The notes: generated from the sequence alone by a model not told the origin. DNA of 64,000 nucleotides from a virus (IMGVR_UViG_3300037225_000856:48404-112403), one strand, 5' to 3'. Counted from the first letter of the stretch, positions 1 through 64,000 are shown. A program made the numbers and translations.

Positions 1-1
1 A

Positions 2-733
2 TTAACAGGTAAAACTTCAAATGAAATACTTAAAGAAATTTTAGTAATGTATTTATTACCTTCTTTCAGTAGTTTTTGTAATAATGTTAGTACTCCTCTT
101 GAAGTTGGTACTACAATAAGTGGTTCAAAATCATTTAGTTTTGGTTTTGCTAATGCAGGTAATGTTTGTGCAAATACTTTATCTATCAGAGACGTTAGTA
201 TAGGCAGTAATATTGCAACTGCTTGTCCAATATCATCACCTCAATCTGCAACTATTAATGCAAAAACATTTGCTTCTTGTGGTAATACTCAAGTTTGGTG
301 TGGCTGTGCTACAAATACATGTGGTGCTCAAATAGGTTCAAGTAGTTATACAATAACAGGATTGTTACCTTATTATTGGGGTGTGTGCACATGCCCGGGT
401 GCTGCTGGTGCTGGTCGTCCAACAGCAACTTGCGCTATGGTAATTGGTGGAACTAAAATACTTGCAAGCAGTGAAGCAATAAGTATTAATTTTAATAGTG
501 GTGTTAATGATTATTTATGGTTTGCAATTCCTGCAACCGTTGCTGCTAAGACTTGTTGGTGTGTAAATGGTATTAATAATGGTGCAATTGGTGGCGGAGT
601 AAGTCCTGCATGTAATCTTTTCCCTGCTCCTAATTCAATTAGTGTTACTACTGCTTGTTGGAGTGGTTGTAATTATTGTGTTTATATTAGTAATAAACAA
701 ACATGTGCAACATCATCAATGTCATTAACATAA
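2..733 (+). CDS. Cys-rich virion/tail-fibre-associated protein (5' partial)
   Basis: Frame is open from base 2 (LTGKTSNEILKEILVMYLLP...), so the true start lies upstream of the window. G/S/T-rich; 17 Cys in the last 228 aa; adjacent to the fibre gene. Confidence 0.6.
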   Translation, partial: LTGKTSNEILKEILVMYLLPSFSSFCNNVSTPLEVGTTISGSKSFSFGFANAGNVCANTLSIRDVSIGSNIATACPISSPQSATINAKTFASCGNTQVWCGCATNTCGAQIGSSSYTITGLLPYYWGVCTCPGAAGAGRPTATCAMVIGGTKILASSEAISINFNSGVNDYLWFAIPATVAAKTCWCVNGINNGAIGGGVSPACNLFPAPNSISVTTACWSGCNYCVYISNKQTCATSSMSLT

Positions 734-741
734 TAAAAATT

Positions 742-781
742 AAAAGATATTTATAAAAACAAAAAGATATTTATAAAAACA
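742..781 (+). repeat. 2 x 20-bp tandem repeat (AAAAGATATTTATAAAAACA), each copy containing the late-promoter core TATTTATA
   Basis: Direct reading: 742-761 = 762-781. Confidence 0.9.
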
Positions 782-792
782 AAATATAGAAA

Positions 793-3700
793 ATGGCAAT
801 AGTTTTAAACGATAACTTAAAAATTAATGTTGGTAATCCGATTGATTCTAAATATTTAAATTCTTTAAATCAACCATATACTGGTGTTACTGCTGTTAAT
901 ACGGCAATAGTATTGTCACAAAGATATGTTGGTTTAACAGTTAATGTAAATAAAATAGAATATTGGTATAAAACAGGTGTTACTGATACTGCTTTAGTTG
1001 TTAAAGATAGTGGTATTGCAAATACCGGACTTACTATAGCAATTAATGGTTTAACAAAGGTTGGTAATGTTGTTAAATTAGGTGGTACATTAACTGGAGA
1101 TACTACAATTAATTTAGCAACACATAATTTAAATTTAACTAATGGTAATTTAAATTTAACAAATGGCAATATACTATTAATAACAGGTAGTTCAATACAA
1201 TGGAGCGATGGTTCATATATTACAAATACTATTAATGGAATAAGTATAATTGATGATGATTTAATTGTTAGTGGTAATACAACAAGCGTTAAATTTATTG
1301 AAAATGGTGTTTGTCTTGCAAATAAATATCTTGCAACTGGAGCAACAAGTGTTAATTCTAAAGCATTATGTGGTTGTATACCAAGTTGTTTTTTAGGTGC
1401 AAATTCTTGTGCAGTAGACAGTGCTAAATTAGGTAATAAATTACCAGCTTATTATCTTAATACTGGCACTACTATTATTTGTGCTTGTGATAGTGCTAAA
1501 TTGAATAATAAATTACCTGCATATTATCTTAATACTGGTTCAACAGCTTTATGTGCTACTTGTGCAGGTAACGCTTCAACATTAGTCGGTTGTACACCAA
1601 ATTCATTTTTATTGTCTGGTGGTACAGCAGTAAATTCATCGAAATTAGGTAGTCATTTACCTGCATATTATCTTAATACAGGTAGTACAGCAATATGTGC
1701 AACAACAGCAATTAATTCAAAAGCATTATGTGGTTGTGTACCTGCAAGTTTTCTTCTTAGTGGTGGTACAGCTAAAAATTCATTATGTTTAGGCGGTAAT
1801 TTAGCTAATACTTATGCATCACTTGCTTCACCTAATTTTACAACATGTATATGTACTCCCGTAATGTGTTCAACAGGTGTAGTTAAAGGAACAATAATAA
1901 GTGGTTCAAGTTGTGTTGAATCACCAGTTATTCAATTAACAACAGGTGCTGGAGCAGGATGTGTTTTCACGTCAAATGCTACTGGTTGTGGTATTTGGTG
2001 TACTCCTGTTGCTGGTGGAATTCTATGGAGTGGTTCAACTGTTAATGGTGTTGGCACTTATTTGTCCGCATCAAAAATTTATTCAAATGTTAATATGACA
2101 TTTGATGGCACAAAATTGGGTGTAACTGGCAATATATGTGCAAGCACTTGCTTATGTTCTTCAATTACAATTGGTACATCATGTGTTTGCAGTCCTATTA
2201 TATTAGGTTCTAGTTGTGTATGTGGTTTTATTGTTTGTAGCAATACGTGTATTCTTGCAGGTACTTGTGTTACAGGTACAATTATGTGCGCATCTTCATG
2301 TGTGAGAAGCCCATTAATTTCTGGTGGAACTGTTTGTGGTTTAACTGCTGTATGTGGTGGAATACATTGCGCAACTACTTGTTTTGCTGGTTCAGGTGCT
2401 GGTTTAACAGGCACTGCAGCCAGTTTAACTGTTGGTTGTGCGACTTGTGCTGTTGGAGCAAAAAATCTTTGTGGCTGTGTACCTACATCATTTTTACTTA
2501 GTGGTGGTACTGCTGTATGTTCAACCTGTGCTGGCAATGCAAGTACCGTGGCTGGTTGTACTCCTTCATGTTTCTTGGGAGTAACCGCATGTGCTTGTGA
2601 TTCGAAATGTTTAGGTGGTCATTTACCTGCATATTATCTCAATACTGGTAGTACTGCAATATGTGCAACTTGTGCAATAGGTGCTAAAAACCTTTGTGGT
2701 TGTGTTCCAGCATCGTTTTTACTTAGTGGTGGTACTGCAAAAAATAGTACTTGTTTAAACGGACAATTAGCAAGTTATTATGCACCAATAGCAAGTCCTA
2801 ATTTTACAACTTGTATTTGCGCACCTATTGTTTGTGCAACTACTTGTTTTGTTGGTAGTGGTGCAGGTTTAACTGGCACTGCAGTTTCACTAAAAAGTAA
2901 TGATTCTTGTTGTTTAAATGGAGTATTAGCTGCAGGTTATCTTTTATCTGGTGGTACAGCTAAAAATTCATTATGTTTAGGTGGTAAATTACCTGCATAT
3001 TACCTTAATACAGGTACTACAATTACTTGTGCAAATGATTCAGCAAAATTAAATAATAGATTACCAGCATATTATCTTAATACTGGCAGTACTGCATTAT
3101 GTGCAACTTGCGCTGGTAATGCATCAACATTAGTAGCTTGCACACCATCATGTTTTTTAGGTGCTACTGCTTGTGCAGTTGATAGTGCAAAATTGGGTAA
3201 TAAATTACCTGCTTATTATCTTAATACTGGTAGTACAGCAATATGTGCAACAACTGCAGGAAATGCATTATGTTTAGGTGGTTCACTTGCTGCTTGTTAT
3301 GCTACAAAAGCATTAGCAATTACTGGTGCTACAAGTTTAGGTAGTGGATGTGTTGTTTATTCAACAGTTGCTAATAATAACTTAAAATTTAAGTCATTAA
3401 GTGGTGGAAGTGGTATTTCAATGAGCAGTACTGCAAATGTAATTAATATTTGTGGTATTGGTTGGTCAAATTTAACTAATGGTTCAACTGTTGTTGGTTG
3501 TGGAACAGTTGCAAGTGGCAACACATCTTTATGTAATACATTTATTGGTGTTTGTGCAGGTAAGAATATTAATATTGCTGGTTGTGATAATACTGGTATT
3601 GGTTTTCAAGCACTTTACAGTAATACTTGTGGTTTTGGCAATGTTGCAATTGGTTTTCAAGCACTTCAAAGTAATATTAGTGGTCTTGGCAATGTTGCAA

Positions 3701-4893
3701 ATGGTTATAAAGCACTTCAAAGTAATATTTGTGGTTATAGTAATATTGCAATTGGTACTAATGCACTTCAAGGTAATATTTGTGGTAGTTGTAATATTGC
3801 AATTGGTCCTGATGCACTTTCTTGTAATAGTTGTGGTTCATATAATGTTGCAATAGGTACTGGTGCACTTGAAGCTAATTGTTGTGGTGGTTGTAATGTT
3901 GCAATTGGTAATAGTGCACTTGAATTTAATATTAGTGGTGTTGGCAATGTTGCAAATGGTTTTCAAGCACTTTTGTATAATATAATTGGTTCTAATAATA
4001 TTGCAATAGGTTTTAATACACTTCGATGTAATGGAGAGTCTTGTAATAATATTGGAATAGGTTCTAATGCACTTTTTAATAATACTTGTGGTTATTGCCT
4101 TATTGCAATAGGTCATCAAGCATTATGCGGTAATATTTGTGGTTGTGATAATGTTGCTGTGGGATATCAGGCACTTTATTTTAATACTGGTGGTACTAAT
4201 AATATTGCAATTGGTTCTCAAACACTTTATTGTAATATAATTGGTTGTGATAATATAGCAAATGGTGTTCAAGCACTTTATTTTAATACTGGTGGTAATG
4301 ATAATATAGCAAATGGTGTTCAAGCACTTTATAATAATATTTGTGGTTGTGATAATATAGCAAATGGTGTTCAAGCACTTTATAATAATACTTGTGGTAA
4401 TGCTAATATTGCAAATGGTGTTCAAGCACTTTATAATAATACTTGTGGTAATGCTAATATTGCAAACGGTACTGCTGCACTTCTGAATAATACTTGTGGT
4501 AATGCTAATGTTGTTAATGGTCATTATGCACTTTATTGCAATACTCATGGTTCATATAATGTTGCAATAGGTTATCAAGCAGGGTATTCACAAGTTACTG
4601 GTAGTACAAGTATATATATAGGTAATTGTGCTGGTTATAACGAAACCGATGGATGTAGACTTTATATTGCAAATTCAGGTACTGTTAATCCATTAATTTA
4701 TGGTGAATTTGATACTAAAAGATTAGTAATAAGTGGTACTACTGAAATTGTAAATGGTACTTGTAATTATTTATATTTAGGCAATAAAGACACTGATGGC
4801 AGTTGGAGATTTGCAATAAGTGGAGGAACAGACTTCATTATTCAAAAAAGAATAGCAACGGTATGGACAACAAAATTATATGTGTTAGGATAA
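793..4893 (+). CDS. Cys-rich long tail fibre/adhesin
   Basis: NGLTKVGNVVKLGGTLTGDT fibre motif; 7 x LPAYYLNTG repeats; GSGAGLTG motifs; ~19 tandem 17-aa NxAxGxxALxxNxxG (YadA-head-like beta-roll) repeats; ~100 Cys by hand count. Confidence 0.75.
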   Translation: MAIVLNDNLKINVGNPIDSKYLNSLNQPYTGVTAVNTAIVLSQRYVGLTVNVNKIEYWYKTGVTDTALVVKDSGIANTGLTIAINGLTKVGNVVKLGGTLTGDTTINLATHNLNLTNGNLNLTNGNILLITGSSIQWSDGSYITNTINGISIIDDDLIVSGNTTSVKFIENGVCLANKYLATGATSVNSKALCGCIPSCFLGANSCAVDSAKLGNKLPAYYLNTGTTIICACDSAKLNNKLPAYYLNTGSTALCATCAGNASTLVGCTPNSFLLSGGTAVNSSKLGSHLPAYYLNTGSTAICATTAINSKALCGCVPASFLLSGGTAKNSLCLGGNLANTYASLASPNFTTCICTPVMCSTGVVKGTIISGSSCVESPVIQLTTGAGAGCVFTSNATGCGIWCTPVAGGILWSGSTVNGVGTYLSASKIYSNVNMTFDGTKLGVTGNICASTCLCSSITIGTSCVCSPIILGSSCVCGFIVCSNTCILAGTCVTGTIMCASSCVRSPLISGGTVCGLTAVCGGIHCATTCFAGSGAGLTGTAASLTVGCATCAVGAKNLCGCVPTSFLLSGGTAVCSTCAGNASTVAGCTPSCFLGVTACACDSKCLGGHLPAYYLNTGSTAICATCAIGAKNLCGCVPASFLLSGGTAKNSTCLNGQLASYYAPIASPNFTTCICAPIVCATTCFVGSGAGLTGTAVSLKSNDSCCLNGVLAAGYLLSGGTAKNSLCLGGKLPAYYLNTGTTITCANDSAKLNNRLPAYYLNTGSTALCATCAGNASTLVACTPSCFLGATACAVDSAKLGNKLPAYYLNTGSTAICATTAGNALCLGGSLAACYATKALAITGATSLGSGCVVYSTVANNNLKFKSLSGGSGISMSSTANVINICGIGWSNLTNGSTVVGCGTVASGNTSLCNTFIGVCAGKNINIAGCDNTGIGFQALYSNTCGFGNVAIGFQALQSNISGLGNVANGYKALQSNICGYSNIAIGTNALQGNICGSCNIAIGPDALSCNSCGSYNVAIGTGALEANCCGGCNVAIGNSALEFNISGVGNVANGFQALLYNIIGSNNIAIGFNTLRCNGESCNNIGIGSNALFNNTCGYCLIAIGHQALCGNICGCDNVAVGYQALYFNTGGTNNIAIGSQTLYCNIIGCDNIANGVQALYFNTGGNDNIANGVQALYNNICGCDNIANGVQALYNNTCGNANIANGVQALYNNTCGNANIANGTAALLNNTCGNANVVNGHYALYCNTHGSYNVAIGYQAGYSQVTGSTSIYIGNCAGYNETDGCRLYIANSGTVNPLIYGEFDTKRLVISGTTEIVNGTCNYLYLGNKDTDGSWRFAISGGTDFIIQKRIATVWTTKLYVLG
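3590..4590 (+). repeat. 51-bp (17-aa) tandem coding repeat array in the fibre gene
   Basis: Repeated aatgttgcaattggt...gcactt units; near-identical copies around 4245-4470 (gataatatagcaaatggtgttcaagcactttat). Confidence 0.85.
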
Positions 4894-4920
4894 TATTATA
4901 AATAAAAAAATAAAAATTTA

Positions 4921-4951
4921 TTTGTTTATTCAATTTCTTTTTATATATTTG
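4921..4951 (+). promoter_or_regulatory. Bacteroidota primary-sigma promoter (TTTG-N19-TATATTTG)
   Basis: Exact match to the -33 TTTG / -7 TAnnTTTG consensus, upstream of 5058. Confidence 0.75.
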
Positions 4952-5057
4952 CATGAAATTAATTAAAAATAATTGAGATTTTTTGTAACCTTTTATAAAA
5001 ATTTTTTGTATGAATATAAAACACTAGAATAAAAATTTTAAATAAACTTATAATAAA

Positions 5058-6116
5058 ATGAAAAAAAAATTAATTGCGTTTTTGGTTTTAATAATGTTTA
5101 CAACAATAAGTTATGGACAACTTATTGCACCAAATGGAATAGAGATTGGTAAGAAAACAAGTCATACTATTTTAAAAACCGATTCTATTGCATTATCTGG
5201 AACACATACAGCTATTTCATATAAAGGTTCAGACACTCTTATGTATTATATTCCTTTTAATGATAGAGCTTATGATAATAATTCTTCTTCGAATTTAATA
5301 CCTGTACTTTCGTCTGATCCTGCAACAGGTAATGCTTACATAAATTCTGTTGATAATAAACTACATTATCTCTCTGGTGGTTATTGGCATCGTGTAGCTA
5401 TTATTGATAGTACGGCAGCTTCAGCATCACCCTCTACTCTTTTAAATGAATTGGTTGGCTATTGGAAGTTTGATGAAACATCAGGAACAAATCTGGCAGA
5501 TGCTACGGCAGGAGCACATAATGCTACCCTTGGAGCAGGTACAGTCAATCAGACAGGAAAAATTGGCAAAGCAGTCACATATAATAATACAGGCTATGCC
5601 ACAGTACCCTATGCAGCATTTTCTGCAATAACAGATAAAGAGACTATTTCTTTTTGGTTTTATCCAACTTCATTACCATCCACTGTTACAAGAAATGAAT
5701 GGCTATTCACTCATGAAATTGCAGGGACAAGCGAAACATCAAGAGTTCTATGGAATAAAGATGATAATAAAATCTATGCGATATTTGATAACACATCAGA
5801 CGTGACTTATCAGGTTAATAGTGCAGCAATAACAGGGCTCAGTCAATGGTACCACATAGTCGCTGTTTGTCCCGGTAATGGTCAGGCACTTAAACTTTAT
5901 ATCAATGATGTTGATGTTTCAACTTCACCCGGTACATTTTCCGGCACACTGAAAGTCTCAACTGCTCAGGCTATTATTGCCAATGATGATGCTAGTGACA
6001 ATTATGGGTTAGTAGGAACTTTGGACGAATTGGGGATATGGAGAAGGGCTTTGTCCGCTTCAGGGGTTGATTCAGTATATGTTAAAGAAAATACAGGAAC
6101 AAGTTATCCATTTTAA
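5058..6116 (+). CDS. Sec-signal protein with LamG/concanavalin-A-like domain
   Basis: MKKKLIAFLVLIMFTTISYG-Q signal peptide; LVGYWKFDE...WYHIVAV...LYIND...GTLDELGIWRRALS is the Laminin_G_3 pattern. Confidence 0.85.
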   Translation: MKKKLIAFLVLIMFTTISYGQLIAPNGIEIGKKTSHTILKTDSIALSGTHTAISYKGSDTLMYYIPFNDRAYDNNSSSNLIPVLSSDPATGNAYINSVDNKLHYLSGGYWHRVAIIDSTAASASPSTLLNELVGYWKFDETSGTNLADATAGAHNATLGAGTVNQTGKIGKAVTYNNTGYATVPYAAFSAITDKETISFWFYPTSLPSTVTRNEWLFTHEIAGTSETSRVLWNKDDNKIYAIFDNTSDVTYQVNSAAITGLSQWYHIVAVCPGNGQALKLYINDVDVSTSPGTFSGTLKVSTAQAIIANDDASDNYGLVGTLDELGIWRRALSASGVDSVYVKENTGTSYPF

Positions 6117-6127
6117 AATATATAGTC

Positions 6128-7969
6128 ATGAAAAAAATATTAATGTTATTTTGTTTTTTAGTTTTCACTTCTTCGCTATTCAGTCAGGCTTGGACATTTC
6201 CGGGATGGCAACCATATAAGGTAAAGCAGTATTTTGGAGATAGTGTTTATGTTGCAAAGGATATTAGGACACCTTCTGGTTATGTGCAGACACAGTTAAA
6301 TACTTTGCAAGATAGCATAGCAGCACTTAGGACATCTATTATATCATTACAAGCAGCTTCATCACCCTCTTATCCTACATATTACATAGCTAATGCAGGT
6401 TCGGATGGGGCAGATGGGTTAACACCTGCAACACCTTGGCAGACAATAGCAAAAATAAATAGTGCAATGGCATCATTAGTTCCCGGATCAAAAGTTTATT
6501 TTAATCGTGGGGATCAGTGGAGAGAACAACTTACTATAACACAAAATGGTTCAGCAACGAATCCGATTACCTTTACAGCTTACGGAACAGGGGCAAAGCC
6601 CAAGATTAACGCCGCCGATATTAAGACAGGATGGGGTCATAAATATCATCAATATTCAAATATCTGGGGAATAGTCTGTCCTAATGTTACTCCTGCAAGG
6701 TGTATGGTAGTTATTAATGGGATACTTTTCACGCAGACTACTTCGGTGGCGGCATTGAGTTCAGGTAAATATTTCATCAAGGTAGGTACTCCTGATAGTG
6801 TCTATGTTTGTTCAGCTACCGATCCTTCTACGGTGACATCTGAAGTATCGGCAAGGGATTATGGTATTTATTCAACAAAAAAATATCTTACTATTTCTTA
6901 TCTGGATGTAAGAATGGCGGGAAGTAAGGGGATATTACTTGAAGGCTCAGGTGTAGAAGTGGATGGATATTCGCTCATTGATAGTTGCAATGTTTATCGT
7001 AACAGACTTGCCGGAATTGGTCTTTATGACGGATATAGTTATTCTACAATACAGAGATGTACAGGTACGTATAATGGTAATACGTTTATCTCATGGGGTA
7101 ATCAAATTGGTGGTGAAGGAACAGGAGGGGTAGGTAGTGATTATAATACAATTAAGAATTGTTATTCTGCTTATTCTATACACGATTATGCTATAGCGGG
7201 ACAATATTCAGATGGAACTGCTTATCAGACATTTAATTCTAATGGTGATGTTATTCAAAACAATGAAAGTGGTCATGATGCAGAGGGTATATTTCTTGAT
7301 CCCCATACAAAAGGTAGTACAACGGTGACTTGTAGATACAATTACGTTCATGATTGTAATACCACAACAGCCAGTCAAGCTATTGGAATTGGTACTTCTG
7401 GGACGGGTGATGTTTTCAATATTTATTATAATCTAGTTGTTAACTGTGGTAACTCAGGAGGAGCCTACGCACCGATTATGTTTGCGAATACAATTGGAGG
7501 CCATGTATATTTTTATAATAACACTGTTTATAATAATGGGGTTGCAGTTATACTTACACAACTTTTTGCAGTACATGGCACGAATATAACAATGAAGAAT
7601 AATATATTCTATTTTTCGACAGCTTCAGATAGCTATTATTTCAACTGGGAAATCAGTAGTACTGGATTCTGGACAAGTGATTATAATCAAGTATATAAAT
7701 CTACAGGAGGTACTGCTGTATATGCTTATGCTCAATACAACGGAGGAGCACCTTATACTACTTTTGCAGCATGGAAATCAGCAAGCAGTCAGGATGCTCA
7801 TAGTGGCTATGTCGACCCATTATTTACTACGACTGGATCAGATTTTACCCTACAGACAGGTTCACCTTGTAAGAATACAGGAACAGTTATTGCAACTATC
7901 CCACAAGTAGATATTTTAGGCAATCCAATAGTCGGGTTGCCGGACATGGGATGTTATGAACATCAATAA
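6128..7969 (+). CDS. Sec-signal right-handed beta-helix (pectin-lyase-fold) protein
   Basis: Signal peptide ending FS-Q; YYIANAGSDGADGLTPATPWQTI, FNRGDQW, PITFTAYGTGAKP, NNTVYNN/KNNIF repeats; C-terminal DFTLQTGSPC...PDMGCYE (choice-of-anchor-Q-like tail). Confidence 0.8.
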   Translation: MKKILMLFCFLVFTSSLFSQAWTFPGWQPYKVKQYFGDSVYVAKDIRTPSGYVQTQLNTLQDSIAALRTSIISLQAASSPSYPTYYIANAGSDGADGLTPATPWQTIAKINSAMASLVPGSKVYFNRGDQWREQLTITQNGSATNPITFTAYGTGAKPKINAADIKTGWGHKYHQYSNIWGIVCPNVTPARCMVVINGILFTQTTSVAALSSGKYFIKVGTPDSVYVCSATDPSTVTSEVSARDYGIYSTKKYLTISYLDVRMAGSKGILLEGSGVEVDGYSLIDSCNVYRNRLAGIGLYDGYSYSTIQRCTGTYNGNTFISWGNQIGGEGTGGVGSDYNTIKNCYSAYSIHDYAIAGQYSDGTAYQTFNSNGDVIQNNESGHDAEGIFLDPHTKGSTTVTCRYNYVHDCNTTTASQAIGIGTSGTGDVFNIYYNLVVNCGNSGGAYAPIMFANTIGGHVYFYNNTVYNNGVAVILTQLFAVHGTNITMKNNIFYFSTASDSYYFNWEISSTGFWTSDYNQVYKSTGGTAVYAYAQYNGGAPYTTFAAWKSASSQDAHSGYVDPLFTTTGSDFTLQTGSPCKNTGTVIATIPQVDILGNPIVGLPDMGCYEHQ

Positions 7970-7977
7970 AAATTAGT

Positions 7978-10710
7978 ATGAAAAGACTACTTATTTTATT
8001 AACATTTTTGATAGTCACCCTGACACTTCAGGCAACAACATATTATGTCAAAGCAGGGGGTAATGATAATGCCAATGGCACATCAACAGGCACTGCATGG
8101 GGGCATTGCCCGGGGCTGACAGGGTGGACGGGTACTGTAACACTTGCAGCAGGAGATAATATACTATTCAATCGTGGTGACTCGTGGTATGGCACTCTGA
8201 CAATTTCACAATCTGGAACATCAGGAAGTCGTATTACCTTTGGTGCTTATGGCTCAGGTGCAAAACCGATAATAACAGGATTCACGACTATATCAGGTTG
8301 GTCGAATAATGGAGGTGGTATATATTCCAAAGCAGTTACTTGCACATCTGTACCGACTAACATGGTTACTGTGAATGGTGTTAATACAGGGAAAGGCAGA
8401 TACCCGAAAGAAGGAAACTGGTTGACTAATACTACTGTAGGCATGGGTTATATTACAGATAATAGTTTACCCGCTTCTCCTAACTGGACAGGTGCAAATA
8501 TATTTCTGAAAACAGAAGGTTATAGATGGAATCATGGTACAATTACCAGTCAGCCAACACACCAAATTAATTATACTCAACAGGGTGGAGATGATAGTTG
8601 GTGTGGAGGAAATAGTTATGCTGGGTGGGGATATTTCATAGATAATTCACTTTTGACACTTGGCACAGTTAATGGTGTTGCTCCGCAATTAGGAGAATGG
8701 TTTCATGACGGCACTACTTTTTATATGTATTTTGGTGCGGTTGATCCCACGACAAAAATTGTTAATGTAGCGACATTGGATAATGCAGTAGTTTGCGCAC
8801 AATCTTATATTACTATTGATAATATAAGTTTCTTAGGATATAATGGAGATCATACATATTATAATAAATCAGCCGTACAACTGGGAGGATCAAGTTATGT
8901 TTCTGTTACTAACTGTGAGATAGGATTTATAGGAGCTGGTGGAACATTTCCGGGTGATTATGCAACTTATGATAATTGTTGGATTCATGATATTAATGGT
9001 ACTGCAATTCTTGGTCAGGCTTATAATTATCTTACTTTAACAAATAGTATCATTGAAAATATAGGTTTGATTTATAGTATGACAGGTGGATGGTATTCAC
9101 GTGGGATGGCATCTAATATTACCACTGGTACACACGCTTTGATTCAATATAATATTTTCAGACATATTGGCAGTGTTGGTGCATATATACAGGGAGGTGC
9201 TTATAATGTAGTTGATAAAAATTTATTTGATGATTGTGTCAGTAGGGCTTTTGATTCTGGTTGTATTTATGTGAATGGGAATAGTACGGGACGAGTCATA
9301 TCAAATAATATCTGCATAAATACGCAAGGCAGCATGGAAGGCATATCCGGAACATGGGCAACGTCATTCTGGACAACGGCTGAAGCTATTTATTGTGATT
9401 ATCCAAATACAGGGATAACACTCACAGGGAATACATGCGTGAATACAGTACATGGGTCTGGTATTAAGCTGCATAATTCACATGACATGTCAGTATCAAA
9501 TAATCTACTATATAGTAACTATATGGATGTTCAATATCTGGAAGATCAGTCCGATAATCCAATAAGAAATCTTAGTTTAAGTAATAATAAGATTATTGCT
9601 CAACGTGCCGGACAGATGTTAATAGCTGCTTATAGTAACACTGATGATATTCCTTCATTTGGACTTACAACGGCTTCCGGTAATATATACGGGAGACCTG
9701 TTGATGATGGGGTGGATCAGGATTTTTATACTTCCGAACCAACAGCAGGACATAATTACAGGACTTATGCCTATTGGCTTTCAAGATCAGGAGAGACAGG
9801 TTCTACATTCTCATCCGTTTCAACATCAAGTATGAATAATATTCACTTCATTTATAATGCAACAAAATCAGGTGTCAATTATACTTTATCTGCTGAAATG
9901 GTTGATATTGCAAATACAGCATATTCTGGAACAATAACACTGCCATCTTATTCTTCATTGGTTCTTGTTGGGGCAGGGACGGTTACTCCAGCAGGAAGTC
10001 CTACTTTTCCAACAGTTACAACTACAGTTATTACAAATATAACAAATACAAATGCTCAGAGTGGAGGCACAATAATTAATGATGGCGGGGCAACAGTAAC
10101 TTATGCTGGAATTATATGGAGTAATGTTATTGGATCAACAATTGATGATTTGCCCGATGCACCTTATGGTGGAATTTCCAATGTATATACTTATCCGTAT
10201 GAAGTTACTAATCCATTTGTGGCAACTACAGGCATTGTTTTAGCTCCTAATACCACATATTATTTGAAGGCTTATGCTACAAACAGCGCAGGTACTGCTT
10301 ACGGGGCAGATGTGCAATTTACAACACTGACTAATTCTGCTATACCAACAATAACAACTACTGCAATTTTTAATATTACTCAAACTACAGCGTCTAGCGG
10401 AGGTAATCTGACCTCTGATGGAGGCGCAAGCGTGACCTCAAGAGGAGTATGTTGGAACACCTCTGCAAATCCGACAATAGCAAATAATAATACATCCGAT
10501 GGCACGGGCACAGGTTCATTCACAAGTTCAATAACTGGATTAACAACAAATACTACTTATCATGTAAGAGCTTATGCAACAAATAGTATTGGCACGGCTT
10601 ATGGGAATGAATTACAATTTACCACTGCTACTGTCACCTCAATTCATGTAATATTTTCAGGCGGTAAACCAGTGTATTCTGGCACAAAAATAATAGTTAT
10701 AGTTCAGTAA
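7978..10710 (+). CDS. Sec-signal beta-helix glycan-active protein with two C-terminal FN3 modules
   Basis: Signal peptide ending LQA; TYYVKAGGNDNANG, FNRGDSW, GAYGSGAKPIITG, GRYP, DSGCIY; two PT...YxxxAYATNSxGTAYG FN3 repeats. Confidence 0.8.
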   Translation: MKRLLILLTFLIVTLTLQATTYYVKAGGNDNANGTSTGTAWGHCPGLTGWTGTVTLAAGDNILFNRGDSWYGTLTISQSGTSGSRITFGAYGSGAKPIITGFTTISGWSNNGGGIYSKAVTCTSVPTNMVTVNGVNTGKGRYPKEGNWLTNTTVGMGYITDNSLPASPNWTGANIFLKTEGYRWNHGTITSQPTHQINYTQQGGDDSWCGGNSYAGWGYFIDNSLLTLGTVNGVAPQLGEWFHDGTTFYMYFGAVDPTTKIVNVATLDNAVVCAQSYITIDNISFLGYNGDHTYYNKSAVQLGGSSYVSVTNCEIGFIGAGGTFPGDYATYDNCWIHDINGTAILGQAYNYLTLTNSIIENIGLIYSMTGGWYSRGMASNITTGTHALIQYNIFRHIGSVGAYIQGGAYNVVDKNLFDDCVSRAFDSGCIYVNGNSTGRVISNNICINTQGSMEGISGTWATSFWTTAEAIYCDYPNTGITLTGNTCVNTVHGSGIKLHNSHDMSVSNNLLYSNYMDVQYLEDQSDNPIRNLSLSNNKIIAQRAGQMLIAAYSNTDDIPSFGLTTASGNIYGRPVDDGVDQDFYTSEPTAGHNYRTYAYWLSRSGETGSTFSSVSTSSMNNIHFIYNATKSGVNYTLSAEMVDIANTAYSGTITLPSYSSLVLVGAGTVTPAGSPTFPTVTTTVITNITNTNAQSGGTIINDGGATVTYAGIIWSNVIGSTIDDLPDAPYGGISNVYTYPYEVTNPFVATTGIVLAPNTTYYLKAYATNSAGTAYGADVQFTTLTNSAIPTITTTAIFNITQTTASSGGNLTSDGGASVTSRGVCWNTSANPTIANNNTSDGTGTGSFTSSITGLTTNTTYHVRAYATNSIGTAYGNELQFTTATVTSIHVIFSGGKPVYSGTKIIVIVQ

Positions 10711-10745
10711 TAATAATTATAGTTCACTAATAATATTATAATTCA

Positions 10746-11015
10746 GTGAAAAAAATATTAATAATATTATTTTTTGTTTTTATTAGTATTTCAATGCAAA
10801 GAAATACTTCTAATGGTATAAAAATTTATCCTAATCCCATGCATGATCACTTTACAGCTTCTGTTGAAGAAGGTGCATTACCTCCAGTAATAAGAATGTA
10901 TGATATCTCTGGCAAAATTGTTTTAATGAAAAATATAGGAAAATATCTTTCAATTGTAGAAATTTCTTTTAATTTAAAACCGGGTACATATATCGTTGCT
11001 TTTGATGATAATTAA
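10746..11015 (+). CDS. Stand-alone T9SS (Por) C-terminal sorting-domain-like protein with signal peptide
   Basis: GTG start; hydrophobic N-terminus; IKIYPNP...IRMYDISGKIV...LKPGTYIV matches type-A CTD motifs. Confidence 0.75.
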   Translation: MKKILIILFFVFISISMQRNTSNGIKIYPNPMHDHFTASVEEGALPPVIRMYDISGKIVLMKNIGKYLSIVEISFNLKPGTYIVAFDDN

Positions 11016-11046
11016 TTTTTGAAAGTAAAATTTTCATAAAATATAA

Positions 11047-11055
11047 GTATTTATA
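11047..11055 (+). promoter_or_regulatory. Putative phage late promoter GTATTTATA
   Basis: Recurrent intergenic motif, 14 nt before ATG 11070. Confidence 0.65.
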
Positions 11056-11069
11056 TAAAATATAATATT

Positions 11070-11366
11070 ATGGATAATAGTTTTTTACAAGACGGGCAAG
11101 GCAATCAATCTAACAGTAGATTGATCGCTGATATAATGATAGTTTGCGGGCTTCTGATGGCGTTAATATTCATTGTTATAGGAGTTTTTAAACCTGAGAT
11201 TGATCTTATGAAGATAGCTACTGCAATAGGTGTTCTTTATGGTTCGGTAGCAGGAACAGCAATGACATTTTTATTCTTTCAGAAAAAGACAGAAGTACAA
11301 GAGGAAAAGAATAAACCAGATGAAAATAATAATGAAAACAAGTTAGAGTCTAAACAGGAAAAATAA
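11070..11366 (+). CDS. Small two-TM membrane protein, holin candidate
   Basis: Two hydrophobic segments, highly charged C-tail, late motif upstream, terminator downstream. Confidence 0.5.
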   Translation: MDNSFLQDGQGNQSNSRLIADIMIVCGLLMALIFIVIGVFKPEIDLMKIATAIGVLYGSVAGTAMTFLFFQKKTEVQEEKNKPDENNNENKLESKQEK

Positions 11367-11486
11367 TTTTTCTTGGTAAACATTATATAAAAATTTAATA
11401 TTCTTAATTGATTAATCAATTATATATGATTATGATGAAAATTTTATAATTATGTCTATTAATTAAATTTAAATATGTAATAATTT

Positions 11487-11514
11487 AAAAGACGAATTTA
11501 TTTTCGTCTTTTTT
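11487..11514 (+). terminator. Rho-independent terminator
   Basis: AAAAGACGAA-loop-TTCGTCTTTT followed by T tract. Confidence 0.7.
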
Positions 11515-11603
11515 ATAACATATCGATAATAATATTAATATTTGTTTCTAATAAACATGTAAGTATTTATGTTAGCATCATTTAATAAATATTAAAAATT
11601 AAT

Positions 11604-13766
11604 ATGAAAATAAAATCTATAAAAATATCAGGTCTTTTTATTTCGAGTCATTCTCCATCATTTATTTTGCAATTGACAACAACAACTGCTAATCAATCTA
11701 TAACATTACCACATTTACATGATGATGGTGCTGGTTATAATTATGTTCATAACTATACTGTTGATTATGGCGATAATTCAGGATTAAAAAAAGTAGTTTC
11801 ATATAATGACACTAACTGTACTCATATTTATTCTACAATAGGGACCTATTTAGTTAAAATATTTGGGACGTGTGAAACATTTTATACTAATTATACTTCT
11901 ATCAGATTACTTATTACCAAGGTATTATCTTGGGGTATGATTGGAATTAAAGTTGTTAGTTTTTGGGGATGTCAATTTATGACATCAATACCCCCTGATA
12001 TATTAGGTAGTTTTTCTTTAGTACAAACTTTTGGCGGAGGCGATACGTGGGGTTCATTTCAGGGATGTAATTCTTTAACGTCACTTCCGTTGGGATTATT
12101 TGATCATTGTGTGTGGGCGTGGGATTTTGAAAGGACGTTTTACTCGTGTGGTAATTTAATATCAATTCCTGCAGGATTATTTGATCATTGTGTTATGGCT
12201 GCTAACTTTCACTATACCTTTGAAGGATGCAATTCTTTAACTTCAATCCCTGCAGGATTATTTGATCATTGCCCCGATGTTTTCACATTCAGACATCTGT
12301 TTGAGGCAACTGCAATATCATCAATACCTGCGGGTTTATTTGATCATTGCCCCATAGTAACAGATATGTCATATGTTTTTCGAGAATGTATGAACCTAAC
12401 CTCGATACCGACTGGATTATTTGATCATTGCCCTCTCGTAGATGATTTTTCCTACGTATTTGAGGGTTGTATTAATATAAGTACTATTCCAGTTGATTTA
12501 TTTAAATATAATCTTAATGTATATAATTTTTACGATGCTTTTCTATCCTGCAGGTCTTTAACTTCAATCCCTGCAGGATTATTTGATCATTGCCAAAGCG
12601 TAACAACATTTTATGAATGTTTTTCACAGTGTTATGCTTTAACTGGTCTAGCTCCAGATTTATGGAATACGCACTCAGGTGCAACAGGAACTTTTTGTTT
12701 TTCTTACGATACTAGCTTATCTAATTATTATGATATACCTATAAACTGGGGAGGTCCTCCTGCAATGAGTGGTGATCCAGCATCATTAATTATATCTGTA
12801 ATTTCGCCAACAGAAATAGATCTTTCATGGACGGATAATGTAACTAATGAACAAGGATATAAAATAGAAAGAAGTGTTAATGATGATTCTCACTATTCAG
12901 TTATAGATTCAATTCCAGCAAATTCTAATACATATACGGGTACATCATTAAATCCTTCTACTCTCTATTATTATCGTGTTAGGGCATATAAAGGCAGTAG
13001 TACATATTCTAATTATACTAATAGTGTGTCTGGAACAACGTATGTAATACCAATTGCTCCATCAGGGTTGACTGGTATTCCTTCAACTACAGAAGCAACG
13101 GTAGATAATTTTACTTTTACTAATAATTCACCTAATTGTGAAGGAATAAGAGTATATATTTCACCTGATGGTGAAGAATGGTTTGAATTTATAGATATTT
13201 CTCCATTATCTGGAGATGCTACGGGATTTTCTTTGACAAATCTATTTCCTCCCGATTTTTCATTAGGATATAGATATGTTAAAATTTCTGCTTTTAGTGG
13301 AACTCTTGAGTCTGGGTATTCAAATATTGTTGAGGGATCACAGTATGATGCTATAAATACAATTGGTACAGACACCGGTGATTTCACTACATTATATGAC
13401 GCTATTGATTTCATAAATGAAGGAAATGCTATTGGGAATATTCTATATAAGGTCATCGAAAATACTATTGAAACAGAATCAGTAATTCTTTACGAATCAG
13501 GATATGAAGGTCTAAGCAGTTATGCATCAGTAATTATTTATCCTACAATATCAGGACTAACAATTTCTGGTAATATTGCAGGGGATTTAATAAGATTTGA
13601 TCATACTGATAATGTTAATATAGACGGAAGGGTTAATCAGGCAGGGGCAGCGGATTTACATATTACCAATTCTCATTCAGGGTCTCCCGTTGCTGTACAT
13701 ATTATCGGAGCCACAAACTCAGATGTTATTAATTGTATTTTAACTGGGTCAAAAATAATTGAATAA
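11604..13766 (+). CDS. BspA/TpLRR-type leucine-rich repeat protein with FN3 domain(s)
   Basis: Repeated F..C..LTSIPAGLFDHC units; IDLSWTDN..NEQGYKIERS...LNPSTLYYYRVRAY FN3; no signal peptide; GTATTTAT upstream at 11563. Confidence 0.8.
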   Translation: MKIKSIKISGLFISSHSPSFILQLTTTTANQSITLPHLHDDGAGYNYVHNYTVDYGDNSGLKKVVSYNDTNCTHIYSTIGTYLVKIFGTCETFYTNYTSIRLLITKVLSWGMIGIKVVSFWGCQFMTSIPPDILGSFSLVQTFGGGDTWGSFQGCNSLTSLPLGLFDHCVWAWDFERTFYSCGNLISIPAGLFDHCVMAANFHYTFEGCNSLTSIPAGLFDHCPDVFTFRHLFEATAISSIPAGLFDHCPIVTDMSYVFRECMNLTSIPTGLFDHCPLVDDFSYVFEGCINISTIPVDLFKYNLNVYNFYDAFLSCRSLTSIPAGLFDHCQSVTTFYECFSQCYALTGLAPDLWNTHSGATGTFCFSYDTSLSNYYDIPINWGGPPAMSGDPASLIISVISPTEIDLSWTDNVTNEQGYKIERSVNDDSHYSVIDSIPANSNTYTGTSLNPSTLYYYRVRAYKGSSTYSNYTNSVSGTTYVIPIAPSGLTGIPSTTEATVDNFTFTNNSPNCEGIRVYISPDGEEWFEFIDISPLSGDATGFSLTNLFPPDFSLGYRYVKISAFSGTLESGYSNIVEGSQYDAINTIGTDTGDFTTLYDAIDFINEGNAIGNILYKVIENTIETESVILYESGYEGLSSYASVIIYPTISGLTISGNIAGDLIRFDHTDNVNIDGRVNQAGAADLHITNSHSGSPVAVHIIGATNSDVINCILTGSKIIE

Positions 13767-13842
13767 GAAAAATTTGACTATTATATTATAAGAATTGATG
13801 AAAAGGAATTTTTATTAGTATTTATTAACAAACTACATAATT

Positions 13843-14010
13843 ATGAAAAATTTATTTGATAATTTTGAGATTAAATATCTTCCACTATATATTGGTATGA
13901 TAATTCTTATCGGTTGTATGCTTTATTTTAGTCAAAAACATATTCGTGAAGCAATTAAAGAAGTAAAAGCAAAAGAAAAAAAATCAATAACATTAAAAAA
14001 AAGTAAATAG
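13843..14010 (+). CDS. Small single-TM protein (55 aa, below the ORF-track cutoff)
   Basis: MKNLFDNFEIKYLPLYIGMIILIGCMLYFSQKHIREAIKEVKAKEKKSITLKKSK*, preceded by GTATTTATT at 13818. Confidence 0.55.
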   Translation: MKNLFDNFEIKYLPLYIGMIILIGCMLYFSQKHIREAIKEVKAKEKKSITLKKSK

Positions 14011-14034
14011 TAAAGAAAAATAAACCATATAATT

Positions 14035-14454
14035 ATGAATTACTCAACATTTGATATTAACAATTTCTTTATAAAAAAAGACAGTACGTTACCTGAATTA
14101 AAATATCCCTTAATTCAACAGGTGAGAGAAAAATATAACATTACAGATGATATGCTTGAAAATTGTGCAATCACAGCATCTATGATAGATGCAGAAACAG
14201 GTTTATATCGCATTGCAAATGTGCCAGCCAGTCTTGTTATTAATTATGACAGACTTGGCAAGCCATATGACGAAAAATATACTTTAGTTTATAAGTTCAA
14301 ATTAAGAGATACAAAAAAAGCAGGAAGATATAAAATGGAGCTGGTTATAGACTTTTTAGGTGAGCAAATCGGTTGTGGTAAAATTAAATTACCAGTTGAA
14401 GGACAGATTAATGTTATTATATCAGACTCAATTACTAAAACAGATGTAATTTAA
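14035..14454 (+). CDS. Hypothetical phage protein, possibly virion (BppU-N-like beta-sandwich)
   Basis: FFIKKDSTLP...YKFKLRDTKKAGRYKMEL...KLP pattern; weak resemblance only. Confidence 0.4.
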   Translation: MNYSTFDINNFFIKKDSTLPELKYPLIQQVREKYNITDDMLENCAITASMIDAETGLYRIANVPASLVINYDRLGKPYDEKYTLVYKFKLRDTKKAGRYKMELVIDFLGEQIGCGKIKLPVEGQINVIISDSITKTDVI

Positions 14455-14456
14455 AC

Positions 14457-14487
14457 CTTGACAATCAAAAAAATTTAACTATCTTTG
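14457..14487 (+). promoter_or_regulatory. Bacteroidota-type promoter (CTTG-N19-TATCTTTG)
   Basis: Consensus spacing, upstream of the helicase-polymerase operon. Confidence 0.7.
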
Positions 14488-14510
14488 CAATAATTTAATT
14501 AAGATATTTA

Positions 14511-16316
14511 ATGGAATTGCCTGTTTTTATAGTATATGTAGAAAGAATTCCCAGAAGACTGGCATATTATTTAAGGTTTTCAATAAACGACCAATTAATT
14601 CAGCGCATAAAAGAATTACCTCAAGAGACTCGTAAATGGAATTCAGTTATGATGGTATGGGAAGTTACAACGCCTTCATTATTGTCTCTTATTAAGAAAT
14701 ATAGAGGTTCGAATAAAATTCATTTTGATTTTGGCAATGAAGACAGTAGAAAAGTATTTATTCAACAAATTAAAAAAATTGAAATTGCTGAAGAAGAAAA
14801 ACGTAAGTTCATTGCCGATCTTAATATTAAAAAAGAGCAGTGGGTACAATATAAACTGGAGTTAGAGGAAACTTATGAGAAATATAGCGAGCAATGCCAT
14901 GCTTTATTAAACAAAGACATAAAACTTTATCCACATCAAATTACTGCAGCATTATTTATGAATGCCACTCGTAATACGTTAATTTCTCACGATATGGGAC
15001 TTGGTAAAACACTTTCGAGTATCCTTTATGTTGAAATGAATAATTTTGAAAAGGTTATTGTCGTTACTCCTAAATCATTAATGTTCAACTTCTTTTATGA
15101 GATTCAAAAATTCACCAGAAGTAATGCGCATATTATAAATTGGAAAAAAAATACTTGTTCTGTTGAGAATGCAAAATATGTTGTCATTAATTATGATTTT
15201 TTTAATTCGGGCAGTAAAGAAAAATTTCAAGCAAAATGGAACAAACTAAAATTTGATAAAATTGACTGCGTTATTTGTGATGAATCCGTAAAAATTAAAA
15301 ATACAAAAAGCAACACTTATAAAAATTTTAAATCGGTATTTAAAAAAAATATATTTAAAAACGAAAAAATCAGTAAAATTTTTCTTTCTGGAATTCCATG
15401 TCCCAATTCTTCACAGGAACTTTATAGTGTTATGAATCAGATATCTCCAACAGATTTTGCAACTAAGAAATATTTTCTGGAATATTTTTGTGGATTAGTC
15501 TACGATTATAATAGTGGTTGGGGTTATATAAAAGATAGTGGTGAAGCCAAACTTGAAGAACTTTATCATAAAATAGAACCGTTTGCGCATCGAAAAAGGA
15601 AATTTGAAGTATTAAATCTTCCAGAAATAACATATCAAAGACTAATATTGGATATGGACGATAAAGAATATGAAACATATGAAAAAATAGAATTGGGTGT
15701 AGTTAACGAATTTATAGAACATCCCACGCATAATCCGCTTACTACTATGATTCGTCTTCGTCAGTTTTTATCATCATTAAAAATTAAACATGTGTTGGAA
15801 TTGGTTGATACAATATTAGAAACAGGAGAAAAAGTTGTGATAGTAGATTTTTTTAAAGATAGTTTATATAAATTAAAAGAAAAACTTGGTAATGTTGGTG
15901 GTCTTCACACTGGCGACCAAACTCCTGAAGAACGTGCTGAAATCGTAAAACAATTTCAAGACCCTAATAGTGAAATGAAAGTTTTTATTGGCAGCATACA
16001 AACTGCTAATTTCGGATTAACCCTTACAGCAGCGTCAAAAATGTTTATTATGACATTACCCTATTCTGTTGGCGACTATGAACAACTTGCGAGTCGTATA
16101 CATCGAATCTCGCAACGAAATCCGGTAAGTATTTATCCCTTAATATATGATGATAATACAATAGATGGTCATGTATTTTCCGCCATTGAAAAAAAGCGAA
16201 AAGAAATAGTTAAAGTACTTGATAATGAAGACTATAAATCAAATGTTGAAGAATCTGTATTAGGTGAAGTAATTGAAAAAATAAAAGAAAAATATAAAAA
16301 TAAATTACATAAATGA
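14511..16316 (+). CDS. SNF2-family helicase/ATPase (SMARCAL1/HARP-like)
   Basis: LYPHQ, HDMGLGKT (Walker A), ICDES (Walker B), LSG.P..N, GLTLTAAS, SRIHRISQ. Confidence 0.9.
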   Translation: MELPVFIVYVERIPRRLAYYLRFSINDQLIQRIKELPQETRKWNSVMMVWEVTTPSLLSLIKKYRGSNKIHFDFGNEDSRKVFIQQIKKIEIAEEEKRKFIADLNIKKEQWVQYKLELEETYEKYSEQCHALLNKDIKLYPHQITAALFMNATRNTLISHDMGLGKTLSSILYVEMNNFEKVIVVTPKSLMFNFFYEIQKFTRSNAHIINWKKNTCSVENAKYVVINYDFFNSGSKEKFQAKWNKLKFDKIDCVICDESVKIKNTKSNTYKNFKSVFKKNIFKNEKISKIFLSGIPCPNSSQELYSVMNQISPTDFATKKYFLEYFCGLVYDYNSGWGYIKDSGEAKLEELYHKIEPFAHRKRKFEVLNLPEITYQRLILDMDDKEYETYEKIELGVVNEFIEHPTHNPLTTMIRLRQFLSSLKIKHVLELVDTILETGEKVVIVDFFKDSLYKLKEKLGNVGGLHTGDQTPEERAEIVKQFQDPNSEMKVFIGSIQTANFGLTLTAASKMFIMTLPYSVGDYEQLASRIHRISQRNPVSIYPLIYDDNTIDGHVFSAIEKKRKEIVKVLDNEDYKSNVEESVLGEVIEKIKEKYKNKLHK

Positions 16317-17524
16317 TATTAGATGAATTTGTTAAAATACGTTGGAATGGTAATAATATAAAGCATTTATCTGAAAAGGGATATTTATTTACAAAAAATA
16401 ATGATTTTATATTTGTTAAAATTTCAGATTTAAAAAGGGGCAGTAATATTAAAATCCATGTGAAGTGTGATATTTGTGGTACTGAAAGATATGTTAAATA
16501 TCAAAGTTATGTTAAAAATATTAGTGGTTGGAATTTTTATGGTTGTTCACGCAAGTGTTCAATATATAAATATCAGGAAAATAATTTAAAAAAATATGGT
16601 GTTGAACATCCCACTCAAAATAATGAGATTAAAAAAAGAACTAAGGAAACCAACATAAGAAAATATGGTGTTGACTGTCCATTACAAAATGAAATTATTA
16701 AAAAAAGAGTTAAAGAAATTAATATTGAGAGGTATGGCGTTGAAAATGTAATCCAAAATGAAAAAATTAAAGAAAAAATTAAAAAAACCAATATTGAAAG
16801 ATATGGTGTTGAAAATGCGAGTCAAAGCAAAGAAATTAAAGAAAGGGTTCGACAAAAAAATTTAATAATATTTGGTACAGAGTATGCTTCACAAAATGCG
16901 GAAATTAAAAAGAAAACAGTTAAAACTAATTTAAATAAATATGGTACTGAAAGTCCGCAACAAAATGAAAAAGTTAGAAAAAAAACAAAAGAAACGACTA
17001 TGCTGAGATACGGTTGTGAAAATCCCTCCCAATTTAAAGAATTTAAAGATAAAAGAAAAAATACTGTAATGTTAAGATACGGTGTTGAATATATTAGTCA
17101 AAATGAAAATATTAAAGAAAAAATTCAAGAAAGCATGATTGAAAAATATGGGGAAGTGTGGGTTAACCAAATACCTAAATATAATATCAATTCAATTATT
17201 TATTTAGATATGCTTTCAGAAAAACTCAACCTCCCTATTCAGCATGCGCTAAACGGTGGTGAAAAAAAATTTGTTAGATATTATGTAGATGGTTATATTT
17301 CAGAATATAATATATGTATCGAATGGGACGAAAAACAACATGAAAATAATAAACAAAAAGAAAGTGATGTAAAACGTGAATCTTTCCTCAAAGAAAATTT
17401 TAATTGTCAGATTATAAGAATTAATCAAAAAGAATTTTTGAAAGATGTTGATAATCAAATAAATCTGGTTTGTAATAAGATTAATAATTTTATAAAAAAT
17501 AATTATAATGGCAAACCTATATAG
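16313..17524 (+). CDS. Putative homing endonuclease (KYGVEx repeats + PD-(D/E)xK/Vsr-like domain)
   Basis: CDICG zinc knuckle; tandem ~23-aa N..KYGVE.P.Q repeats; YVDGY...CIEWDEKQH. Confidence 0.75.
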   Translation: MILDEFVKIRWNGNNIKHLSEKGYLFTKNNDFIFVKISDLKRGSNIKIHVKCDICGTERYVKYQSYVKNISGWNFYGCSRKCSIYKYQENNLKKYGVEHPTQNNEIKKRTKETNIRKYGVDCPLQNEIIKKRVKEINIERYGVENVIQNEKIKEKIKKTNIERYGVENASQSKEIKERVRQKNLIIFGTEYASQNAEIKKKTVKTNLNKYGTESPQQNEKVRKKTKETTMLRYGCENPSQFKEFKDKRKNTVMLRYGVEYISQNENIKEKIQESMIEKYGEVWVNQIPKYNINSIIYLDMLSEKLNLPIQHALNGGEKKFVRYYVDGYISEYNICIEWDEKQHENNKQKESDVKRESFLKENFNCQIIRINQKEFLKDVDNQINLVCNKINNFIKNNYNGKPI

Positions 17525-17870
17525 TTGGGGTGGTAATCCGTTTCGTGACTATTTGCTTAATTCAATGTTATTGGACATTGATATTTCGAATAAACAAACA
17601 AAAAGAGATATTAATAGTGCATTTAAATATTTTTTACAAAACATTTTGAATAATCCTAATGAAGTGGTATATTTGGATTTTGAAATAATAAAAAATGAAG
17701 GTTATTATAAACTCATTGGAAAAAATGCAATAAGTGCCTTATGGTTATGCGGTTATTTTCCAGTTGATGCCACAAACATAATGAAAAGTTGTATGTTTAT
17801 TATTGGAAATAGAAAATATGAATACAACAAAAAAACGAAAGAGTTAACGTATACAATAATTCAGAATTAA
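17508..17870 (+). CDS. Hypothetical protein
   Basis: ORF coupled to the polymerase start (TAATG overlap). Confidence 0.6.
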   Translation: MANLYSWGGNPFRDYLLNSMLLDIDISNKQTKRDINSAFKYFLQNILNNPNEVVYLDFEIIKNEGYYKLIGKNAISALWLCGYFPVDATNIMKSCMFIIGNRKYEYNKKTKELTYTIIQN

Positions 17871-20800
17871 TGGATAAAGTAAAAGTTTTAGGTGAAATTA
17901 AAAGTTTTTTAGAAGGTTATAATAGTGATTTAAAGTATCTTGTAAATGTTGAAACAAATGTTGATAATAATTTTGCTGAATGTATTATACATGAACCAAA
18001 TCAAGAGCCAAGAATTGAACATATAAAATATGAAAATTTCATGTATATGAAAGACTTATCAAAATTTGATCGTGAATTATATAAAGGTAAAGATAAAGAA
18101 TATATTAATAGTCAAAAAATAAAACATGGAATTACAATTACCAAATTAAAAACTGGTAATGAAAAGAGATTAGTGGATGGGTATTGTTATAAGGTGACAA
18201 GTTCCAGATCATATAATGATATTTTAAATTATTTTACAGAAGGTGGTACTAATCCTTTCGAAAAAGAAAAAGATAAAAATGGTAATTTTGTTAGAAATAA
18301 AAAAGGTGATTTAGTTTATCCACAACGTAGTCTTTTTTATTCTGTAAAAACAACTGAACAATTCTTTATTTCAAGACAAGCAAGATTATATAAGGGATTT
18401 GAAGAATATAAAAATGTTCATAGACTTACATTTGATATTGAAACTTTCGGTTTAAGATATCAAATTGCAAGAATGTTTGCTATTGGTGTTAGAGATAATA
18501 GAGGTTTTGAAACTATACTTGAAGTTGAAAAATTGAATGATGATGAATCAGAAATAAAGTTAATACAGAAATTTTTTAATTTAATTATTCAATTAAAACC
18601 TGCAATTGTATCGGGATTTAACTCTGAAATGTTTGACTTTGAATTCATTTTAGGTAGAGCTAAAATACTAAAAATGGATATGTCTAAAATTCCAACAGGA
18701 TTCAAAGAAGGTATTCAATTAAAAAGAAAACCAAATACACCTGTTAAATATGGGAATACCCCTGATAAATATACCGCTACTGAAATGTGGGGAATTTCAA
18801 TTATTGATATAATACATGCTGTAAAAAGAACTGCAGCAGTTAATAGTGAAATAAAAGCAAATGGTTTAAAATATATTGCAAAATTTGAAAAAATAGCAAA
18901 ACCAAACAGAACATATATTAAAGGAGAAGACAATTCTATTGGTAAATTTTATTCAGATAATAAAATATTTGTTATTGATGAAAATAATAATTATTTGCAA
19001 ATACCTGAAATGTATCAGGAAATTACAAAAAAACTTTATAATTTACAAATAGAAAAAGTAATATTATCTAAAGAAGAACATAATATAAAAAAAACTAATA
19101 TTCTTAAAGAAGCTCCAGACTTTGTTAAATGGTTCAGAAAAGAAGCACTTCCAAAAAAATTAACAACATTTATTGAGGGGAAAAATCTTGTAAAACAATA
19201 TCTTCTTGATGACTTATGGGAAACCGAACAGGTTGATGAATTATACAATCAATCATCATTTATGTTGGCTAAAATTGTTCCTACAACATATCATAGAATT
19301 TGTACAATGGGTACAGCAGGAATTTGGAACTTACTTATGACAGCATGGAGTTATGAGAATAACTTAGCAATTCCATATCCAGATAAATATGAAAGGTATT
19401 CAGGTGGATTGGCAAGATGTTATAAATCAGGATTTTCAAAAAGAATTGTAAAAATTGATTATGCAGGTCTTTATCCTGCAATACAATTAACTGAAGATGT
19501 ATTTCCAATATTTGATATTACTGGTGCTATGAAAATGATGTTGTTGTATCTTACAACAACTCGTAATATTTATAAAAAATTAGCAAACAGTACTGAATTA
19601 AATTCTGAAGAAATTGAATTATTTAAACAAATCGACCCTGAAATGCATCATAAATTCATTAATAAAGAATTTACTCCTGCAGATATTGCAATGTTCAAAA
19701 TTAAACAATTACCTATTAAAATTTTAAATAACTCACAATATGGCGCATTTGGTTCGAACGTTTCATTTAACTGGTCAGATAATATTTGTGCAGCACGTAT
19801 CACATGTACAGCCAGATTACATTTAAGACATGCAATTTATTGGTTTAGCAAATTTAATTGTATTGCATTACTTGCAGTAACTGATGGTATAAATTTTCAA
19901 TATCCTGAAAAAACAAACATTAGAATAACCGATGAGGGAACAATTGAGGGAACAATTGAGGGATTAATTGAAGAAATGTGGCAATATGGTGGTAAAACTG
20001 GTATTAATGCTTTAATTGAGAAATACAATAAGGAGGAAATGACTGATAAAAATGAATCAGTTGGTAAGGGAAATTATATGTCGGTCGATAATGATGGAGA
20101 GGCACTTGCATGTTTTAATCTTTCAAGAATCAATTATGCAACATTATCACTGGTTAAAGATAAGAAAACTGATGAAATGAAAGAAAAAATCAAATTAACT
20201 GGTAATACAATTAAATCTAAAATAATACCAGAATACATTGAAGATTTCATTGATACAGGATTAAATTTAATTCTTCATGGTAAAGGTAATGAGTTTCTTA
20301 CCTACTATAATGAATATGCAAAAAATCTTTATCATCAACGAATTCCACTGAAGAAAATTGCAAGTAAGAGTAAAATAAAAAATAGTATAGATACTTATAA
20401 AAAAAGAGGAAAAGATAAAAATGGTAGAGAAAAAGGAATGCAAGCACATATGGAATTATTGATTGAAAAAAGAAATAAGATTGCTGAAGAATTATTTGAA
20501 AAATATAAAACAACATTAGGACATGGCAAATCTAAAGAAAATTTATCAATTGATGAAAAAATGAAATTGGTTACTAATTATATGCCATCAGAACCTGAAT
20601 TGGATAGCGTTGTTTATTATGTGAATACAGGTACTAAAAAATCGGAAGGTAATTCAAGAAAAATTGTTGTTAATAAAGAAACAGGCGAAGAAAGGTTTTG
20701 TGCAACATTAATCAGTACTGAAGATTTACAAGAAAATCCAAATATGACAGGTCAATATAATGTGGAAAGATATTTAGATGCTTTTAATAAAAGAGTTAAA

Positions 20801-21637
20801 GTACTTTTAGTTGGATTTGAACCAGAAACCGCTAAAAATTTTCTCTCTAAAATAGTAACTGCTAAAACTAAAGTAAATGTTGATGAACCAGTTGTTGATG
20901 AATTAGTTAAAACTAAAAAGGTTAAAACTAAAACTAAAACTGTTAAAGAAATAAAATTTGAACAAGCAGATTCTACATTATTAAATTTGGAATTAAAAAA
21001 TTTTGATCTTAATGACTTTGATGAATCAATGTATTTGGAAGAATTGGAAGTTAATTTTTGGAATAAAACAGGATATGACCCAAGAAAAATATGGAATGGA
21101 TTTAAAATGTTTGATGATAATAAAATTTATTATGAAATATATGATAATGCTTTAAAATATTTAAACGGATTAATGACTGCAAGTAATAAATCAAAAATTA
21201 AATCAATAAATGATGAACATGAAAAGGGCGATCTAATTTTAATTAAAAATGGTGGTGAATATAATGTTGGCGCATTTAATGGTGTTTTTATTGAAATAAT
21301 CAAAGAAAATGTTGTTATTCCTAAAGGCGAACTCGAATTAGAATTTGATAAGAAAGAAGAGGAAAAAGCAAAAAAACTTAAAGAAACTGAGTTGGAACAA
21401 GTAGAAAAAAACGAAGAAAAGAAAAATTTAGAAATTTTAAAAAATAAAAGAACAAAATATTTTAAACGATTTAAAAAACGCTTTAAGATTGCTGAAAATA
21501 TTACAATGGAGAAATTTTTAAAAACCGATGATGTAGCTCTTGATGATCTTGATTTGTATATTAGGCAAATGGAAGGTATAGAGGAAGAAGAAGCTAATGA
21601 ATATTTAGGTTTTGATATTGATAGCGAAACTTTTTGA
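17870..21637 (+). CDS. polB: DNA polymerase family B with 3'-5' exonuclease
   Basis: ExoI FDIET, ExoII FNSEMFD, ExoIII YLLDD; motif A DYAGLYP, motif B KILNNSQYG, variant motif C AVTDG. Confidence 0.92.
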   Translation: MDKVKVLGEIKSFLEGYNSDLKYLVNVETNVDNNFAECIIHEPNQEPRIEHIKYENFMYMKDLSKFDRELYKGKDKEYINSQKIKHGITITKLKTGNEKRLVDGYCYKVTSSRSYNDILNYFTEGGTNPFEKEKDKNGNFVRNKKGDLVYPQRSLFYSVKTTEQFFISRQARLYKGFEEYKNVHRLTFDIETFGLRYQIARMFAIGVRDNRGFETILEVEKLNDDESEIKLIQKFFNLIIQLKPAIVSGFNSEMFDFEFILGRAKILKMDMSKIPTGFKEGIQLKRKPNTPVKYGNTPDKYTATEMWGISIIDIIHAVKRTAAVNSEIKANGLKYIAKFEKIAKPNRTYIKGEDNSIGKFYSDNKIFVIDENNNYLQIPEMYQEITKKLYNLQIEKVILSKEEHNIKKTNILKEAPDFVKWFRKEALPKKLTTFIEGKNLVKQYLLDDLWETEQVDELYNQSSFMLAKIVPTTYHRICTMGTAGIWNLLMTAWSYENNLAIPYPDKYERYSGGLARCYKSGFSKRIVKIDYAGLYPAIQLTEDVFPIFDITGAMKMMLLYLTTTRNIYKKLANSTELNSEEIELFKQIDPEMHHKFINKEFTPADIAMFKIKQLPIKILNNSQYGAFGSNVSFNWSDNICAARITCTARLHLRHAIYWFSKFNCIALLAVTDGINFQYPEKTNIRITDEGTIEGTIEGLIEEMWQYGGKTGINALIEKYNKEEMTDKNESVGKGNYMSVDNDGEALACFNLSRINYATLSLVKDKKTDEMKEKIKLTGNTIKSKIIPEYIEDFIDTGLNLILHGKGNEFLTYYNEYAKNLYHQRIPLKKIASKSKIKNSIDTYKKRGKDKNGREKGMQAHMELLIEKRNKIAEELFEKYKTTLGHGKSKENLSIDEKMKLVTNYMPSEPELDSVVYYVNTGTKKSEGNSRKIVVNKETGEERFCATLISTEDLQENPNMTGQYNVERYLDAFNKRVKVLLVGFEPETAKNFLSKIVTAKTKVNVDEPVVDELVKTKKVKTKTKTVKEIKFEQADSTLLNLELKNFDLNDFDESMYLEELEVNFWNKTGYDPRKIWNGFKMFDDNKIYYEIYDNALKYLNGLMTASNKSKIKSINDEHEKGDLILIKNGGEYNVGAFNGVFIEIIKENVVIPKGELELEFDKKEEEKAKKLKETELEQVEKNEEKKNLEILKNKRTKYFKRFKKRFKIAENITMEKFLKTDDVALDDLDLYIRQMEGIEEEEANEYLGFDIDSETF

Positions 21638-21675
21638 TATTGACAGCGATGATGGTACATTATAAACTTTTAATA

Positions 21676-21684
21676 GTATTTATA
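21676..21684 (+). promoter_or_regulatory. Putative late promoter GTATTTATA
   Basis: 16 nt before ATG 21701. Confidence 0.65.
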
Positions 21685-21700
21685 AGAAAAATATGTACTC

Positions 21701-22351
21701 ATGAAAATAAAAAAAATACAATTATTTGAAATTATCGATTCAAATGGTGAACTGATTGGAAAGAATGACGTACCTTCAACCGGTGCTGATTTAGAATCAG
21801 GAGCAAACAATACTACAGACTATAACTCAAAAATTGGTCAACAACCATTCAGATACGACATGTTAGGAAGATTTGGGTTCACTTTACTTCCTTTCTTCGA
21901 AGGTAAAGAAGATCAGAGTCAAAAAGAATTATTAAAAGATTTAGCACAACTCATGCACGATAAGCACATAGATACTTTACAATATTATTATAAAAATCCT
22001 AATCTCCTAAAGTCTGATTATAGAAAACATTCAGCAGGCGAAGAACATTCAGAACAGTGTGAAAAAGAAGATATTGCATGGGCAAGAAAAATCATCAAAG
22101 CCGTTGAACCACATTTTGAAAAAGCATTTAAAGAACCAATTGATGAAGTTGATTCTATAAATGAAGAAAAAATTGCCGAAGATAATGTAGCCGAAGATAA
22201 ACTTGTAGACAAAAGGGATGAAGATGAAATATCTCAAAAAGCTGAAGATAATGATATAAAAGACAAAAAACTTGAAAAGATTGCTGGTCTTATAAGTAAA
22301 TTAGATCAACAGGATAAAGATAAGCTCGCAAACTTGTTAGAAAGAAAATAA
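21701..22351 (+). CDS. Hypothetical acidic protein, candidate internal head protein
   Basis: 10-aa N-terminus MKIKKIQLFE; INE/IAE/VAE motifs in the acidic tail; late motif upstream. Confidence 0.55.
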   Translation: MKIKKIQLFEIIDSNGELIGKNDVPSTGADLESGANNTTDYNSKIGQQPFRYDMLGRFGFTLLPFFEGKEDQSQKELLKDLAQLMHDKHIDTLQYYYKNPNLLKSDYRKHSAGEEHSEQCEKEDIAWARKIIKAVEPHFEKAFKEPIDEVDSINEEKIAEDNVAEDKLVDKRDEDEISQKAEDNDIKDKKLEKIAGLISKLDQQDKDKLANLLERK

Positions 22352-22366
22352 AAATTTAAAAAGTTT

Positions 22367-22397
22367 ATTGCAAATCTACATAAAATTTATATCTTTG
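22367..22397 (+). promoter_or_regulatory. Bacteroidota-type promoter (ATTG-N19-TATCTTTG)
   Basis: Immediately upstream of the endonuclease at 22405. Confidence 0.6.
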
Positions 22398-22404
22398 TAT
22401 AAAA

Positions 22405-24108
22405 ATGAAAAGTGATTTTTCAAAATTTCTTAATGGTGGCTATAAAGGAATATCTCAAATAAGAAATAAATTTCCTAATGAATATAATAACATTATAAAA
22501 TTCAATCAAAATTTTGGAGATATTCATTGGGGGCAAAAACTATATAATTATGTTAATAATTTAATTTTATTGCCCACATGTAAATGTGGAAATAGTGTTA
22601 AATTTTATAAATTTAACAAGGGATATGCCATATATTGTTCGAGTAAATGCAGATATGAAGATACTGAATTAAAATTAAAAATAAAACAATCGTTTTTAGC
22701 AAAATATGGCGTTGAAAATCCTTTACAATCTCCAGAAGTGCAAAAAAAACGAAAAGCATTGTTTTTTGAAAAACACGGAGTTGAACATCAATCACAATTA
22801 GCAGAGGTAAAAGAAAAAAGGAAACAAACAAATCTTGAAAGATTTGGCACGACAACAAATTTATTGTGCGAAGATACTAAAAAGAAAATAAAGATTACAA
22901 ATTTAAAGAAATTTGGTGTTGAACATAATTCACAATGTGAAGAAATTAAAGAAAAAAAGAAACAAACAAGTTTAAAAAATTGTGGTTTTGAATATAATTT
23001 TCAATCATCTGAATTTAGAAAACTTTCTAAAGTGTCAAACAATGAAAAATATTTAAAAAAAATATCGGAATTATTAAAATGTAATGTAAATGATATAAGC
23101 GTCAATGACAATATAATTACAGTTAAAAAATATTGTGAAAAACACGATTCATTTGAAATTACAAAACAAAATTTATATAGTCGATTTATCACATATAAAC
23201 AAATAAATTTTTGTACTAAATGTTATCCCATAAATGATAATATTTCAATAAAAGAAAAAGAATTAAAAAATTTTATTGACGAATTAATAATTAATAACAT
23301 AAAAAATTCTAAAAAAATAATTAATCCACAAGAAATCGACATCTATATACCTGAATATAAATTAGGTATTGAACTTGATGGTTTATATTGGCATAACGAT
23401 ATTGCAAAAGATAAAAATTATCATTTAAATAAAACTGAAGAATGTGAAAAACAGGGAATTCAACTATTACATATTTTTGAAGATGAATGGATTTATAAAA
23501 AAGAAATTGTAAAAAGTATTATTAAGTCTAAGTTAAATCTAATTGAAAATAAAATATTTGGAAGAAAATGCATCATTAAAGAAATTGATAACATATTAAG
23601 TTCTGATTTTTTAAAAACTAATCATATACAAGGATTTGTTGGAAGTAAAATTAAACTGGGTTTATTTTATAATAACGAACTAGTTTCAATAATGACTTTC
23701 GGTAAAAAAAGAATTAGTATGGGCAATAAACAACCAACAGATGAAGAATATGAAATGTTAAGATTTTGTAATAAGCTCAATACAAGCGTTATTGGTGGAG
23801 CAAGTAAATTATTGAGTTATTTTATAAAGAACTATCAACCAAAATTTATTTTAACTTTCGCAGATCGTAGATATTCAAATGGTAACCTGTATGAAAAATT
23901 AGGATTTAAGTTTATTGGTAACAGCAGACCTAATTATTGGTATTTTAAACAAAATGAATTAATCAGATATCATCGCTTTAACTTTAGAAAAGATAAATTA
24001 GTTAAAGAAGGTTATGATTTAAATAAAACTGAACATCAAATTATGGCAGAAAGAGAGTATTTATCTATACATGATTGTGGTAACATGAAATTTGAAATGA
24101 AATTTTAG
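22405..24108 (+). CDS. Putative homing endonuclease (KYGVE repeats, IELDGLYWH nuclease, Hef-like C-terminal region)
   Basis: CKCG...YCSSKC; KYGVENP repeats; EIDIYIPEYKLGIELDGLYWH; LLHIFEDEW; GGASKL...ADRRYS. Confidence 0.8.
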   Translation: MKSDFSKFLNGGYKGISQIRNKFPNEYNNIIKFNQNFGDIHWGQKLYNYVNNLILLPTCKCGNSVKFYKFNKGYAIYCSSKCRYEDTELKLKIKQSFLAKYGVENPLQSPEVQKKRKALFFEKHGVEHQSQLAEVKEKRKQTNLERFGTTTNLLCEDTKKKIKITNLKKFGVEHNSQCEEIKEKKKQTSLKNCGFEYNFQSSEFRKLSKVSNNEKYLKKISELLKCNVNDISVNDNIITVKKYCEKHDSFEITKQNLYSRFITYKQINFCTKCYPINDNISIKEKELKNFIDELIINNIKNSKKIINPQEIDIYIPEYKLGIELDGLYWHNDIAKDKNYHLNKTEECEKQGIQLLHIFEDEWIYKKEIVKSIIKSKLNLIENKIFGRKCIIKEIDNILSSDFLKTNHIQGFVGSKIKLGLFYNNELVSIMTFGKKRISMGNKQPTDEEYEMLRFCNKLNTSVIGGASKLLSYFIKNYQPKFILTFADRRYSNGNLYEKLGFKFIGNSRPNYWYFKQNELIRYHRFNFRKDKLVKEGYDLNKTEHQIMAEREYLSIHDCGNMKFEMKF

Positions 24109-24130
24109 ATTAAAGAAAATAAAAGAAGTA

Positions 24131-24901
24131 ATGGCAAACCAAGAATTATATGATAAGACGTATTCTGTGCCCCCAGATGTGTTAAATAGTATTCAAGCAG
24201 CACTTATATCCAATCCGAACAATAGTGGTACAAAACGAGCTAAATTCATAATTAGAAATGGCGCATTAACTTATCAAGCAATGAAAAGATTGAAGAATTT
24301 TTTTGATTATTTTAATTCGCAGACTGGAGATAAAATGCAATATGTTCTTGCTGGCGGAAATGCAATGAAACAATTTATTGAAAGAACTTTAGCAAGCGAC
24401 AGGGTAGGTGTTGAACAATCGAAAAAAGTAAAACAAATGTATAATGTTGACCCGATGTTAGGAACAAAGCCAGCACAGACACCACAATTAAATGAAGATA
24501 AAAAAGAATTGAAAAAGAATGCAGTTGCTGTTATTGTTGACAATGATAATAAAATATTGTTACTTAAAAGAGGGAATAAAGTACTTTGGATGCCTTCAAA
24601 ATGGGGATTGGTTGGTGGTGGGATTGAGAAAAATGAAACACCTAAACAAGCAATTGAAAGAGAAATAACAGAAGAAACAGGATTGGAAATAAAAAAATTT
24701 ATTAAATCATTTAGTATTCAAAGAAATCCAGATAGTATTGAACATATATTTGTTTGTCGATATGATGGTGACCCAACCGATATAAAACTAAATGAAGAAA
24801 ATACAAATTATGGTTGGTATGATGTTGATGAAATGAATTTCTTGGATATTGTGCCAAACCTGATTGAATATATAAATTTAGTTTTCACAAAATATGATTA
24901 A
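24131..24901 (+). CDS. Two-domain protein with C-terminal Nudix hydrolase
   Basis: Canonical Nudix box GGGIEKNETPKQAIEREITEETGL; QLNE linker precedes the domain. Confidence 0.85.
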   Translation: MANQELYDKTYSVPPDVLNSIQAALISNPNNSGTKRAKFIIRNGALTYQAMKRLKNFFDYFNSQTGDKMQYVLAGGNAMKQFIERTLASDRVGVEQSKKVKQMYNVDPMLGTKPAQTPQLNEDKKELKKNAVAVIVDNDNKILLLKRGNKVLWMPSKWGLVGGGIEKNETPKQAIEREITEETGLEIKKFIKSFSIQRNPDSIEHIFVCRYDGDPTDIKLNEENTNYGWYDVDEMNFLDIVPNLIEYINLVFTKYD

Positions 24902-24904
24902 ATT

Positions 24905-24913
24905 GTATTTATA
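24905..24913 (+). promoter_or_regulatory. Putative late promoter GTATTTATA
   Basis: Upstream of 24945. Confidence 0.6.
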
Positions 24914-24944
24914 GTAAATAATTGAATAAATAAAAAATAAAAAA

Positions 24945-25184
24945 ATGAGCAAATTAGAAGGAGTTAGTTTACAATTTGAAACTTGTAGCATTGCAAAAAA
25001 TCGTTACACATGTAATGATCAATATAATACTGGCAACCCAGATGCATTATCTGATGGTGACGTACAAGGCAAAGGTGAATTGAACGGTAGTATTGGTAGT
25101 TGTGATGATATTAAGGACAGAACTTGTGAACTTACAAAAAATATATATCAGCAGGGTACTCAATATACTGCAACTACAGCATAA
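24945..25184 (+). CDS. Small hypothetical protein
   Basis: PDALSDGD..GKG motif; late motif upstream; coupled to the next gene. Confidence 0.6.
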   Translation: MSKLEGVSLQFETCSIAKNRYTCNDQYNTGNPDALSDGDVQGKGELNGSIGSCDDIKDRTCELTKNIYQQGTQYTATTA

Positions 25185-26086
25185 TGATTAATGAGTTAGA
25201 AATACTATTTAATAACGTCAAGCATTTCCGTCAATTATTAACAGAAGGCGTTAGTGATAAGGTTATTGTCGATGCCATTAATCAACATAAATTTCTTTAT
25301 ATTTATTATAAAGGGGAAAATACGATTGAAACTGGCTATCGAACAATAAGACCTTTTGTATTAGGCGTAAACACAAGCGGTAATTTAGCACTTAGAGCAT
25401 GGCAGGACAAAGGTAGAAGTGATAGCCTTAGATCAGATTCTCCAAGAAATAGATTACATCATGAACATGAAGTAGATACGGATGGATTGACAAAACCGGG
25501 TTGGCGATTGTTTCTTGTTAACAATATAACTTCTGCAATACCAACAGGTAAAAGATTTATTGATGCTCAAGGAAATGTTGAAATACCAACAGGATATAAA
25601 GAAAATGATAAAGATATGACAGGTGGTATAATTGCATCTGTTACATCTGGCGGTAAAATACCTGTGGGCGGTATACCAACAACAAGACAAAAATTGCCGA
25701 GATGGGACAAATATAAAAACGCAGATAAAAATAACCGACAAATTACAAAAGCAGATGTTCTTGGATTAAATGATATTGCCAAAAGAGTTATGAAAAAACC
25801 CATCACGGATTTTTTTGTTGCAATTGATAATAAAAACAATTTTAATTTACAGGATGTAAGAACTAAACTTAATTTTCCACAAAATGCATATGTGGATGAT
25901 TTAAGTAATTTATATAATAGGCTTGTTATGAAAACACCTGTGAATAAAACAGCACAAGATCAGTTTGCAAAAAACCAAAAAGATAAAATGGTAAAAGGTC
26001 TTGCCGAAAAGCAAACTCCACAAAATCCGTCAATATTTAAAGAAAATGAAAATAATCCTATTGTTAAGAAGACTTTTTTCAAATAA
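25184..26086 (+). CDS. WYL-domain protein
   Basis: IYYKG...RTIRPFVLG...LRAW...GWRLFLVNNI is the WYL pattern. Confidence 0.75.
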   Translation: MINELEILFNNVKHFRQLLTEGVSDKVIVDAINQHKFLYIYYKGENTIETGYRTIRPFVLGVNTSGNLALRAWQDKGRSDSLRSDSPRNRLHHEHEVDTDGLTKPGWRLFLVNNITSAIPTGKRFIDAQGNVEIPTGYKENDKDMTGGIIASVTSGGKIPVGGIPTTRQKLPRWDKYKNADKNNRQITKADVLGLNDIAKRVMKKPITDFFVAIDNKNNFNLQDVRTKLNFPQNAYVDDLSNLYNRLVMKTPVNKTAQDQFAKNQKDKMVKGLAEKQTPQNPSIFKENENNPIVKKTFFK

Positions 26087-26090
26087 TAGA

Positions 26091-26099
26091 GTATTTATA
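26091..26099 (+). promoter_or_regulatory. Putative late promoter GTATTTATA
   Basis: Upstream of 26122. Confidence 0.65.
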
Positions 26100-26121
26100 A
26101 AAAAATATAAAATTTTATAAA

Positions 26122-26808
26122 ATGGCAAAACCAGATTTAAATAAACTTAGAACCGAGATAGATAATCGCAAAAGAGAAAGAAACATATCATCATCACCAT
26201 TAGGTGAAAGTACAGGTGCTAATATTGCACCAAGGGATGCTTTTTTATATGAATTGATTAGGTCACACGATACTGGCGTTGAAACACCTGCAACTGATTT
26301 AATTAAATTAGTTGAAAATCAAGTCGCAATTAAAAATAAAGAAACGGTACGACACAATATTAATGAAACTGCTGTTGTTGACAGAGTACCAGCACGTCTT
26401 CCTGTTCAAAACAATAAGCCAGTTGAAATGTCACCTGAAAGAGACGAGCAATTATTCACTGATCTTCAAAATAAAAACAAACAAACATTAGCTGACTCAA
26501 TTGCACCGTATATTGCTGGTGGTCAGAAAAAGAATCTTAATCCAACTGGTGGTGCAGTATCACCAATGAATTTAAATGAAGGTTATTTGGTTGAAAACGT
26601 AAAAAAGATTGTTAATAACTACTTGATTGATATTGATAATTTCGGTCCCGTTGTCGAAGAAGCAATTAAGGGTACAATTATTGAAATGTATGCTGCTGAA
26701 CGAATAAAAGAAGTGCTTACTGAGAACAAAGAAATGATTAGGGGACTTATAATTGATGTCATTAAAGAGATTTCAGACAGAAATAAAGCAAAAAAAGCGC
26801 AATTGTAA
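26122..26808 (+). CDS. Hypothetical protein, candidate head/scaffold-associated
   Basis: Late motif upstream; LGE/LVE/INE/LNE motifs in low-complexity linkers. Confidence 0.5.
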   Translation: MAKPDLNKLRTEIDNRKRERNISSSPLGESTGANIAPRDAFLYELIRSHDTGVETPATDLIKLVENQVAIKNKETVRHNINETAVVDRVPARLPVQNNKPVEMSPERDEQLFTDLQNKNKQTLADSIAPYIAGGQKKNLNPTGGAVSPMNLNEGYLVENVKKIVNNYLIDIDNFGPVVEEAIKGTIIEMYAAERIKEVLTENKEMIRGLIIDVIKEISDRNKAKKAQL

Positions 26809-26821
26809 TTGCGCTTTTTTT
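26791..26821 (+). terminator. Rho-independent terminator (possibly bidirectional)
   Basis: AAAAAAGCGCAATT-GT-AATTGCGCTTTTTT perfect inverted repeat. Confidence 0.85.
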
Positions 26822-26845
26822 CGCAATTTTTTTACAGCTAAGTTT

Positions 26846-26854
26846 GTATTTATA
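26846..26854 (+). promoter_or_regulatory. Putative late promoter GTATTTATA
   Basis: Upstream of 26878, just after the terminator. Confidence 0.65.
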
Positions 26855-26877
26855 AATATACTACAAATAGTTACAGC

Positions 26878-29517
26878 ATGACTTACGATAACTTCTTAAA
26901 ATTATTGGATGAATTTGAAGAAATACAATCATTTGCAAAGAAAATTGAATTCGCTAATCGATATTTTCAAAGAATAGGTAGTGGGTCAGGTAGAATAGTT
27001 TATGATATTGACGGCACTAAAGTTTTTAAATTGGCAAAGAATGCCAAAGGCGTTGCTCAAAATGAAGCTGAAATAAATATTGGTTCATATCATGACACTC
27101 ATAGTATAGTTACAAAAGTTTTAGAAAGTGATAATAATGGTAGTTGGATTATTTCCGAAAAAGCAAAAAAGGTTAACGAAAACAGAATTAAACAATTAAC
27201 TGGCATTCCAAGTCTAAATGATTTATTTTATTTTCTTAGAAATCATGAAGACAACATTAAAGGTGGCAAGGGTATATTTGGTCAGGATGCAGATATTAAA
27301 GAGTTATTAAATGATAATGAATTTGCTATTGAATTAGAAGACATAATGGCAAATTATTCTGTATCTGCTGGCGACTTAGGCAGACCAAGCACATACGGTG
27401 AAGTTCTTCGTGACGGTCAGCCAACAATTGTTTTAACTGATTATGGATTAACAGGTGAAGTGTATAATACTCATTACAGTCCAAATAGAAAGAAAAATTA
27501 TCGCCTTTTTGAATTGTATGATAATTATGATGGTAATGATGATATACTTGGAGATATGCCACCACAAGATGCAATTGATACACGTAGAGGCATGTGGGCG
27601 CAAATACCTTACAGCGTAGGCGATGGTAGCGGTGTGATAAATGAAGGTTTTATATCATTTATACTTGACAGAGATAAGTATCCGACAAGAGTGTTGCCGA
27701 GCGCACCATATATAGTCGATGAATTTCATAATTGTGTAAATAATATTGACGAAACTTTGAATCATGTTAAAAATAAAAAGAAATTTTATGAAAATTTATT
27801 GAAACTTCAAGAATATCTTATTGAACAAAAATTTTATGACAGAGAACCTTTAGGTGAAATTGTATATTTAAAAGAAGACGGTAGTGCTTTATATTCTACT
27901 GATAATGCAATGGGACAAGATAATTTTCCTGTACATAATAATATCGATACTTCACCTTCAATTAGAAATGATCTTGATGCAAATAGAGATAAAATTAATG
28001 AAGAAAAATGGACAGGTAAAGCGTATAGAGTAGAATCTGGTTTTAGTAATTTACGTGATACAACTGCCGGGGATGTTGTAAGATTTGAAAGAGATGAATT
28101 GGGAAATGTAGGTGATTTTGCGCACATTACTGATGAAAAATTAAAAGAATTAAATAATTATTCTGCTCATGATATTGCTTGGTATACAAAAAATTTTGAA
28201 GATGCTAAAAGATATTCAGAAACAGACGATTTTTCAGATATTGAAGAATATGAATTATCTGGCGAAATTATTGCTACCGATGGTGATGGTGGATATTTAG
28301 TTTTAAATAATCAATTGAAAGAAGATTTAGAATATCATAATGTGGTGGGAGATGCCACAAAAGATCAATACATGTTGGATGAAAGACAATTATCTTCAAT
28401 GGCTGGCAGCAGTACTGTTGAAATAAAAAAGAAATGTAGATTAGGTGGTTTAGGAAATACAAGTGCGCAGTGCAATTGGGGTGATATTAATGCTGTAGAT
28501 ATTAAACCGCTTAAAGAAGAGGTTAATGAAGAAGTTAATGCAAAAGAAATGCGCAGCGATATTGCTGCAATTAAATCAATTCTAAATGGAAAGAGAGGGG
28601 TTGCTTTTACTGAAATAAACAAATCCATTGCTCAAAAACTTGAAAAAAAGAAAATTGGTGTTATTCCTACAAGAATGACTTCAAATAACACAATGTTTGC
28701 AATTATATATACCGATAAGGTTAATGCATATTTACTTTATGAATTTGCAAAGAAAAATAATGGATATCTTTTAGATAAAACTTCAGAAGAAGCACGTGAG
28801 ATTGGAAAATTATTGAATTATTCACCAAGCGATATAGAGCAACACATTCGTAATAAATATAATAAAAAACCACCATTAATGCCCGACAAGTCACCGGATG
28901 ATTTTAATGACTTGGCTGAAAATGCTTCACTGGACTTTTGGGATTTGAATGAAGAAAAATTTCCTGAATTCGAAAAAGATATTCAGCAAGACCTTACAAC
29001 ACATCAATTGGATAAAAAATATATAAGAAGTTATCAGGACGGAGAACATACATACAATGTTTATGCTGTTAATGGTGATGAAGTTCGTGATAGTGGTTTT
29101 ATTGAATGGGTAGATGGTGGTAACCATTGGGTTGATGCCGATTTACCGAAAATCGAACAAAAATATGCAAAACATATTGGAGAAAATGATTATTGGATTG
29201 ATGATGTGTTTATGGTTAAACCAGCAGACTTTGAAGCAATATTATTACATGAGAGAACAGAAAGTTTTATCATAAGACATTATGGTTATGAATATAATGA
29301 TGCTCATAATATTGCGAACAAAGTTGAAATGATGTTTAGAAAAAAAATACCTGATGGAGCAAATCGTGCTCTTGCTGAGAAAATTTATGATATATTTGTA
29401 GCTAATTTCAAACCAGAAAAGAGTAAACAGAAACATAAACCAGTAAATGAAATGTTAAATGAAGCACAAATAATTTTAATTAATATCAATGAAGCAAAAT
29501 CAATGATGAAAATATGA
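26878..29517 (+). CDS. Multidomain (polyvalent) protein: N-terminal kinase-like domain, degenerate ART-like segment, C-terminal HExxE..H zincin-like domain
   Basis: IGSGSGRIVY...VFKLA...NEAE...GDL...LTDYG (protein-kinase fold); AYR...WYTKNFEDAKRY; LLHERTE...YNDAH; many [LIV]xE linkers. Confidence 0.65.
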   Translation: MTYDNFLKLLDEFEEIQSFAKKIEFANRYFQRIGSGSGRIVYDIDGTKVFKLAKNAKGVAQNEAEINIGSYHDTHSIVTKVLESDNNGSWIISEKAKKVNENRIKQLTGIPSLNDLFYFLRNHEDNIKGGKGIFGQDADIKELLNDNEFAIELEDIMANYSVSAGDLGRPSTYGEVLRDGQPTIVLTDYGLTGEVYNTHYSPNRKKNYRLFELYDNYDGNDDILGDMPPQDAIDTRRGMWAQIPYSVGDGSGVINEGFISFILDRDKYPTRVLPSAPYIVDEFHNCVNNIDETLNHVKNKKKFYENLLKLQEYLIEQKFYDREPLGEIVYLKEDGSALYSTDNAMGQDNFPVHNNIDTSPSIRNDLDANRDKINEEKWTGKAYRVESGFSNLRDTTAGDVVRFERDELGNVGDFAHITDEKLKELNNYSAHDIAWYTKNFEDAKRYSETDDFSDIEEYELSGEIIATDGDGGYLVLNNQLKEDLEYHNVVGDATKDQYMLDERQLSSMAGSSTVEIKKKCRLGGLGNTSAQCNWGDINAVDIKPLKEEVNEEVNAKEMRSDIAAIKSILNGKRGVAFTEINKSIAQKLEKKKIGVIPTRMTSNNTMFAIIYTDKVNAYLLYEFAKKNNGYLLDKTSEEAREIGKLLNYSPSDIEQHIRNKYNKKPPLMPDKSPDDFNDLAENASLDFWDLNEEKFPEFEKDIQQDLTTHQLDKKYIRSYQDGEHTYNVYAVNGDEVRDSGFIEWVDGGNHWVDADLPKIEQKYAKHIGENDYWIDDVFMVKPADFEAILLHERTESFIIRHYGYEYNDAHNIANKVEMMFRKKIPDGANRALAEKIYDIFVANFKPEKSKQKHKPVNEMLNEAQIILININEAKSMMKI

Positions 29518-30368
29518 ATAAAAATACTTGGACTAATAATGAAATAATATTATTAAAAAATAATTTTGCAATAAAAACAAATGAGGAATTAATTAGTTTA
29601 TTTTCAAATAGAACAATTATGTCAATTAAAGTTAAAGCAAAACGACTTAAATTAAGAAAAAATAAAGAAACTGAATTTAGAAATAGAAGTATTGCTCATC
29701 TGGGAGAAAAAAATTCAATGTGGGGTAAAATATCTAAAATACATGGAAAAAATTATGATGATTATTATGGTAGTGAAAAATCAAAAGAAATAAAAACTAA
29801 ATTATCAAAAGATAAGATTGAAAAACATAAAAATGGTGTATTAAATACTTCTGGTATTAATAATGGTATGTTTGGTAAAATATCACCAAATAGAGGAATA
29901 ACAATGGTAATTGAACAAAGAAAAAAAATATCTGATGCAAAAAAAGTATATTGGAATAATTTATCGGATAAAAGAAAAAATGAATTAAATTTAATTAGAA
30001 TTAATAATATTTATAAAAACAAAATAATTGATACTAAACCTGAAATTATTATTGAAAATTATCTTAAAGAAATTAATGTTTATTATAGAAAAAAAGAAAT
30101 TGTCGGATATTATAATTGTGATTTTATGATTAATGATAAATTAATTATTGAAGTGCAAGGAGATTATTGGCATGCAAATCCAATTAAATATTTAAATAAA
30201 AAATTAACATTAGCACAACAAAATAACATACATAGAGATAAAAGAAAGTTTACTTATTTAAGTAATCGTAATTATAAAATATTATATTTGTGGGAAAATG
30301 ATATATATCGAAATTTGAACATTTGTAAAAATCAAATAAATAATTTAATATATGGGAAAACTGAATGA
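29514..30368 (+). CDS. Putative homing endonuclease (NUMOD3-like + Vsr/DUF559-like nuclease)
   Basis: GEKNSMWGK and NGMFGK repeats; TKPE...CDF...IIEVQGDYWH...YLWE. Confidence 0.8.
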   Translation: MNKNTWTNNEIILLKNNFAIKTNEELISLFSNRTIMSIKVKAKRLKLRKNKETEFRNRSIAHLGEKNSMWGKISKIHGKNYDDYYGSEKSKEIKTKLSKDKIEKHKNGVLNTSGINNGMFGKISPNRGITMVIEQRKKISDAKKVYWNNLSDKRKNELNLIRINNIYKNKIIDTKPEIIIENYLKEINVYYRKKEIVGYYNCDFMINDKLIIEVQGDYWHANPIKYLNKKLTLAQQNNIHRDKRKFTYLSNRNYKILYLWENDIYRNLNICKNQINNLIYGKTE

Positions 30369-33300
30369 TTTTATATTAATATTAAAGCAAAAACCTTTTA
30401 TTAAATCACTAATAAATGATTTAAAATCAGATGTTTATGTAGTTGGTGGAGTTGTGCGTGATCTTATACTTAATAAACCCAATAAAGATATTGATTTGGT
30501 GGTTGGAAAAGTACCAATAGACAAATTAGTTGCACATTTACAAAAATTTGGTAAGGTAGATGTTGTGGGTAAATCATTTGGAGTCATTAAATTCATTGAT
30601 AATGAGGGTATTGATTATGATATTGCTTTACCGAGACGAGAAACTAAAAACAGTGAGGGTGGATATCGTGGATTTGATGTACAAAGTGATGAAAATCTTC
30701 CAATTGAAGACGAATTAATTAGAAGGGACGCTAAGATGAATGCTATGGCTATTAATATTAATACAAATAAATTTATTGACCCATTGGGAGGATTAGAAGA
30801 TATAAAAAATAAACAAATATCTGCAGCAAATCCAGAGGCGTTTTCAGATGACCCATTAAGAGCTATAAGATTCTGTTCATTTGCTTCACGTTTTGGATTT
30901 ACTATTGACCCAGACACAATGAAAATGATTCAAAAAAATGCTGGGAGAGTAAAAGAAATAGCACCAGAGAGAATTTTGACAGAATTTGATAAAATTGTCA
31001 AAAAGGGAAACAAACTATTGGCTGCAACACTACTTGATGAAACTGGTTTGCTTAAAGAAATATTTGGTAGAGGACTATATTATGATTTCAGAAATACAAA
31101 AGAACCCTTTGATAAAGTAAAAACAATGAGTGAATTTATTTATTTGTTAAGTAAAAATCTTGTTAATGACCCTGCAGAGTTTTACAAAAATAATCTTAAA
31201 GGTGATGAAAATACATACAGAGAAATAAAAGCACTTCAAATAGCATATGATAGCGGTGAAGCAACCAATTTAATTGAAGCAAGATCAATTGCACATAATA
31301 TGTACGTGATATCTCCAATATCATTACAAAGTCAGATATTGCCAAATGTAATTAAAACTGCTGCACAAGAATTATTTGAAGGCAAGTATCCCAAAACTGT
31401 TAATGAATTGGCAGTAAATGGTAATGATTTAATGGAACTTGGTTTACAAGGTAAAGTAATTGGTGATATGCAAAAATCATTATTATTAAAGATTTATTCA
31501 AATAAAATTAGGAATAATAAAGAAGAATTGCTAAATTTGGCGGGTCAAAATAAACCAATGATTAAAGAAGAAGTTAGCGAAAGAATTGAATATGGAGCAT
31601 TGTTATTATTTCTCGATATTCCAATTTGGAATAAAATTACATCAATAATCAATAAAGAAGATTTATATGATGAAGAAGGTTATGGTATTGAATCTGACCC
31701 ACATGTTACAATATTATATGGTTTCCATGATGAAGTTACTGCTGAAGAAGTGTTTGATTTATATAAATTAAATATACCATTAAAACCAATTGAAATACGT
31801 ATTAAAGGTATTAATATTTTTGAAACTTTTAAATTTGACGTAGTAAAATTTGATGTCGAATCCGATATACTTAAAAAAGCACATGAGATAATGAAAGATT
31901 TGCCAAATACTGAAGATTTCCCTGATTATCATCCGCATATAACAATTGCATGTGTAAAAAAAGGTGAGGGCAAAAAATATACTAAACCATTTGAAAAAGA
32001 AATAATATTAAAAGGTAATAAATTAATATATTCTACTAAAGGTCAAAGAGGTGATGCTGGCGAAAAACTAATGCTTGAAGGTGTTGCTGATAGATATGCG
32101 GAGAAAACATTCAACATACCCGACCCAAATACTCAGAATGATGTACAGGCAATGGGAGATATACAAAAAAGTGTTGAAGAACCTATTGGTTATGTTACAC
32201 CTTACTCCTCAAATGATTCAGCTAAAGAAGTACCAATATATTTAAATCCAAAGTCATTAACTAATTTTGCTGATAATGTCAGGGTAATTGTAAATGATAA
32301 AGGAGATTTATATATTGCACAGGAAGATGGCAGATTTAATCATGGCATGATGGCAAAGGCATTAGGTTTATTTGCTTCTGATAATGGAATATATAATGAT
32401 ATGGATGAATATCAATTATTGCATAGAGTAGACAACACTAATGCATTTGGGTTAGGCGATACTGCTGAAGATTATATTGAAAGAAAATATGAAAATAGAG
32501 TATATTTATTAAACATATTACGTCAGGCAAAAAGAAAAAATCCACAATATGATTTTTATAATGAATATTATGCGAATATAAAAGGTGAACCAGTAAGTCT
32601 TAATGAATTTGCTTATCCTGAAATAAGACCAGAAGAAAAAAATACTTGGAATATAAATGGAGAAAATGTTGATATTAAGTTTTTTGTTGAAAAATATGAC
32701 ATATGGAATCAGGGTGGATATGCAGACCCTTCAGAAGCATCTGTGTTAGAATTTCTTCAAAATAATTATGAAGATTTCATTCATGACGAGAAACTTAAAA
32801 AAGAATTACTTGTGGCTTTAACTGATAGAAATGTATTAGATGAAACGGTTTTAAATGAAATGTCAATTCAGACAATAGATTATACCGATATTATTACTCC
32901 AGAATATATTAAAGAAGTAGAAATGAGTGATAATTATGAAAGATATATTGAATATTATCAGTATGAAGAAAATATGGTTCATGTTGACAAAGAAGAAATT
33001 GAAAAAACTGAAAATTTTAAAAAATGGTTCAGATATGAATTAAGTGTCAGATATGAGGATGTTGTTGATAATATAACAAATAAAATAAAACCTGATGGTA
33101 CTATTGATATTTGGAGAAGAATAAAAGTTGATGATATTTGGGTTAATCATCTTTTACAAGCGGGAAAACATTTGGGTATTTATTGGTCATGGGATGAACG
33201 TGCTGCAGAAGCACATTGGGGTGATACAGCAAAAAACAGTAATGCATTAATAAAATCTTCAATAAATGAAAAATATATTGATTGGAAAAATACAATATAT

Positions 33301-33462
33301 GCAAACATGGATTTAAGTCTTGGTGAAGATGAAAAAGAAATAAGATTGTTTAAAAATACATCATTAAAAATTGAAGAATTAAATATTGATGGTCAAAATG
33401 TTGAAGATATTATGGGAAGCGATTATGAATTACAATTAAGAAATAAAACATTTTATGCGTAA
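30352..33462 (+). CDS. Polyvalent protein: class II CCA-adding/poly(A) nucleotidyltransferase + Acb1-like 2H phosphoesterase + unknown domains + R-S-E ADP-ribosyltransferase-like domain
   Basis: VGGVVRD..KDIDL, RRD..MNAMA, DPLGG..D, FSDDPLRAIR, ERILTEF; PHVTILYG and YHPHITIA (two HxT motifs); IWR...GIYWSWD...EDEKEIRL. Confidence 0.8.
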   Translation: MGKLNDFILILKQKPFIKSLINDLKSDVYVVGGVVRDLILNKPNKDIDLVVGKVPIDKLVAHLQKFGKVDVVGKSFGVIKFIDNEGIDYDIALPRRETKNSEGGYRGFDVQSDENLPIEDELIRRDAKMNAMAININTNKFIDPLGGLEDIKNKQISAANPEAFSDDPLRAIRFCSFASRFGFTIDPDTMKMIQKNAGRVKEIAPERILTEFDKIVKKGNKLLAATLLDETGLLKEIFGRGLYYDFRNTKEPFDKVKTMSEFIYLLSKNLVNDPAEFYKNNLKGDENTYREIKALQIAYDSGEATNLIEARSIAHNMYVISPISLQSQILPNVIKTAAQELFEGKYPKTVNELAVNGNDLMELGLQGKVIGDMQKSLLLKIYSNKIRNNKEELLNLAGQNKPMIKEEVSERIEYGALLLFLDIPIWNKITSIINKEDLYDEEGYGIESDPHVTILYGFHDEVTAEEVFDLYKLNIPLKPIEIRIKGINIFETFKFDVVKFDVESDILKKAHEIMKDLPNTEDFPDYHPHITIACVKKGEGKKYTKPFEKEIILKGNKLIYSTKGQRGDAGEKLMLEGVADRYAEKTFNIPDPNTQNDVQAMGDIQKSVEEPIGYVTPYSSNDSAKEVPIYLNPKSLTNFADNVRVIVNDKGDLYIAQEDGRFNHGMMAKALGLFASDNGIYNDMDEYQLLHRVDNTNAFGLGDTAEDYIERKYENRVYLLNILRQAKRKNPQYDFYNEYYANIKGEPVSLNEFAYPEIRPEEKNTWNINGENVDIKFFVEKYDIWNQGGYADPSEASVLEFLQNNYEDFIHDEKLKKELLVALTDRNVLDETVLNEMSIQTIDYTDIITPEYIKEVEMSDNYERYIEYYQYEENMVHVDKEEIEKTENFKKWFRYELSVRYEDVVDNITNKIKPDGTIDIWRRIKVDDIWVNHLLQAGKHLGIYWSWDERAAEAHWGDTAKNSNALIKSSINEKYIDWKNTIYANMDLSLGEDEKEIRLFKNTSLKIEELNIDGQNVEDIMGSDYELQLRNKTFYA

Positions 33463-34111
33463 AGAAAAATTACTTAAAGAGCAACAGCGAAATAAATTAC
33501 TTGAAGATTCTGGTGTCAATCTGGTTCAGGGTGCAAATTTAATATCAGTTGATATACAGCCAGAATATGAAAGTTATATTACGTTTAATTTGGATTCATT
33601 CATAATGTTTTTAAATAAAAATATTAATGTTATAAATTCATTAACTTTCTTGTACAATGGTCAGGATACTTTGGGAATGGTAAATGAAGCAGGATATAGA
33701 GATTGGTTATATGAAAATGGATTACAAGAAGAAGTTTTGGATTCAGCCAGATTTTATGATAAAGGATATGCGTTTTTCAGATATTGCATGGATGAAGGTA
33801 TTGAAGAAGAAGAAACTGTAAATTTGGTAAAATACATGATTCAAAACAACATTAATGACAGTAGGGACATTGATGAAGAAATGTGGAATGGTTTTATGCA
33901 AGAATATGGATATGATTCAAGTGCTGTTAGAGATTTACTTGAATCAGCAGCAGATATGATAAATATTCCAGATTTAATGGATTATTTAAGAAGATTTGGT
34001 GGAAAATTAGTAATATGCGGTGGTGGTATTAATGAATGTTTTAAAGAAGTTGAAATTGCATTAACAGCATTGGGAAAAAATTATAATGTCTTAACAAAAT
34101 TTACTTATTAA
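33455..34111 (+). CDS. Isochorismatase/nicotinamidase-like cysteine hydrolase
   Basis: LISVDIQ (Asp), FYDKG (Lys), ICGGGINEC (Cys) give the D-K-C triad in the expected order. Confidence 0.6.
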   Translation: MRKEKLLKEQQRNKLLEDSGVNLVQGANLISVDIQPEYESYITFNLDSFIMFLNKNINVINSLTFLYNGQDTLGMVNEAGYRDWLYENGLQEEVLDSARFYDKGYAFFRYCMDEGIEEEETVNLVKYMIQNNINDSRDIDEEMWNGFMQEYGYDSSAVRDLLESAADMINIPDLMDYLRRFGGKLVICGGGINECFKEVEIALTALGKNYNVLTKFTY

Positions 34112-34160
34112 TTTTATTATTATATAAGTGTGAGTTACTAAATCCTATAAAGTATTTATT

Positions 34161-34337
34161 ATGAAAAGCAAAGACAAAACAAGAACAGTTACACCAATGG
34201 ATGTAGCCAAATTTTTAGGTGTTGAAAAAGAATATAAAGAAGTTCTTTTTGAACAAGAACTGAAAGAAAATCATGATATTATTATGAGTAATAATATCGA
34301 AGAAAATAATACTATTAGAAAAGATAACAATAAATGA
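34161..34337 (+). CDS. 58-aa mini-protein duplicating the C-terminal module of the downstream gene
   Basis: MKSKDKTRTVTPMDVAKFLGVEKEYKEVLFEQELKEN...; ATGA overlap with 34334; alternative start at 34197; GTATTTATT at 34152. Confidence 0.55.
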   Translation: MKSKDKTRTVTPMDVAKFLGVEKEYKEVLFEQELKENHDIIMSNNIEENNTIRKDNNK

Positions 34338-35893
34338 AAGCATTAAATGAAGCATTTGTTATAAGCAAAAGAACAGATCAGAAGGGTAATTATATTGCAT
34401 ATATTGACCCGAATAAGCCAGAAAACAAAGAAACTTTTAAATACAAAGACATATTTAAGAATCATGGTGCTAAATGGAATAATGATTATAAATTTTGGTT
34501 TTGGTATATAGGCAAAACAAAAGATCAATGGCAAAACGTTTACAGTCATTTCATTGAACCAGCATTAAAAGAAGTACATGCATTAGAAGGTGCTCCAGAA
34601 GAAGAAAGTGCTGCAGCATTAATATCATCACTGGATGCTCTTTTGTCAGAAATTAGTGCAACACCAACCACTACAAATCCAGAAAATGACGCTGAACTTA
34701 CGCCTGACGAAAAAAGAGCACTTATTGATAAATTAGGAAAGTTTAAAGAAACTTTGGTCAATATTGATAGCGATGAAGAATTTAAAAAAACAATGCAAAT
34801 TATTTTATCTTTTAAAAATTCTCAAGGACATTCATATAGTTTCATGAATAGCATATTGATTATGATTCAAAATCCTAATGCAAGTTTAGTAAAAAGCGAA
34901 ATCAACTGGAATAGATTTAATAGAAGTGTTGTTGATAAGAAAAATAGAATGATTATACGTTCTCCGAGTAAGAGAGCAATGAGACCATATTCTAAAATTG
35001 AAAAAGAAAAAATTACTGGAGAATTTTTAAAGTCAGTTGGTAAAAATACCTATAATGAATTGGGTCCGGGTGAACGTGAACGTCTTGGCGTTCAACTTCG
35101 TGGAGCGTTTAGTGGTCATGATTTTGACTATACGTTTGTATATGATGTTTCGAATACTCAACAAATGGAAGGCAAAGAAAATTTCTTGGGTGATTATGAA
35201 AAACGTAAAGAGATTAAATGGTTTGAAGAAAACATGATAAGTGAAGAAATCAGACCAATATATAAATCATTGCTTGATTTTGCTCAAGAAAACGGAGTTA
35301 AAATAGAATTGGTTGATGAATTGGATGGTGCAAGAGGTGTTAGTCATAATGGTATGATTCAAATTTTAAAAAACGAAGGCAATGATGTTGGTTTAACAAA
35401 AACATTGGCACATGAAATTGCACATGAATTATTACATCAAAGTTATATGAAAAATAAGAATTCAAAATATTCACAATATTTTGTAGGTAAAGCTGAAGGC
35501 AGAGATGCTGTTGAACAACAAGCTGAATTGACAGCATGGATGGTATTAGGCTCATTTAATTTTGACTTGAAAACAACTTCCTTAAATTATGCAGCAATGT
35601 GGGGTGCTGATAAAGATGCTATGATTCGTGTATTTGATACAGTATCTGGTGTTGTCAGTATGTTGGTGGATTATATTAGCAGGAAAATTAAAAATAATGC
35701 AAACAATGCTGTACCACAAAATAACACAAATGCAGCTACACCACAAAATGAAACGCTTGACAATACATCAAGAACAGTTACTCCAATGGACGTAGCAAGA
35801 TTTATTGGTGTTGAAAAAGAGTACCAAGATGTTTTAAATAAAAATAAAAGCGAACTGGTAGAAAATTTCTACAGTTTATTAAAAAAATTATGA
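34334..35893 (+). CDS. ArdC-N-like ssDNA-binding domain + ImmA/IrrE-like metallopeptidase (polyvalent anti-restriction type)
   Basis: GAKWN...W N-terminal domain; YSFMNSILIMIQNPNA...W; VYDVSNT; TLAHEIAHELLH...EQQAE. Confidence 0.75.
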   Translation: MKALNEAFVISKRTDQKGNYIAYIDPNKPENKETFKYKDIFKNHGAKWNNDYKFWFWYIGKTKDQWQNVYSHFIEPALKEVHALEGAPEEESAAALISSLDALLSEISATPTTTNPENDAELTPDEKRALIDKLGKFKETLVNIDSDEEFKKTMQIILSFKNSQGHSYSFMNSILIMIQNPNASLVKSEINWNRFNRSVVDKKNRMIIRSPSKRAMRPYSKIEKEKITGEFLKSVGKNTYNELGPGERERLGVQLRGAFSGHDFDYTFVYDVSNTQQMEGKENFLGDYEKRKEIKWFEENMISEEIRPIYKSLLDFAQENGVKIELVDELDGARGVSHNGMIQILKNEGNDVGLTKTLAHEIAHELLHQSYMKNKNSKYSQYFVGKAEGRDAVEQQAELTAWMVLGSFNFDLKTTSLNYAAMWGADKDAMIRVFDTVSGVVSMLVDYISRKIKNNANNAVPQNNTNAATPQNETLDNTSRTVTPMDVARFIGVEKEYQDVLNKNKSELVENFYSLLKKL

Positions 35894-36276
35894 GTAATAT
35901 ATCATATAGTGCAGTTGTACTTGACGAACAATCAAGAGAAAGATTAATCAACAGGTTTAAATCAATAATTCCAGAAGGATTTGAAATTATTGCGCATCAT
36001 ATGACTGTTAATTTGGGTGAAATTGACCCTGAATATGAAAAGTATCTTGGCTTAGCTGTACGTTTAACTGTTAATGATATTGCTATGGATGATAAAGTAA
36101 TTGCAGTTGGCGTATCATCAGGAATTAATAGTCATAATACCAAAGCACATATAACATTGGCAGTAAATAAGGCAAATGGTGGCAAACCAGTGATGTCAAA
36201 TTATCTAACTAATTGGGAGAAATTACGCAGACCATTATTATTAAGAGGAAAAATAACTCAAGTAGAATTTAAATAA
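35890..36276 (+). CDS. 2H phosphoesterase (RNA-repair cyclic phosphodiesterase type)
   Basis: AHHMT and AHITLA HxT motifs; GKPVMSN. Confidence 0.75.
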   Translation: MSNISYSAVVLDEQSRERLINRFKSIIPEGFEIIAHHMTVNLGEIDPEYEKYLGLAVRLTVNDIAMDDKVIAVGVSSGINSHNTKAHITLAVNKANGGKPVMSNYLTNWEKLRRPLLLRGKITQVEFK

Positions 36277-36277
36277 A

Positions 36278-37189
36278 ATGATAACAAGACTATGTGCATT
36301 TGATTTTGATAGTACTCTTATAGATTCTCCCCAAAAAGAAAGTGGAAAAATTCAATGGTCAGAGAAAATGGGAAAGCCACATCCATATCAAGGCTGGTGG
36401 GGTAGACCAGAAAGTCTTGATTTAAATGTTTTTAATATTAAACCATTTCCTAAAATATTGAATCTTTTAAATAAAGATGTTTCAACACCAGCTACATATA
36501 CAATTATATTGACTTCAAGACAGGAAAAATTACGTCCTTTAGTTCAGGAAGTATTGGATGTTAATAATATTCATATTGATAAACTCGATATGCAATGTGA
36601 TCAAAGAACTAAAGGTCAAAAAATTCTTGATTATACAAAGAAATTTCCAGACCTGAGAGAAATTAATGTTTACGATGACAAAGATAGTGATATTATATCA
36701 TACGAAGGAATAAGAAATTCATTACCTGAAGATATAAAATTTAATATTTATCTTGCTAATCAAGGTAGTTTAACTTTAGTTGAAGCAGAAAGTAAACTTA
36801 TATCAATTATTAAAGAAGAAGTTCAAAATTTTGTTCCTGATAATAACTATGTATATCATGGTACATATGATGGTGCTGGTTACTACATACAGCGTACAGG
36901 TAGTATGAAGATTAATGCAGCAAATAATAATGAACCTTTTATTTCATTTACCAGCAAACCAAATGTTGCAAAATATTATGCAGATATGAAAGGCGGGTCA
37001 GCCAGAGGTATTGTACTTAGAACAAAAAAGACTGCAGACTTTACACCATCACTTAAATATAAAAAAAATGAAGGATATGAATGGGTAACAACCAGAGAAA
37101 TACCAGTAGATGAATTAGAAATTAACACAAAATACGGTTGGATTCCATTGAATAATTGGGATTTTATCGATAAAGAAATAAAAAAATAA
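36278..37189 (+). CDS. HAD phosphatase (RNA-repair 'Swiss-army-knife' type) fused to an ART-like domain
   Basis: FDFDSTL, WWGRPESL, LTSR, TKG, YDD; then IIKEE linker and VYHGT...ISFTS...AKYYA...EW. Confidence 0.75.
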   Translation: MITRLCAFDFDSTLIDSPQKESGKIQWSEKMGKPHPYQGWWGRPESLDLNVFNIKPFPKILNLLNKDVSTPATYTIILTSRQEKLRPLVQEVLDVNNIHIDKLDMQCDQRTKGQKILDYTKKFPDLREINVYDDKDSDIISYEGIRNSLPEDIKFNIYLANQGSLTLVEAESKLISIIKEEVQNFVPDNNYVYHGTYDGAGYYIQRTGSMKINAANNNEPFISFTSKPNVAKYYADMKGGSARGIVLRTKKTADFTPSLKYKKNEGYEWVTTREIPVDELEINTKYGWIPLNNWDFIDKEIKK

Positions 37190-37196
37190 GATTACT

Positions 37197-37205
37197 GTAT
37201 TTATA
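37197..37205 (+). promoter_or_regulatory. Putative late promoter GTATTTATA
   Basis: 14 nt before ATG 37220. Confidence 0.65.
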
Positions 37206-37219
37206 GTAAAATTATTCTA

Positions 37220-38041
37220 ATGATTGATATGCGTTATAAGCCAAGATTTCTTCCACAAATGAGTGCACCATTTGAAATTGTGTTAAAACAACTCGATGAA
37301 GAAGGTGTGGATTATGAACTAATCGAAGCAGACCCAAATGATTTGGAGGCATCACAAGGAGTTACATTTTCTGATGAAGTTGAAAAATGTGAACTCAATG
37401 ATAATAATCCTATTTGGATAGCTGGTGAAAATAAAGTTTGTGACGGTCATCACAGAATGGTAAAAGCCTTACTTGATGGTGTATCGATTAAAGCAGTAAA
37501 ACTTGGTTTAAACGAAAAAGATGCTTGCAGAGTTTTAAATAAAATAGAGGATATTTATGAATATCAGCAAAAACGTGGATTAGAAGAAGTTGAAATGCAA
37601 GATACAATTAATTATTATGGTGGTGATGAAAATCAATTTTTAAATACTCTGGAAGAAGATAATTTTAATATTGAAACTCCATCAGGAGAAACAAAAACAA
37701 ATCAAAAGACAATTACTGCATATCGAAAAGAACCTATAAAAGAAAATTCGGCTGTAGGAAATTTCTTTTCATTAAAACCTATTGAGGGATTTAGTAAATA
37801 TGAAATTGATTTTGACAATCTTTTGGACTTACATTCTTTGGGTGTCACATATAAAGACGGACAAGAACCTGCCGATATTCTGGCAAAAATTTGGTTTCCA
37901 CACATAAATTTTGAAAAATTAAGTGAACAATATGGCATGCCTTCAGTTAATCTTAAGAATAAAGCAATTACAGAAAAAGCAATGAGTTTAGGCTATGATG
38001 GCATTAAACTTGATGATAAATTAATACAAGGATTAAAATAA
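37220..38041 (+). CDS. ParB/Srx-like domain protein with degenerate ART-PolyVal-like C-terminus
   Basis: L.ASQ...PIWI...VCDGHHR; C-terminal AYR...FFS...LGYDGI. Confidence 0.6.
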   Translation: MIDMRYKPRFLPQMSAPFEIVLKQLDEEGVDYELIEADPNDLEASQGVTFSDEVEKCELNDNNPIWIAGENKVCDGHHRMVKALLDGVSIKAVKLGLNEKDACRVLNKIEDIYEYQQKRGLEEVEMQDTINYYGGDENQFLNTLEEDNFNIETPSGETKTNQKTITAYRKEPIKENSAVGNFFSLKPIEGFSKYEIDFDNLLDLHSLGVTYKDGQEPADILAKIWFPHINFEKLSEQYGMPSVNLKNKAITEKAMSLGYDGIKLDDKLIQGLK

Positions 38042-38050
38042 AATAAAGCT

Positions 38051-38395
38051 ATGAATACATACAGAATTACAAACCTAACAAATACCGCAGGAAAGCGTGA
38101 TTTTAAATTCAATTCTTCATTAGATATTGAATACGTTGATAATATGATCAAGAAAACGGTTAGCGTAAAACCCGGGGCAAGTCTCTATTTGACAGTACCT
38201 TCTTTACCCATGTCAGTACATAAATTAAGAGCAAAAAACTTAATTAGTGTTGTTGAGGTAAGTGCAAAAGAATTGGCAGATTCTATAAATAATGCTAAAC
38301 CAAAACCAGCACCTGTGGCAGTAAAAGAAGTTGTAACTGAAGAGGTTACCAGTGAAGAAACTGCAAAAAAATCAAATAAAAGGAAAAAAGAATAA
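38051..38395 (+). CDS. Hypothetical protein
   Basis: ORF in the operon, followed by a terminator. Confidence 0.6.
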   Translation: MNTYRITNLTNTAGKRDFKFNSSLDIEYVDNMIKKTVSVKPGASLYLTVPSLPMSVHKLRAKNLISVVEVSAKELADSINNAKPKPAPVAVKEVVTEEVTSEETAKKSNKRKKE

Positions 38396-38431
38396 CAAAT
38401 AGTTTCTCTGATTATTTAATTAAAATTTAAT

Positions 38432-38461
38432 AATGCCAGCATTTTGTTGGCATTTATTTTT
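38432..38461 (+). terminator. Rho-independent terminator
   Basis: AATGCCAGCA-TTT-TGTTGGCATT followed by T-rich tract. Confidence 0.7.
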
Positions 38462-38547
38462 AAAATCTCTTTCATCTTTGATGATTTTCAGTTATTTTTA
38501 CGTATTTATAATAAATTACATTATTTTATAATAATTTATAAACAAGT

Positions 38548-39930
38548 ATGGACGGAAAAATTAGAATATTATTTTATAATTTGGATTCGGCTGGCGTTTG
38601 CTATTTTCGCACTCTTACACCAGCACAAGAACTTCAGAGAAATCACTCAGACGAATTTTTCGTTGAAATTAATCCACAAATAGATTTTAATGACCCTAAG
38701 TATATTGATTACTTAAAAACATTTCATATAATACATTATCATCGTCAATTCTTAGGCGATACAAAAGAAATGTTAAAGTTGGCAACTGAGCTAAGAAAAT
38801 CTGGTACAATATTAATGGTTGATATTGATGACTATTGGCAATTACATAAAAAGCATCCATTCTATTCTTTGAATCTTGAAAAGAAAATGCATATTCCAAT
38901 ATTGGAAAATTTAAAGATTGCTGATTATGTTACAACCACAACAGATTTATTTGCAAGCGAAGTTCGTAAAATAACTGGCAGGGATAATGTTGGTGTATTT
39001 TACAATTCAATTGACCCTACATGGATGAAACAATTTCAGAATAATAGAAAACCAGACCCAGATGGTTTTGTAAGAATTATGTACGCTGCAGGAAGTTCCC
39101 ATCTAGGTGATGTTGAACAACTTGAAGGCGTATTTAATGTGTTATATAATGACCCACAATTAAAAGATAAATTTAAAGTTATTCTTGCTGGTTGGGATAC
39201 TGAAGGCAATACTACTGATATTACTTTTAATCAGGATTTTGGTGACATATTACAGAAAAAAGGTTTATGGACACATGAAGTTGTTAAAGCAATTAATAAA
39301 TCAAGGGGTGACGTGGATAAAATACCTAAATTACCTGTAGACTTAAAAGAAAAATACAGGGGCAAAATTTTCAATCAACAACAAAGAGATATTAAATCAA
39401 CTGAAAGTGTTTATTTAATATATGAGAACATATTAACTGATAATCATAAAAACATTGAAAACCCTGATTATTTACAATGGCTTTCAAATTTTGAAAGAAA
39501 CGTTAAATATGAAAATGAAGGTAATTATGCCAGACGTTGGACTGAAAAAGCAAATACGTATGCCAAAGTATTGGATGAAGCAGATATAGTAATTGCACCG
39601 CTTGCAGATAATTCATTTAATTGGATGAAATCAGAACTTAAGCAAACGGAATGCTGGACAAGAAAACTTCCGATAGTATGTTCAGATATACCCCCTTATA
39701 ATATACATGGTAGACACATGGAAAACTGTGTTCTTATACCTGCAGAAAAGAATGCAAGAAAATACTGGCAGAAGTATTTAAAACGACTTATCATGGATGA
39801 ATCATTAAGAAAACAACTTGGCGAACAACTATATGAGGACTTTAAAGATGAATATAATTTGGCAACGGTTACAAAAAAACGTGCTGATTTTTATAAAGCA
39901 GCAGTTGCAAAAACATTAGCAGTAGTTTAA
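38548..39930 (+). CDS. Glycosyltransferase (GT-B fold)
   Basis: GVCYFRTLTP, VDIDDYW, ADYVTTTT, AAGSSHLGD, DIVIAPL..NSFN..KSELK..E, VCSDIPPY; GTATTTATA at 38502. Confidence 0.85.
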   Translation: MDGKIRILFYNLDSAGVCYFRTLTPAQELQRNHSDEFFVEINPQIDFNDPKYIDYLKTFHIIHYHRQFLGDTKEMLKLATELRKSGTILMVDIDDYWQLHKKHPFYSLNLEKKMHIPILENLKIADYVTTTTDLFASEVRKITGRDNVGVFYNSIDPTWMKQFQNNRKPDPDGFVRIMYAAGSSHLGDVEQLEGVFNVLYNDPQLKDKFKVILAGWDTEGNTTDITFNQDFGDILQKKGLWTHEVVKAINKSRGDVDKIPKLPVDLKEKYRGKIFNQQQRDIKSTESVYLIYENILTDNHKNIENPDYLQWLSNFERNVKYENEGNYARRWTEKANTYAKVLDEADIVIAPLADNSFNWMKSELKQTECWTRKLPIVCSDIPPYNIHGRHMENCVLIPAEKNARKYWQKYLKRLIMDESLRKQLGEQLYEDFKDEYNLATVTKKRADFYKAAVAKTLAVV

Positions 39931-39941
39931 ATTTTAAAAAC

Positions 39942-40388
39942 ATGAAAACAAAATTAGTAAAATCAAAAGCGATTAAAAAACTTGAAAAGAAACAAGCAAA
40001 AAAAGAGAAAAAAATACACTCTAAAGTAAAAAAGGTATTTGGCACAAGAATTGGAAAAACACCAAAAAGTAGTCTATACTTTAATGAGAATGATAATAAG
40101 AAAGACAAAAGAAAAAATAACGAACTTGTTGATGCAATTACCAAATCAGTTATTCTTAATAAAAGAATGTTGGGTAGAGATAATTATCAACTAAAGAGAA
40201 GGCAGGAATCATATTTTCAAGAATTATATTCTGAGTTTAGAAAATTGGTGGAAAAATATAATAATGGACTTCAGGTTAAAGCAGAAAAATTAACAGATAA
40301 AATTTCTGATCTAAAAATTGAAAAGAGTAATCTTCAATATGACGTGAAAGAACTTGAAGAAAGAAAGAAAGTATTAATGCATGATTAA
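39942..40388 (+). CDS. Lys-rich coiled-coil hypothetical protein
   Basis: ORF in the operon. Confidence 0.55.
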   Translation: MKTKLVKSKAIKKLEKKQAKKEKKIHSKVKKVFGTRIGKTPKSSLYFNENDNKKDKRKNNELVDAITKSVILNKRMLGRDNYQLKRRQESYFQELYSEFRKLVEKYNNGLQVKAEKLTDKISDLKIEKSNLQYDVKELEERKKVLMHD

Positions 40389-41289
40389 TTTTTTTAAAAA
40401 TATAATTATTTGGTGTTATATTAAAGTTCATATAATGTTGATTAATATTGGCATTATGCTCTATAGAGCAGAAGTGGATGCACAAGCAGACCCAAATAAT
40501 TTAACTGAAAGGGACAAAAAAAATCAGAGAATGATGTATCGAAATCCATTCATTGAAATGTTGGTAAGTGGTGTACGACAAGAAAAGCTAATTAATGATT
40601 ACTACGAGGTCCTGAGGAAGGCAGATAAGTTCATTCGTACAGCAACTCCATATCAAATGGCACTTGCAGCAGACAAACATGGTAGTTCATATGCTCAAAA
40701 AGACCCAAATGGTAAAAGATACGAACATTTTGGTTTTTATGACGAGAAGCACAGGCATGCTGGTAAAACAATTGGTGAAGTTTTAATTGCGGAGTATGAA
40801 GAAAGAAGACTCAAAGATGATGACTATGAATTACTTGGTATTTACAATAACGAACCTGTTGAAGTAGGATTAGCAAAAGTTATGAATGTAATTAAAAAAA
40901 TTGATGAAAATGATTTGGATTCTCAATATGAAGTAAAAGACATGACTGAAAAATCCAAGACTTTTGAATTTCCAATCAAAGTTATTCGTGAAAATGAAAA
41001 TGCTATAAATAAAATTGAACAGCTTACTGAATTCTTACATATTAAAAAAATTGGTTTTGATTATCGTCAGTTAGAATTTTTAATACCGTTGAAATTCAGA
41101 ACAAATGACTGTGCAGACGACAGTGATATCTTTAAAGAACTGATCAACATTAAAGAAGTTTTTCTCCGTAATGATTATGGTGAACTAACTGGTTATGGAA
41201 TTATTAAATTTATAAAAAGAATACAACTAAATGATACTCATGATGTATTGAAATTTGAAGCAATTGAAATGCAAAACATGAGAACTTAA
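40381..41289 (+). CDS. Hypothetical protein
   Basis: 302-aa ORF, hydrophobic N-terminus. Confidence 0.6.
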   Translation: MINFFKNIIIWCYIKVHIMLINIGIMLYRAEVDAQADPNNLTERDKKNQRMMYRNPFIEMLVSGVRQEKLINDYYEVLRKADKFIRTATPYQMALAADKHGSSYAQKDPNGKRYEHFGFYDEKHRHAGKTIGEVLIAEYEERRLKDDDYELLGIYNNEPVEVGLAKVMNVIKKIDENDLDSQYEVKDMTEKSKTFEFPIKVIRENENAINKIEQLTEFLHIKKIGFDYRQLEFLIPLKFRTNDCADDSDIFKELINIKEVFLRNDYGELTGYGIIKFIKRIQLNDTHDVLKFEAIEMQNMRT

Positions 41290-41301
41290 TACTTAAAGAC
41301 T

Positions 41302-41754
41302 ATGAATCCATTTTTAGAAAATTTGAAAAAGTCTGTAGAAACTGGAGAGTTTAATTCAGAAGCAGCAAAAAAAATAATCGAAATCGATAAAAATGCAGAT
41401 AATGCAAAAGGATTAATTTTAACAGAAGAAGAAAAAAATGAATTAGCCAAGAAACGTTTAGGTACTGTTTTGGAAGGTGCTGTTGTTACTGAAGAAGAAG
41501 TTTTAAAACTTAATTCAGAATACGATAAAAAAATGGCAGAGGTTAAAAAGCAGGATGCTGTTAATAAACAATTAGCAACATTAATTGAAATTGAAGACAT
41601 GGTAAAACTAAGTGTTGATGATATGGTATCCTTTATCAAAGAACTTGAAGATAAATTTAAAAAAGAATTTGATGAAAATGACCCAATTTTTGAAAAATTG
41701 AAAACAAAAATAATAGAAACAAAACTTAAATATATATCTTTTATTAATTATTAA
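41302..41754 (+). CDS. Coiled-coil hypothetical protein
   Basis: ORF in the operon. Confidence 0.6.
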   Translation: MNPFLENLKKSVETGEFNSEAAKKIIEIDKNADNAKGLILTEEEKNELAKKRLGTVLEGAVVTEEEVLKLNSEYDKKMAEVKKQDAVNKQLATLIEIEDMVKLSVDDMVSFIKELEDKFKKEFDENDPIFEKLKTKIIETKLKYISFINY

Positions 41755-41769
41755 TTAAAAACAATTATT

Positions 41770-42243
41770 ATGGCAAAATTTGTAGAAGCATCTGAGGATG
41801 TAGTAAAACTTTTTGATGAAGTTAGAGAAAACACAACAATCCCACAGTGGGTTGAATTCAAGGTTCTTTGTAATAATAAACAAAAAAATGACCCTTGTAA
41901 ACTTGTCAAATCAAATGATCTTGTAGAAACACTCACTGAAGGATTAAACTTTGCAGTGGTAGTTAATGAAGAAATTTTTAACGGTTTACCTGATGACATG
42001 AAAAAGATGGCATTTGATGAATGTCTTGCTGGTGTTGGCGTTAGTGAAACTGATGCACTTTCGCTTGAAAAACCAAATTTTAATACGCATACAGGTGTAT
42101 TACAAAAGTACGGACATGACCCAATTATTGTTCTTCACGAATCGATCAAAAGTCTTTATGATACTAAAAAACAAAAAGAAGACGAAGAAAAAGCAGCAAA
42201 AAAAGAAAAGAAAAGTAAGAAGGGTTTTAAAAAAGCATTTTAA
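41770..42243 (+). CDS. Hypothetical protein, possibly phage metallopeptidase-like (degenerate)
   Basis: VVVNEEIF...AFDECL...VLQKYG resembles the family but lacks the HE motif. Confidence 0.4.
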   Translation: MAKFVEASEDVVKLFDEVRENTTIPQWVEFKVLCNNKQKNDPCKLVKSNDLVETLTEGLNFAVVVNEEIFNGLPDDMKKMAFDECLAGVGVSETDALSLEKPNFNTHTGVLQKYGHDPIIVLHESIKSLYDTKKQKEDEEKAAKKEKKSKKGFKKAF

Positions 42244-42268
42244 TTAAAAATCAGACTTAAATTTTACG

Positions 42269-42298
42269 AATCCCGATAATCAAATGTCGGGATTTTTT
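42269..42298 (+). terminator. Rho-independent terminator
   Basis: AATCCCGATA-loop-TGTCGGGATT followed by TTTT. Confidence 0.8.
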
Positions 42299-42306
42299 AT
42301 TTATTA

Positions 42307-42315
42307 GTATTTATA
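42307..42315 (+). promoter_or_regulatory. Putative late promoter GTATTTATA
   Basis: Heads the baseplate operon. Confidence 0.7.
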
Positions 42316-42330
42316 GAAAAATCTTTTATA

Positions 42331-42729
42331 ATGGCTTCATATAATATTACCTTTCCATTAAATGATGATGTCAGCACAAATACTTATTTTTTAATGAGTA
42401 AAGTGACCAAAGACGCATTCAGTTCTGACTTGTTATTACTCTTGCTTACGAATAAAGGTGAAAGATATTATGAACCAATGTTTGGAACAAACATGTTGAA
42501 ATACATATTCGAACCGAATGATAATTTAAATGCAAATGATATTGAACAAGAAATTAAAACAACAGTATCGACATATATTCCAGCACTTACAATTAATAGT
42601 GTAACATTTAATTGGCTTACAGATGATGAAGGAAATCCAATATCAGAAAATCAGATAAATGTTAATATTAAATTTACATTTAGCGAAGATGCTTTTAGTG
42701 AAAAAGGTGAATTAGATTTAAACTTTTAA
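42331..42729 (+). CDS. Baseplate wedge protein, gp25/GPW-like
   Basis: LLLTNKGERYYEPMFGTNMLKYIFEP. Confidence 0.85.
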   Translation: MASYNITFPLNDDVSTNTYFLMSKVTKDAFSSDLLLLLLTNKGERYYEPMFGTNMLKYIFEPNDNLNANDIEQEIKTTVSTYIPALTINSVTFNWLTDDEGNPISENQINVNIKFTFSEDAFSEKGELDLNF

Positions 42730-42739
42730 AATATAAAAT

Positions 42740-44590
42740 ATGGCAAACGACACAACAACAAATATAATCCAATATGGTTCACGCACATTTGGTGACATAC
42801 GTACTGACTTAATCTCATATATCAGACAAGCATACCCTGAAGTTTTATCTGACTTTACTGATAGTTCAGTTGGTGCAATGACGATAGACCTCAATGCTGG
42901 TGTTACTAATAACTTAAGTATAAATTTAGATCGTAGTTTTCAGGAAACGCAATTAGAATATGCACAACAAAGAGCATCAATATTAAATGCTGCGAAAAAT
43001 ATGGGATTTAATATCCCAGCAAGAAGACCTTCAGTAACAGTAATTGATTTTACAGTAACAGTTCCTGTTCTTGGCGACAAACCAGACGCTTCATATTATC
43101 CTCAATTACAGGCAGGCGCACAAATACTTGGTGGTGGAAAAATATTTGAAACACAAACAATTATTGATTGGAGTTCACCAATAAGTAATTTAGGTGACCC
43201 TAATCGTTCTATTATTCCAAACACAGATTCAAATGGCATTATTATTAATTACAGTATAACAAAAAGAGAAGTGGTTATTAATGGTTCTACAAGCATTTTT
43301 AAAAGAGCAATTAGTGCAACAGATATTATACCATTTTTTTCAATAATATTGCCAGACCCAGACGTACTCGAAATAGATAATATTATTCTATTGGAAGGTA
43401 CTAATTATTCAAGTAATCCGACTGCTGCAGATTTTGCAACAGCAGCAAACAAATATTATGAAGTAGATTGGCTTGCACAACAAAGAGTATTCATTCAAGA
43501 TACAAGTAGTTCACAACCAAATACAAACACAAATGGACTTAAATCAGCAACATGGATTGATGTAACTAAAAAATTTATAAAAGAATTCACAACCAATGGT
43601 TATTGTAAAGTGATATTTGGTTCAGGTGATGCAGATGTTAATGCATTTAAATCAGGTTTTCTCAAAATGGGTGTAAGCAATCAGTATTTTCTTGAAAACT
43701 TTTTAAATAATACAGCATTGGGTGAAAAATTATTAGCAAATTATACATTATTTATTCAATATAGAACTGGTGGCGGTAGTAACTCAAACGTGGGAGCAGG
43801 TACTTTAACGCAACTTGGTAATTATAATTTAACAGTTATAGGTGGTTCTCGTCAGGATTATATTCAAACAGTACAAAGAAGTTTAAGTGTAAATAATCCA
43901 ATTCCAGCAATTGGCGGTAATGACGGATTAAGTATTGAACAAATAAGACAATTAATTAAATATAATTTTAGTAGCCAAAATAGAGATGTAAATTTAACAG
44001 ATTATTTATTGCAGCTTTATAAGATGCCGGGGCAGTTTGGTTCACCTTTTCGTGCTAATTCAATGAAATTAAATAACAAAGTTGTTATTTCAACATTAGG
44101 TATTGGGTCAGATGGTAAATTAGACAATACAAGTACCACATTAATGAATGAAAATATTGCAGAATATCTTAGTCAATTCAGAATGCTTAATGATTATGTT
44201 GAAGTAACTAATGGTAAGATATTTAATTTAGCTTTTGATGTTGATGTATATGTTGAAAATGTTGCTGATAATCAGGTTGCAAATAGTATTATTACACTTG
44301 TTAGAAACTATCTGAATATTAATAATTATGAAATGAATCAGGATTTGTTTTTAGGTCTGCTTCAACGTGAAATACTCTCAGCCAATGGAGTTATTAACGT
44401 TATTGACATTAAAGTATATAACAGAGTGGGTGGTTCATATTCGAATAATGTTATTTCACAAGACGTAAATCCAAGTACTGGTGAGATAACAATCATTAAC
44501 AATACCATTCATTCAACCGAAGATAGTATGTTTGAAATTCGCTTCCCGGAGAAAGACATTACAGTTTTCTTACGTAAATCAACAGGTTAA
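42740..44590 (+). CDS. Baseplate wedge protein, T4 gp6/baseplate-J-like
   Basis: TFGDIRTDL...SDFTDSS..., AQQRASI...MGF, FGSG, YRTGGG..SNV, GGNDG.SIEQIR...QNR.V...DY. Confidence 0.85.
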   Translation: MANDTTTNIIQYGSRTFGDIRTDLISYIRQAYPEVLSDFTDSSVGAMTIDLNAGVTNNLSINLDRSFQETQLEYAQQRASILNAAKNMGFNIPARRPSVTVIDFTVTVPVLGDKPDASYYPQLQAGAQILGGGKIFETQTIIDWSSPISNLGDPNRSIIPNTDSNGIIINYSITKREVVINGSTSIFKRAISATDIIPFFSIILPDPDVLEIDNIILLEGTNYSSNPTAADFATAANKYYEVDWLAQQRVFIQDTSSSQPNTNTNGLKSATWIDVTKKFIKEFTTNGYCKVIFGSGDADVNAFKSGFLKMGVSNQYFLENFLNNTALGEKLLANYTLFIQYRTGGGSNSNVGAGTLTQLGNYNLTVIGGSRQDYIQTVQRSLSVNNPIPAIGGNDGLSIEQIRQLIKYNFSSQNRDVNLTDYLLQLYKMPGQFGSPFRANSMKLNNKVVISTLGIGSDGKLDNTSTTLMNENIAEYLSQFRMLNDYVEVTNGKIFNLAFDVDVYVENVADNQVANSIITLVRNYLNINNYEMNQDLFLGLLQREILSANGVINVIDIKVYNRVGGSYSNNVISQDVNPSTGEITIINNTIHSTEDSMFEIRFPEKDITVFLRKSTG

Positions 44591-45240
44591 TGGAATTAAT
44601 AAAGAAAACCATATATAGAATAATGACAACTGGCACAACAACTGGTTGTACAGGCACGTGTCGTGTAATTATTCCAGATACTGGTGTTACATATAATTTT
44701 AAGATATTATTAAACCAAGAAGTAAAAGATGCAGGTTTTTTTGATGCATATATGCTTAGTGGTGTTACTGGCACAACAGGTATAACCAATACTTTATATA
44801 CGGTTACTGGTGAATGCACAAGCAGATTATTAGAACTGCAAAAATATACAGTAAGCAGTGCTTTTACAGCTCAATATTTTAGTGGTGGTAGTTATACTGT
44901 TGATGGTGTAGATTATCCGAATTCACATTCGGGTGTAAATATCACTTATTACCTTGGTAGAATTAAATATATTGATCTTTTTACTGGCACTACTTCAGGT
45001 TCAACATTCAGTTTCTCAACTCAGGGTTATCTTAATCCTAACTTTATCAACAAACCAATATATCAAGACCCAAATAAGGAAAATATTATTAGTAACCCAA
45101 AAATCAGTAATGATGTATTTATGATAAGACAAGAATTACCAGCATTTGATGGAAATTATAGATTAGAATATATAAGAAAATTGGTTGATTTGGAAACATA
45201 TGCAGCAGGTAAATTTTTTAATGTAATTAATAACACATAA
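44590..45240 (+). CDS. Virion structural protein (baseplate region)
   Basis: G/T-rich, coupled to the gp6-like gene. Confidence 0.5.
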   Translation: MELIKKTIYRIMTTGTTTGCTGTCRVIIPDTGVTYNFKILLNQEVKDAGFFDAYMLSGVTGTTGITNTLYTVTGECTSRLLELQKYTVSSAFTAQYFSGGSYTVDGVDYPNSHSGVNITYYLGRIKYIDLFTGTTSGSTFSFSTQGYLNPNFINKPIYQDPNKENIISNPKISNDVFMIRQELPAFDGNYRLEYIRKLVDLETYAAGKFFNVINNT

Positions 45241-45241
45241 A

Positions 45242-46231
45242 ATGAAAATTAGTAGAAGAACATATTCTGAAAATGAAATCAATGAAATGATATTGTTGTA
45301 TAAATCAGGAATGTCGCTTTTTAAAATTAGAGAAAATTTAAAGATGGATAAGAGTAACATAAAAAAAATTCTTATTCAAAATAATGTTTGGATTGAAGGA
45401 AGAGACAATAATAAAAAAATTGGTGAATATAGTAAGGATGAAATCAATAAAATTGTTTCATTATATCAATCAGGTGTGTCATTAACATCAATCAGCGATA
45501 AGTTAAATATTGTGAGACGTGTTGTAAAGAAAATACTTATTCAGAATAACGTTTGGATTGAAAATAGAGATAATGTGAAAATTCAATTTTCAAATGACGA
45601 TAAAAAGAATATATTTGATTTATACATTAATAAAAATTTAAGTACATGTGAAATCGCCAACATTTATGGTATTAGTAAGATACCAATAATAAGAATATTA
45701 AAAGAATTGGATATTTTAAGAAAAGGATATAGTAACGGTATTAAAATTATTTTAACGCAAAAGCAAAAAGAAAACATAAAAGATTTATATTTAAATGATA
45801 ATAAAAATGCTGAAGAAATCGGAAAAATTATTGGATGTTCGGGCAATTTTATTAGTGGTTATTTATCAATAAATAACTTAATGAGAAGCAGAAGCGAAGG
45901 GGCATCAGTGGGATTTTTTAAACGTACTGGTATTAATTATAATGAATATTTAAAAAGTCTGCCAGAGCGTGAAAAATATAGACGTGAAGTAATATCTTTA
46001 ACAAATAAACAACCAATTAACTTATTAAAAAATTATGAAAAGAGAGGTGTTTCGGGACTTGATGGTGTGTATCATTTAGATCATAAATACTCGATTTTTG
46101 AAGGATTTGAAAACAACATTAAGCCAGAAATAGTTGCAAGTTTAAAAAATCTTGTATTTATACCTTGGAGAGATAATGTTGTTAAGAGAACTAATTGTTC
46201 GATAACTAAAGAAGAATTGATAAATACTTAA
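45242..46231 (+). CDS. Putative HNH homing endonuclease with tandem HTH repeats
   Basis: Four LY..G.S...I...L HTH-like repeats; YHLDHKYS...NL...W.DN..K. Confidence 0.75.
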   Translation: MKISRRTYSENEINEMILLYKSGMSLFKIRENLKMDKSNIKKILIQNNVWIEGRDNNKKIGEYSKDEINKIVSLYQSGVSLTSISDKLNIVRRVVKKILIQNNVWIENRDNVKIQFSNDDKKNIFDLYINKNLSTCEIANIYGISKIPIIRILKELDILRKGYSNGIKIILTQKQKENIKDLYLNDNKNAEEIGKIIGCSGNFISGYLSINNLMRSRSEGASVGFFKRTGINYNEYLKSLPEREKYRREVISLTNKQPINLLKNYEKRGVSGLDGVYHLDHKYSIFEGFENNIKPEIVASLKNLVFIPWRDNVVKRTNCSITKEELINT

Positions 46232-46235
46232 TACT

Positions 46236-47168
46236 ATGGGAGTTGGATTATACGGAGTTACGAGGTCTGCAGACGTTAATATTGAAGATATTGACATGTA
46301 TTATAATTATGCTCCAGACAGACAAACAAACAATACAAATATAATTCCACTAACTGCAACAGAATTATTGTCTTATCTTTATTTACCAAGTACTGACCCA
46401 AATTTTATACCAGTAGTTAATCCAAGTTTAGTTGAAAACAGTAATGTATTAGAAGGACTATATAATTTAAGATTACCTGCATCAATTTTTAATCAATTAG
46501 GGATATATACAATTTACATTAAACCAAAACTTATAATGACAACAATTGTTGATTGTGGTGTTTTATCTTCATTACCAACAGTTAATGGCATTGTAATTGA
46601 TTTGAGCACAACTCCATTACCTGATAATTTAAAAGCAAATAACGCATTACAGGGATTTAAAATTGAATATCTTAATTCAGATAACACTAAATTAAGAAAT
46701 GTAGTACGATATGTCGTTACTTCAAATAAAGTAGTTCCTGTTAGTGAAAACGTTGGAAACACTTCTCAAAAAGCTGTCAGATATCGTTTCGATGATTCTG
46801 GAACTCTGATGTTTTTACAACTTTCCCCTAGTAGTTCTTCAGACGTTAAACCCAATATATTACCTTTTATTGGTAATGTTGGTGGAATAATTTTGATGAC
46901 AAATACCTATTTTTCACCGCTTGTATTAGAAGTAACTCTGGTTGAAAATACTATTGATACATTGGCGGATATTGTTGGGGGTGAGCAAATTAAAGATGTT
47001 CAAAATGGTATTTTAACAATTTATGATAAAAATAGAGTAATAACCGATCAGTTTAATCTTTTTGAAATTAAAGACGATGTGTCAAATGTGCCTTTATTCG
47101 AGGTCAAGGGAAAAAGAAATTCGATCGATGAGACCCAAAATTTTGACAATATAACTTCAGGTATTTAA
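46236..47168 (+). CDS. Virion structural protein (baseplate region)
   Basis: Position within the baseplate operon; no recognisable catalytic motif. Confidence 0.5.
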   Translation: MGVGLYGVTRSADVNIEDIDMYYNYAPDRQTNNTNIIPLTATELLSYLYLPSTDPNFIPVVNPSLVENSNVLEGLYNLRLPASIFNQLGIYTIYIKPKLIMTTIVDCGVLSSLPTVNGIVIDLSTTPLPDNLKANNALQGFKIEYLNSDNTKLRNVVRYVVTSNKVVPVSENVGNTSQKAVRYRFDDSGTLMFLQLSPSSSSDVKPNILPFIGNVGGIILMTNTYFSPLVLEVTLVENTIDTLADIVGGEQIKDVQNGILTIYDKNRVITDQFNLFEIKDDVSNVPLFEVKGKRNSIDETQNFDNITSGI

Positions 47169-47189
47169 AAATTTTTTATATATTTGCAA

Positions 47190-48122
47190 ATGTCAAAAAA
47201 ATTAACAACCATAGAATTTATAGCAAAAGCAAAAAGTGTTCATGGCGATAAATATGATTATTCTTTAGTTGATTATAAATATAGTAAATTAAAAATAATT
47301 ATAATATGTAAAAAACACGGACAATTTTTTCAAAAACCAAATTGTCATTTAAATAATCAAGGATGTCCAATATGTGGTGCTAACAATAGAATTACTTCAA
47401 ATGTCAAAACAATTGATAAATTTTTATCAGAAGCAAAAAGTATACATGGTGACAAATATGATTATTCTTTAGCTGATTATGTAAATAATCATAAAAATAT
47501 TATAATTATATGTTCTAAACATGGAGAATTTTTACAAGCACCAAAGCCTCATTTAAACGGTCAGGGATGTCCTAAATGTGCTAAAATTAATTTAGGTGAT
47601 AAATTACATCTGACAACATTAAATTTTATTGAAAGAGCAAGAAAAATACACGGAGACAGATATGATTATTCATTGGTTGATTACCATAATGCCCATACCA
47701 TGATTAAAATAATATGTAAAGAACATGGTGTGTTCATGCAAAAATCCTCAAATCACACAAATGAAGGTGCTGGTTGTCCCATTTGTAAACAATCTAAAGG
47801 CGAAAGAGAAATAAGTAAATTTTTAAACGATAATAATATTGAATATATTGCCGAAAAAACATTTTGTAATTGTAAAGATAAAAGATGTTTACCCTTTGAT
47901 TTTTATTTACCAAAATATAATGTCTTAATTGAATATGATGGTATTCAACATTTTGAAGCAGCAAACTTTTATGGAGGGGAATGTGGCTTTCTTATAAGAC
48001 AAAAATCTGATAAAATTAAAACAGAATTTGCTAAAGCAAATGATATTAAGTTAATTAGAATTGCATATAATGAAAATGTTGAAGAAAAATTAAATAAAAT
48101 CTTTGAACTAACATTAGTATAA
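47190..48122 (+). CDS. Putative homing endonuclease (3 x HGDKYDYS zinc-ribbon repeats + PD-(D/E)xK)
   Basis: HGDKYDYSLVDY...C..HG.F...H...GCP.C x3; PFDFYLP...LIEYDGIQH; ATG 47190 preferred over TTG 47184; TATATTTG at 47179. Confidence 0.8.
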   Translation: MSKKLTTIEFIAKAKSVHGDKYDYSLVDYKYSKLKIIIICKKHGQFFQKPNCHLNNQGCPICGANNRITSNVKTIDKFLSEAKSIHGDKYDYSLADYVNNHKNIIIICSKHGEFLQAPKPHLNGQGCPKCAKINLGDKLHLTTLNFIERARKIHGDRYDYSLVDYHNAHTMIKIICKEHGVFMQKSSNHTNEGAGCPICKQSKGEREISKFLNDNNIEYIAEKTFCNCKDKRCLPFDFYLPKYNVLIEYDGIQHFEAANFYGGECGFLIRQKSDKIKTEFAKANDIKLIRIAYNENVEEKLNKIFELTLV

Positions 48123-48170
48123 CAAACATTAAAAAAACGAATATTTAATGTTTAGTAAAAATTTGACCTT

Positions 48171-48204
48171 AAAATCTCAATCATATGTATTGAGATTTTT
48201 TTTT
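48171..48204 (+). terminator. Rho-independent terminator
   Basis: AAAATCTCAA-loop-TTGAGATTTT followed by T tract. Confidence 0.75.
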
Positions 48205-48207
48205 ATT

Positions 48208-48216
48208 GTATTTATA
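48208..48216 (+). promoter_or_regulatory. Putative late promoter GTATTTATA
   Basis: 15 nt before the in-frame GTG at 48232. Confidence 0.65.
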
Positions 48217-48231
48217 TTAAAATATAAATTT

Positions 48232-51200
48232 GTGGCAAAAGTAAAAGTAGTAGGTACAAGTCTTGACCAAAACTTAAACGGTGTTAGTTTTAAGAATACT
48301 ACATCCGAAACAATATTTTCATTCGGTAGTTTTGCTGTTACATCAAATTTTGAAGGTAGAGTATCTATTGATTATTCAAATACATTAAGTTCATTTGTAC
48401 GTCCAGTTACTCTTGAAACTATTGGTTTAACACAAACACAATCTGAAATCATACATCAGTATAATACTAACGCTGTTTTAAATTTAGACAGATCAGACTT
48501 AAATACCTTTGTTAGATTTGGTTCGGCATATGAATTTTTAAGAATATCGATACAAAACATCATTGTAGCATATCCCGGTAGTTTATTTATGAACTCCCAA
48601 CTTACACGCATTAATACAATTACATTTAGTAACTTTGTTTATAATTCAGTCACAAATATTTCAACTTTTAAAATACCAATTGCATCTACAGTTAACACAT
48701 TTGGTTTAGCGTTTAATTATGGCAATGTGAGCAATCCAGATGATAATCCATTAAAAAATCTGAATCTTTCATATAATCAATATGTTGTTTGGTCTACACT
48801 TAATCCTACTGGAAATTCATATACGATTATTGGCTTTACTGGATATACTTCAAATAATCCAAATTTAACAGTTCAAACAATTGGTAATCCATTTCCAACA
48901 ATTACTGGTGCAACTGGTGGTTATTCTGGTGCAATTGATTTTCATATTAAACCAAACAATATTGTTTTTGAAGAATTCAGAGCATTATTAAGTGATTATG
49001 AAAAATATATTCTTTCAGAAAGAATAACAGGAAATACAAGCGGATTTAAATTCGTATTAAGAGACCCTATTTTACTTGACAACGGAACTATTAGTTATTC
49101 TAATACGCAGATGCTATGGACAACAAGTGACAACTATAACATAGATGTCAGCACCTCAAAATATCGTACTTTTTTGAGTAGCATTTTAGCAATTGGTAAT
49201 AAGTATGATGCAATAAAGACAGATTTAATTGCCAGATTTTTAACACCCGATTCTATTAAAGCATATGATCTTACCGAAAATGGTAAAATGACTAAGCTCT
49301 TAAGAATATACGGTAGAGAATTTGACCAGATGAAACAATTCATAGATTCTTTGGTTAATATTAATCATGTTACATATGATAAGGTTAATAACACTCCAGA
49401 TCAATTAATTAAAAATCTTTCAAGGACATTTGGATGGAATTATTTTTCATTAGTAAATGAAGCAGAATTAGTTACCAGTCTTTTATCTATTAGTGATGCA
49501 GAAAGAAATTTACGTACTGATTTAATGCCAGCAGAAATCGATATTGAACTTTGGAGAAGAATATTAATTAATACAAATTATTTCTGGAAATCTAAAGGCA
49601 CGAGAGAAGCATTAAAATCAATATTTCTCTTAATTGGTATACCTGAACCGTTTATTAATATTACTGAATATGTTTACACTGTTGATGGCAAAATAAATCC
49701 TAATAGTGTACCACTTACTAAAGCAGATTTTCCTTCAAATTCATTACCGTATGATACTAATGGATATCCAGTTGCGCCATTAGAAACCAGCGATTTCTTT
49801 TTTCAGGTTTCCGGTGACACTGATGCTGGTCAACATTACATGGATGCATTTCGTATGGCAGGATTTAATTTAATGCAAAATGTTGACAACAGAAAATCAT
49901 GGATTCAAGCAGGTGCAACAACAAGAGTTGATAGTACAACACCACAGTATTATCAAGAAGATAGTAAGTTGGTATTAAACACAAAAGAAGTTGACGTTGC
50001 TCTTGATACGGCACGTGGTATTGAATATGATGTTTATGACTATATAAAAAATATTGATTTTCCTGCAAATTCAAGCGGTTATACGCTACCATTTTCTTAT
50101 GTTAATATATCTCTGGGAGTAAGTAGTGTTCAAAAAACATTTCATTTACCAGCACCATATAATAAGACAGAAGGTAATTTAGAGGTTCGTTACAACGGTA
50201 TTTTATTAAATGCACCAACAACTGGTAATACGGGTGGTACTGGAACTGAATTAACAAAAGCGGATTATAGTGTTTCGGGCAATACTTTTACATTATTAAC
50301 AGCAAGTGCATATTCAAATTCATATCGAAGGGATGTTATTCAAGCAACATTTATTTATTCAGGCAATACACGTCCAGTTACAGGAATTAGTGTTCAATAT
50401 ATTGTAACAAGAGTTGATGCAAAAATGGGTGGAACAATAATACCGTTACCAAGTTACCCACGTGGAGATGTACAAGTAACTGTAAATGGTATTGCACTTA
50501 CAAAAGGCACTCCACAATTTACTGCCGATTATATTCTTGACCCAGCAAATTCAACAGGTGGTACTCATAACATTATTATTCAAAATCCTGCTGTGATTTC
50601 ATATTTGGCTGTTACTCCCACAATACAAGTAGCATATGTTCAGGTGACTGGAAGTAGTCAAATTAATGCAAGAAGTGAAGTAGTAAGAGTTGATAGTTTT
50701 AATAGTGGTAAAGTATATTATAATGTTTCAGCAAATAAATATGTGTATAGACTTAACTATAAAGCAAATACTGCATCAGAAATTAAAGTATTAATAGATG
50801 GTATTGCATTAGAACCATATACAGATTATAACATTAATGTACAAAATCAATATGAAGTTTTCTTACCAAAAGGTATTAAATATGGTACAATTATAAGTGT
50901 ATATTATCTTGTTGCAGTTAGTTCATTCTTTAATCCAATTGTAAGTGATGTTTTTGGTGTTGGTGATATAAGTAAATTGTCATTTCTTGAATTTATCGAA
51001 TTAATTCAAAGAAAATTAATAAATGCAAGAAATAGAAAAACAATTACAGATTTTAAAGGTGGGTGGTATCCAACATTATTAAATGTTTATATTCAATATT
51101 TAAAACGTGCTGATCTTCCATTAAATGACCCGTTACGTTCAAATGGTTATACTTTTGAAAATTTATATTCATTTTTAAGTAAATATAATTCTTTCTTTCA

Positions 51201-53712
51201 AAGATTTGTTGATGAATTATTACCTGCAACAATCATATTAAAAAAGAGTGGATTATTAGTTAGAAATACAATATTTACAAAACAAAAATTCACTTATAAA
51301 AGAGGTGTTAACATACCTTTAACTGGTTCTACAGTATTAGACATAAGAAAAAATTATTATAATAATGTATTGCTCCCTTATGAGGTATTGCTTACTTATT
51401 TGGGAGATGATGGTAGTACTTTCTTAATTGCACAATCTACAGCAGCACCACCAGCAGCAGTAGTACCAACAGTTATTACTACTGCATTAACTAATATTAT
51501 ACAAACTGGTGCAACTGGTGGTGGAAATGTTACTTCTGATGGTGGTGCTGCAGTAACAACACGTGGAATAGTATGGAGTACATCACCAACTCCGACAACT
51601 GGTAATACTAAAACTATGAATGGTACTGGAAATGGAGTATTTGTGAGCTTATTAACTGGATTAATTCCAAATACCACTTATTATGTAAGAGCATATGCAA
51701 TTAATACTGTAGGCATTGGTTATGGCAATGAAATTAGTTTTGCTACACCAGCAGTAGTTCTTATACCATCTATTAAAACAACTGTTGCAACTGGCACAAC
51801 TCAAACAGCAATTAATAATACTGGTGGTTATGGTATTACTGGTTACACAGGTATTGATTATTATGCAATGCAATATAGAGTAAGTGGAAATACATCATGG
51901 TTATTATCGCCTACATTACCTTTAAGCGGACCGCTTGCTATAAATTATTTTACAACTAAAATTACTGGATTAACTTCAAGTATAACTGGCGGTACATATT
52001 ATCAATATCGTGCATATATGGTTATTGCAGGAACACCATACTATGGTGACATTAAATTAGCACTTACATTATCAATACCTTTGTCTGCAGCAACAATCAC
52101 AACAAATACAATATCAGTTATATCAATTACTGGTGCAACTGGTGGTGGTAATGTTACATTTATTGGTCTTCCTGCATTAACAGTACGTGGTATAGTATAT
52201 GGATTAGCACCAAATCCAACAACAGGAAATACCAGAATTATTAATGGCAGTACTGGAACAGGTTCATTTACAAGCTCAATTACTGAATTAACTCCAAATA
52301 CAACATATTTCGTAAGAGCATATGCCACAAATAGTGTTGGAATTTCTTATGGAAGTCAAGTTAATTTTACTACTGTAGCATTACCAAATATTAATCTTCC
52401 GATTATTCAAACTTTCCACACTGGAGTAGGTCCGGGTCAGCAAAGTAATGGCACTATTATTCCAAGTCCACCATTAGATGCAGGTCAATGCATTACAGTA
52501 AATCTTTTATCATGTCATGTAGTATTTGGTGTTGGTAGTGGTCAAAACTTAACAAGTATTTATTGTAGTACAAATAATGGAGCAACATGGAATTTTGTAA
52601 GTCCAACACCATTTATAACTAATTCTCCATCATCAGGTCCACCAAATAGATGTTTATGTAGTAATAGTTTGAGTGTTATATTATATCCAAACGAAAGATT
52701 ATGTTATGCTAATCAAGTGTCATCAACTGGTCTTGCTTGTACATGCAGTTGTTTAAGTATATCATCAGTAAGTAGTAGTCCAAACATCACAGTTACATCA
52801 AGTGGTTCTGATACTCTTTTAATAGCAGCTTTAGTTGCGCCAACAGTAACAACAGAAGTAATAACATCAATTGGTCAAAATAGTGCAACTGGTGGCGGTA
52901 ATGTAACATCTGAAGGTACACAACCAGTAATTGCACGTGGTGTTGTATATGATTTATCGTCAAACCCAACACTTGCAAATAGTTTTACAACAAATGGTAC
53001 TGGAGCAGGTTCATTTACAAGCATATTAACTGGATTATTGGCAAATACAACATATTTTGTAAGAGCATATGCCACAAATAGTGTAGATATTACTTATGGA
53101 AATCAAGTAACATTTACAACATTACCATTTGCACCACTTGTTTCAACTGATTCAGTTTATAGCATTACTTCGAATTCTGCACAAGGTTTGGGTCATATTG
53201 AAAATAATGGTGGTGCAACTGTTACTGCAGAAGGTTTTATGATAGGAAGTAATCCAAGTTATATTAACACTAATATCCCTGCAGTAGTTACAACTCCTTT
53301 CAATGCAAACTTAGGTACATTAGTAGGAAGCACAACTTATTATGTAAAAGCATATGCAACTAATAGTGTTGGTACTTCATATGGTGGTGTAATAAGTTTT
53401 ACTACTCCAGTACCTTCACCACCAGTTGTAACTACAGTATATGCTTTGAATATTGCAATGACAACCGCAACAATCAGAGCAGGTATAGCATATACAGGCA
53501 GTCATGTAATTAATGAACGTGGTGTTGTTTGGGCAACATATCAAAATCCTGATGAAACTTCCAATAAACAGACCAACGGAACTGGTGCTGGTAATTTCGA
53601 CACAGCTATAAGTGGATTAGTACCAAATCAATTGTATTATGTAAGAGCATATGGAAATACGATAGAAGATGGTCATATATATGGTAATCAAATATGCTTT
53701 ACAACCAGTTAA
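48232..53712 (+). CDS. Large baseplate wedge/tail protein (gp7/P2-I-like core) with C-terminal FN3 array
   Basis: YGREFD...PDQLIKNLSRTFGW...WKSKGTREALK...GIP core; ~6 FN3 modules (YxVRAYATN); start moved to GTG 48232 because a terminator and promoter lie inside the longer ORF. Confidence 0.75.
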   Translation: MAKVKVVGTSLDQNLNGVSFKNTTSETIFSFGSFAVTSNFEGRVSIDYSNTLSSFVRPVTLETIGLTQTQSEIIHQYNTNAVLNLDRSDLNTFVRFGSAYEFLRISIQNIIVAYPGSLFMNSQLTRINTITFSNFVYNSVTNISTFKIPIASTVNTFGLAFNYGNVSNPDDNPLKNLNLSYNQYVVWSTLNPTGNSYTIIGFTGYTSNNPNLTVQTIGNPFPTITGATGGYSGAIDFHIKPNNIVFEEFRALLSDYEKYILSERITGNTSGFKFVLRDPILLDNGTISYSNTQMLWTTSDNYNIDVSTSKYRTFLSSILAIGNKYDAIKTDLIARFLTPDSIKAYDLTENGKMTKLLRIYGREFDQMKQFIDSLVNINHVTYDKVNNTPDQLIKNLSRTFGWNYFSLVNEAELVTSLLSISDAERNLRTDLMPAEIDIELWRRILINTNYFWKSKGTREALKSIFLLIGIPEPFINITEYVYTVDGKINPNSVPLTKADFPSNSLPYDTNGYPVAPLETSDFFFQVSGDTDAGQHYMDAFRMAGFNLMQNVDNRKSWIQAGATTRVDSTTPQYYQEDSKLVLNTKEVDVALDTARGIEYDVYDYIKNIDFPANSSGYTLPFSYVNISLGVSSVQKTFHLPAPYNKTEGNLEVRYNGILLNAPTTGNTGGTGTELTKADYSVSGNTFTLLTASAYSNSYRRDVIQATFIYSGNTRPVTGISVQYIVTRVDAKMGGTIIPLPSYPRGDVQVTVNGIALTKGTPQFTADYILDPANSTGGTHNIIIQNPAVISYLAVTPTIQVAYVQVTGSSQINARSEVVRVDSFNSGKVYYNVSANKYVYRLNYKANTASEIKVLIDGIALEPYTDYNINVQNQYEVFLPKGIKYGTIISVYYLVAVSSFFNPIVSDVFGVGDISKLSFLEFIELIQRKLINARNRKTITDFKGGWYPTLLNVYIQYLKRADLPLNDPLRSNGYTFENLYSFLSKYNSFFQRFVDELLPATIILKKSGLLVRNTIFTKQKFTYKRGVNIPLTGSTVLDIRKNYYNNVLLPYEVLLTYLGDDGSTFLIAQSTAAPPAAVVPTVITTALTNIIQTGATGGGNVTSDGGAAVTTRGIVWSTSPTPTTGNTKTMNGTGNGVFVSLLTGLIPNTTYYVRAYAINTVGIGYGNEISFATPAVVLIPSIKTTVATGTTQTAINNTGGYGITGYTGIDYYAMQYRVSGNTSWLLSPTLPLSGPLAINYFTTKITGLTSSITGGTYYQYRAYMVIAGTPYYGDIKLALTLSIPLSAATITTNTISVISITGATGGGNVTFIGLPALTVRGIVYGLAPNPTTGNTRIINGSTGTGSFTSSITELTPNTTYFVRAYATNSVGISYGSQVNFTTVALPNINLPIIQTFHTGVGPGQQSNGTIIPSPPLDAGQCITVNLLSCHVVFGVGSGQNLTSIYCSTNNGATWNFVSPTPFITNSPSSGPPNRCLCSNSLSVILYPNERLCYANQVSSTGLACTCSCLSISSVSSSPNITVTSSGSDTLLIAALVAPTVTTEVITSIGQNSATGGGNVTSEGTQPVIARGVVYDLSSNPTLANSFTTNGTGAGSFTSILTGLLANTTYFVRAYATNSVDITYGNQVTFTTLPFAPLVSTDSVYSITSNSAQGLGHIENNGGATVTAEGFMIGSNPSYINTNIPAVVTTPFNANLGTLVGSTTYYVKAYATNSVGTSYGGVISFTTPVPSPPVVTTVYALNIAMTTATIRAGIAYTGSHVINERGVVWATYQNPDETSNKQTNGTGAGNFDTAISGLVPNQLYYVRAYGNTIEDGHIYGNQICFTTS

Positions 53713-53755
53713 TTTCCCTATATCAATGTATACACATGTAATTTTAAAATTATTA

Positions 53756-53764
53756 GTATTTATA
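53756..53764 (+). promoter_or_regulatory. Putative late promoter GTATTTATA
   Basis: 16 nt before ATG 53781. Confidence 0.65.
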
Positions 53765-53780
53765 ATTAAATTGTTAGAAA

Positions 53781-55109
53781 ATGGCATTTATCGAAAAAAA
53801 AGACCCTGTAGTTATAAACATTAAAATAACTTCAAAAGGTAGAGAATTATTATCTACTGGTAATTTGTCATTTAAATATTTTGTCATCGGTGATAGTGAA
53901 ATGGATTATGCTTTTAATAAAGCAACAGGACTAAATCCATTTAATGCAAATATTTTGAGACCTGTAGATACTAATCCTAATATTATATCTTTTATTTTAA
54001 AAAATGTATCTGGAGCTACTGGCAATACACAATATAACACAATATCAAGCATACCTCCTTCAACATATTTGGTTACAAATTCTGCTGGCTCAATTGGATT
54101 TTTTACTAATCTTACTGGTGATACCACATTTATTGTTGATGGCAATCATGTTAAACAACCAGATGTCATGATATATATGAATGGAATTACTGGTGGTACA
54201 TCATTACAATTAAGAAAAGCACCAGCATATGGTACAAGTGGTGCAGAACCAGCAGTCGGTGATTTGATTTTAGTTAAATGGACTTTAACAGCAAATACAA
54301 CCGGATATACAACAGACGCATTACATCCAAGACCATTTTTAATTTATCAAATTACTGGTATAACATCAGGGACATTAGCAGGGAATGATTTAGTGATCGT
54401 GGTTGATAGAAATTTACCTAATTTTAGTGGTATGGGTGCTACTGGCAAAGCAGGTGCTTTAATTTTTTATAATTATATTAATTTTAGTGGTAGCACAATA
54501 TTTAATACTTATTCAACAGATTACCTTGACGAAAGTGTTTTAACTTTTTTACAAAACAGCCAATGTCCAACAGTAATATTTCCATTTTGGAATATGTCGA
54601 TTATATTTACTGAAGAAATTGCTGGTGTTCAGGCATCTGGCAGAACATTTGCTCAATTTAAAGATGTTGCATATGGTGGATTTGTTTCATATATTCAGAA
54701 CCAAGCACCTTTATATAAAAAATTGGGAGTAATTCATTATACAAATGATTCACCAGCAAATGTATATGCAGAAGGTTTTTATTTAACAACACCAAGACTG
54801 GATATTCCAACAATAATGTGGCATAAATCCACTACAAAAAAATTGGGATTAACTTTAGTAGCAAAAGGTAAAAATTTTATAAGTGGTGCAACAACAGGAG
54901 CAACATCACTTAATTTGGAATATTATAATTTATATGATATTAGTGATACTGGTTTTACATATTCTGTCGGTAAAGTATTTACCGATTTAAAGATATTTGT
55001 AATTGAAGATCAAGAATTATTATTTGCAATGTCATACAAATCAAATAGATCATGGACACTTCCAAATTATATAATTAGCAGTAGCAGTAATAGCGGATGT
55101 CTTCCATAA
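53781..55109 (+). CDS. Virion structural protein (baseplate/tail)
   Basis: ITSKGRELL...F..GDSE.DY N-terminus of the fibre-attachment type; late motif; baseplate context. Confidence 0.55.
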   Translation: MAFIEKKDPVVINIKITSKGRELLSTGNLSFKYFVIGDSEMDYAFNKATGLNPFNANILRPVDTNPNIISFILKNVSGATGNTQYNTISSIPPSTYLVTNSAGSIGFFTNLTGDTTFIVDGNHVKQPDVMIYMNGITGGTSLQLRKAPAYGTSGAEPAVGDLILVKWTLTANTTGYTTDALHPRPFLIYQITGITSGTLAGNDLVIVVDRNLPNFSGMGATGKAGALIFYNYINFSGSTIFNTYSTDYLDESVLTFLQNSQCPTVIFPFWNMSIIFTEEIAGVQASGRTFAQFKDVAYGGFVSYIQNQAPLYKKLGVIHYTNDSPANVYAEGFYLTTPRLDIPTIMWHKSTTKKLGLTLVAKGKNFISGATTGATSLNLEYYNLYDISDTGFTYSVGKVFTDLKIFVIEDQELLFAMSYKSNRSWTLPNYIISSSSNSGCLP

Positions 55110-55132
55110 TGATAAAATAAAATAAATAAACA

Positions 55133-55861
55133 ATGGCAAGCGGATATACAATATTTACAACATATGTTTTAGTTCCAATATCTGGAAACAGTGAGGCTAT
55201 TCATTGTAATTATATTAAATCATTACAATTGAATGGTGGTAATAATATTAACATTCAGGAAATAAACATAAGTTTTTCTAATCCTGATGATTTTAAATTT
55301 TTAAGTAATAATATTATTGGTGGTACTGGTTATACTGCTAACAAAATATATGCAATAATTCAATTAGTAAATAATAGTGGTTATACAAATATTAGTGATG
55401 TAAAACCAGATTCAACAAAATGGAAGATAGTTGATTTAATTTCTGGAAATACAGGACTGCTCACACCAGCTATTTTAACAAATCAAGTATTTAAAATTTC
55501 CTTATTGGGATATAATGGTTTTACTTCATATAGTTTATTTTATTTGAATTATCCAACAAAATTTCCAAGTGATGACAATAAATTATGTTTTGGAGATGAA
55601 ATATATTTTTTAGGTAATGTTTCCACAGATATACATGCAGACGTATATGTAACCGATTTAGCTATAATATTAGGACAAAATGAATTTAATTCATCAACAA
55701 ATCCAACATGGCTTCAAACATCACCACGACCAGCAGTTGCAATAACTGAAATTGGTATATATGACGCTAATAAAAATTTGGTTGCAATTGGTAAATTAAA
55801 CGACCCTCTTGTTAAAGATTCATCGATTTCAAGAACACTTGTATTCGATATTGATTTTTAA
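55133..55861 (+). CDS. Tail-collar/fibre attachment-like structural protein
   Basis: C-terminal ITEIGIYDANKNLVAIGKL..P..K motif. Confidence 0.65.
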   Translation: MASGYTIFTTYVLVPISGNSEAIHCNYIKSLQLNGGNNINIQEINISFSNPDDFKFLSNNIIGGTGYTANKIYAIIQLVNNSGYTNISDVKPDSTKWKIVDLISGNTGLLTPAILTNQVFKISLLGYNGFTSYSLFYLNYPTKFPSDDNKLCFGDEIYFLGNVSTDIHADVYVTDLAIILGQNEFNSSTNPTWLQTSPRPAVAITEIGIYDANKNLVAIGKLNDPLVKDSSISRTLVFDIDF

Positions 55862-55944
55862 TTCTTAAAATAATCATAAAAAATTATATTTTTTTATAAA
55901 TTCTTAGTATTTATTATAAATACGATTTAAAATTTATAATATAT

Positions 55945-56178
55945 ATGGGAATTAATGAAGAAACAAAGCCTAAGTCAATTATAATTGATGGCAAATTACA
56001 TAGTCAATTTAAAATGCTATGTAAGGGCAAAAGCATGAAAATTGGAGGTGTTATTGAAGATTTAATCAGGGTATATCTTAGAAATCCAAAAGATGTTCAA
56101 AAGATTATCGATGCAATGAAAGAAGATGAAGCACAAAAATTATTTCATGTTCAAGTTAGTGAAGCACTAAAAAGATAA
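55945..56178 (+). CDS. Small ribbon-helix-helix-like DNA-binding protein
   Basis: KSIIIDGKLHSQFKMLC...IGGVIEDLIRVYL; GTATTTATT at 55907. Confidence 0.55.
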   Translation: MGINEETKPKSIIIDGKLHSQFKMLCKGKSMKIGGVIEDLIRVYLRNPKDVQKIIDAMKEDEAQKLFHVQVSEALKR

Positions 56179-56181
56179 TAT

Positions 56182-56793
56182 ATGGAAAAATATATTTGGT
56201 CATTGGACATAAGTACCACTAATATTGGTAGTACGTTAGTTAATATGAAAGGAAAACTTATTGAGTTAAAACATCTTGAATTAAAACTTGGTAAAGACAT
56301 ACCTATTGTAGAAAGATATATTCATAAAAGTGAGATATTTAGAAAGTATGTTGAAGATTTTAAAAAGAGAATATTAAATGAGTTTAATGGAGAAATTACA
56401 GAAATAATTTTAGAAGAACCTTTGGGCGGAAGCAACAATGCTAATACAGTATCATTATTATATTCTTTCAATGGAATATGTTCATATATTTTATATAAAG
56501 CATTCAATATTTATCCTAAAAAAATATCGGTCCACGAGTCACGCAAGCTGTTTTGTCCAGAGCTAGTACACCTTGAAAAGAAAAAAGGTGAAATGGTTGA
56601 AGTATTATCTTTTCCACCAGAATATATTAAAGAAAAAAAATTGTATATTTGGAAAAAAGTTTGTAAATTAGAACCACAGATCAAATGGTTCTTGAAAAAG
56701 GATTCAAATAAACCTAAAGACATGTGTTATGATATGGCTGATTCATATTGTTGCTGTTATAGTGGTATTATTAAATTTAATCTATTGAAATAA
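56182..56793 (+). CDS. RuvC-like Holliday junction resolvase
   Basis: SLDISTTNIG, IILEEP, DMADS acidic RNase-H-fold motifs. Confidence 0.75.
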   Translation: MEKYIWSLDISTTNIGSTLVNMKGKLIELKHLELKLGKDIPIVERYIHKSEIFRKYVEDFKKRILNEFNGEITEIILEEPLGGSNNANTVSLLYSFNGICSYILYKAFNIYPKKISVHESRKLFCPELVHLEKKKGEMVEVLSFPPEYIKEKKLYIWKKVCKLEPQIKWFLKKDSNKPKDMCYDMADSYCCCYSGIIKFNLLK

Positions 56794-56834
56794 TTAAAAA
56801 TAAAAAAATGGTAGGAAATAATGAATATATATTT

Positions 56835-56877
56835 TATATTTGCATAATTATTAATATTAATATTTAAAGTATTTATA
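56835..56877 (+). promoter_or_regulatory. Tandem host-type (-7 TATATTTG) and late (GTATTTATA) promoter elements upstream of tnpB
   Basis: TATATTTG at 56835-56842 (weak -33); GTATTTATA at 56869-56877. Confidence 0.5.
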
Positions 56878-56897
56878 ATTGTATATAGACACAATTA

Positions 56898-58181
56898 ATG
56901 CAAAAAGTCGAAAGTCATATAATTAAACATAATAACCCCTTATTTAAAGAAATTGATAAATTATCTTTTTTATCTAAAAATTTATATAATAAATGTTTAT
57001 ATGAATACCTTGAAGCATTAAAAAATAATGTTTATCACAACGAATCTACTTTACATTATTTATTAAAAAATCATGAGGACTATATTAAATTGCCCCGTAA
57101 AGTTAGTTCTTCAATTATTATTCAAACAATTAAAAATTGGAAATCATATTATAAAGCAGTTAAATCTTATAATAATAACCCTGAAAATTTTAAATTGAAA
57201 CCCAAACAACCCTTCTTTAAACATAAAACAAAGGGAAGAAATGTTCTAATTTATACTAATCAAGCATTTTCAAAAAAAATATTTAATAAGACAGGAAAAA
57301 TAAAATTATCACAATCAAATATTGAAATTAAAACCAAAATAACTGATTTTAAGATTATAAATCAAGTAAGAATTGTACCAAAATATGGTTACTATGTTAT
57401 TGAAATAGTATATACAATACTTGATATTCAGCCGTTAATAAATAACGATACTTATTTAAGTATTGATTTAGGTGTTAATAATTTATGTGCGGTTACATCT
57501 AATGTTATTAATCCGTTTTTAATAAATGGCAAACCCTTAAAATCCATTAATCAATATTATAATAAAAAGAAAAGTGGGTTAAAATCTAAATTATCATATA
57601 AAAAAGATTCTAACAATAACTTTATTATGAATAATTTAGGTAAAAAAATACAAAATAAAACTTCAAAAAGAATCGAAAATTTAAGTTTAAAACGTAAGAA
57701 TAAGATAGATAATTATCTATACAAATCAAGCAAGTTAATAATAAATAAAGCAATAGAACATAATATCAACACTATTATTGTAGGTAAAAATAAGCAACAG
57801 AAACAAAAAATAAATATAGGTAAAACTAATAATCAAAATTTCGTAGATATTCCTTTAAGTAGATTTATAAATATGTTAAATTATAAATGCGAAGAGAAAG
57901 GTCTCAATTTAATCCAACAAGAAGAAAGTTATACATCAAAGGCATCATTCTTGTCAATGGATAAAATTCCAATATATAATAAATCAGGTAATGAGAGCAT
58001 AATATTTAGCGGTTACAGAAAATATCGTGGTTTATATCATGATAAGAGGAGTAATTGTAATATCAATGCTGATATTAATGGTAGTTATAATATATTGAGA
58101 AAAGCAATCCCAAATGTATTTGTTGATGGGATAGAGGGTGTTAGAGTTCATCCCAACATAATTAACATTAAAAAATGTTAA
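56898..58181 (+). CDS. tnpB: IS200/IS605-family TnpB RNA-guided endonuclease (solo, no tnpA)
   Basis: SKNLYN, QVRIVP, SIDLGVNN (RuvC-I), IIVGKN, QEESYTSK, INADINGSYNILRK (RuvC-III). Confidence 0.9.
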   Translation: MQKVESHIIKHNNPLFKEIDKLSFLSKNLYNKCLYEYLEALKNNVYHNESTLHYLLKNHEDYIKLPRKVSSSIIIQTIKNWKSYYKAVKSYNNNPENFKLKPKQPFFKHKTKGRNVLIYTNQAFSKKIFNKTGKIKLSQSNIEIKTKITDFKIINQVRIVPKYGYYVIEIVYTILDIQPLINNDTYLSIDLGVNNLCAVTSNVINPFLINGKPLKSINQYYNKKKSGLKSKLSYKKDSNNNFIMNNLGKKIQNKTSKRIENLSLKRKNKIDNYLYKSSKLIINKAIEHNINTIIVGKNKQQKQKINIGKTNNQNFVDIPLSRFINMLNYKCEEKGLNLIQQEESYTSKASFLSMDKIPIYNKSGNESIIFSGYRKYRGLYHDKRSNCNINADINGSYNILRKAIPNVFVDGIEGVRVHPNIINIKKC

Positions 58182-58200
58182 TTGGTAATGATAAAAGAAA
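58100..58200 (+). ncRNA. Putative omega-RNA scaffold/right end overlapping the tnpB 3' end (boundaries uncertain)
   Basis: Successive hairpins ATCCCA/TGGGAT (58107-58132), GGGTG/CATCC (58136-58153), AATTAACATT/AATGTTAATT (58160-58183); TnpB omega-RNAs are known to overlap the ORF end. Confidence 0.45.
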
Positions 58201-58288
58201 TAATATTGAATATTATTTCGAACTCTTTATGACATTTTTGTTATAAATTTGACGAAAAATATAAATTATATTATTTAAAATACTTAAC

Positions 58289-59743
58289 ATGAGAAAAGAA
58301 CGAATTGAAAAAGCAGTAGAAATTATTAATTATGCAATCCTTGCAGATATATCAGTTAAAGAAGCATCGGTTATATGTGGATATTCTGATACTTATGTAA
58401 AAAACACTAAAGCTCTTGTATACGAACTTTATGACAGGAATCAACTTGGAGACGAACTTTTTGATTTATTTGATGAAGCATATAAACGTTATACTGAAGA
58501 CAGAAATTTTAGTGCAAAAGAAGAAGAATATGTTGTCGAATCGAAAAAACCAGATGGCATTCCAGCATCTACAGGTGGAGAAGACCTTAAATACAGTGAA
58601 AAGGGCAATGAAGCCACTATTGAATGGAAAAGTGGTTCAAACTATCCTGCAGATCATATAAAAACACTTGAAGAATTACTTAAAGCAACTAAAGTAGATA
58701 CCGATCTTTGGAATGTTGCACAATATTGGGAAAATAAATGGGATGTCACCGCAGTTATTCATGATATACCACGCACATTTCAAAATTTTCAAGTTAAAGC
58801 ACGTCTGGAAAAGAAACTCACTGTTGCCAGAGAAAGAGCAATTGGTGAGTTATTTAAAGAAATGATAAAGGATTATAGAGCACCAGTGCTTCAGTTTCTT
58901 CCAAAAATAACAACAGTCAATAAGGAAAAAAATTTTTTGGAAATATCGCTTTTTGATCTACATTTCGGGAAACTTTGTTGGGGGGAAGAGACTGGTGAAG
59001 ATTTTGACATTAAAATAGCACGTCAAAGATTTTTAAATACAATTAAAATATTAATTAAAAGAGCAAGTGGATTTAATTATGAAAGAATATTATTTCCCGT
59101 TGGGAATGATTTTTTTAACAGTGATACAATTTTTAACACAACAACCAAGGGGACTTTGGTAGATGAAGACGTTCGTTGGAAAAAATCGTATTCTTTAGGA
59201 AACAAATTATTGGTTGATTCAATAAATTTATTAAAACAAACAGGTGTGCCCATTGATGTAATTGTAATACCGGGAAATCATGATTTTGAAAAAAGTTATT
59301 ATATGGGGTCATATCTTGAAGCATGGTTCAATAATGACTCACAGGTTAATATTAATAATGGTGCTTCATTAAGAAAATATTACAGATTTGGTAAAGTATT
59401 ACTTGGTTTCACACACGGTAGTGAAGAAAAAGAAAATTCGTTACCATTATTAATGGCAAGTGATGTTGAATCAAAACCAATGTGGAGTGAAACCATTTAT
59501 CATGAATGGCACATTGGACACGAACATAGAAAAAAAGATATGAAATATACCGTTCTTGATAAATCAAAAATGATTGGCGAAGACTTAGGTGTTACGGTAA
59601 GATATCTTTCAAGTTTAACGGGAACCGATGCGTGGCATTTTTCCCACGGATTTGTAGGTGCTATTAAGAGCGGAGATGCGTTTATTTGGAATGATGAAGC
59701 AGGTATGATTGCTCATTTAAACGCAAATTTAATAATAGAATAA
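58289..59743 (+). CDS. Calcineurin-like metallophosphoesterase with N-terminal HTH-like region
   Basis: DLHFG, GNDFF, GNHD, THG, GHEH. Confidence 0.85.
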   Translation: MRKERIEKAVEIINYAILADISVKEASVICGYSDTYVKNTKALVYELYDRNQLGDELFDLFDEAYKRYTEDRNFSAKEEEYVVESKKPDGIPASTGGEDLKYSEKGNEATIEWKSGSNYPADHIKTLEELLKATKVDTDLWNVAQYWENKWDVTAVIHDIPRTFQNFQVKARLEKKLTVARERAIGELFKEMIKDYRAPVLQFLPKITTVNKEKNFLEISLFDLHFGKLCWGEETGEDFDIKIARQRFLNTIKILIKRASGFNYERILFPVGNDFFNSDTIFNTTTKGTLVDEDVRWKKSYSLGNKLLVDSINLLKQTGVPIDVIVIPGNHDFEKSYYMGSYLEAWFNNDSQVNINNGASLRKYYRFGKVLLGFTHGSEEKENSLPLLMASDVESKPMWSETIYHEWHIGHEHRKKDMKYTVLDKSKMIGEDLGVTVRYLSSLTGTDAWHFSHGFVGAIKSGDAFIWNDEAGMIAHLNANLIIE

Positions 59744-59745
59744 AA

Positions 59746-60051
59746 ATGACAAAGTACAATCTTATTAATAAATTTATGTATTGGATATTACGTTGTTATG
59801 AAAAAAGAATGTTTTTTCCATATTATCAATCATTTAATGATAATGATACAAAAATTGATGTTAAGAGTATTTACCTTACTATTTATCCTATTAAAAAGGG
59901 ACATGGAATTATTGATGATTGGACTCCTGAAAAGAATATTAAAAGATTAATTAGTCTATTTCCAAAATGGGATAAAGCATCAACATGTGATGAATACCAA
60001 ATACCAATTATTAGAAAAATTCTCTTGTGGTATTTTAAGGATTTTAATTAA
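59746..60051 (+). CDS. Hypothetical protein
   Basis: ORF in the operon. Confidence 0.5.
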   Translation: MTKYNLINKFMYWILRCYEKRMFFPYYQSFNDNDTKIDVKSIYLTIYPIKKGHGIIDDWTPEKNIKRLISLFPKWDKASTCDEYQIPIIRKILLWYFKDFN

Positions 60052-60076
60052 AATGCAAATTTAATAATAGAATAAT

Positions 60077-60625
60077 ATGGCAACAAAAAAGAACAACTTA
60101 ATGAAATTGGCAAAGGGCAAAAAGGAAACAACCGTAAAAGCACCTGCCGTTAAAAAAGAGGAAGTAAAAGTACCTGAAAAAGTACTTAGTCCAGAAGAAG
60201 AAAGAGACCTTAAAACAAAAGCAAAGGTCGAAGAGTTATTAGACGGTGTAGACATGACGCTAAAAACTGAAGAAAAGAAGGAAGAGATTCTTGAAGTAGA
60301 ACCAGAACCAGATTCAAAAGATGTTAATTGGCTTGAAGAACAAGTATCAAAATTATCTGAAGAAAACGAAAAACTGAAAAGCGAAGCAACACTTGCTAAA
60401 AATGATTATTCGAGAATTTTCGAAGCATTTCAGGAGCAAAAAAATGGTGTTACTTTAACTACCAGTAATTCTGATGGACAATTACAAGCAAAAGTTGTTG
60501 AATTATTTAATGAAATTCAGGCACAATATCTTTCATTAGGAAATAATTTAATTATTTATCCTGCAGCATTTTTAAACAGGTTAATTAAATTTTTTCCGTT
60601 TTTGGATGAACATAGAAGGTTTTAA
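60077..60625 (+). CDS. Coiled-coil hypothetical protein
   Basis: K/E-rich ORF. Confidence 0.6.
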   Translation: MATKKNNLMKLAKGKKETTVKAPAVKKEEVKVPEKVLSPEEERDLKTKAKVEELLDGVDMTLKTEEKKEEILEVEPEPDSKDVNWLEEQVSKLSEENEKLKSEATLAKNDYSRIFEAFQEQKNGVTLTTSNSDGQLQAKVVELFNEIQAQYLSLGNNLIIYPAAFLNRLIKFFPFLDEHRRF

Positions 60626-60640
60626 TTAAAAGAATAACAA

Positions 60641-60678
60641 GAAATTTGCATTAAAGCCTTTGTTTTGATGCAAATTTC
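60641..60678. repeat. Inverted repeat upstream of the sigma factor (operator or hairpin)
   Basis: GAAATTTGCATTAAA...TTTGATGCAAATTTC. Confidence 0.65.
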
Positions 60679-60701
60679 ATATATAAATATTTGTATGATT
60701 T

Positions 60702-61337
60702 ATGATAGAAAAGGATATGGAAGACGTGATTTTAATTCAAAACATTTTGAATGGAAATCATCAGGCAGAGGAAATATTTTTTAAGAAATATCAAAAAATA
60801 GTTACAGATTACATACGAACTAATTTTCCCAAACAAAAACCAGAAGACATTGATGATTATACATCAGAGATATTAATTAAAGTTTTTGAGACATTAAAAT
60901 TAATTGACCCTGAAAAGGGCAGTGTGAAAACATGGGTATTGGTTATTGCAAGACATTTTATAACAGATGTATGGAGAAAAAATTTAACTTCATTTACATC
61001 AGCATTTAATAATTCTGGTATAAGCATCAGTAATAATGATGCTCAAAATTTAAGATTTAATGGAGAACCAACTGCTTGGGTGGTTGATAATGAAGTATCA
61101 AATAGTTGTTCGTTTACTGCTTGTAATAATATGGAATTTGAAAATTGTAATACAGTATCTTATTTATCATCACAAATATCTCCAGTTGATTATAGCTTAT
61201 TAAATATGAAATATATACAAGGATATAGTCATTGTGAAATTGGTAAAGAATTTAATCTTACCAGCAGCACTGTTAGTAATCGAATAAATTATATTAAAAC
61301 CAAACTAAAAAAACAAAACGCAGATATATTAGAATAA
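60702..61337 (+). CDS. ECF-type RNA polymerase sigma factor
   Basis: D..LIQ..L.GN..A...F...Y; EDIDD...EI.IKVF; TWV..IARH...D..RK (region 2); GYSHCEIG...TVSNRI (region 4). Confidence 0.85.
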   Translation: MIEKDMEDVILIQNILNGNHQAEEIFFKKYQKIVTDYIRTNFPKQKPEDIDDYTSEILIKVFETLKLIDPEKGSVKTWVLVIARHFITDVWRKNLTSFTSAFNNSGISISNNDAQNLRFNGEPTAWVVDNEVSNSCSFTACNNMEFENCNTVSYLSSQISPVDYSLLNMKYIQGYSHCEIGKEFNLTSSTVSNRINYIKTKLKKQNADILE

Positions 61338-61366
61338 GACTCTCATTCCGACAATTTTAAAAAACC

Positions 61367-61398
61367 CTTGCTTTTGAAGGTGTATTTTGATATATTTG
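61367..61398 (+). promoter_or_regulatory. Bacteroidota-type promoter (CTTG-N20-TATATTTG)
   Basis: Consensus spacing, upstream of ATG 61414. Confidence 0.7.
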
Positions 61399-61413
61399 TA
61401 AAAATTTTTTGTA

Positions 61414-64000
61414 ATGATTAGAACAATAGCTCAAATTGCTGATATACATATTCGCAAAACGCCTACCCGTAATGAAGAATATCAATTCATATTCGATAAT
61501 TTATTAAAATCATTAAGGCAAACAAAACCTGACAGAATTGTGATTATCGGTGATTTGGTTCATGATTATCTTGATTTACAAGGTGAGCAGTTAATTATGG
61601 CACACGAATTACTTAATGCGTTGAGTGAAATTGCACCAGTACGCATTACCAGAGGTAATCATGACTGCAGAAAGAAAAGTCTTAAGAGAGTCGATTCAGT
61701 AAAGGCAATTGTAAAAACTCTTCATAATCCAAATGTTAAGTATTATGACGAAACAGGATTCGAAGTTGATCAAAATGTTATGTGGGCAGTTTGGCATCAC
61801 GGTGACCCTAAAAATAATCCTTGGAAAACTAAAGTTGGTAAAGAAAATTTAAAGATTAAAGAAGCAGATAATCCTGATGGTACAATAATTGATTTATTTC
61901 ATGACCCTGTTACTGGTTGCAAATCCACCACAGGTTTTGAAATGAAAAGTAAACAATATTATAAACTTTCAGATTTTAAAGGTGACTATTCGTTCTTTGG
62001 TGATATACATAGAATGCAATATCTTGACAAAGCGCATACTAAAGCATATTGTGGGTCTCTTATTGCACAAGATGTAACAGAAGGTGATGATAATTTTCAT
62101 GGTTATTTACTTTGGGATATTGAAAAGAAAACAGTAGATGAAATTCCAATTGAAAGTGAATATTCATTTAAAAATATCCGAATTACACAGTACACAGATT
62201 TTAATGATCTGGATTTTGAAATCCCGAATCCAACAAAATATATGAAGGTCAGATTTGTCTGGGGTACTTTACCACAAACAAGAACTAAAGAAGCTGAAAG
62301 AAAACTGGCTGAATATATTAAAAGTAAATATAATAATGTTATTATTTCGCAGAAAAATGAATTTCTTGAAAATGAAAAAATTGATATAAATGAAAATATT
62401 ACTTTGCAAAATATTACAGATAAGAATGTTCAGCATGAAATATTCAGAGAATACCTTACAAAAATTGGTGCTGATTCACAACTAATTGAAGATATTATTA
62501 TACTTGATGAAGAAATTCTTACGTTAATTGATACCACAGAAGACCAAAGTATTGAATGGAATGTAATTAAGTTTGGTGGTAAGAATTTCATGTCATATGC
62601 TGAATTAGAAATTGATTGGAGAAACATGGATGGTTTATTTCAGATTACTGGAGAAAATACTGCTGGAAAAACAACCATAATGAAACTCATTTCATATATT
62701 CTTTTTGGCAAAACACTGGAAACTGAAAGTCGTAAGTTATATGGTGACTCACGTTTTGTTAATAACAGAAACAATGCCGATTATTGCGAAGGTTATCTTG
62801 TGTTGGAAGCTAATGGCGAATATTATGGCATTAAGAAAAAAACTGAAATTAAAAAATCTAAATCAGGTGATATTATCGGTGCTCCAACTACATTGAATTA
62901 TTATCTGCTTAGTAATCCTGATGAAGAAATGAATGACAATACTTCATTAGAAAAACTTGATGAAGATCGCAGAAAACTCACACAAAAGAAAATAGAAAGC
63001 ATTATAGGCACTTATGATAATTTTATGCGTATTGTTATGACTACATCAGATACATTAAATCGCATATTATCAAATGATATGGCAGTATTTATTGATTCAC
63101 TTTTATTTGATAGTGGATTGGATATTTTTGATAAAAAATTAACTGGATATAAAGTATATGAAAAGAGAGTTAATGAAAAAACAAGAGTATCTTGTGATAT
63201 TGATGGTGTCACTCTTCAAAACCAAGCATTAGGACAGGAAATTGAAACACTTGAAACTGAAATAAAAGAAATTGAAACGATTAAATTACCAGATGTTCAG
63301 GAAAGAATTACTAAAGGCAGAAAGTATGTTGAAGACCTTACCAAGAAATTATTCAAAATAGACCCCGAAATCTACACTCTGGACGTAGATAGTACTAAAG
63401 AGACTATTGGTACTCACAACACTGAGATAACTAAGCTAAACGCACGAAAAGCGGTTATAGAGCAAAGTATCGTTCCATTGAAGGAAACATATGATGCTGA
63501 GAAGTTAAAAACACTTCTTGAAAAGAAAGAAACACATAAAACTACTGAATATAATAAAAAATTAGAAATTAAAACCCATGAACAAACAAAAACAATCGAA
63601 GATCATGCAATTGAAATCATTAACGGTGATATTTTCAGATTAAAAGAAGAGGGTGCTAAATTAAAAAAAGAAATTGTTGCTTTAAAGAATAGTAAAATTT
63701 GTAGTCAGTGCGGACAGGTAATTAATAAGAAAGAACATCAAGATCATATTGCCAATACCGTTAAATTAAAAGAAAATGAAATGTTTCCTCTTGCTGAAAA
63801 GATTAATACAAAAGAACATGTTGATAAAGTGGTACATGAACTTAATATTATTGATGAAGACAAAGCAATAGTTAAAATTAATGAAGAAATTCGTGTTGCT
63901 TCTCTTGAAATGGAGAGTGTTTTAAATGAAATTGGTACACTCACCAATGAAAAAAATGATGTTGAAAAACGTAAAGAACTTCAGACAGAATTAGATCAGA
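61414..64000 (+). CDS. Fused SbcD/Mre11 nuclease - SbcC/Rad50 ATPase (gp47-gp46-like), 3' partial
   Basis: Translated by hand with no stop through the junction: IADIH, GDLVH, GNHD, GDIH, then KNFMSY...GENTAGKTT (Walker A, ~62650), coiled coil and CSQC zinc hook (~63700). Absent from the ORF track because it runs off the window. Confidence 0.9.
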   Translation, partial: MIRTIAQIADIHIRKTPTRNEEYQFIFDNLLKSLRQTKPDRIVIIGDLVHDYLDLQGEQLIMAHELLNALSEIAPVRITRGNHDCRKKSLKRVDSVKAIVKTLHNPNVKYYDETGFEVDQNVMWAVWHHGDPKNNPWKTKVGKENLKIKEADNPDGTIIDLFHDPVTGCKSTTGFEMKSKQYYKLSDFKGDYSFFGDIHRMQYLDKAHTKAYCGSLIAQDVTEGDDNFHGYLLWDIEKKTVDEIPIESEYSFKNIRITQYTDFNDLDFEIPNPTKYMKVRFVWGTLPQTRTKEAERKLAEYIKSKYNNVIISQKNEFLENEKIDINENITLQNITDKNVQHEIFREYLTKIGADSQLIEDIIILDEEILTLIDTTEDQSIEWNVIKFGGKNFMSYAELEIDWRNMDGLFQITGENTAGKTTIMKLISYILFGKTLETESRKLYGDSRFVNNRNNADYCEGYLVLEANGEYYGIKKKTEIKKSKSGDIIGAPTTLNYYLLSNPDEEMNDNTSLEKLDEDRRKLTQKKIESIIGTYDNFMRIVMTTSDTLNRILSNDMAVFIDSLLFDSGLDIFDKKLTGYKVYEKRVNEKTRVSCDIDGVTLQNQALGQEIETLETEIKEIETIKLPDVQERITKGRKYVEDLTKKLFKIDPEIYTLDVDSTKETIGTHNTEITKLNARKAVIEQSIVPLKETYDAEKLKTLLEKKETHKTTEYNKKLEIKTHEQTKTIEDHAIEIINGDIFRLKEEGAKLKKEIVALKNSKICSQCGQVINKKEHQDHIANTVKLKENEMFPLAEKINTKEHVDKVVHELNIIDEDKAIVKINEEIRVASLEMESVLNEIGTLTNEKNDVEKRKELQTELDQ

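Follow-up and report, generated by a model that had tools for sequence, protein, structure and literature searches.

Module joints of a polyvalent protein carry a prohead-protease-type motif in a late-type gene block of a huge uncultured phage

A gene block of a huge, uncultured phage with a T4-type head has as its core a polyvalent protein whose modules are separated by joints that structure prediction models as short disordered linkers with a conserved [L/I]-x-E. Because these joints carry the motif of a head-maturation protease in genes that stand behind a late-type promoter, the modules are, to judge from sequence, probably taken up into the capsid, separated by cleavage and then injected. 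The window analysed here, a 64,000-nt stretch of viral DNA (IMGVR_UViG_3300037225_000856:48404-112403), comes from a 112-kb fragment that covers about 37% of the genome of an AT-rich, Bacteroidota-type phage of ~360 kb; no cultured member of the lineage was found in the phage collection. All window genes described below lie on the + strand, and in the motifs given a slash follows the Glu of a site.

Results

Gene block and promoter motif

The ~17-kb block proposed in the initial annotation is real: 15 co-oriented ORFs occupy 21701-38395 as a late-type gene set of about five units, each with an upstream GTATTTAT[AT], and are flanked by PolB (17870-21637) on one side and by glycosyltransferase and baseplate genes, the latter carried by the 112-kb record itself, on the other. 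The late promoter motif claimed for the block genes was likewise borne out by its counts, spacing and positional conservation. The 112-kb record holds 37 copies on the + strand versus 4 on the - strand, and about 20 copies sit 23-46 nt upstream of an ATG. In G001, a complete relative whose proteins in common with the window are mostly about 50-88% identical, 67 of 91 copies fall in non-coding DNA (11% of the genome), the spacing peaks 22-23 nt upstream of starts, and the genes behind the motif include the portal, terminase, scaffold and baseplate genes together with orthologues of the block. As many as 12 of the 12 related contigs keep the motif positions before the block units, and all 12 do so for the copy GTATTTATA (21676..21684), which lies 25 nt upstream of the first gene. 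The same motif also precedes the helicase-PolB operon, a TnpB gene and endonuclease genes, and it is therefore no proof of a virion fate.

Architecture of the polyvalent protein

The core of the block is a polyvalent protein as described by Iyer et al. 2017 (PMC5512222), consisting of a kinase-like N-terminal module, variable modules, a CCA-adding enzyme and a 2H phosphoesterase. G001 encodes it as a single ORF of 2247 aa, and single-ORF versions of 2021, 1971, 1954 and 1700 aa occur elsewhere; in the window, a homing-endonuclease gene encoding a 284-aa Vsr/DUF559-type protein (29514..30368; Pfam) divides it at a module joint into halves of 879 aa (26878..29517) and 1036 aa (30352..33462). This gene is absent from all five single-ORF relatives, and other contigs have unrelated endonuclease genes at this joint.

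The 879-aa half comprises the kinase-like module (residues 1-~320), modelled by AF2 at a pLDDT of ~90 with Foldseek matches to kinase/APH structures at a probability of 0.97-1.0, and further modules, with joints at LGE (nt 27850-27858), MLDE (28372-28383), PLKE (28507-28518), DLNE (28942-28953), VNEMLNE (29443-29463) and ININE (29479-29493). More than 100 homologues of the protein bearing this N-terminal module have variable downstream domains. The 1036-aa half consists of a class II CCA-adding enzyme (residues 1-405), a 2H phosphoesterase (410-577), an unassigned module (596-750), a small module (763-826) and a C-terminal module (837-1036), with joints at MIKE (nt 31558-31569), MLE (32071-32079), SLNE (32596-32607) and VLDE..VLNE (32833-32859). 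Its CCA-adding module matches PolyA_pol (79.8 bits) and PolyA_pol_RNAbd (52.4 bits) in Pfam and aligns with 1miv at Z 25.5 and an rmsd of 4.0 over 373 residues (VIA-align). The 2H module, of the LigT/Acb1-like kind, matches Acb1 (31.5 bits) and 2_5_RNA_ligase2 (28.4 bits), aligns with 2H enzymes including phage Acb1 7t27 at Z 11-13 over about residues 410-577, and has HVT at ~451, with HIT in the family consensus.

Kinase-like, CCA-adding and 2H modules thus share one ORF in G001 and two in the window, in a phage whose relative G001 encodes a T4-type portal and a terminase. Of the domains that define the polyvalent class, the kinase-like fold is present in the N-terminal module and ART-PolyVal in homologues that share this module (101.7, 46.5 and 45.1 bits); modules of relatives also include GNAT, NleE-like and ParB-like (ParBc) domains. 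Searches of the giant protein and its homologues revealed no peptidase domain.

The motif at module joints

The initial annotation placed [LIVM]xE at inter-module junctions, and comparison among relatives shows this to be well beyond chance. In a set of 13 genomes, restricted to well-supported homology breakpoints (n=69), the motif lay within 3 aa of 50 breakpoints vs 12.4 expected (4.0x), and the same breakpoints gave 1.07x for xD, 1.4x for xK and 1.5x for xN. Among 109 metagenomic homologues, a set that overlaps the first, it lay within 2 aa of 227 of 475 breakpoints vs 63.8 expected (3.6x; xD 0.86x). Enrichment was 3.2x for [LI]xE vs 1.55x with other residues at P3. The excess at joints is specific to Glu, although part of the signal is linker composition, because Glu alone is 1.7x enriched at breakpoints; within the single 1036-aa protein, [LIVM]xD was mildly enriched in linkers too (4/23, p 0.06). 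Breakpoints between G000 and G001 carried the motif in 7 of 9 cases inside the block (1.6 expected) and, as a negative control, in 1 of 20 outside it (0.5 expected). By eye, about 14 of about 16 joint classes have the motif.

Some ORFs terminate exactly at the site (...TDRELLNE, ...TDRNILDE), and a stand-alone module retains a 17-aa leader ending FLNE/FAYPE. The residues at P3 and P2 vary at joints, so conservation is at the protein level rather than the DNA level; column-wise conservation of joint versus interior sites was 0.72 v 0.51 in one half of the protein and 0.54 v 0.58 in the other. AF2 modelling of the 1036-aa protein gave its longest inter-domain runs of pLDDT<50 at residues 401-413, 577-595, 752-762 and 826-833. 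Each of these four runs, which separate confidently modelled domains, holds a [LIVM]xE site, and the 2H domain lies between the sites at 406 and 576; three shorter low-pLDDT stretches fall within the C-terminal module.

Neighbouring proteins

The neighbouring Nudix, 2H and HAD proteins obey the same modular logic. In the 256-aa protein (24131..24901), an N-terminal domain with no assigned function is followed by QLNE (nt 24485-24496), a K-rich linker and a Nudix domain (residues 130-243; Pfam NUDIX, 69.5 bits); all 10 orthologues retain L-[NTS]-E at the joint, where one relative carries an insert of 30 aa. The 128-aa stand-alone 2H phosphoesterase (35890..36276; Pfam tRNA_lig_CPD) has as its counterpart in other phages the last (C-terminal) module of the polyvalent protein, fused after ...LLDE/ or ...VLNE/ in L013, L005 and L011. 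The 303-aa protein (36278..37189) joins a HAD domain of RNA-repair type (Pfam HAD_SAK_1) through IIKEE (nt 36806-36820) to an ART-like module (ART-PolyVal, sub-threshold at E 0.029); seven orthologues terminate 4-6 residues past the joint, and one gains a third (DGYHR) module after NINEE.

Four further proteins are notable for their sites. The block opens with a 216-aa acidic protein (21701..22351) whose first 10 residues form a leader with LFE (nt 21722-21730) at its end; the pattern M-x-x-K-K-x-x-[LI]-x-E/IID is retained in 11 orthologues while the remaining leader residues vary, and IDE and INE (nt 22139-22165) stand where relatives have a ~70-aa insertion. The 300-aa protein, which forms a unit with a 79-aa protein (24945..26086; motif at 24905 upstream), has ...FRQLLTE/G at nt 25238-25246, and 10 orthologues, down to 32% identity, keep L[LI]xE with G or A as the next residue. 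The 228-aa protein (26122..26808), behind its own promoter motif at 26091, is dense in [LIVM]xE (12 sites vs 5.5 expected, z 3.3), with about 10 sites conserved; no sequence similarity to the scaffold was found, and we regard it as a candidate prohead-core or scaffold-like substrate. The 218-aa protein (33455..34111) begins MRKEKLLKE..KLLE and also has an excess of the motif (z 2.9), with just 4 close orthologues available for comparison.

The other genes are of a different kind. The 567-aa protein (22405..24108; DUF7487, REase_MTES_1575 and Mom-like by Pfam) has no orthologue that we found in G001, and its gene is probably a mobile insertion rather than cargo. Three genes of the block are mobile endonuclease-type insertions, and the view of the whole block as cargo is not supported. 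The 519-aa accessory protein (34334..35893) gives a weak zincin-metallopeptidase signal (phrog_87 at E 1.8e-6; sub-threshold matches to MPTase-PolyVal (E 0.1), M78 and DUF6782) and is encoded in few relatives, being missing from G001, G002, G003 and most others. The last unit (37197..38395; motif at 37197) encodes proteins of 273 and 114 aa with no Pfam family and no conserved leader. Among the domains named at the outset, Nudix, CCA-NTase, the two 2H and HAD hold up in Pfam and the kinase as a kinase-like fold, the ART-like and ArdC-type peptidase domains amount to sub-threshold hints in the window, and the ParB-like DGYHR module occurs in relatives.

N-terminal leaders

The N-terminal strings quoted in the initial annotation as capsid-targeting leaders are all present, but hydrophobic-x-E is not commoner there in the block (5/15 proteins) than elsewhere (25/89). 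In G001, it occurs in 28% of genes behind the promoter motif vs 26% of others, and this base rate of 26-28% for N-terminal [LI]xE leaves no enrichment in late-motif genes. A leader is conserved only in the 216-aa and 300-aa proteins, and a general targeting leader is not supported. None was seen in the HAD, Nudix, 114-aa or split CCA proteins, and the N-terminal LDE of the giant protein is LDQ, LPQ or LGD in many homologues. The CCA half is a protein of its own in 7 of 13 contigs, where it begins MGKLNDF or MSKI... without leader or site, so an N-terminal targeting signal cannot explain its packaging.

Head module and genome-wide ranking

A gp21-like protease, anticipated elsewhere in the genome of this phage, was seen only in its relative G001, where an S77 protease above the Pfam cut-off (67.9 bits; His90 and Ser157/158 invariant in 52 homologues) belongs to a head module with a gp23-like major capsid protein (MCP; 250 bits), a T4-type portal and a terminase; the 112-kb fragment (37% complete) yielded no match to the protease. 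The MCP has FENQ...[IL][NK]E/[SAT] in 64 of 70 relatives, which we take to correspond to the ...IFENQ...FLTE/A site of T4 gp23, and the capsid protein of the lineage has INE/S at the T4-equivalent cleavage position. Near its N-terminus, the lineage's protease has an invariant ...ILIE/TD, which resembles the LIE-9 motif described in T4 gp21 (PMC9026906). These observations support the view that [LI]xE in the capsid protein, the scaffold and the protease N-terminus occupies positions at which T4 proteins undergo cleavage.

When the 355 proteins of G001 were ranked by excess of [LI]xE over shuffled sequences, the scaffold came first (z 5.0) and a 225-aa block protein, the orthologue of the window's 228-aa protein, second (z 4.5), with a 261-aa protein beside the portal in fourth place. 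The giant protein ranked 12th, vs 145th for PolB and 103rd for the helicase, which had been named in advance as composition controls. In the window's own 112-kb record, the top three of 104 proteins by motif excess all come from the block.

Discussion

We propose that the polyvalent protein and its neighbours would be made late and built into the prohead core, that after assembly a gp21-like protease would cut the chains after Glu into separate enzymes, and that these would be ejected into the host together with the DNA and act ahead of phage transcription. Candidate actions would be the repair of damaged tRNA ends, the breakdown of 2',3'-cyclic or cyclic-oligonucleotide signals and the modification of host proteins. 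We infer the cleavage, the identity of the protease, the packaging and injection and the enzyme targets, and give the explanation as a whole, based on sequence comparison, about an even chance of being correct. Membership in the polyvalent class supports the packaging reading by analogy, the class having already been predicted to be packaged and injected (PMC5512222).

The block might instead encode ordinary cytoplasmic multi-domain enzymes, made late and neither cut nor packaged, for tRNA and RNA repair and the removal of nucleotide signals at peak translation, which we consider rather unlikely. The motif would then stem from linkers of acidic, helix-capping composition or from short conserved joints at which cassettes recombine more readily, an account that suits the enrichment of Glu alone but leaves aside that the excess requires a hydrophobic P3 and is absent with Asp at P1, and that variable P3 and P2 residues point to protein-level rather than DNA-level conservation. 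T4 RNA-repair enzymes act in the cytoplasm, many block proteins lack a leader, and the promoter motif serves non-structural genes too; fission and fusion of modules, including the endonuclease-gene splits, are moreover tolerated, so that covalent linkage and N-terminal targeting are unnecessary. Against this stand the occurrence of the same motif at the MCP, scaffold and protease sites of the lineage and the scaffold and a block protein together heading the genome-wide ranking.

It is less likely still, and in our view quite improbable, that only the 216-, 228-, 300- and perhaps 218-aa proteins are processed prohead-core or internal head proteins while the giant chain and the Nudix, HAD and 2H proteins stay in the cell. 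The 10-aa and 21-aa leaders conserved solely in the 216-aa and 300-aa proteins, the rank of the 228-aa protein beside the scaffold and the leaderless CCA half of split genomes all fit this, yet it offers no reason for the conserved motif at the Nudix and HAD joints or at about 14 joint classes within the giant protein. Cutting by another peptidase, in the cytoplasm or after injection, be it a host enzyme or the 519-aa protein with its zincin-like (MPTase-type) domain, appears very unlikely: relatives without the 519-aa gene keep the joints, and the giant protein and its homologues gave no peptidase domain to set beside the weak metallopeptidase signals of the 519-aa protein. Iyer et al. 2017 (PMC5512222) favour autoproteolysis by MPTase domains, but cutting after Glu with Leu/Ile at P3 is documented for the gp21 family (PMC9026906) and is not a known habit of zincins.

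Comparison with known systems

As in the polyvalent proteins of Iyer et al. (PMC5512222), many unrelated catalytic domains share one phage polypeptide here, in architectures that vary greatly among relatives, and truncated kinase, ART-PolyVal, GNAT, 2H, Pol-beta NTase and ParB-like modules are common to both. The truncated kinase is typical of such proteins in Bacteroidetes (pro)phages, for which packaging and injection with the DNA were predicted (PMC5512222). Processing, if any, was assigned there to internal MPTase domains, whereas the joints described here carry a prohead-protease motif and no resident peptidase is conserved. The text of PMC5512222 gives no linker motif: 'linker' is absent, 'prohead' appears only in one reference title and 'CCA-adding' has 0 occurrences. 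No paper tying polyvalent proteins to prohead-protease sites was found in the literature searched.

T4 offers a precedent in Alt and IPI-III, which are packaged, then trimmed by gp21, and delivered into the host (PMC9026906). The present system resembles them in its late genes near baseplate genes, its T4-type head, the cut after Glu with Leu/Ile at P3 predicted here from sequence, and the ~10-residue N-terminal leader, here a candidate targeting signal on the 216-aa protein; Alt is also an enzyme delivered with the DNA. T4 cargo differs in consisting of single proteins that lose short terminal propeptides, whereas one chain here would give up to about ten enzymes, and most block proteins are without a recognisable leader. 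In phiKZ, 201phi2-1 and SPN3US, a diverged gp21 homologue cleaves many proteins inside the head after Glu, and these proteins enter the host on ejection (PMC9026906, PMC5694885, PMC10052503). These giant phages are of another lineage, and their processing removes propeptides rather than separating modules and has a small residue at P3. For the divided gene, the closest parallel is Aeh1 nrdA split by mobE, which we take to be a gene in pieces made by a free-standing homing endonuclease; in both cases an endonuclease gene interrupts a coding region and the two resulting ORFs are retained, but the split described here lies in a linker between modules, and endonucleases of unrelated types occur at that joint in different phages.

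Genomic setting and relatives

The record from which the window derives (bases 48404-112403 of 112,403) is rated 37% complete by CheckV, has a G+C content of approximately 29%, and carries almost every gene on one strand. The 15 ORFs of the block (21701-38395) are all co-oriented, with the genes for an SNF2 helicase and a family-B DNA polymerase (PolB; 17870-21637) upstream and glycosyltransferase-like and baseplate-wedge genes downstream. A related genome, G001 (362,763 bp, rated 100% complete), was read over its full length and is co-linear with the window, the shared proteins being mostly ~50-88% identical. Among 50,697 phage records, neither a close cultured phage (best PolB and capsid matches ≤41% identity) nor a cultured relative with a virion proteome was found. 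In IMG/VR, however, a capsid protein of this kind is encoded on at least 178 stretches, with 75-100% identity to that of G001 over 80 kept loci; over the 79 other kept loci (L043-L122, of the at least 178 matching stretches) this gp23-like protein is 75-94% identical. Given this identity and the length of many of the capsid-bearing contigs (320-365 kb), the contigs represent a large uncultured clade of huge phages with T4-like heads. At the distal end of the window (61414-63999), a single ORF that continues past the window end encodes an SbcD-like metallophosphoesterase and an SbcC-like AAA_23 domain.

Architecture of the polyvalent protein

The 879-aa and 1036-aa proteins of the block form a single 2247-aa ORF in G001, and the gene is likewise undivided in other relatives, at 2021, 1971, 1954, and 1700 aa; the 1700-aa ORF has the "stand-alone" 128-aa 2H protein fused at its end. 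The kinase-like N-terminal module leads >100 metagenomic proteins (491-1539 aa) in which the downstream parts vary (CCA enzyme, 2H, GNAT, ParBc, NleE-like methyltransferase, ART-PolyVal), which places this giant protein in the polyvalent-protein class (Iyer et al. 2017). That study described a truncated kinase among the polyvalent proteins that Bacteroidetes (pro)phages encode, and predicted that polyvalent proteins are packaged in the capsid and injected. The CCA half is a separate protein lacking a leader in 7 of 13 contigs; thus, any packaging of this half would need a route that does not rely on an N-terminal signal.

Several of the enzymes named in the initial annotation were recovered by Pfam or structure comparison: a Nudix domain (69.5 bits, Pfam), a CCA-adding enzyme of class II (1miv, Z 25.5) and, adjoining it, a 2H phosphoesterase (Z 11-13 to 2H enzymes, phage Acb1 included), a second, stand-alone 2H phosphoesterase (Pfam), and a HAD domain of the RNA-repair "Swiss Army Knife" type (Pfam). 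The kinase call is matched by a protein-kinase/APH-like predicted fold over the first ~320 residues of the 879-aa protein (pLDDT ~90), and the ART-like and ArdC-type peptidase calls found sub-threshold support only. Ten modules searched in isolation gave no credible Pfam match at E ≤ 1, and sequence searches with two ART-like modules returned no PDB matches.

A cleavage-type motif at module joints

In the comparison of architectures, homology between relatives stops at module borders, almost all of which bear hydrophobic-x-Glu. Such joints (slashes marking the border or putative cut) include REPLGE/IVY, replaced by REPLLKE/EYEINE/ in relatives with an additional module, as well as ..YMLDE/R, IKPLKE/E, WDLNE/E, VNEMLNE/A, KLMLE/G, SLNE/FAYPE, TDRxxL[ND]E/, and the joints before (..LNE-GQ/IM..) and after (PMIKE/E) the CCA module. 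Two relatives' ORFs end directly after the Glu (...ELLNE, ...NILDE), and a separately encoded module retains a 17-residue leader ending in FLNE/. Short orthologues of the HAD protein stop 4-6 residues past IIKE/E, after which the long forms carry an extra module and, following NINE/E, a third. A conserved L-[NTS]-E precedes the Nudix domain, with an insertion there in one relative, and the 216-aa protein has IDE/ and INE/ at a point of insertion.

Breakpoints, the points where homology between relatives stops, were clustered from BLAST alignments of 13 genomes, and the motif [LIVM]xE lay ≤3 residues from 50 of the 69 that were well supported (12.4 expected, 4.0x), these breakpoints being mutually non-independent and falling by eye into ~16 joint classes, ~14 of them with the motif. 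Control motifs ending in Asp, Lys, and Asn gave 1.07x, 1.4x, and 1.5x. The junction motif that the initial annotation had pointed out is therefore upheld far more strongly than one sequence alone could have told. In a set of 109 homologues, which overlaps the 13 genomes and is not independent of them, the motif lay ≤2 residues from 227 of 475 breakpoints (63.8 expected, 3.6x; Asp 0.86x). Between G000 and G001, it accompanied 7 of the 9 breakpoints in the block and 1 of 20 elsewhere.

An acidic linker composition would by itself bring Glu to the joints, and it is part of the signal: at the middle support level (≥8 partner sequences, 109 homologues), Glu alone was enriched 1.7x. The requirement for a hydrophobic P3 residue is nonetheless real, since at the same level enrichment was 2.66x for [LIVM]xE and 3.2x for [LI]xE vs 1.55x for Glu after a non-hydrophobic P3. 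Alignments of these variable-architecture proteins are unreliable near joints, which limits any column-wise comparison of conservation between joints and interiors.

As modelled by AlphaFold (mean pLDDT 80), the 1036-aa protein has its four longest stretches of pLDDT <50 between confident domains (401-413, 577-595, 752-762, and 826-833) and three shorter ones inside the C-terminal module (940-944, 953-955, and 989-997). Motif sites at 406/410, 576, 752, and 831/836 lie in or abut the four inter-domain stretches; the CCA structural match stops at ~402-405, and the 2H matches cover ~410-577. Tested on this one protein, the association is modest (5 of 23 motif sites within 6.5% of the chain length, p 0.014; for the Asp-ending control, 4 of 23, p 0.06), and the comparative breakpoint test is the stronger of the two.

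The initial annotation had also pointed to short N-terminal leaders ending in the motif. As a general rule this did not hold: leader sites occur in 5 of 15 block proteins vs 25 of 89 elsewhere in the record, and G001 genes with the promoter-like motif described below show no leader enrichment (28% vs 26%). Leader sites are kept in divergent orthologues of the 216-aa (M-x-x-K-K-x-x-[LI]-x-E/IID, Glu at residue 10) and 300-aa (L[LI]xE/[GA], Glu at ~21) proteins only; the Glu of VLDE in the 2H protein varies to D or Q, and the LDE of the giant protein is LDQ, LPQ, or LGD in many homologues.

Endonuclease genes at the joints

The 284-aa Vsr/DUF559-like endonuclease gene (29514-30368), absent from G001, lies exactly between two modules, at the joint that leads into the CCA module and is uninterrupted in another relative, G002 (...ILNNINEAKLILNNFITILKQK...). 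Endonuclease-type genes at joints of the polyvalent gene are unrelated between phages: the joint before the CCA module is occupied by a LAGLIDADG gene in one contig (L005:2342-3157) and by an unassigned 293-314-aa family in others (L015:13470-14414, L020:2370-3251, L010:9064-9999, and L016), and the joint after it by a zinc-finger/NUMOD3 gene (L019:12444-13385). Splitting at this seam is common, as many metagenomic homologues terminate in ...ININEAKxMMKII. The two halves share a reading frame in the window only; judging from ORF coordinates, the other split contigs are out of frame, and the shared frame is thus probably chance. A search for a group I intron around the 284-aa gene (21000-39000) gave no Rfam match at E ≤ 1.

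Two paralogous DUF7487/REase_MTES_1575 genes, both absent from G001, look like mobile endonuclease genes: a 403-aa gene outside the block, between the helicase and PolB genes (16313-17524), and a 567-aa gene in the block with a Mom-like C-terminal part (22405-24108). We regard the 567-aa, 284-aa, and 403-aa genes as endonuclease-type insertions and not as putative cargo.

Head module and prohead protease

No S77 protease match was found in the 112-kb fragment. In G001, the head module follows the T4 order of portal (209 bits), terminase, S77 protease (67.9 bits), scaffold (543 aa), and a capsid protein of gp23 type (250 bits). In 52 homologues of the protease, His90 and Ser157/158 do not vary; the protease also has an invariant ILIE/TD, which resembles the LIE-9 motif described in T4 gp21. 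An HK97-type protease (PF04586) was absent from the four relatives searched. The G001 capsid protein starts ...IGLLEGLEG...LFENQLSHMINE/SSDS, and FENQ followed by [IL][NK]E/[SAT] is present in 64 of 70 relatives, which corresponds to the ...LLEGEG...IFENQ...FLTE/AEIGG region of T4 gp23. The scaffold starts ...SI[IV]KE/A.

The 355 G001 proteins of ≥100 aa were ranked, blind to the block, by [LI]xE excess over composition-preserving shuffles. The scaffold ranked 1 (z 5.0), the orthologue of the block's 228-aa protein 2 (z 4.5), a 261-aa protein adjoining the portal 4 (z 3.6), and the giant protein 12 (z 2.6), with the helicase at 103 (z 0.9) and PolB at 145 (z 0.5). Among the 104 proteins of the window's record, the top three z-scores belong to the 879-aa, 228-aa, and 218-aa block proteins. 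The 228-aa protein (26122-26808) and its orthologues share ~ten conserved [LIVM]xE sites, which surround a variable segment rich in Pro and Gly; although second only to the scaffold in motif excess, the protein has no sequence similarity to it.

A promoter-like motif shared with virion genes

The motif GTATTTAT[AT] has 37 copies on the gene strand vs 4 on the opposite strand of the 112-kb record, ~20 copies lying 23-46 nt before a start codon. In G001, 67 of 91 copies fall within the non-coding 11% of the genome and the distance to ATG peaks at 22-23 nt. The genes that it precedes there encode the scaffold, portal, terminase, baseplate components, and several very large proteins, and include the block-unit orthologues. 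Its position is kept before the 216-aa (12 of 12 contigs), 228-aa (11 of 12), giant (9 of 11), and 273-aa (6 of 9) genes, and the block is thus ~five units co-regulated with virion genes. To call these units late is reasonable but not proven; the motif also precedes the helicase-PolB operon, a TnpB gene, and an HNH gene. As a candidate early class, the host-type promoter TTTG-N19-TAnnTTTG had only 10 gene-proximal matches in G001, insufficient for a temporal map.

The motif core TATTTATA, on the coding strand here (record and G001), is the reverse complement of the T4 late-promoter core TATAAATA, which may be a coincidence of an AT-rich genome. A sigma-70-family (ECF-like) factor encoded at 60702-61337 could read GTATTTAT[AT]; it has no BLASTP match at E<1e-5 among G001 ORFs, and motif reading there would need another explanation. 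The TnpB/IS605 OrfB gene (56869-58181; OrfB_IS605 and a Cas12f1-like TNB domain) has a motif copy 29 nt upstream and is absent from G001.

Discussion

A capsid-packaged, protease-cut polyprotein is the best available explanation of these patterns, unproven and in our estimation evenly poised between right and wrong. The observation of the initial annotation largely stands, above all its core, the motif at domain junctions, and its general N-terminal leader is dropped. The fuller scheme, to which we give slightly less than an even chance, is that phages of ~320-365 kb, a widespread clade, would pack the polyprotein in the capsid, where the head-maturation protease would free as many as ~ten enzymes by cutting at the [L/I]-x-E joints, all of them to be injected before gene expression. 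The freed cargo would comprise a tRNA CCA-adding enzyme, an Acb1-like phosphodiesterase, and a kinase, with ART, GNAT, NleE-like, and ParB-like modules in relatives, and the protease-site joints would double as seams for the exchange of modules and even of homing-endonuclease genes.

Prediction has it that polyvalent proteins are weapons against host defence that enter the cell by injection. For the packing, release, and activation of a ten-enzyme chain, a joint motif matching the phage's own head protease offers a concrete, testable mechanism, and it lets cargo modules and their boundaries be read from sequence. If this mechanism is true, tRNA-end repair and cyclic-nucleotide degradation would join the activities deliverable before phage gene expression, and it would be explained how modules can be exchanged or split into separate genes without functional loss. 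Our literature search found no paper linking polyvalent proteins to prohead-protease sites. Both the polyvalent-protein class and the trimming of packaged T4 proteins by gp21 are known; what is new is their combination, a chain of exchangeable enzymes with head-protease sites as its seams.

Follow-up and report, generated by a model that had tools for sequence, protein, structure and literature searches.

A split jumbo-phage polyvalent protein joins a CCA-adding enzyme, a 2H phosphoesterase and an ADP-ribosyltransferase fold at putative cleavage junctions

Does a viral protein that joins a CCA-adding enzyme to a phosphoesterase and an ADP-ribosyltransferase (ART)-like domain act as one multi-enzyme, or are its modules cut apart to work separately? 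The question is raised by an open reading frame in a 64,000-nt stretch of viral DNA (IMGVR_UViG_3300037225_000856:48404-112403; hereafter the window). A first-pass annotation had read it as one ORF of linker-bounded domains, a cleavable tool against CBASS signalling and tRNA-damaging defences. That reading is upheld in part: the domain identities and the modularity hold, whereas the grouping of its 2H domain with Acb1 and the cleavage are interpretations. The ORF is real, although the ancestral gene was larger and the ORF makes up just its C-terminal half; the segment boundaries lie no more than a few residues from the edges of the homology blocks. The annotation had missed both the splitting of the gene by a homing-endonuclease insertion and the protein's membership of an already described class, the phage 'polyvalent proteins'. 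The reported ORF and its domains are as follows.

30352 to 33462, plus strand: reported ORF (P0001), 1036 aa, C-terminal half of the split polyvalent protein
30352 to 31560, plus strand: class II CCA-adding tRNA nucleotidyltransferase, aa 1–403, from Pfam, PHROG and motifs
31573 to 32070, plus strand: 2H phosphoesterase domain, aa 408–573, HxT motifs at H451 (nt 31702) and H529 (nt 31936)
32080 to 32598, plus strand: domain X, aa 577–749, conserved alpha/beta domain (alignment A2)
32608 to 32835, plus strand: domain Y, aa 753–828, small beta-hairpin and three-helix domain
32860 to 33459, plus strand: domain Z, aa 837–1036, N-terminal helical bundle followed by an ART-fold core, with R922, S944 and E994-x-E996

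The first segment was confirmed as a CCA-adding enzyme by matches to the PolyA_pol head (PF01743; aa 28–156, E 2.9e-22, 79.8 bits, above the cut-off of 23), PolyA_pol_RNAbd (PF12627; aa 182–238, 52.4 bits) and phrog_2244 (tRNA nucleotidyltransferase; E 5.6e-56), with a further weak Pfam match to tRNA_NucTran2_2 at aa 348–396, and by the catalytic motifs VVGGVVRD, DIDLVV (DxD) and RRD (within IRRDAKMNAMA) in its translation. At the nucleotide-templating EDxxR position the sequence is SDDPLRAIR, a DDxxR variant in which Asp replaces the first Glu. The class II head and neck motifs are shared with E. coli-type CCA enzymes and phage tRNA nucleotidyltransferases (phrog_2244); unlike these, the enzyme is embedded here in a polyprotein. 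The closest GenBank phage match, 40% identical, is confined to this part. The module most likely matures or rebuilds tRNA 3′ ends.

The HVT and HIT motifs of the second module were found where annotated, and in an alignment of 41 sequences (A3) H47, H125 and T127 are invariant, with T49 kept in at least 90%. The 2H fold holds and Acb1 is the best solved match (9q2g; 25.2 bits, E 1.1e-4, profile against PDB), but an archaeal LigT-like protein (1vdx) scores almost equally (23.7 bits, E 3.1e-4), so that 'Acb1-like' is only half true. It is possible, if rather doubtful, that the domain is a true Acb1 degrading CBASS or other cyclic-oligonucleotide signals, in a protein that is chiefly a tool against signalling and tRNA damage. 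The Acb1 family lies above its gathering threshold (PF23474; 31.5 bits, cut-off 27), Acb1 7t26 is the sole PDB match of the single sequence (E 1.7e-4), and the 2H domains of polyvalent proteins have been predicted to degrade nucleotide signals (Iyer et al. 2017, PMC5512222); set against this are the near-equal LigT-type score, the match to 2_5_RNA_ligase2 (PF13563; 28.4 bits, cut-off 27), likewise above threshold, and an Acb1 alignment that spans mainly the catalytic core (profile positions 59–130 of 144 only). Judged by its sequence, the domain lies as far from Acb1 as from archaeal LigT, and an anti-CBASS role is possible. With Acb1 (7t26, 9q2g) and the LigT/ThpR-type 1vdx it shares a length of about 165 aa, the 2H fold and two HxT motifs; it differs from both in being fused to a CCA enzyme and in having stand-alone relatives with cleavable-looking leaders. 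Most likely it opens 2′,3′-cyclic phosphate RNA ends, degrades cyclic-oligonucleotide immune signals, or both.

The pairing with a CCA enzyme bears on a different scheme, which we consider unlikely, namely that of an uncleaved cytoplasmic 'Swiss-army-knife' tRNA-repair multi-enzyme whose junction motifs are merely linkers and of which nothing is packaged. The 2H domain would open the 2′,3′-cyclic phosphate ends produced by tRNA-cutting host defences and the fused CCA enzyme would rebuild the 3′ end, the 2H domain standing in for the HD phosphohydrolase of E. coli-type CCA enzymes. Both architectures couple a nucleotidyltransferase to an end-healing phosphoesterase, a C-terminal HD phosphohydrolase there and a 2H domain here, and the HD domain of the E. 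coli enzyme reportedly has 2′,3′-cyclic phosphodiesterase activity, in favour of repair. The same direction is indicated by the adjacency of CCA and 2H modules, directly or via domain Y, in most relatives; by the 2H profile, which fits LigT-type proteins and Acb1 equally well, with a weak match to TIGR02258; and by the neighbourhood, where a NUDIX gene lies upstream, the sole phage tRNA on the contig is without an encoded CCA, and downstream genes match tRNA_lig_CPD (2H family; 23.4 bits, cut-off 23) and, just below threshold, HAD_SAK_1 of Swiss-army-knife RNA-repair proteins (24.5 bits, cut-off 25.6). However, tRNA repair leaves unexplained the ART domain and domain X, the shuffled orders with GNAT, NUDIX and ART-PolyVal, and the junction and leader signature common to unrelated domains, and the window showed neither an RNA ligase nor a kinase.

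The two segments left unassigned earlier proved to be real domains, conserved among relatives but covered by no Pfam or PHROG family. Domain X has nearly invariant N, P, L, F, G, H, R, F and N residues (A2) and an AF2 model with pLDDT mostly above 90; structure searches gave no match with a Z-score above 2.8 and detected no known fold, and profile searches found no Pfam family. It is common across huge phages, with tandem copies in relatives. Domain Y, the commonest partner of the CCA module (73 of 119 relatives), resembles the eS17 N-terminal domain, a weak similarity only (Z-score 5–6). Both are most likely accessory or binding modules.

In the last domain, the R-S-ExE pattern is conserved across 49 sequences (A1), with R86 (aa 922), G106, W109, E158 and E160 (aa 994 and 996) invariant and position 108 (aa 944) S, T or rarely A. 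R86, position 108 and E158/E160 fall on the predicted strands 81–90, 108–110 and 160–163, which puts Arg on strand 1 and Ser on strand 2, with ExE where strand 5 begins. Every top VIA-align match of residues 76–198 of the AF2 model (pLDDT 94.7) was an ART, the best being IcmQ (Z-score 6.7, rmsd 3.5, 104 aa), followed by TreX (5.8), EcPltA, HopU1 and CARDS (5.0), and LT, Scabin and DarT (∼4.7); Foldseek matches were weak and mostly ARTs. These structural scores are modest, at most 6.7, which tells against the assignment; nonetheless the model points with confidence to an ADP-ribosyltransferase fold. None of the 49 members has a Pfam or PDB sequence match to a curated ART family, and domain Z is thus a new family at the sequence level. 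Assignment to ART-PolyVal (PF18760) was rejected, as there was no Pfam match at E ≤ 1, hhalign of A1 against the relatives' ART-PolyVal segments gave a probability of 1.6%, and the catalytic patterns differ (HGT...FFST there, R...S...ExE here). Domain Z is most likely an arginine-type (R-S-ExE) ART that, like Alt and Mod of T4, modifies a target in the host.

The CCA, 2H, X, Y and Z modules are each found as stand-alone proteins too, and among relatives the five occur in at least 24 different orders, bearing out the view that the segments are independent modules. Across 231 length-matched relatives, on contigs of up to 366 kb, the CCA enzyme is combined with 2H, ART-PolyVal, GNAT, NUDIX or tRNA_lig_CPD. 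Such shuffling, together with the stand-alone versions, identifies a 'polyvalent protein' built around a CCA enzyme. Proteins of this class are predicted to be packaged and injected, and truncated-kinase versions occur in Bacteroidetes phages (Iyer et al. 2017, PMC5512222). As in that class, unrelated conflict-type domains share one polypeptide (ART, 2H and kinase-like here; GNAT and NUDIX in relatives), their order varies between relatives, and solo versions exist. The present protein is set apart by the class II CCA-adding enzyme at its core, none being mentioned by Iyer et al. (2017, PMC5512222), whose Pol-beta nucleotidyltransferases are minimal firmicute types; by an ART that is not ART-PolyVal; and by a hydrophobic-x-Glu junction signature with a Cys cassette. 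The junctions within the reported ORF are these.

31561 to 31572, plus strand: junction 1, M-IKEE (IKEE, aa 404–407), resembling the ..IIKEEI.. leaders of stand-alone homologues
32071 to 32079, plus strand: junction 2, M-L-E, aa 574–576, its E opening the conserved EGVADKYAEK start of domain X
32599 to 32607, plus strand: junction 3, L-N-E, aa 750–752
32836 to 32859, plus strand: junction 4, LDETVLNE, aa 829–836, with VLNE|MSIQ kept in relatives

All four motifs are present as annotated, and at their positions the BLAST coverage contributed by 119 homologues rises or falls abruptly, which marks real module boundaries rather than chance tripeptides. Junctions 2 and 4 are disordered in the AF2 model (pLDDT below 50 at junction 4, model residues 258–265). 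A hydrophobic-x-Glu motif, often L/I-N-E, marks the start of all five domain types: hydrophobic-x-E lies within 10 residues of the start in 70–95% (background 22%), and hydrophobic-N-E in 46% (CCA), 28% (2H), 9% (X), 38% (Y) and 56% (Z) (background 3.2%), although so short a motif at fixed offsets could owe something to helix caps or to N-termini inherited with the domains. The rarity of N at the middle position in domain X argues against cleavage. A conserved Cys cassette stands before the hydrophobic-x-E site in 58 of 58 distinct instances. The same motif closes the leaders of stand-alone homologues (median 14 aa; 75 of 97 for 2H, 8 of 11 for X, 2 of 2 for Y and 29 of 32 for Z), which resemble the T4 capsid-targeting sequence MKTYQEFIAE, cut by gp21 (PMC8442874, PMC9026906); one example reads MKTFKQYILQE. 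A Z homologue in a high-GC 607-kb phage is without such a leader, which speaks against cleavage and delivery. The linkers' proposed cleavability has a shared, strongly enriched signature consistent with it, while cleavage itself is what we infer.

Upstream, the gene continues beyond the reported ORF.

26878 to 29517, plus strand: N-terminal half of the ancestral polyvalent-protein gene, 879 aa
29500 to 30360, plus strand: inserted cassette, located by comparing DNA and protein with L004, a relative whose gene is uninterrupted
29514 to 30368, plus strand: free-standing homing-endonuclease-like ORF, 284 aa, inside the inserted cassette

The 879-aa half contains one or more kinase-like N-terminal regions and a Cys-cassette junction, is collinear with aa 1–990 of a 1734-aa relative (P0038), and terminates in ...ININE-AK followed by a five-residue tail, SMMKI, non-homologous to relatives. 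In relatives L004 and L006 a single ORF (1971 or 2021 aa) covers both halves, with the same neighbouring genes. These comparisons indicate an ancestral gene of ∼1,970–2,020 codons, split two codons past a junction motif by a homing-endonuclease insertion, the cassette providing the stop codon of the upstream half and the ATG of the downstream half. The endonuclease ORF has weak Vsr/DUF559 (Pfam) and PHROG endonuclease matches; an Rfam search of 29200–30700 found no intron at E ≤ 1, and the ORF overlaps (ATGA, and the new ATG within the 3′ end of the endonuclease ORF) favour a free-standing insertion over a group I intron. Free-standing homing endonucleases make genes-in-pieces in T4-like phages, such as the split nrdA of Aeromonas phage Aeh1. 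As there, the ORF was inserted frame-neutrally, giving a stop and a new start and leaving both halves open; unlike there, the split falls almost exactly at a natural module junction of the polyprotein, and the two halves would not have to come together again, as expected if the modules act separately. The downstream half now begins MGKLND, with no obvious leader of its own, which tells against cleavage and delivery.

A precedent for delivery is T4 Alt, a packaged, gp21-trimmed and injected ART (PMC9026906, PMC5512222), and a Glu at P1 with a hydrophobic P3 is a hallmark of the prohead serine proteases of T4, phiKZ and SPN3US (PMC9026906). Given joints that resemble such head-protease cut sites, the protein is probably a counter-defence kit that is cut into its parts and that may enter the host together with the DNA. 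With a probability of roughly 0.5, we propose a jumbo-phage polyvalent protein whose modules would be freed by proteolysis at the conserved hydrophobic-x-Glu junctions, the likeliest agent being a prohead protease like T4 gp21; its substrate would be capsid-targeted cargo, later ejected into the host. T4 internal proteins and Alt likewise have short N-terminal leaders with L/I-x-E at the end, and here as there the predicted cargo is diverse, counter-defence or host-modifying, and includes an R-S-ExE ART. Unlike in T4 internal proteins, the signature also separates domains within very long polyproteins. At the sequence level the phage shows no relation to T4 (no megablast match), and, again unlike T4, no gp21 homologue (Peptidase_S77, PF03420) was detected in its own record, which is 37% complete, or in those of four relatives (18–61% complete); control genomes were negative too. 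Prohead proteases are very divergent in large phages, and the non-detection decides neither way. The 112-kb fragment carries no head genes, which counts against the proposal. A putative promoter motif, GTATTTATA, stands at 26846 before the N-terminal half; it is enriched (23 sites, 6.6 expected) and common to the operon and the baseplate-wedge genes, circumstantial evidence as regards virion packaging.

Processing outside the prohead, in the cytoplasm or after delivery, seems improbable. It would be carried out by Cys-cassette self-cleavage or by the product of a gene two genes downstream.

34334 to 35893: HExxH zincin-like protein (phrog_87, HEIAH motif), beginning MKALNE

The position and MKALNE start of this metalloprotease-like gene, the conserved Cys cassette ahead of the sites and the MPTase autoprocessing invoked for MPTase-bearing polyvalent proteins (Iyer et al. 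2017, PMC5512222) would accord with such a route. Yet a P1 Glu with hydrophobic P3 typifies prohead serine proteases (PMC9026906), not zincins, and the PHROG match is weak (E 1.8e-6), with no peptidase found by Pfam.

Prohead processing may, more tentatively, extend to a whole clade of uncultured phages, ∼300 kb in size and probably with Bacteroidota as hosts, in which dozens of enzyme modules would be tagged by leaders like the T4 capsid-targeting sequence and strung into giant polyproteins that a prohead protease cuts at the hydrophobic-x-Glu joints. If so, each capsid would deliver a ready-made enzyme cocktail. It would contain a CCA-adding enzyme, the first to be carried in a virion, together with a new R-S-ExE ART family and the tandem-recurring domain X, perhaps an inhibitor or a signal sponge, while the conserved Cys cassette would serve specifically for processing or docking.

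The protein under study, P0001, is encoded by a single ORF of 1036 aa (30352-33462, + strand) on a 112-kb IMG/VR record with a G+C content of about 29%. CheckV estimates this record to be 37% complete, which indicates a phage of roughly 300 kb. The first-pass annotation had read the ORF as a cleavable multi-tool that joins a CCA-adding enzyme, an Acb1-like 2H phosphoesterase and an ART-like domain, and every motif that it named was recovered in the translation at the coordinate given. The depth of BLAST coverage by 119 homologues is ∼112 over aa 20-400, ∼65 over aa 420-570, ∼43 over aa 580-745, ∼75 over aa 760-835 and 9 over aa 840-1036. These steps fall exactly at the junction motifs, showing that the segmentation is real and bearing out the boundaries originally proposed. 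An assembly or annotation artefact is ruled out as the source of the fusion, the same order being present in relatives of 57-86% identity (P0002, P0005 and P0008).

Modules and motifs of P0001 (aa numbering, + strand) and the adjoining endonuclease ORF (window coordinates)
aa 1-403: CCA-adding enzyme module (PolyA_pol head, E 2.9e-22; RNA-binding domain match; phrog_2244)
aa 404-407: IKEE
aa 408-573: 2H module (Pfam Acb1, 31.5 bits; 2_5_RNA_ligase2, 28.4 bits)
H451: HVT
H529: HIT
aa 574-576: MLE
aa 577-749: domain X (conserved start EGVADKYAEK; AF2 pLDDT mostly above 90)
aa 750-752: LNE
aa 753-828: domain Y (beta-hairpin plus three helices)
aa 829-836: LDETVLNE
aa 837-1036: domain Z (AF2 pLDDT 94.7; ART-fold matches; invariant motif)
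29514-30368: Vsr/DUF559-like homing endonuclease ORF (284 aa)

The first module matches phrog_2244 (tRNA nucleotidyltransferase) with an E-value of 5.6e-56. Its translation contains GGVVRD, DIDLVV and RRD, with DDPLR at the place expected for EDxxR, and an HD domain is absent from aa 1-403. Maturation or repair of tRNA 3' ends is most plausibly its role. The sole tRNA on the 112-kb record, a tRNA-Met (CAT) at genome position G000:C1:41355-41425, lacks an encoded CCA and is followed by ACAAAA.

The 2H module is catalytically complete by its motifs, and it scores above the Pfam cut-off (27 bits in both cases) for Acb1 and for 2_5_RNA_ligase2. In a single-sequence search Acb1 (7t26) was the only solved relative matched (E 1.7e-4). 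These results are consistent with the Acb1-like identity first assigned to the module; however, a 41-sequence profile matched Acb1 (9q2g, 25.2 bits) and a Pyrococcus LigT-like protein (1vdx, 23.7 bits) in a tie, and the substrate is not readable from the sequence. The domain would either heal 2',3'-cyclic phosphate ends for the CCA enzyme, in parallel with the HD domain of the E. coli CCA enzyme, or degrade a cyclic-oligonucleotide signal as Acb1 does. End healing fits two genes downstream at 35890-37189, which suggest an RNA-repair theme around P0001. A 128-aa protein encoded there matches the fungal tRNA-ligase CPD (2H) family (23.4 bits against a cut-off of 23), and a 303-aa protein scores 24.5 bits, below the cut-off of 25.6, for HAD_SAK_1, a HAD domain found in RNA-repair proteins of the 'Swiss-army-knife' kind.

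P0001 is itself the downstream half of a split gene. The upstream ORF (879 aa, 26878-29517) runs collinear to aa 1-990 of P0038, a relative of 1734 aa, and its end, ...MLNEAQII, lies opposite ...IMNEAEII at the start of the P0038 CCA module. In two related contigs (L004 and L006) one ORF of 1971 or 2021 aa covers both halves between the same flanking genes. Comparison with L004 shows that about 861 bp (29500-30360) were cleanly inserted, ruling out duplicated sequence on either side of the endonuclease, and an Rfam search around the endonuclease found no intron. Where the uninterrupted L004 reads ...NINEAK/LILNNFITILKQ, the window reads ...ININEAK followed by SMMKI-stop, the endonuclease ORF and then MGK+LNDFILILKQ. 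Stop codon and new start codon both come from the cassette. The insertion point lies two codons past an I-N-E junction, so that the two products are almost equal to those that cleavage at this junction would give. As a natural experiment, the split shows that no covalent link between the halves is required. Mobile elements have heavily colonised the genome: homing/HNH endonuclease genes were observed at 22405-24108, 29514-30368 and 45242-46231, and the gene at 56898-58181 matched only a transposase family.

The last domain, Z, was found to resemble ADP-ribosyltransferases, as first proposed. An alignment of 49 sequences, which includes solo Z homologues of ∼200 aa, has invariant R86, G106, W109, E158 and E160 (domain numbering; R86 is aa 922 and E158/E160 are aa 994/996). 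No Pfam match was found, nor any PDB sequence match with the Z profile, and Foldseek of the model against the PDB gave nothing at E≤0.001, with a sub-threshold list made up mostly of ARTs. Residues 76-198 matched ADP-ribosyltransferases structurally and essentially nothing else, with structural Z-scores of 6.7 for IcmQ, 5.8 for the Rhs toxin TreX and 5.0 for EcPltA, HopU1 and CARDS toxin; lower-scoring matches were LT, Scabin, DarT, Tpt1, Arr, pertussis toxin and diphtheria toxin. As in R-S-E ARTs, the predicted strands 1, 2 and 5 carry the invariant R, the S/T and the ExE. In the ESM Atlas only viral hypothetical clusters were matched, together with a DUF4765 lead at 0.92. Membership of ART-PolyVal was rejected, on the lack of a Pfam match and a non-significant hhalign comparison. 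Domain Z thus appears to be a new R-S-ExE-type ART family, with moderate confidence in the fold and good confidence in the motif. The ExE motif predicts an ART directed at arginine, or one of a related type, that would act on a host target in the manner of T4 Alt and Mod. A Z homologue (YWSWDENAAEAHWG ... EEEKEVRIL) also adjoins a DNA polymerase gene at L013:5665-6327. L013 is a high-GC huge phage contig of 607,744 bp, so the new family spans very different huge phages; the homologue there is without the leader of the AT-rich clade.

Domains X and Y belong to families without annotation. Searches of aa 560-1036 against Pfam, PHROGs and NCBIfam matched no family, and the X+Y model gave nothing at E≤0.001 with Foldseek against the PDB and no significant match in BFVD. 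For X, the best VIA-align score (Z 2.8, a phosphohistidine phosphatase) is too weak to use, as are those of three NFACT-R-containing proteins (Z 2.3-2.6), and the ESM Atlas gave no usable match. Megablast of the P0001 ORF found no match, and neither X nor Z had a tblastn homologue in 50,697 GenBank phage records. An exhaustive HMMER search with the C-terminal 477 aa (aa 560-1036) retrieved 945 representative proteins among 1.8 billion, and solo X, Y or Z proteins are numerous among the 945. The alignment of X has near-invariant N, P, L, F, G, H, R, F and N residues, and in relatives X occurs as solo proteins of ∼170-200 aa and in two to four tandem copies. Such tandem amplification would, speculatively, suit a binder or inhibitor better than a housekeeping enzyme. 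Domain Y has a weak, generic likeness to the N-domain of ribosomal protein eS17 (structural Z-score 5-6) and accompanies the CCA module more often than any of the other modules (73 of 119 relatives). At least two families that are widespread but lack annotation are delimited here; they are candidates for new counter-defence activities.

P0001 has the 'polyvalent protein' architecture of Iyer et al. (2017; PMC5512222), who described ART, kinase, GNAT and 2H modules, predicted that such proteins are packaged in the capsid and proposed that their 2H domains are RNases or nucleotide-signal degraders. A length-restricted search yielded 231 relatives, on contigs of up to 366 kb, in which the CCA module is paired with 2H variants, ART-PolyVal, GNAT, NUDIX and tRNA_lig_CPD. 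The five P0001 modules occur in at least 24 orders, including CCA-Y (30), CCA-2H-Y (12), 2H-CCA (11) and CCA-Y-2H (9); a median of 390 residues per relative lies outside them, and 158 solo 2H proteins were retrieved with the 2H segment as query. No class II CCA-adding enzyme is described in PMC5512222. As a phage polyvalent protein, or as capsid-targeted cargo, P0001 falls within a known class but is a new version of it: it is centred on a CCA enzyme, brings a new ART family and a domain for which no known fold was detected, and its junctions bear a defined signature.

In polyproteins and solo proteins alike, the residues before the Z, Y, 2H and CCA modules end in hydrophobic-N/x-Glu (VLNE/MSIQ, SLNE/FAYPE, SLNE/QVKK..EYG and IMNE/AEII), and domain X opens with hydrophobic-x-E/GVADKY. 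Counting non-identical instances, hydrophobic-N-E lies no more than 10 residues from the module start in 46% (CCA), 28% (2H), 9% (X), 38% (Y) and 56% (Z) of cases, against 3.2% at random positions; for hydrophobic-x-E the values are 70-95% against 22%. Solo homologues carry leaders of 6-34 aa (median 14), such as MKTFKQYILQE, MKHLTLFENFLAE and MKIDNIIKEEILSFLNE; the motif closes the leader in 75 of 97 2H, 8 of 11 X, 2 of 2 Y and 29 of 32 Z proteins. A conserved cassette of ∼35 aa, (M[AP]GS..V.V)KKKC-LGG-GNTS--CNQGDI--L-[IF]K-[LI]-E, recurs where modules meet. Each of its 58 distinct instances leads into a hydrophobic-x-Glu site, and one copy lies at about aa 510-545 of the upstream 879-aa ORF. 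The cassette may serve in processing or docking, or form a tiny domain with two Cys residues. The structure model predicts disorder for LDETVLNE and KLMLE. Small and medium ORFs before the window (genome G000:C1:26158-30225), which matched no PHROG family, have long leaders ending in L-N-E or L-K-E (for example MKVFNSYGTPERLFEMMKRVNKLNE and MKVFKPTGSKERFAEIFQGVNKVKLNE); they may be further members of the payload class of P0001.

These leaders and junctions closely parallel the T4 capsid-targeting sequence MKTYQEFIAE, which is removed by the prohead protease (PMC8442874), an enzyme that cuts after Glu in a short motif, like the phiKZ and SPN3US proteases. T4 cargo comprises variable counter-defence proteins and the ART Alt, trimmed at both ends (PMC9026906, PMC3012670). 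Cleavage of P0001 at its junctions is accordingly well motivated, and we give it a probability of roughly 0.6; delivery of the modules in the capsid is a more tentative proposal, which we hold at somewhat under even odds. Peptidase_S77 was not found in the own record or in four related ones, all partial, so that the search is uninformative; head genes were not found on the contig fragment, and PHROG annotation of genome 25-42 kb gave a recombinase, an exonuclease and a primase instead. Moreover, a short motif at fixed offsets can be partly inherited with each domain. These points and the leaderless Z homologue of L013 keep cleavage and delivery at the level of inference, while the ORF structure and domain identities of the first-pass annotation stand, apart from the tied 2H assignment; its interpretation is supported in part. 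A 519-aa protein (34334-35893) that starts MKALNE and has an HEIAH motif and a weak phrog_87 metalloprotease match is a candidate for an alternative junction protease.

The motif GTATTTATA (GTATTTATW) has 23 sites in the window against 6.6 expected, 21 of the 23 on the + strand (e.g., 21676, 26091, 26846, 37197, 38502, 42307, 53756 and 56869). Many lie 20-30 nt 5' of start codons, including those of the polyprotein operon, and the motif also precedes the baseplate-wedge genes (42331-44590). It is probably a promoter element of the phage, perhaps a late one.

With the junction and leader signature, the payload hypothesis can be tested directly, and searching for hydrophobic-x-Glu is an easy way to inventory all that such phages carry as payload. 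Should the modules be separated and injected, the phage would deliver pre-loaded phosphodiesterase, ADP-ribosylation and tRNA-end repair activities, which act ahead of all phage gene expression. If true, this would extend the principle of the T4 internal proteins and Alt to polyproteins in huge phages.
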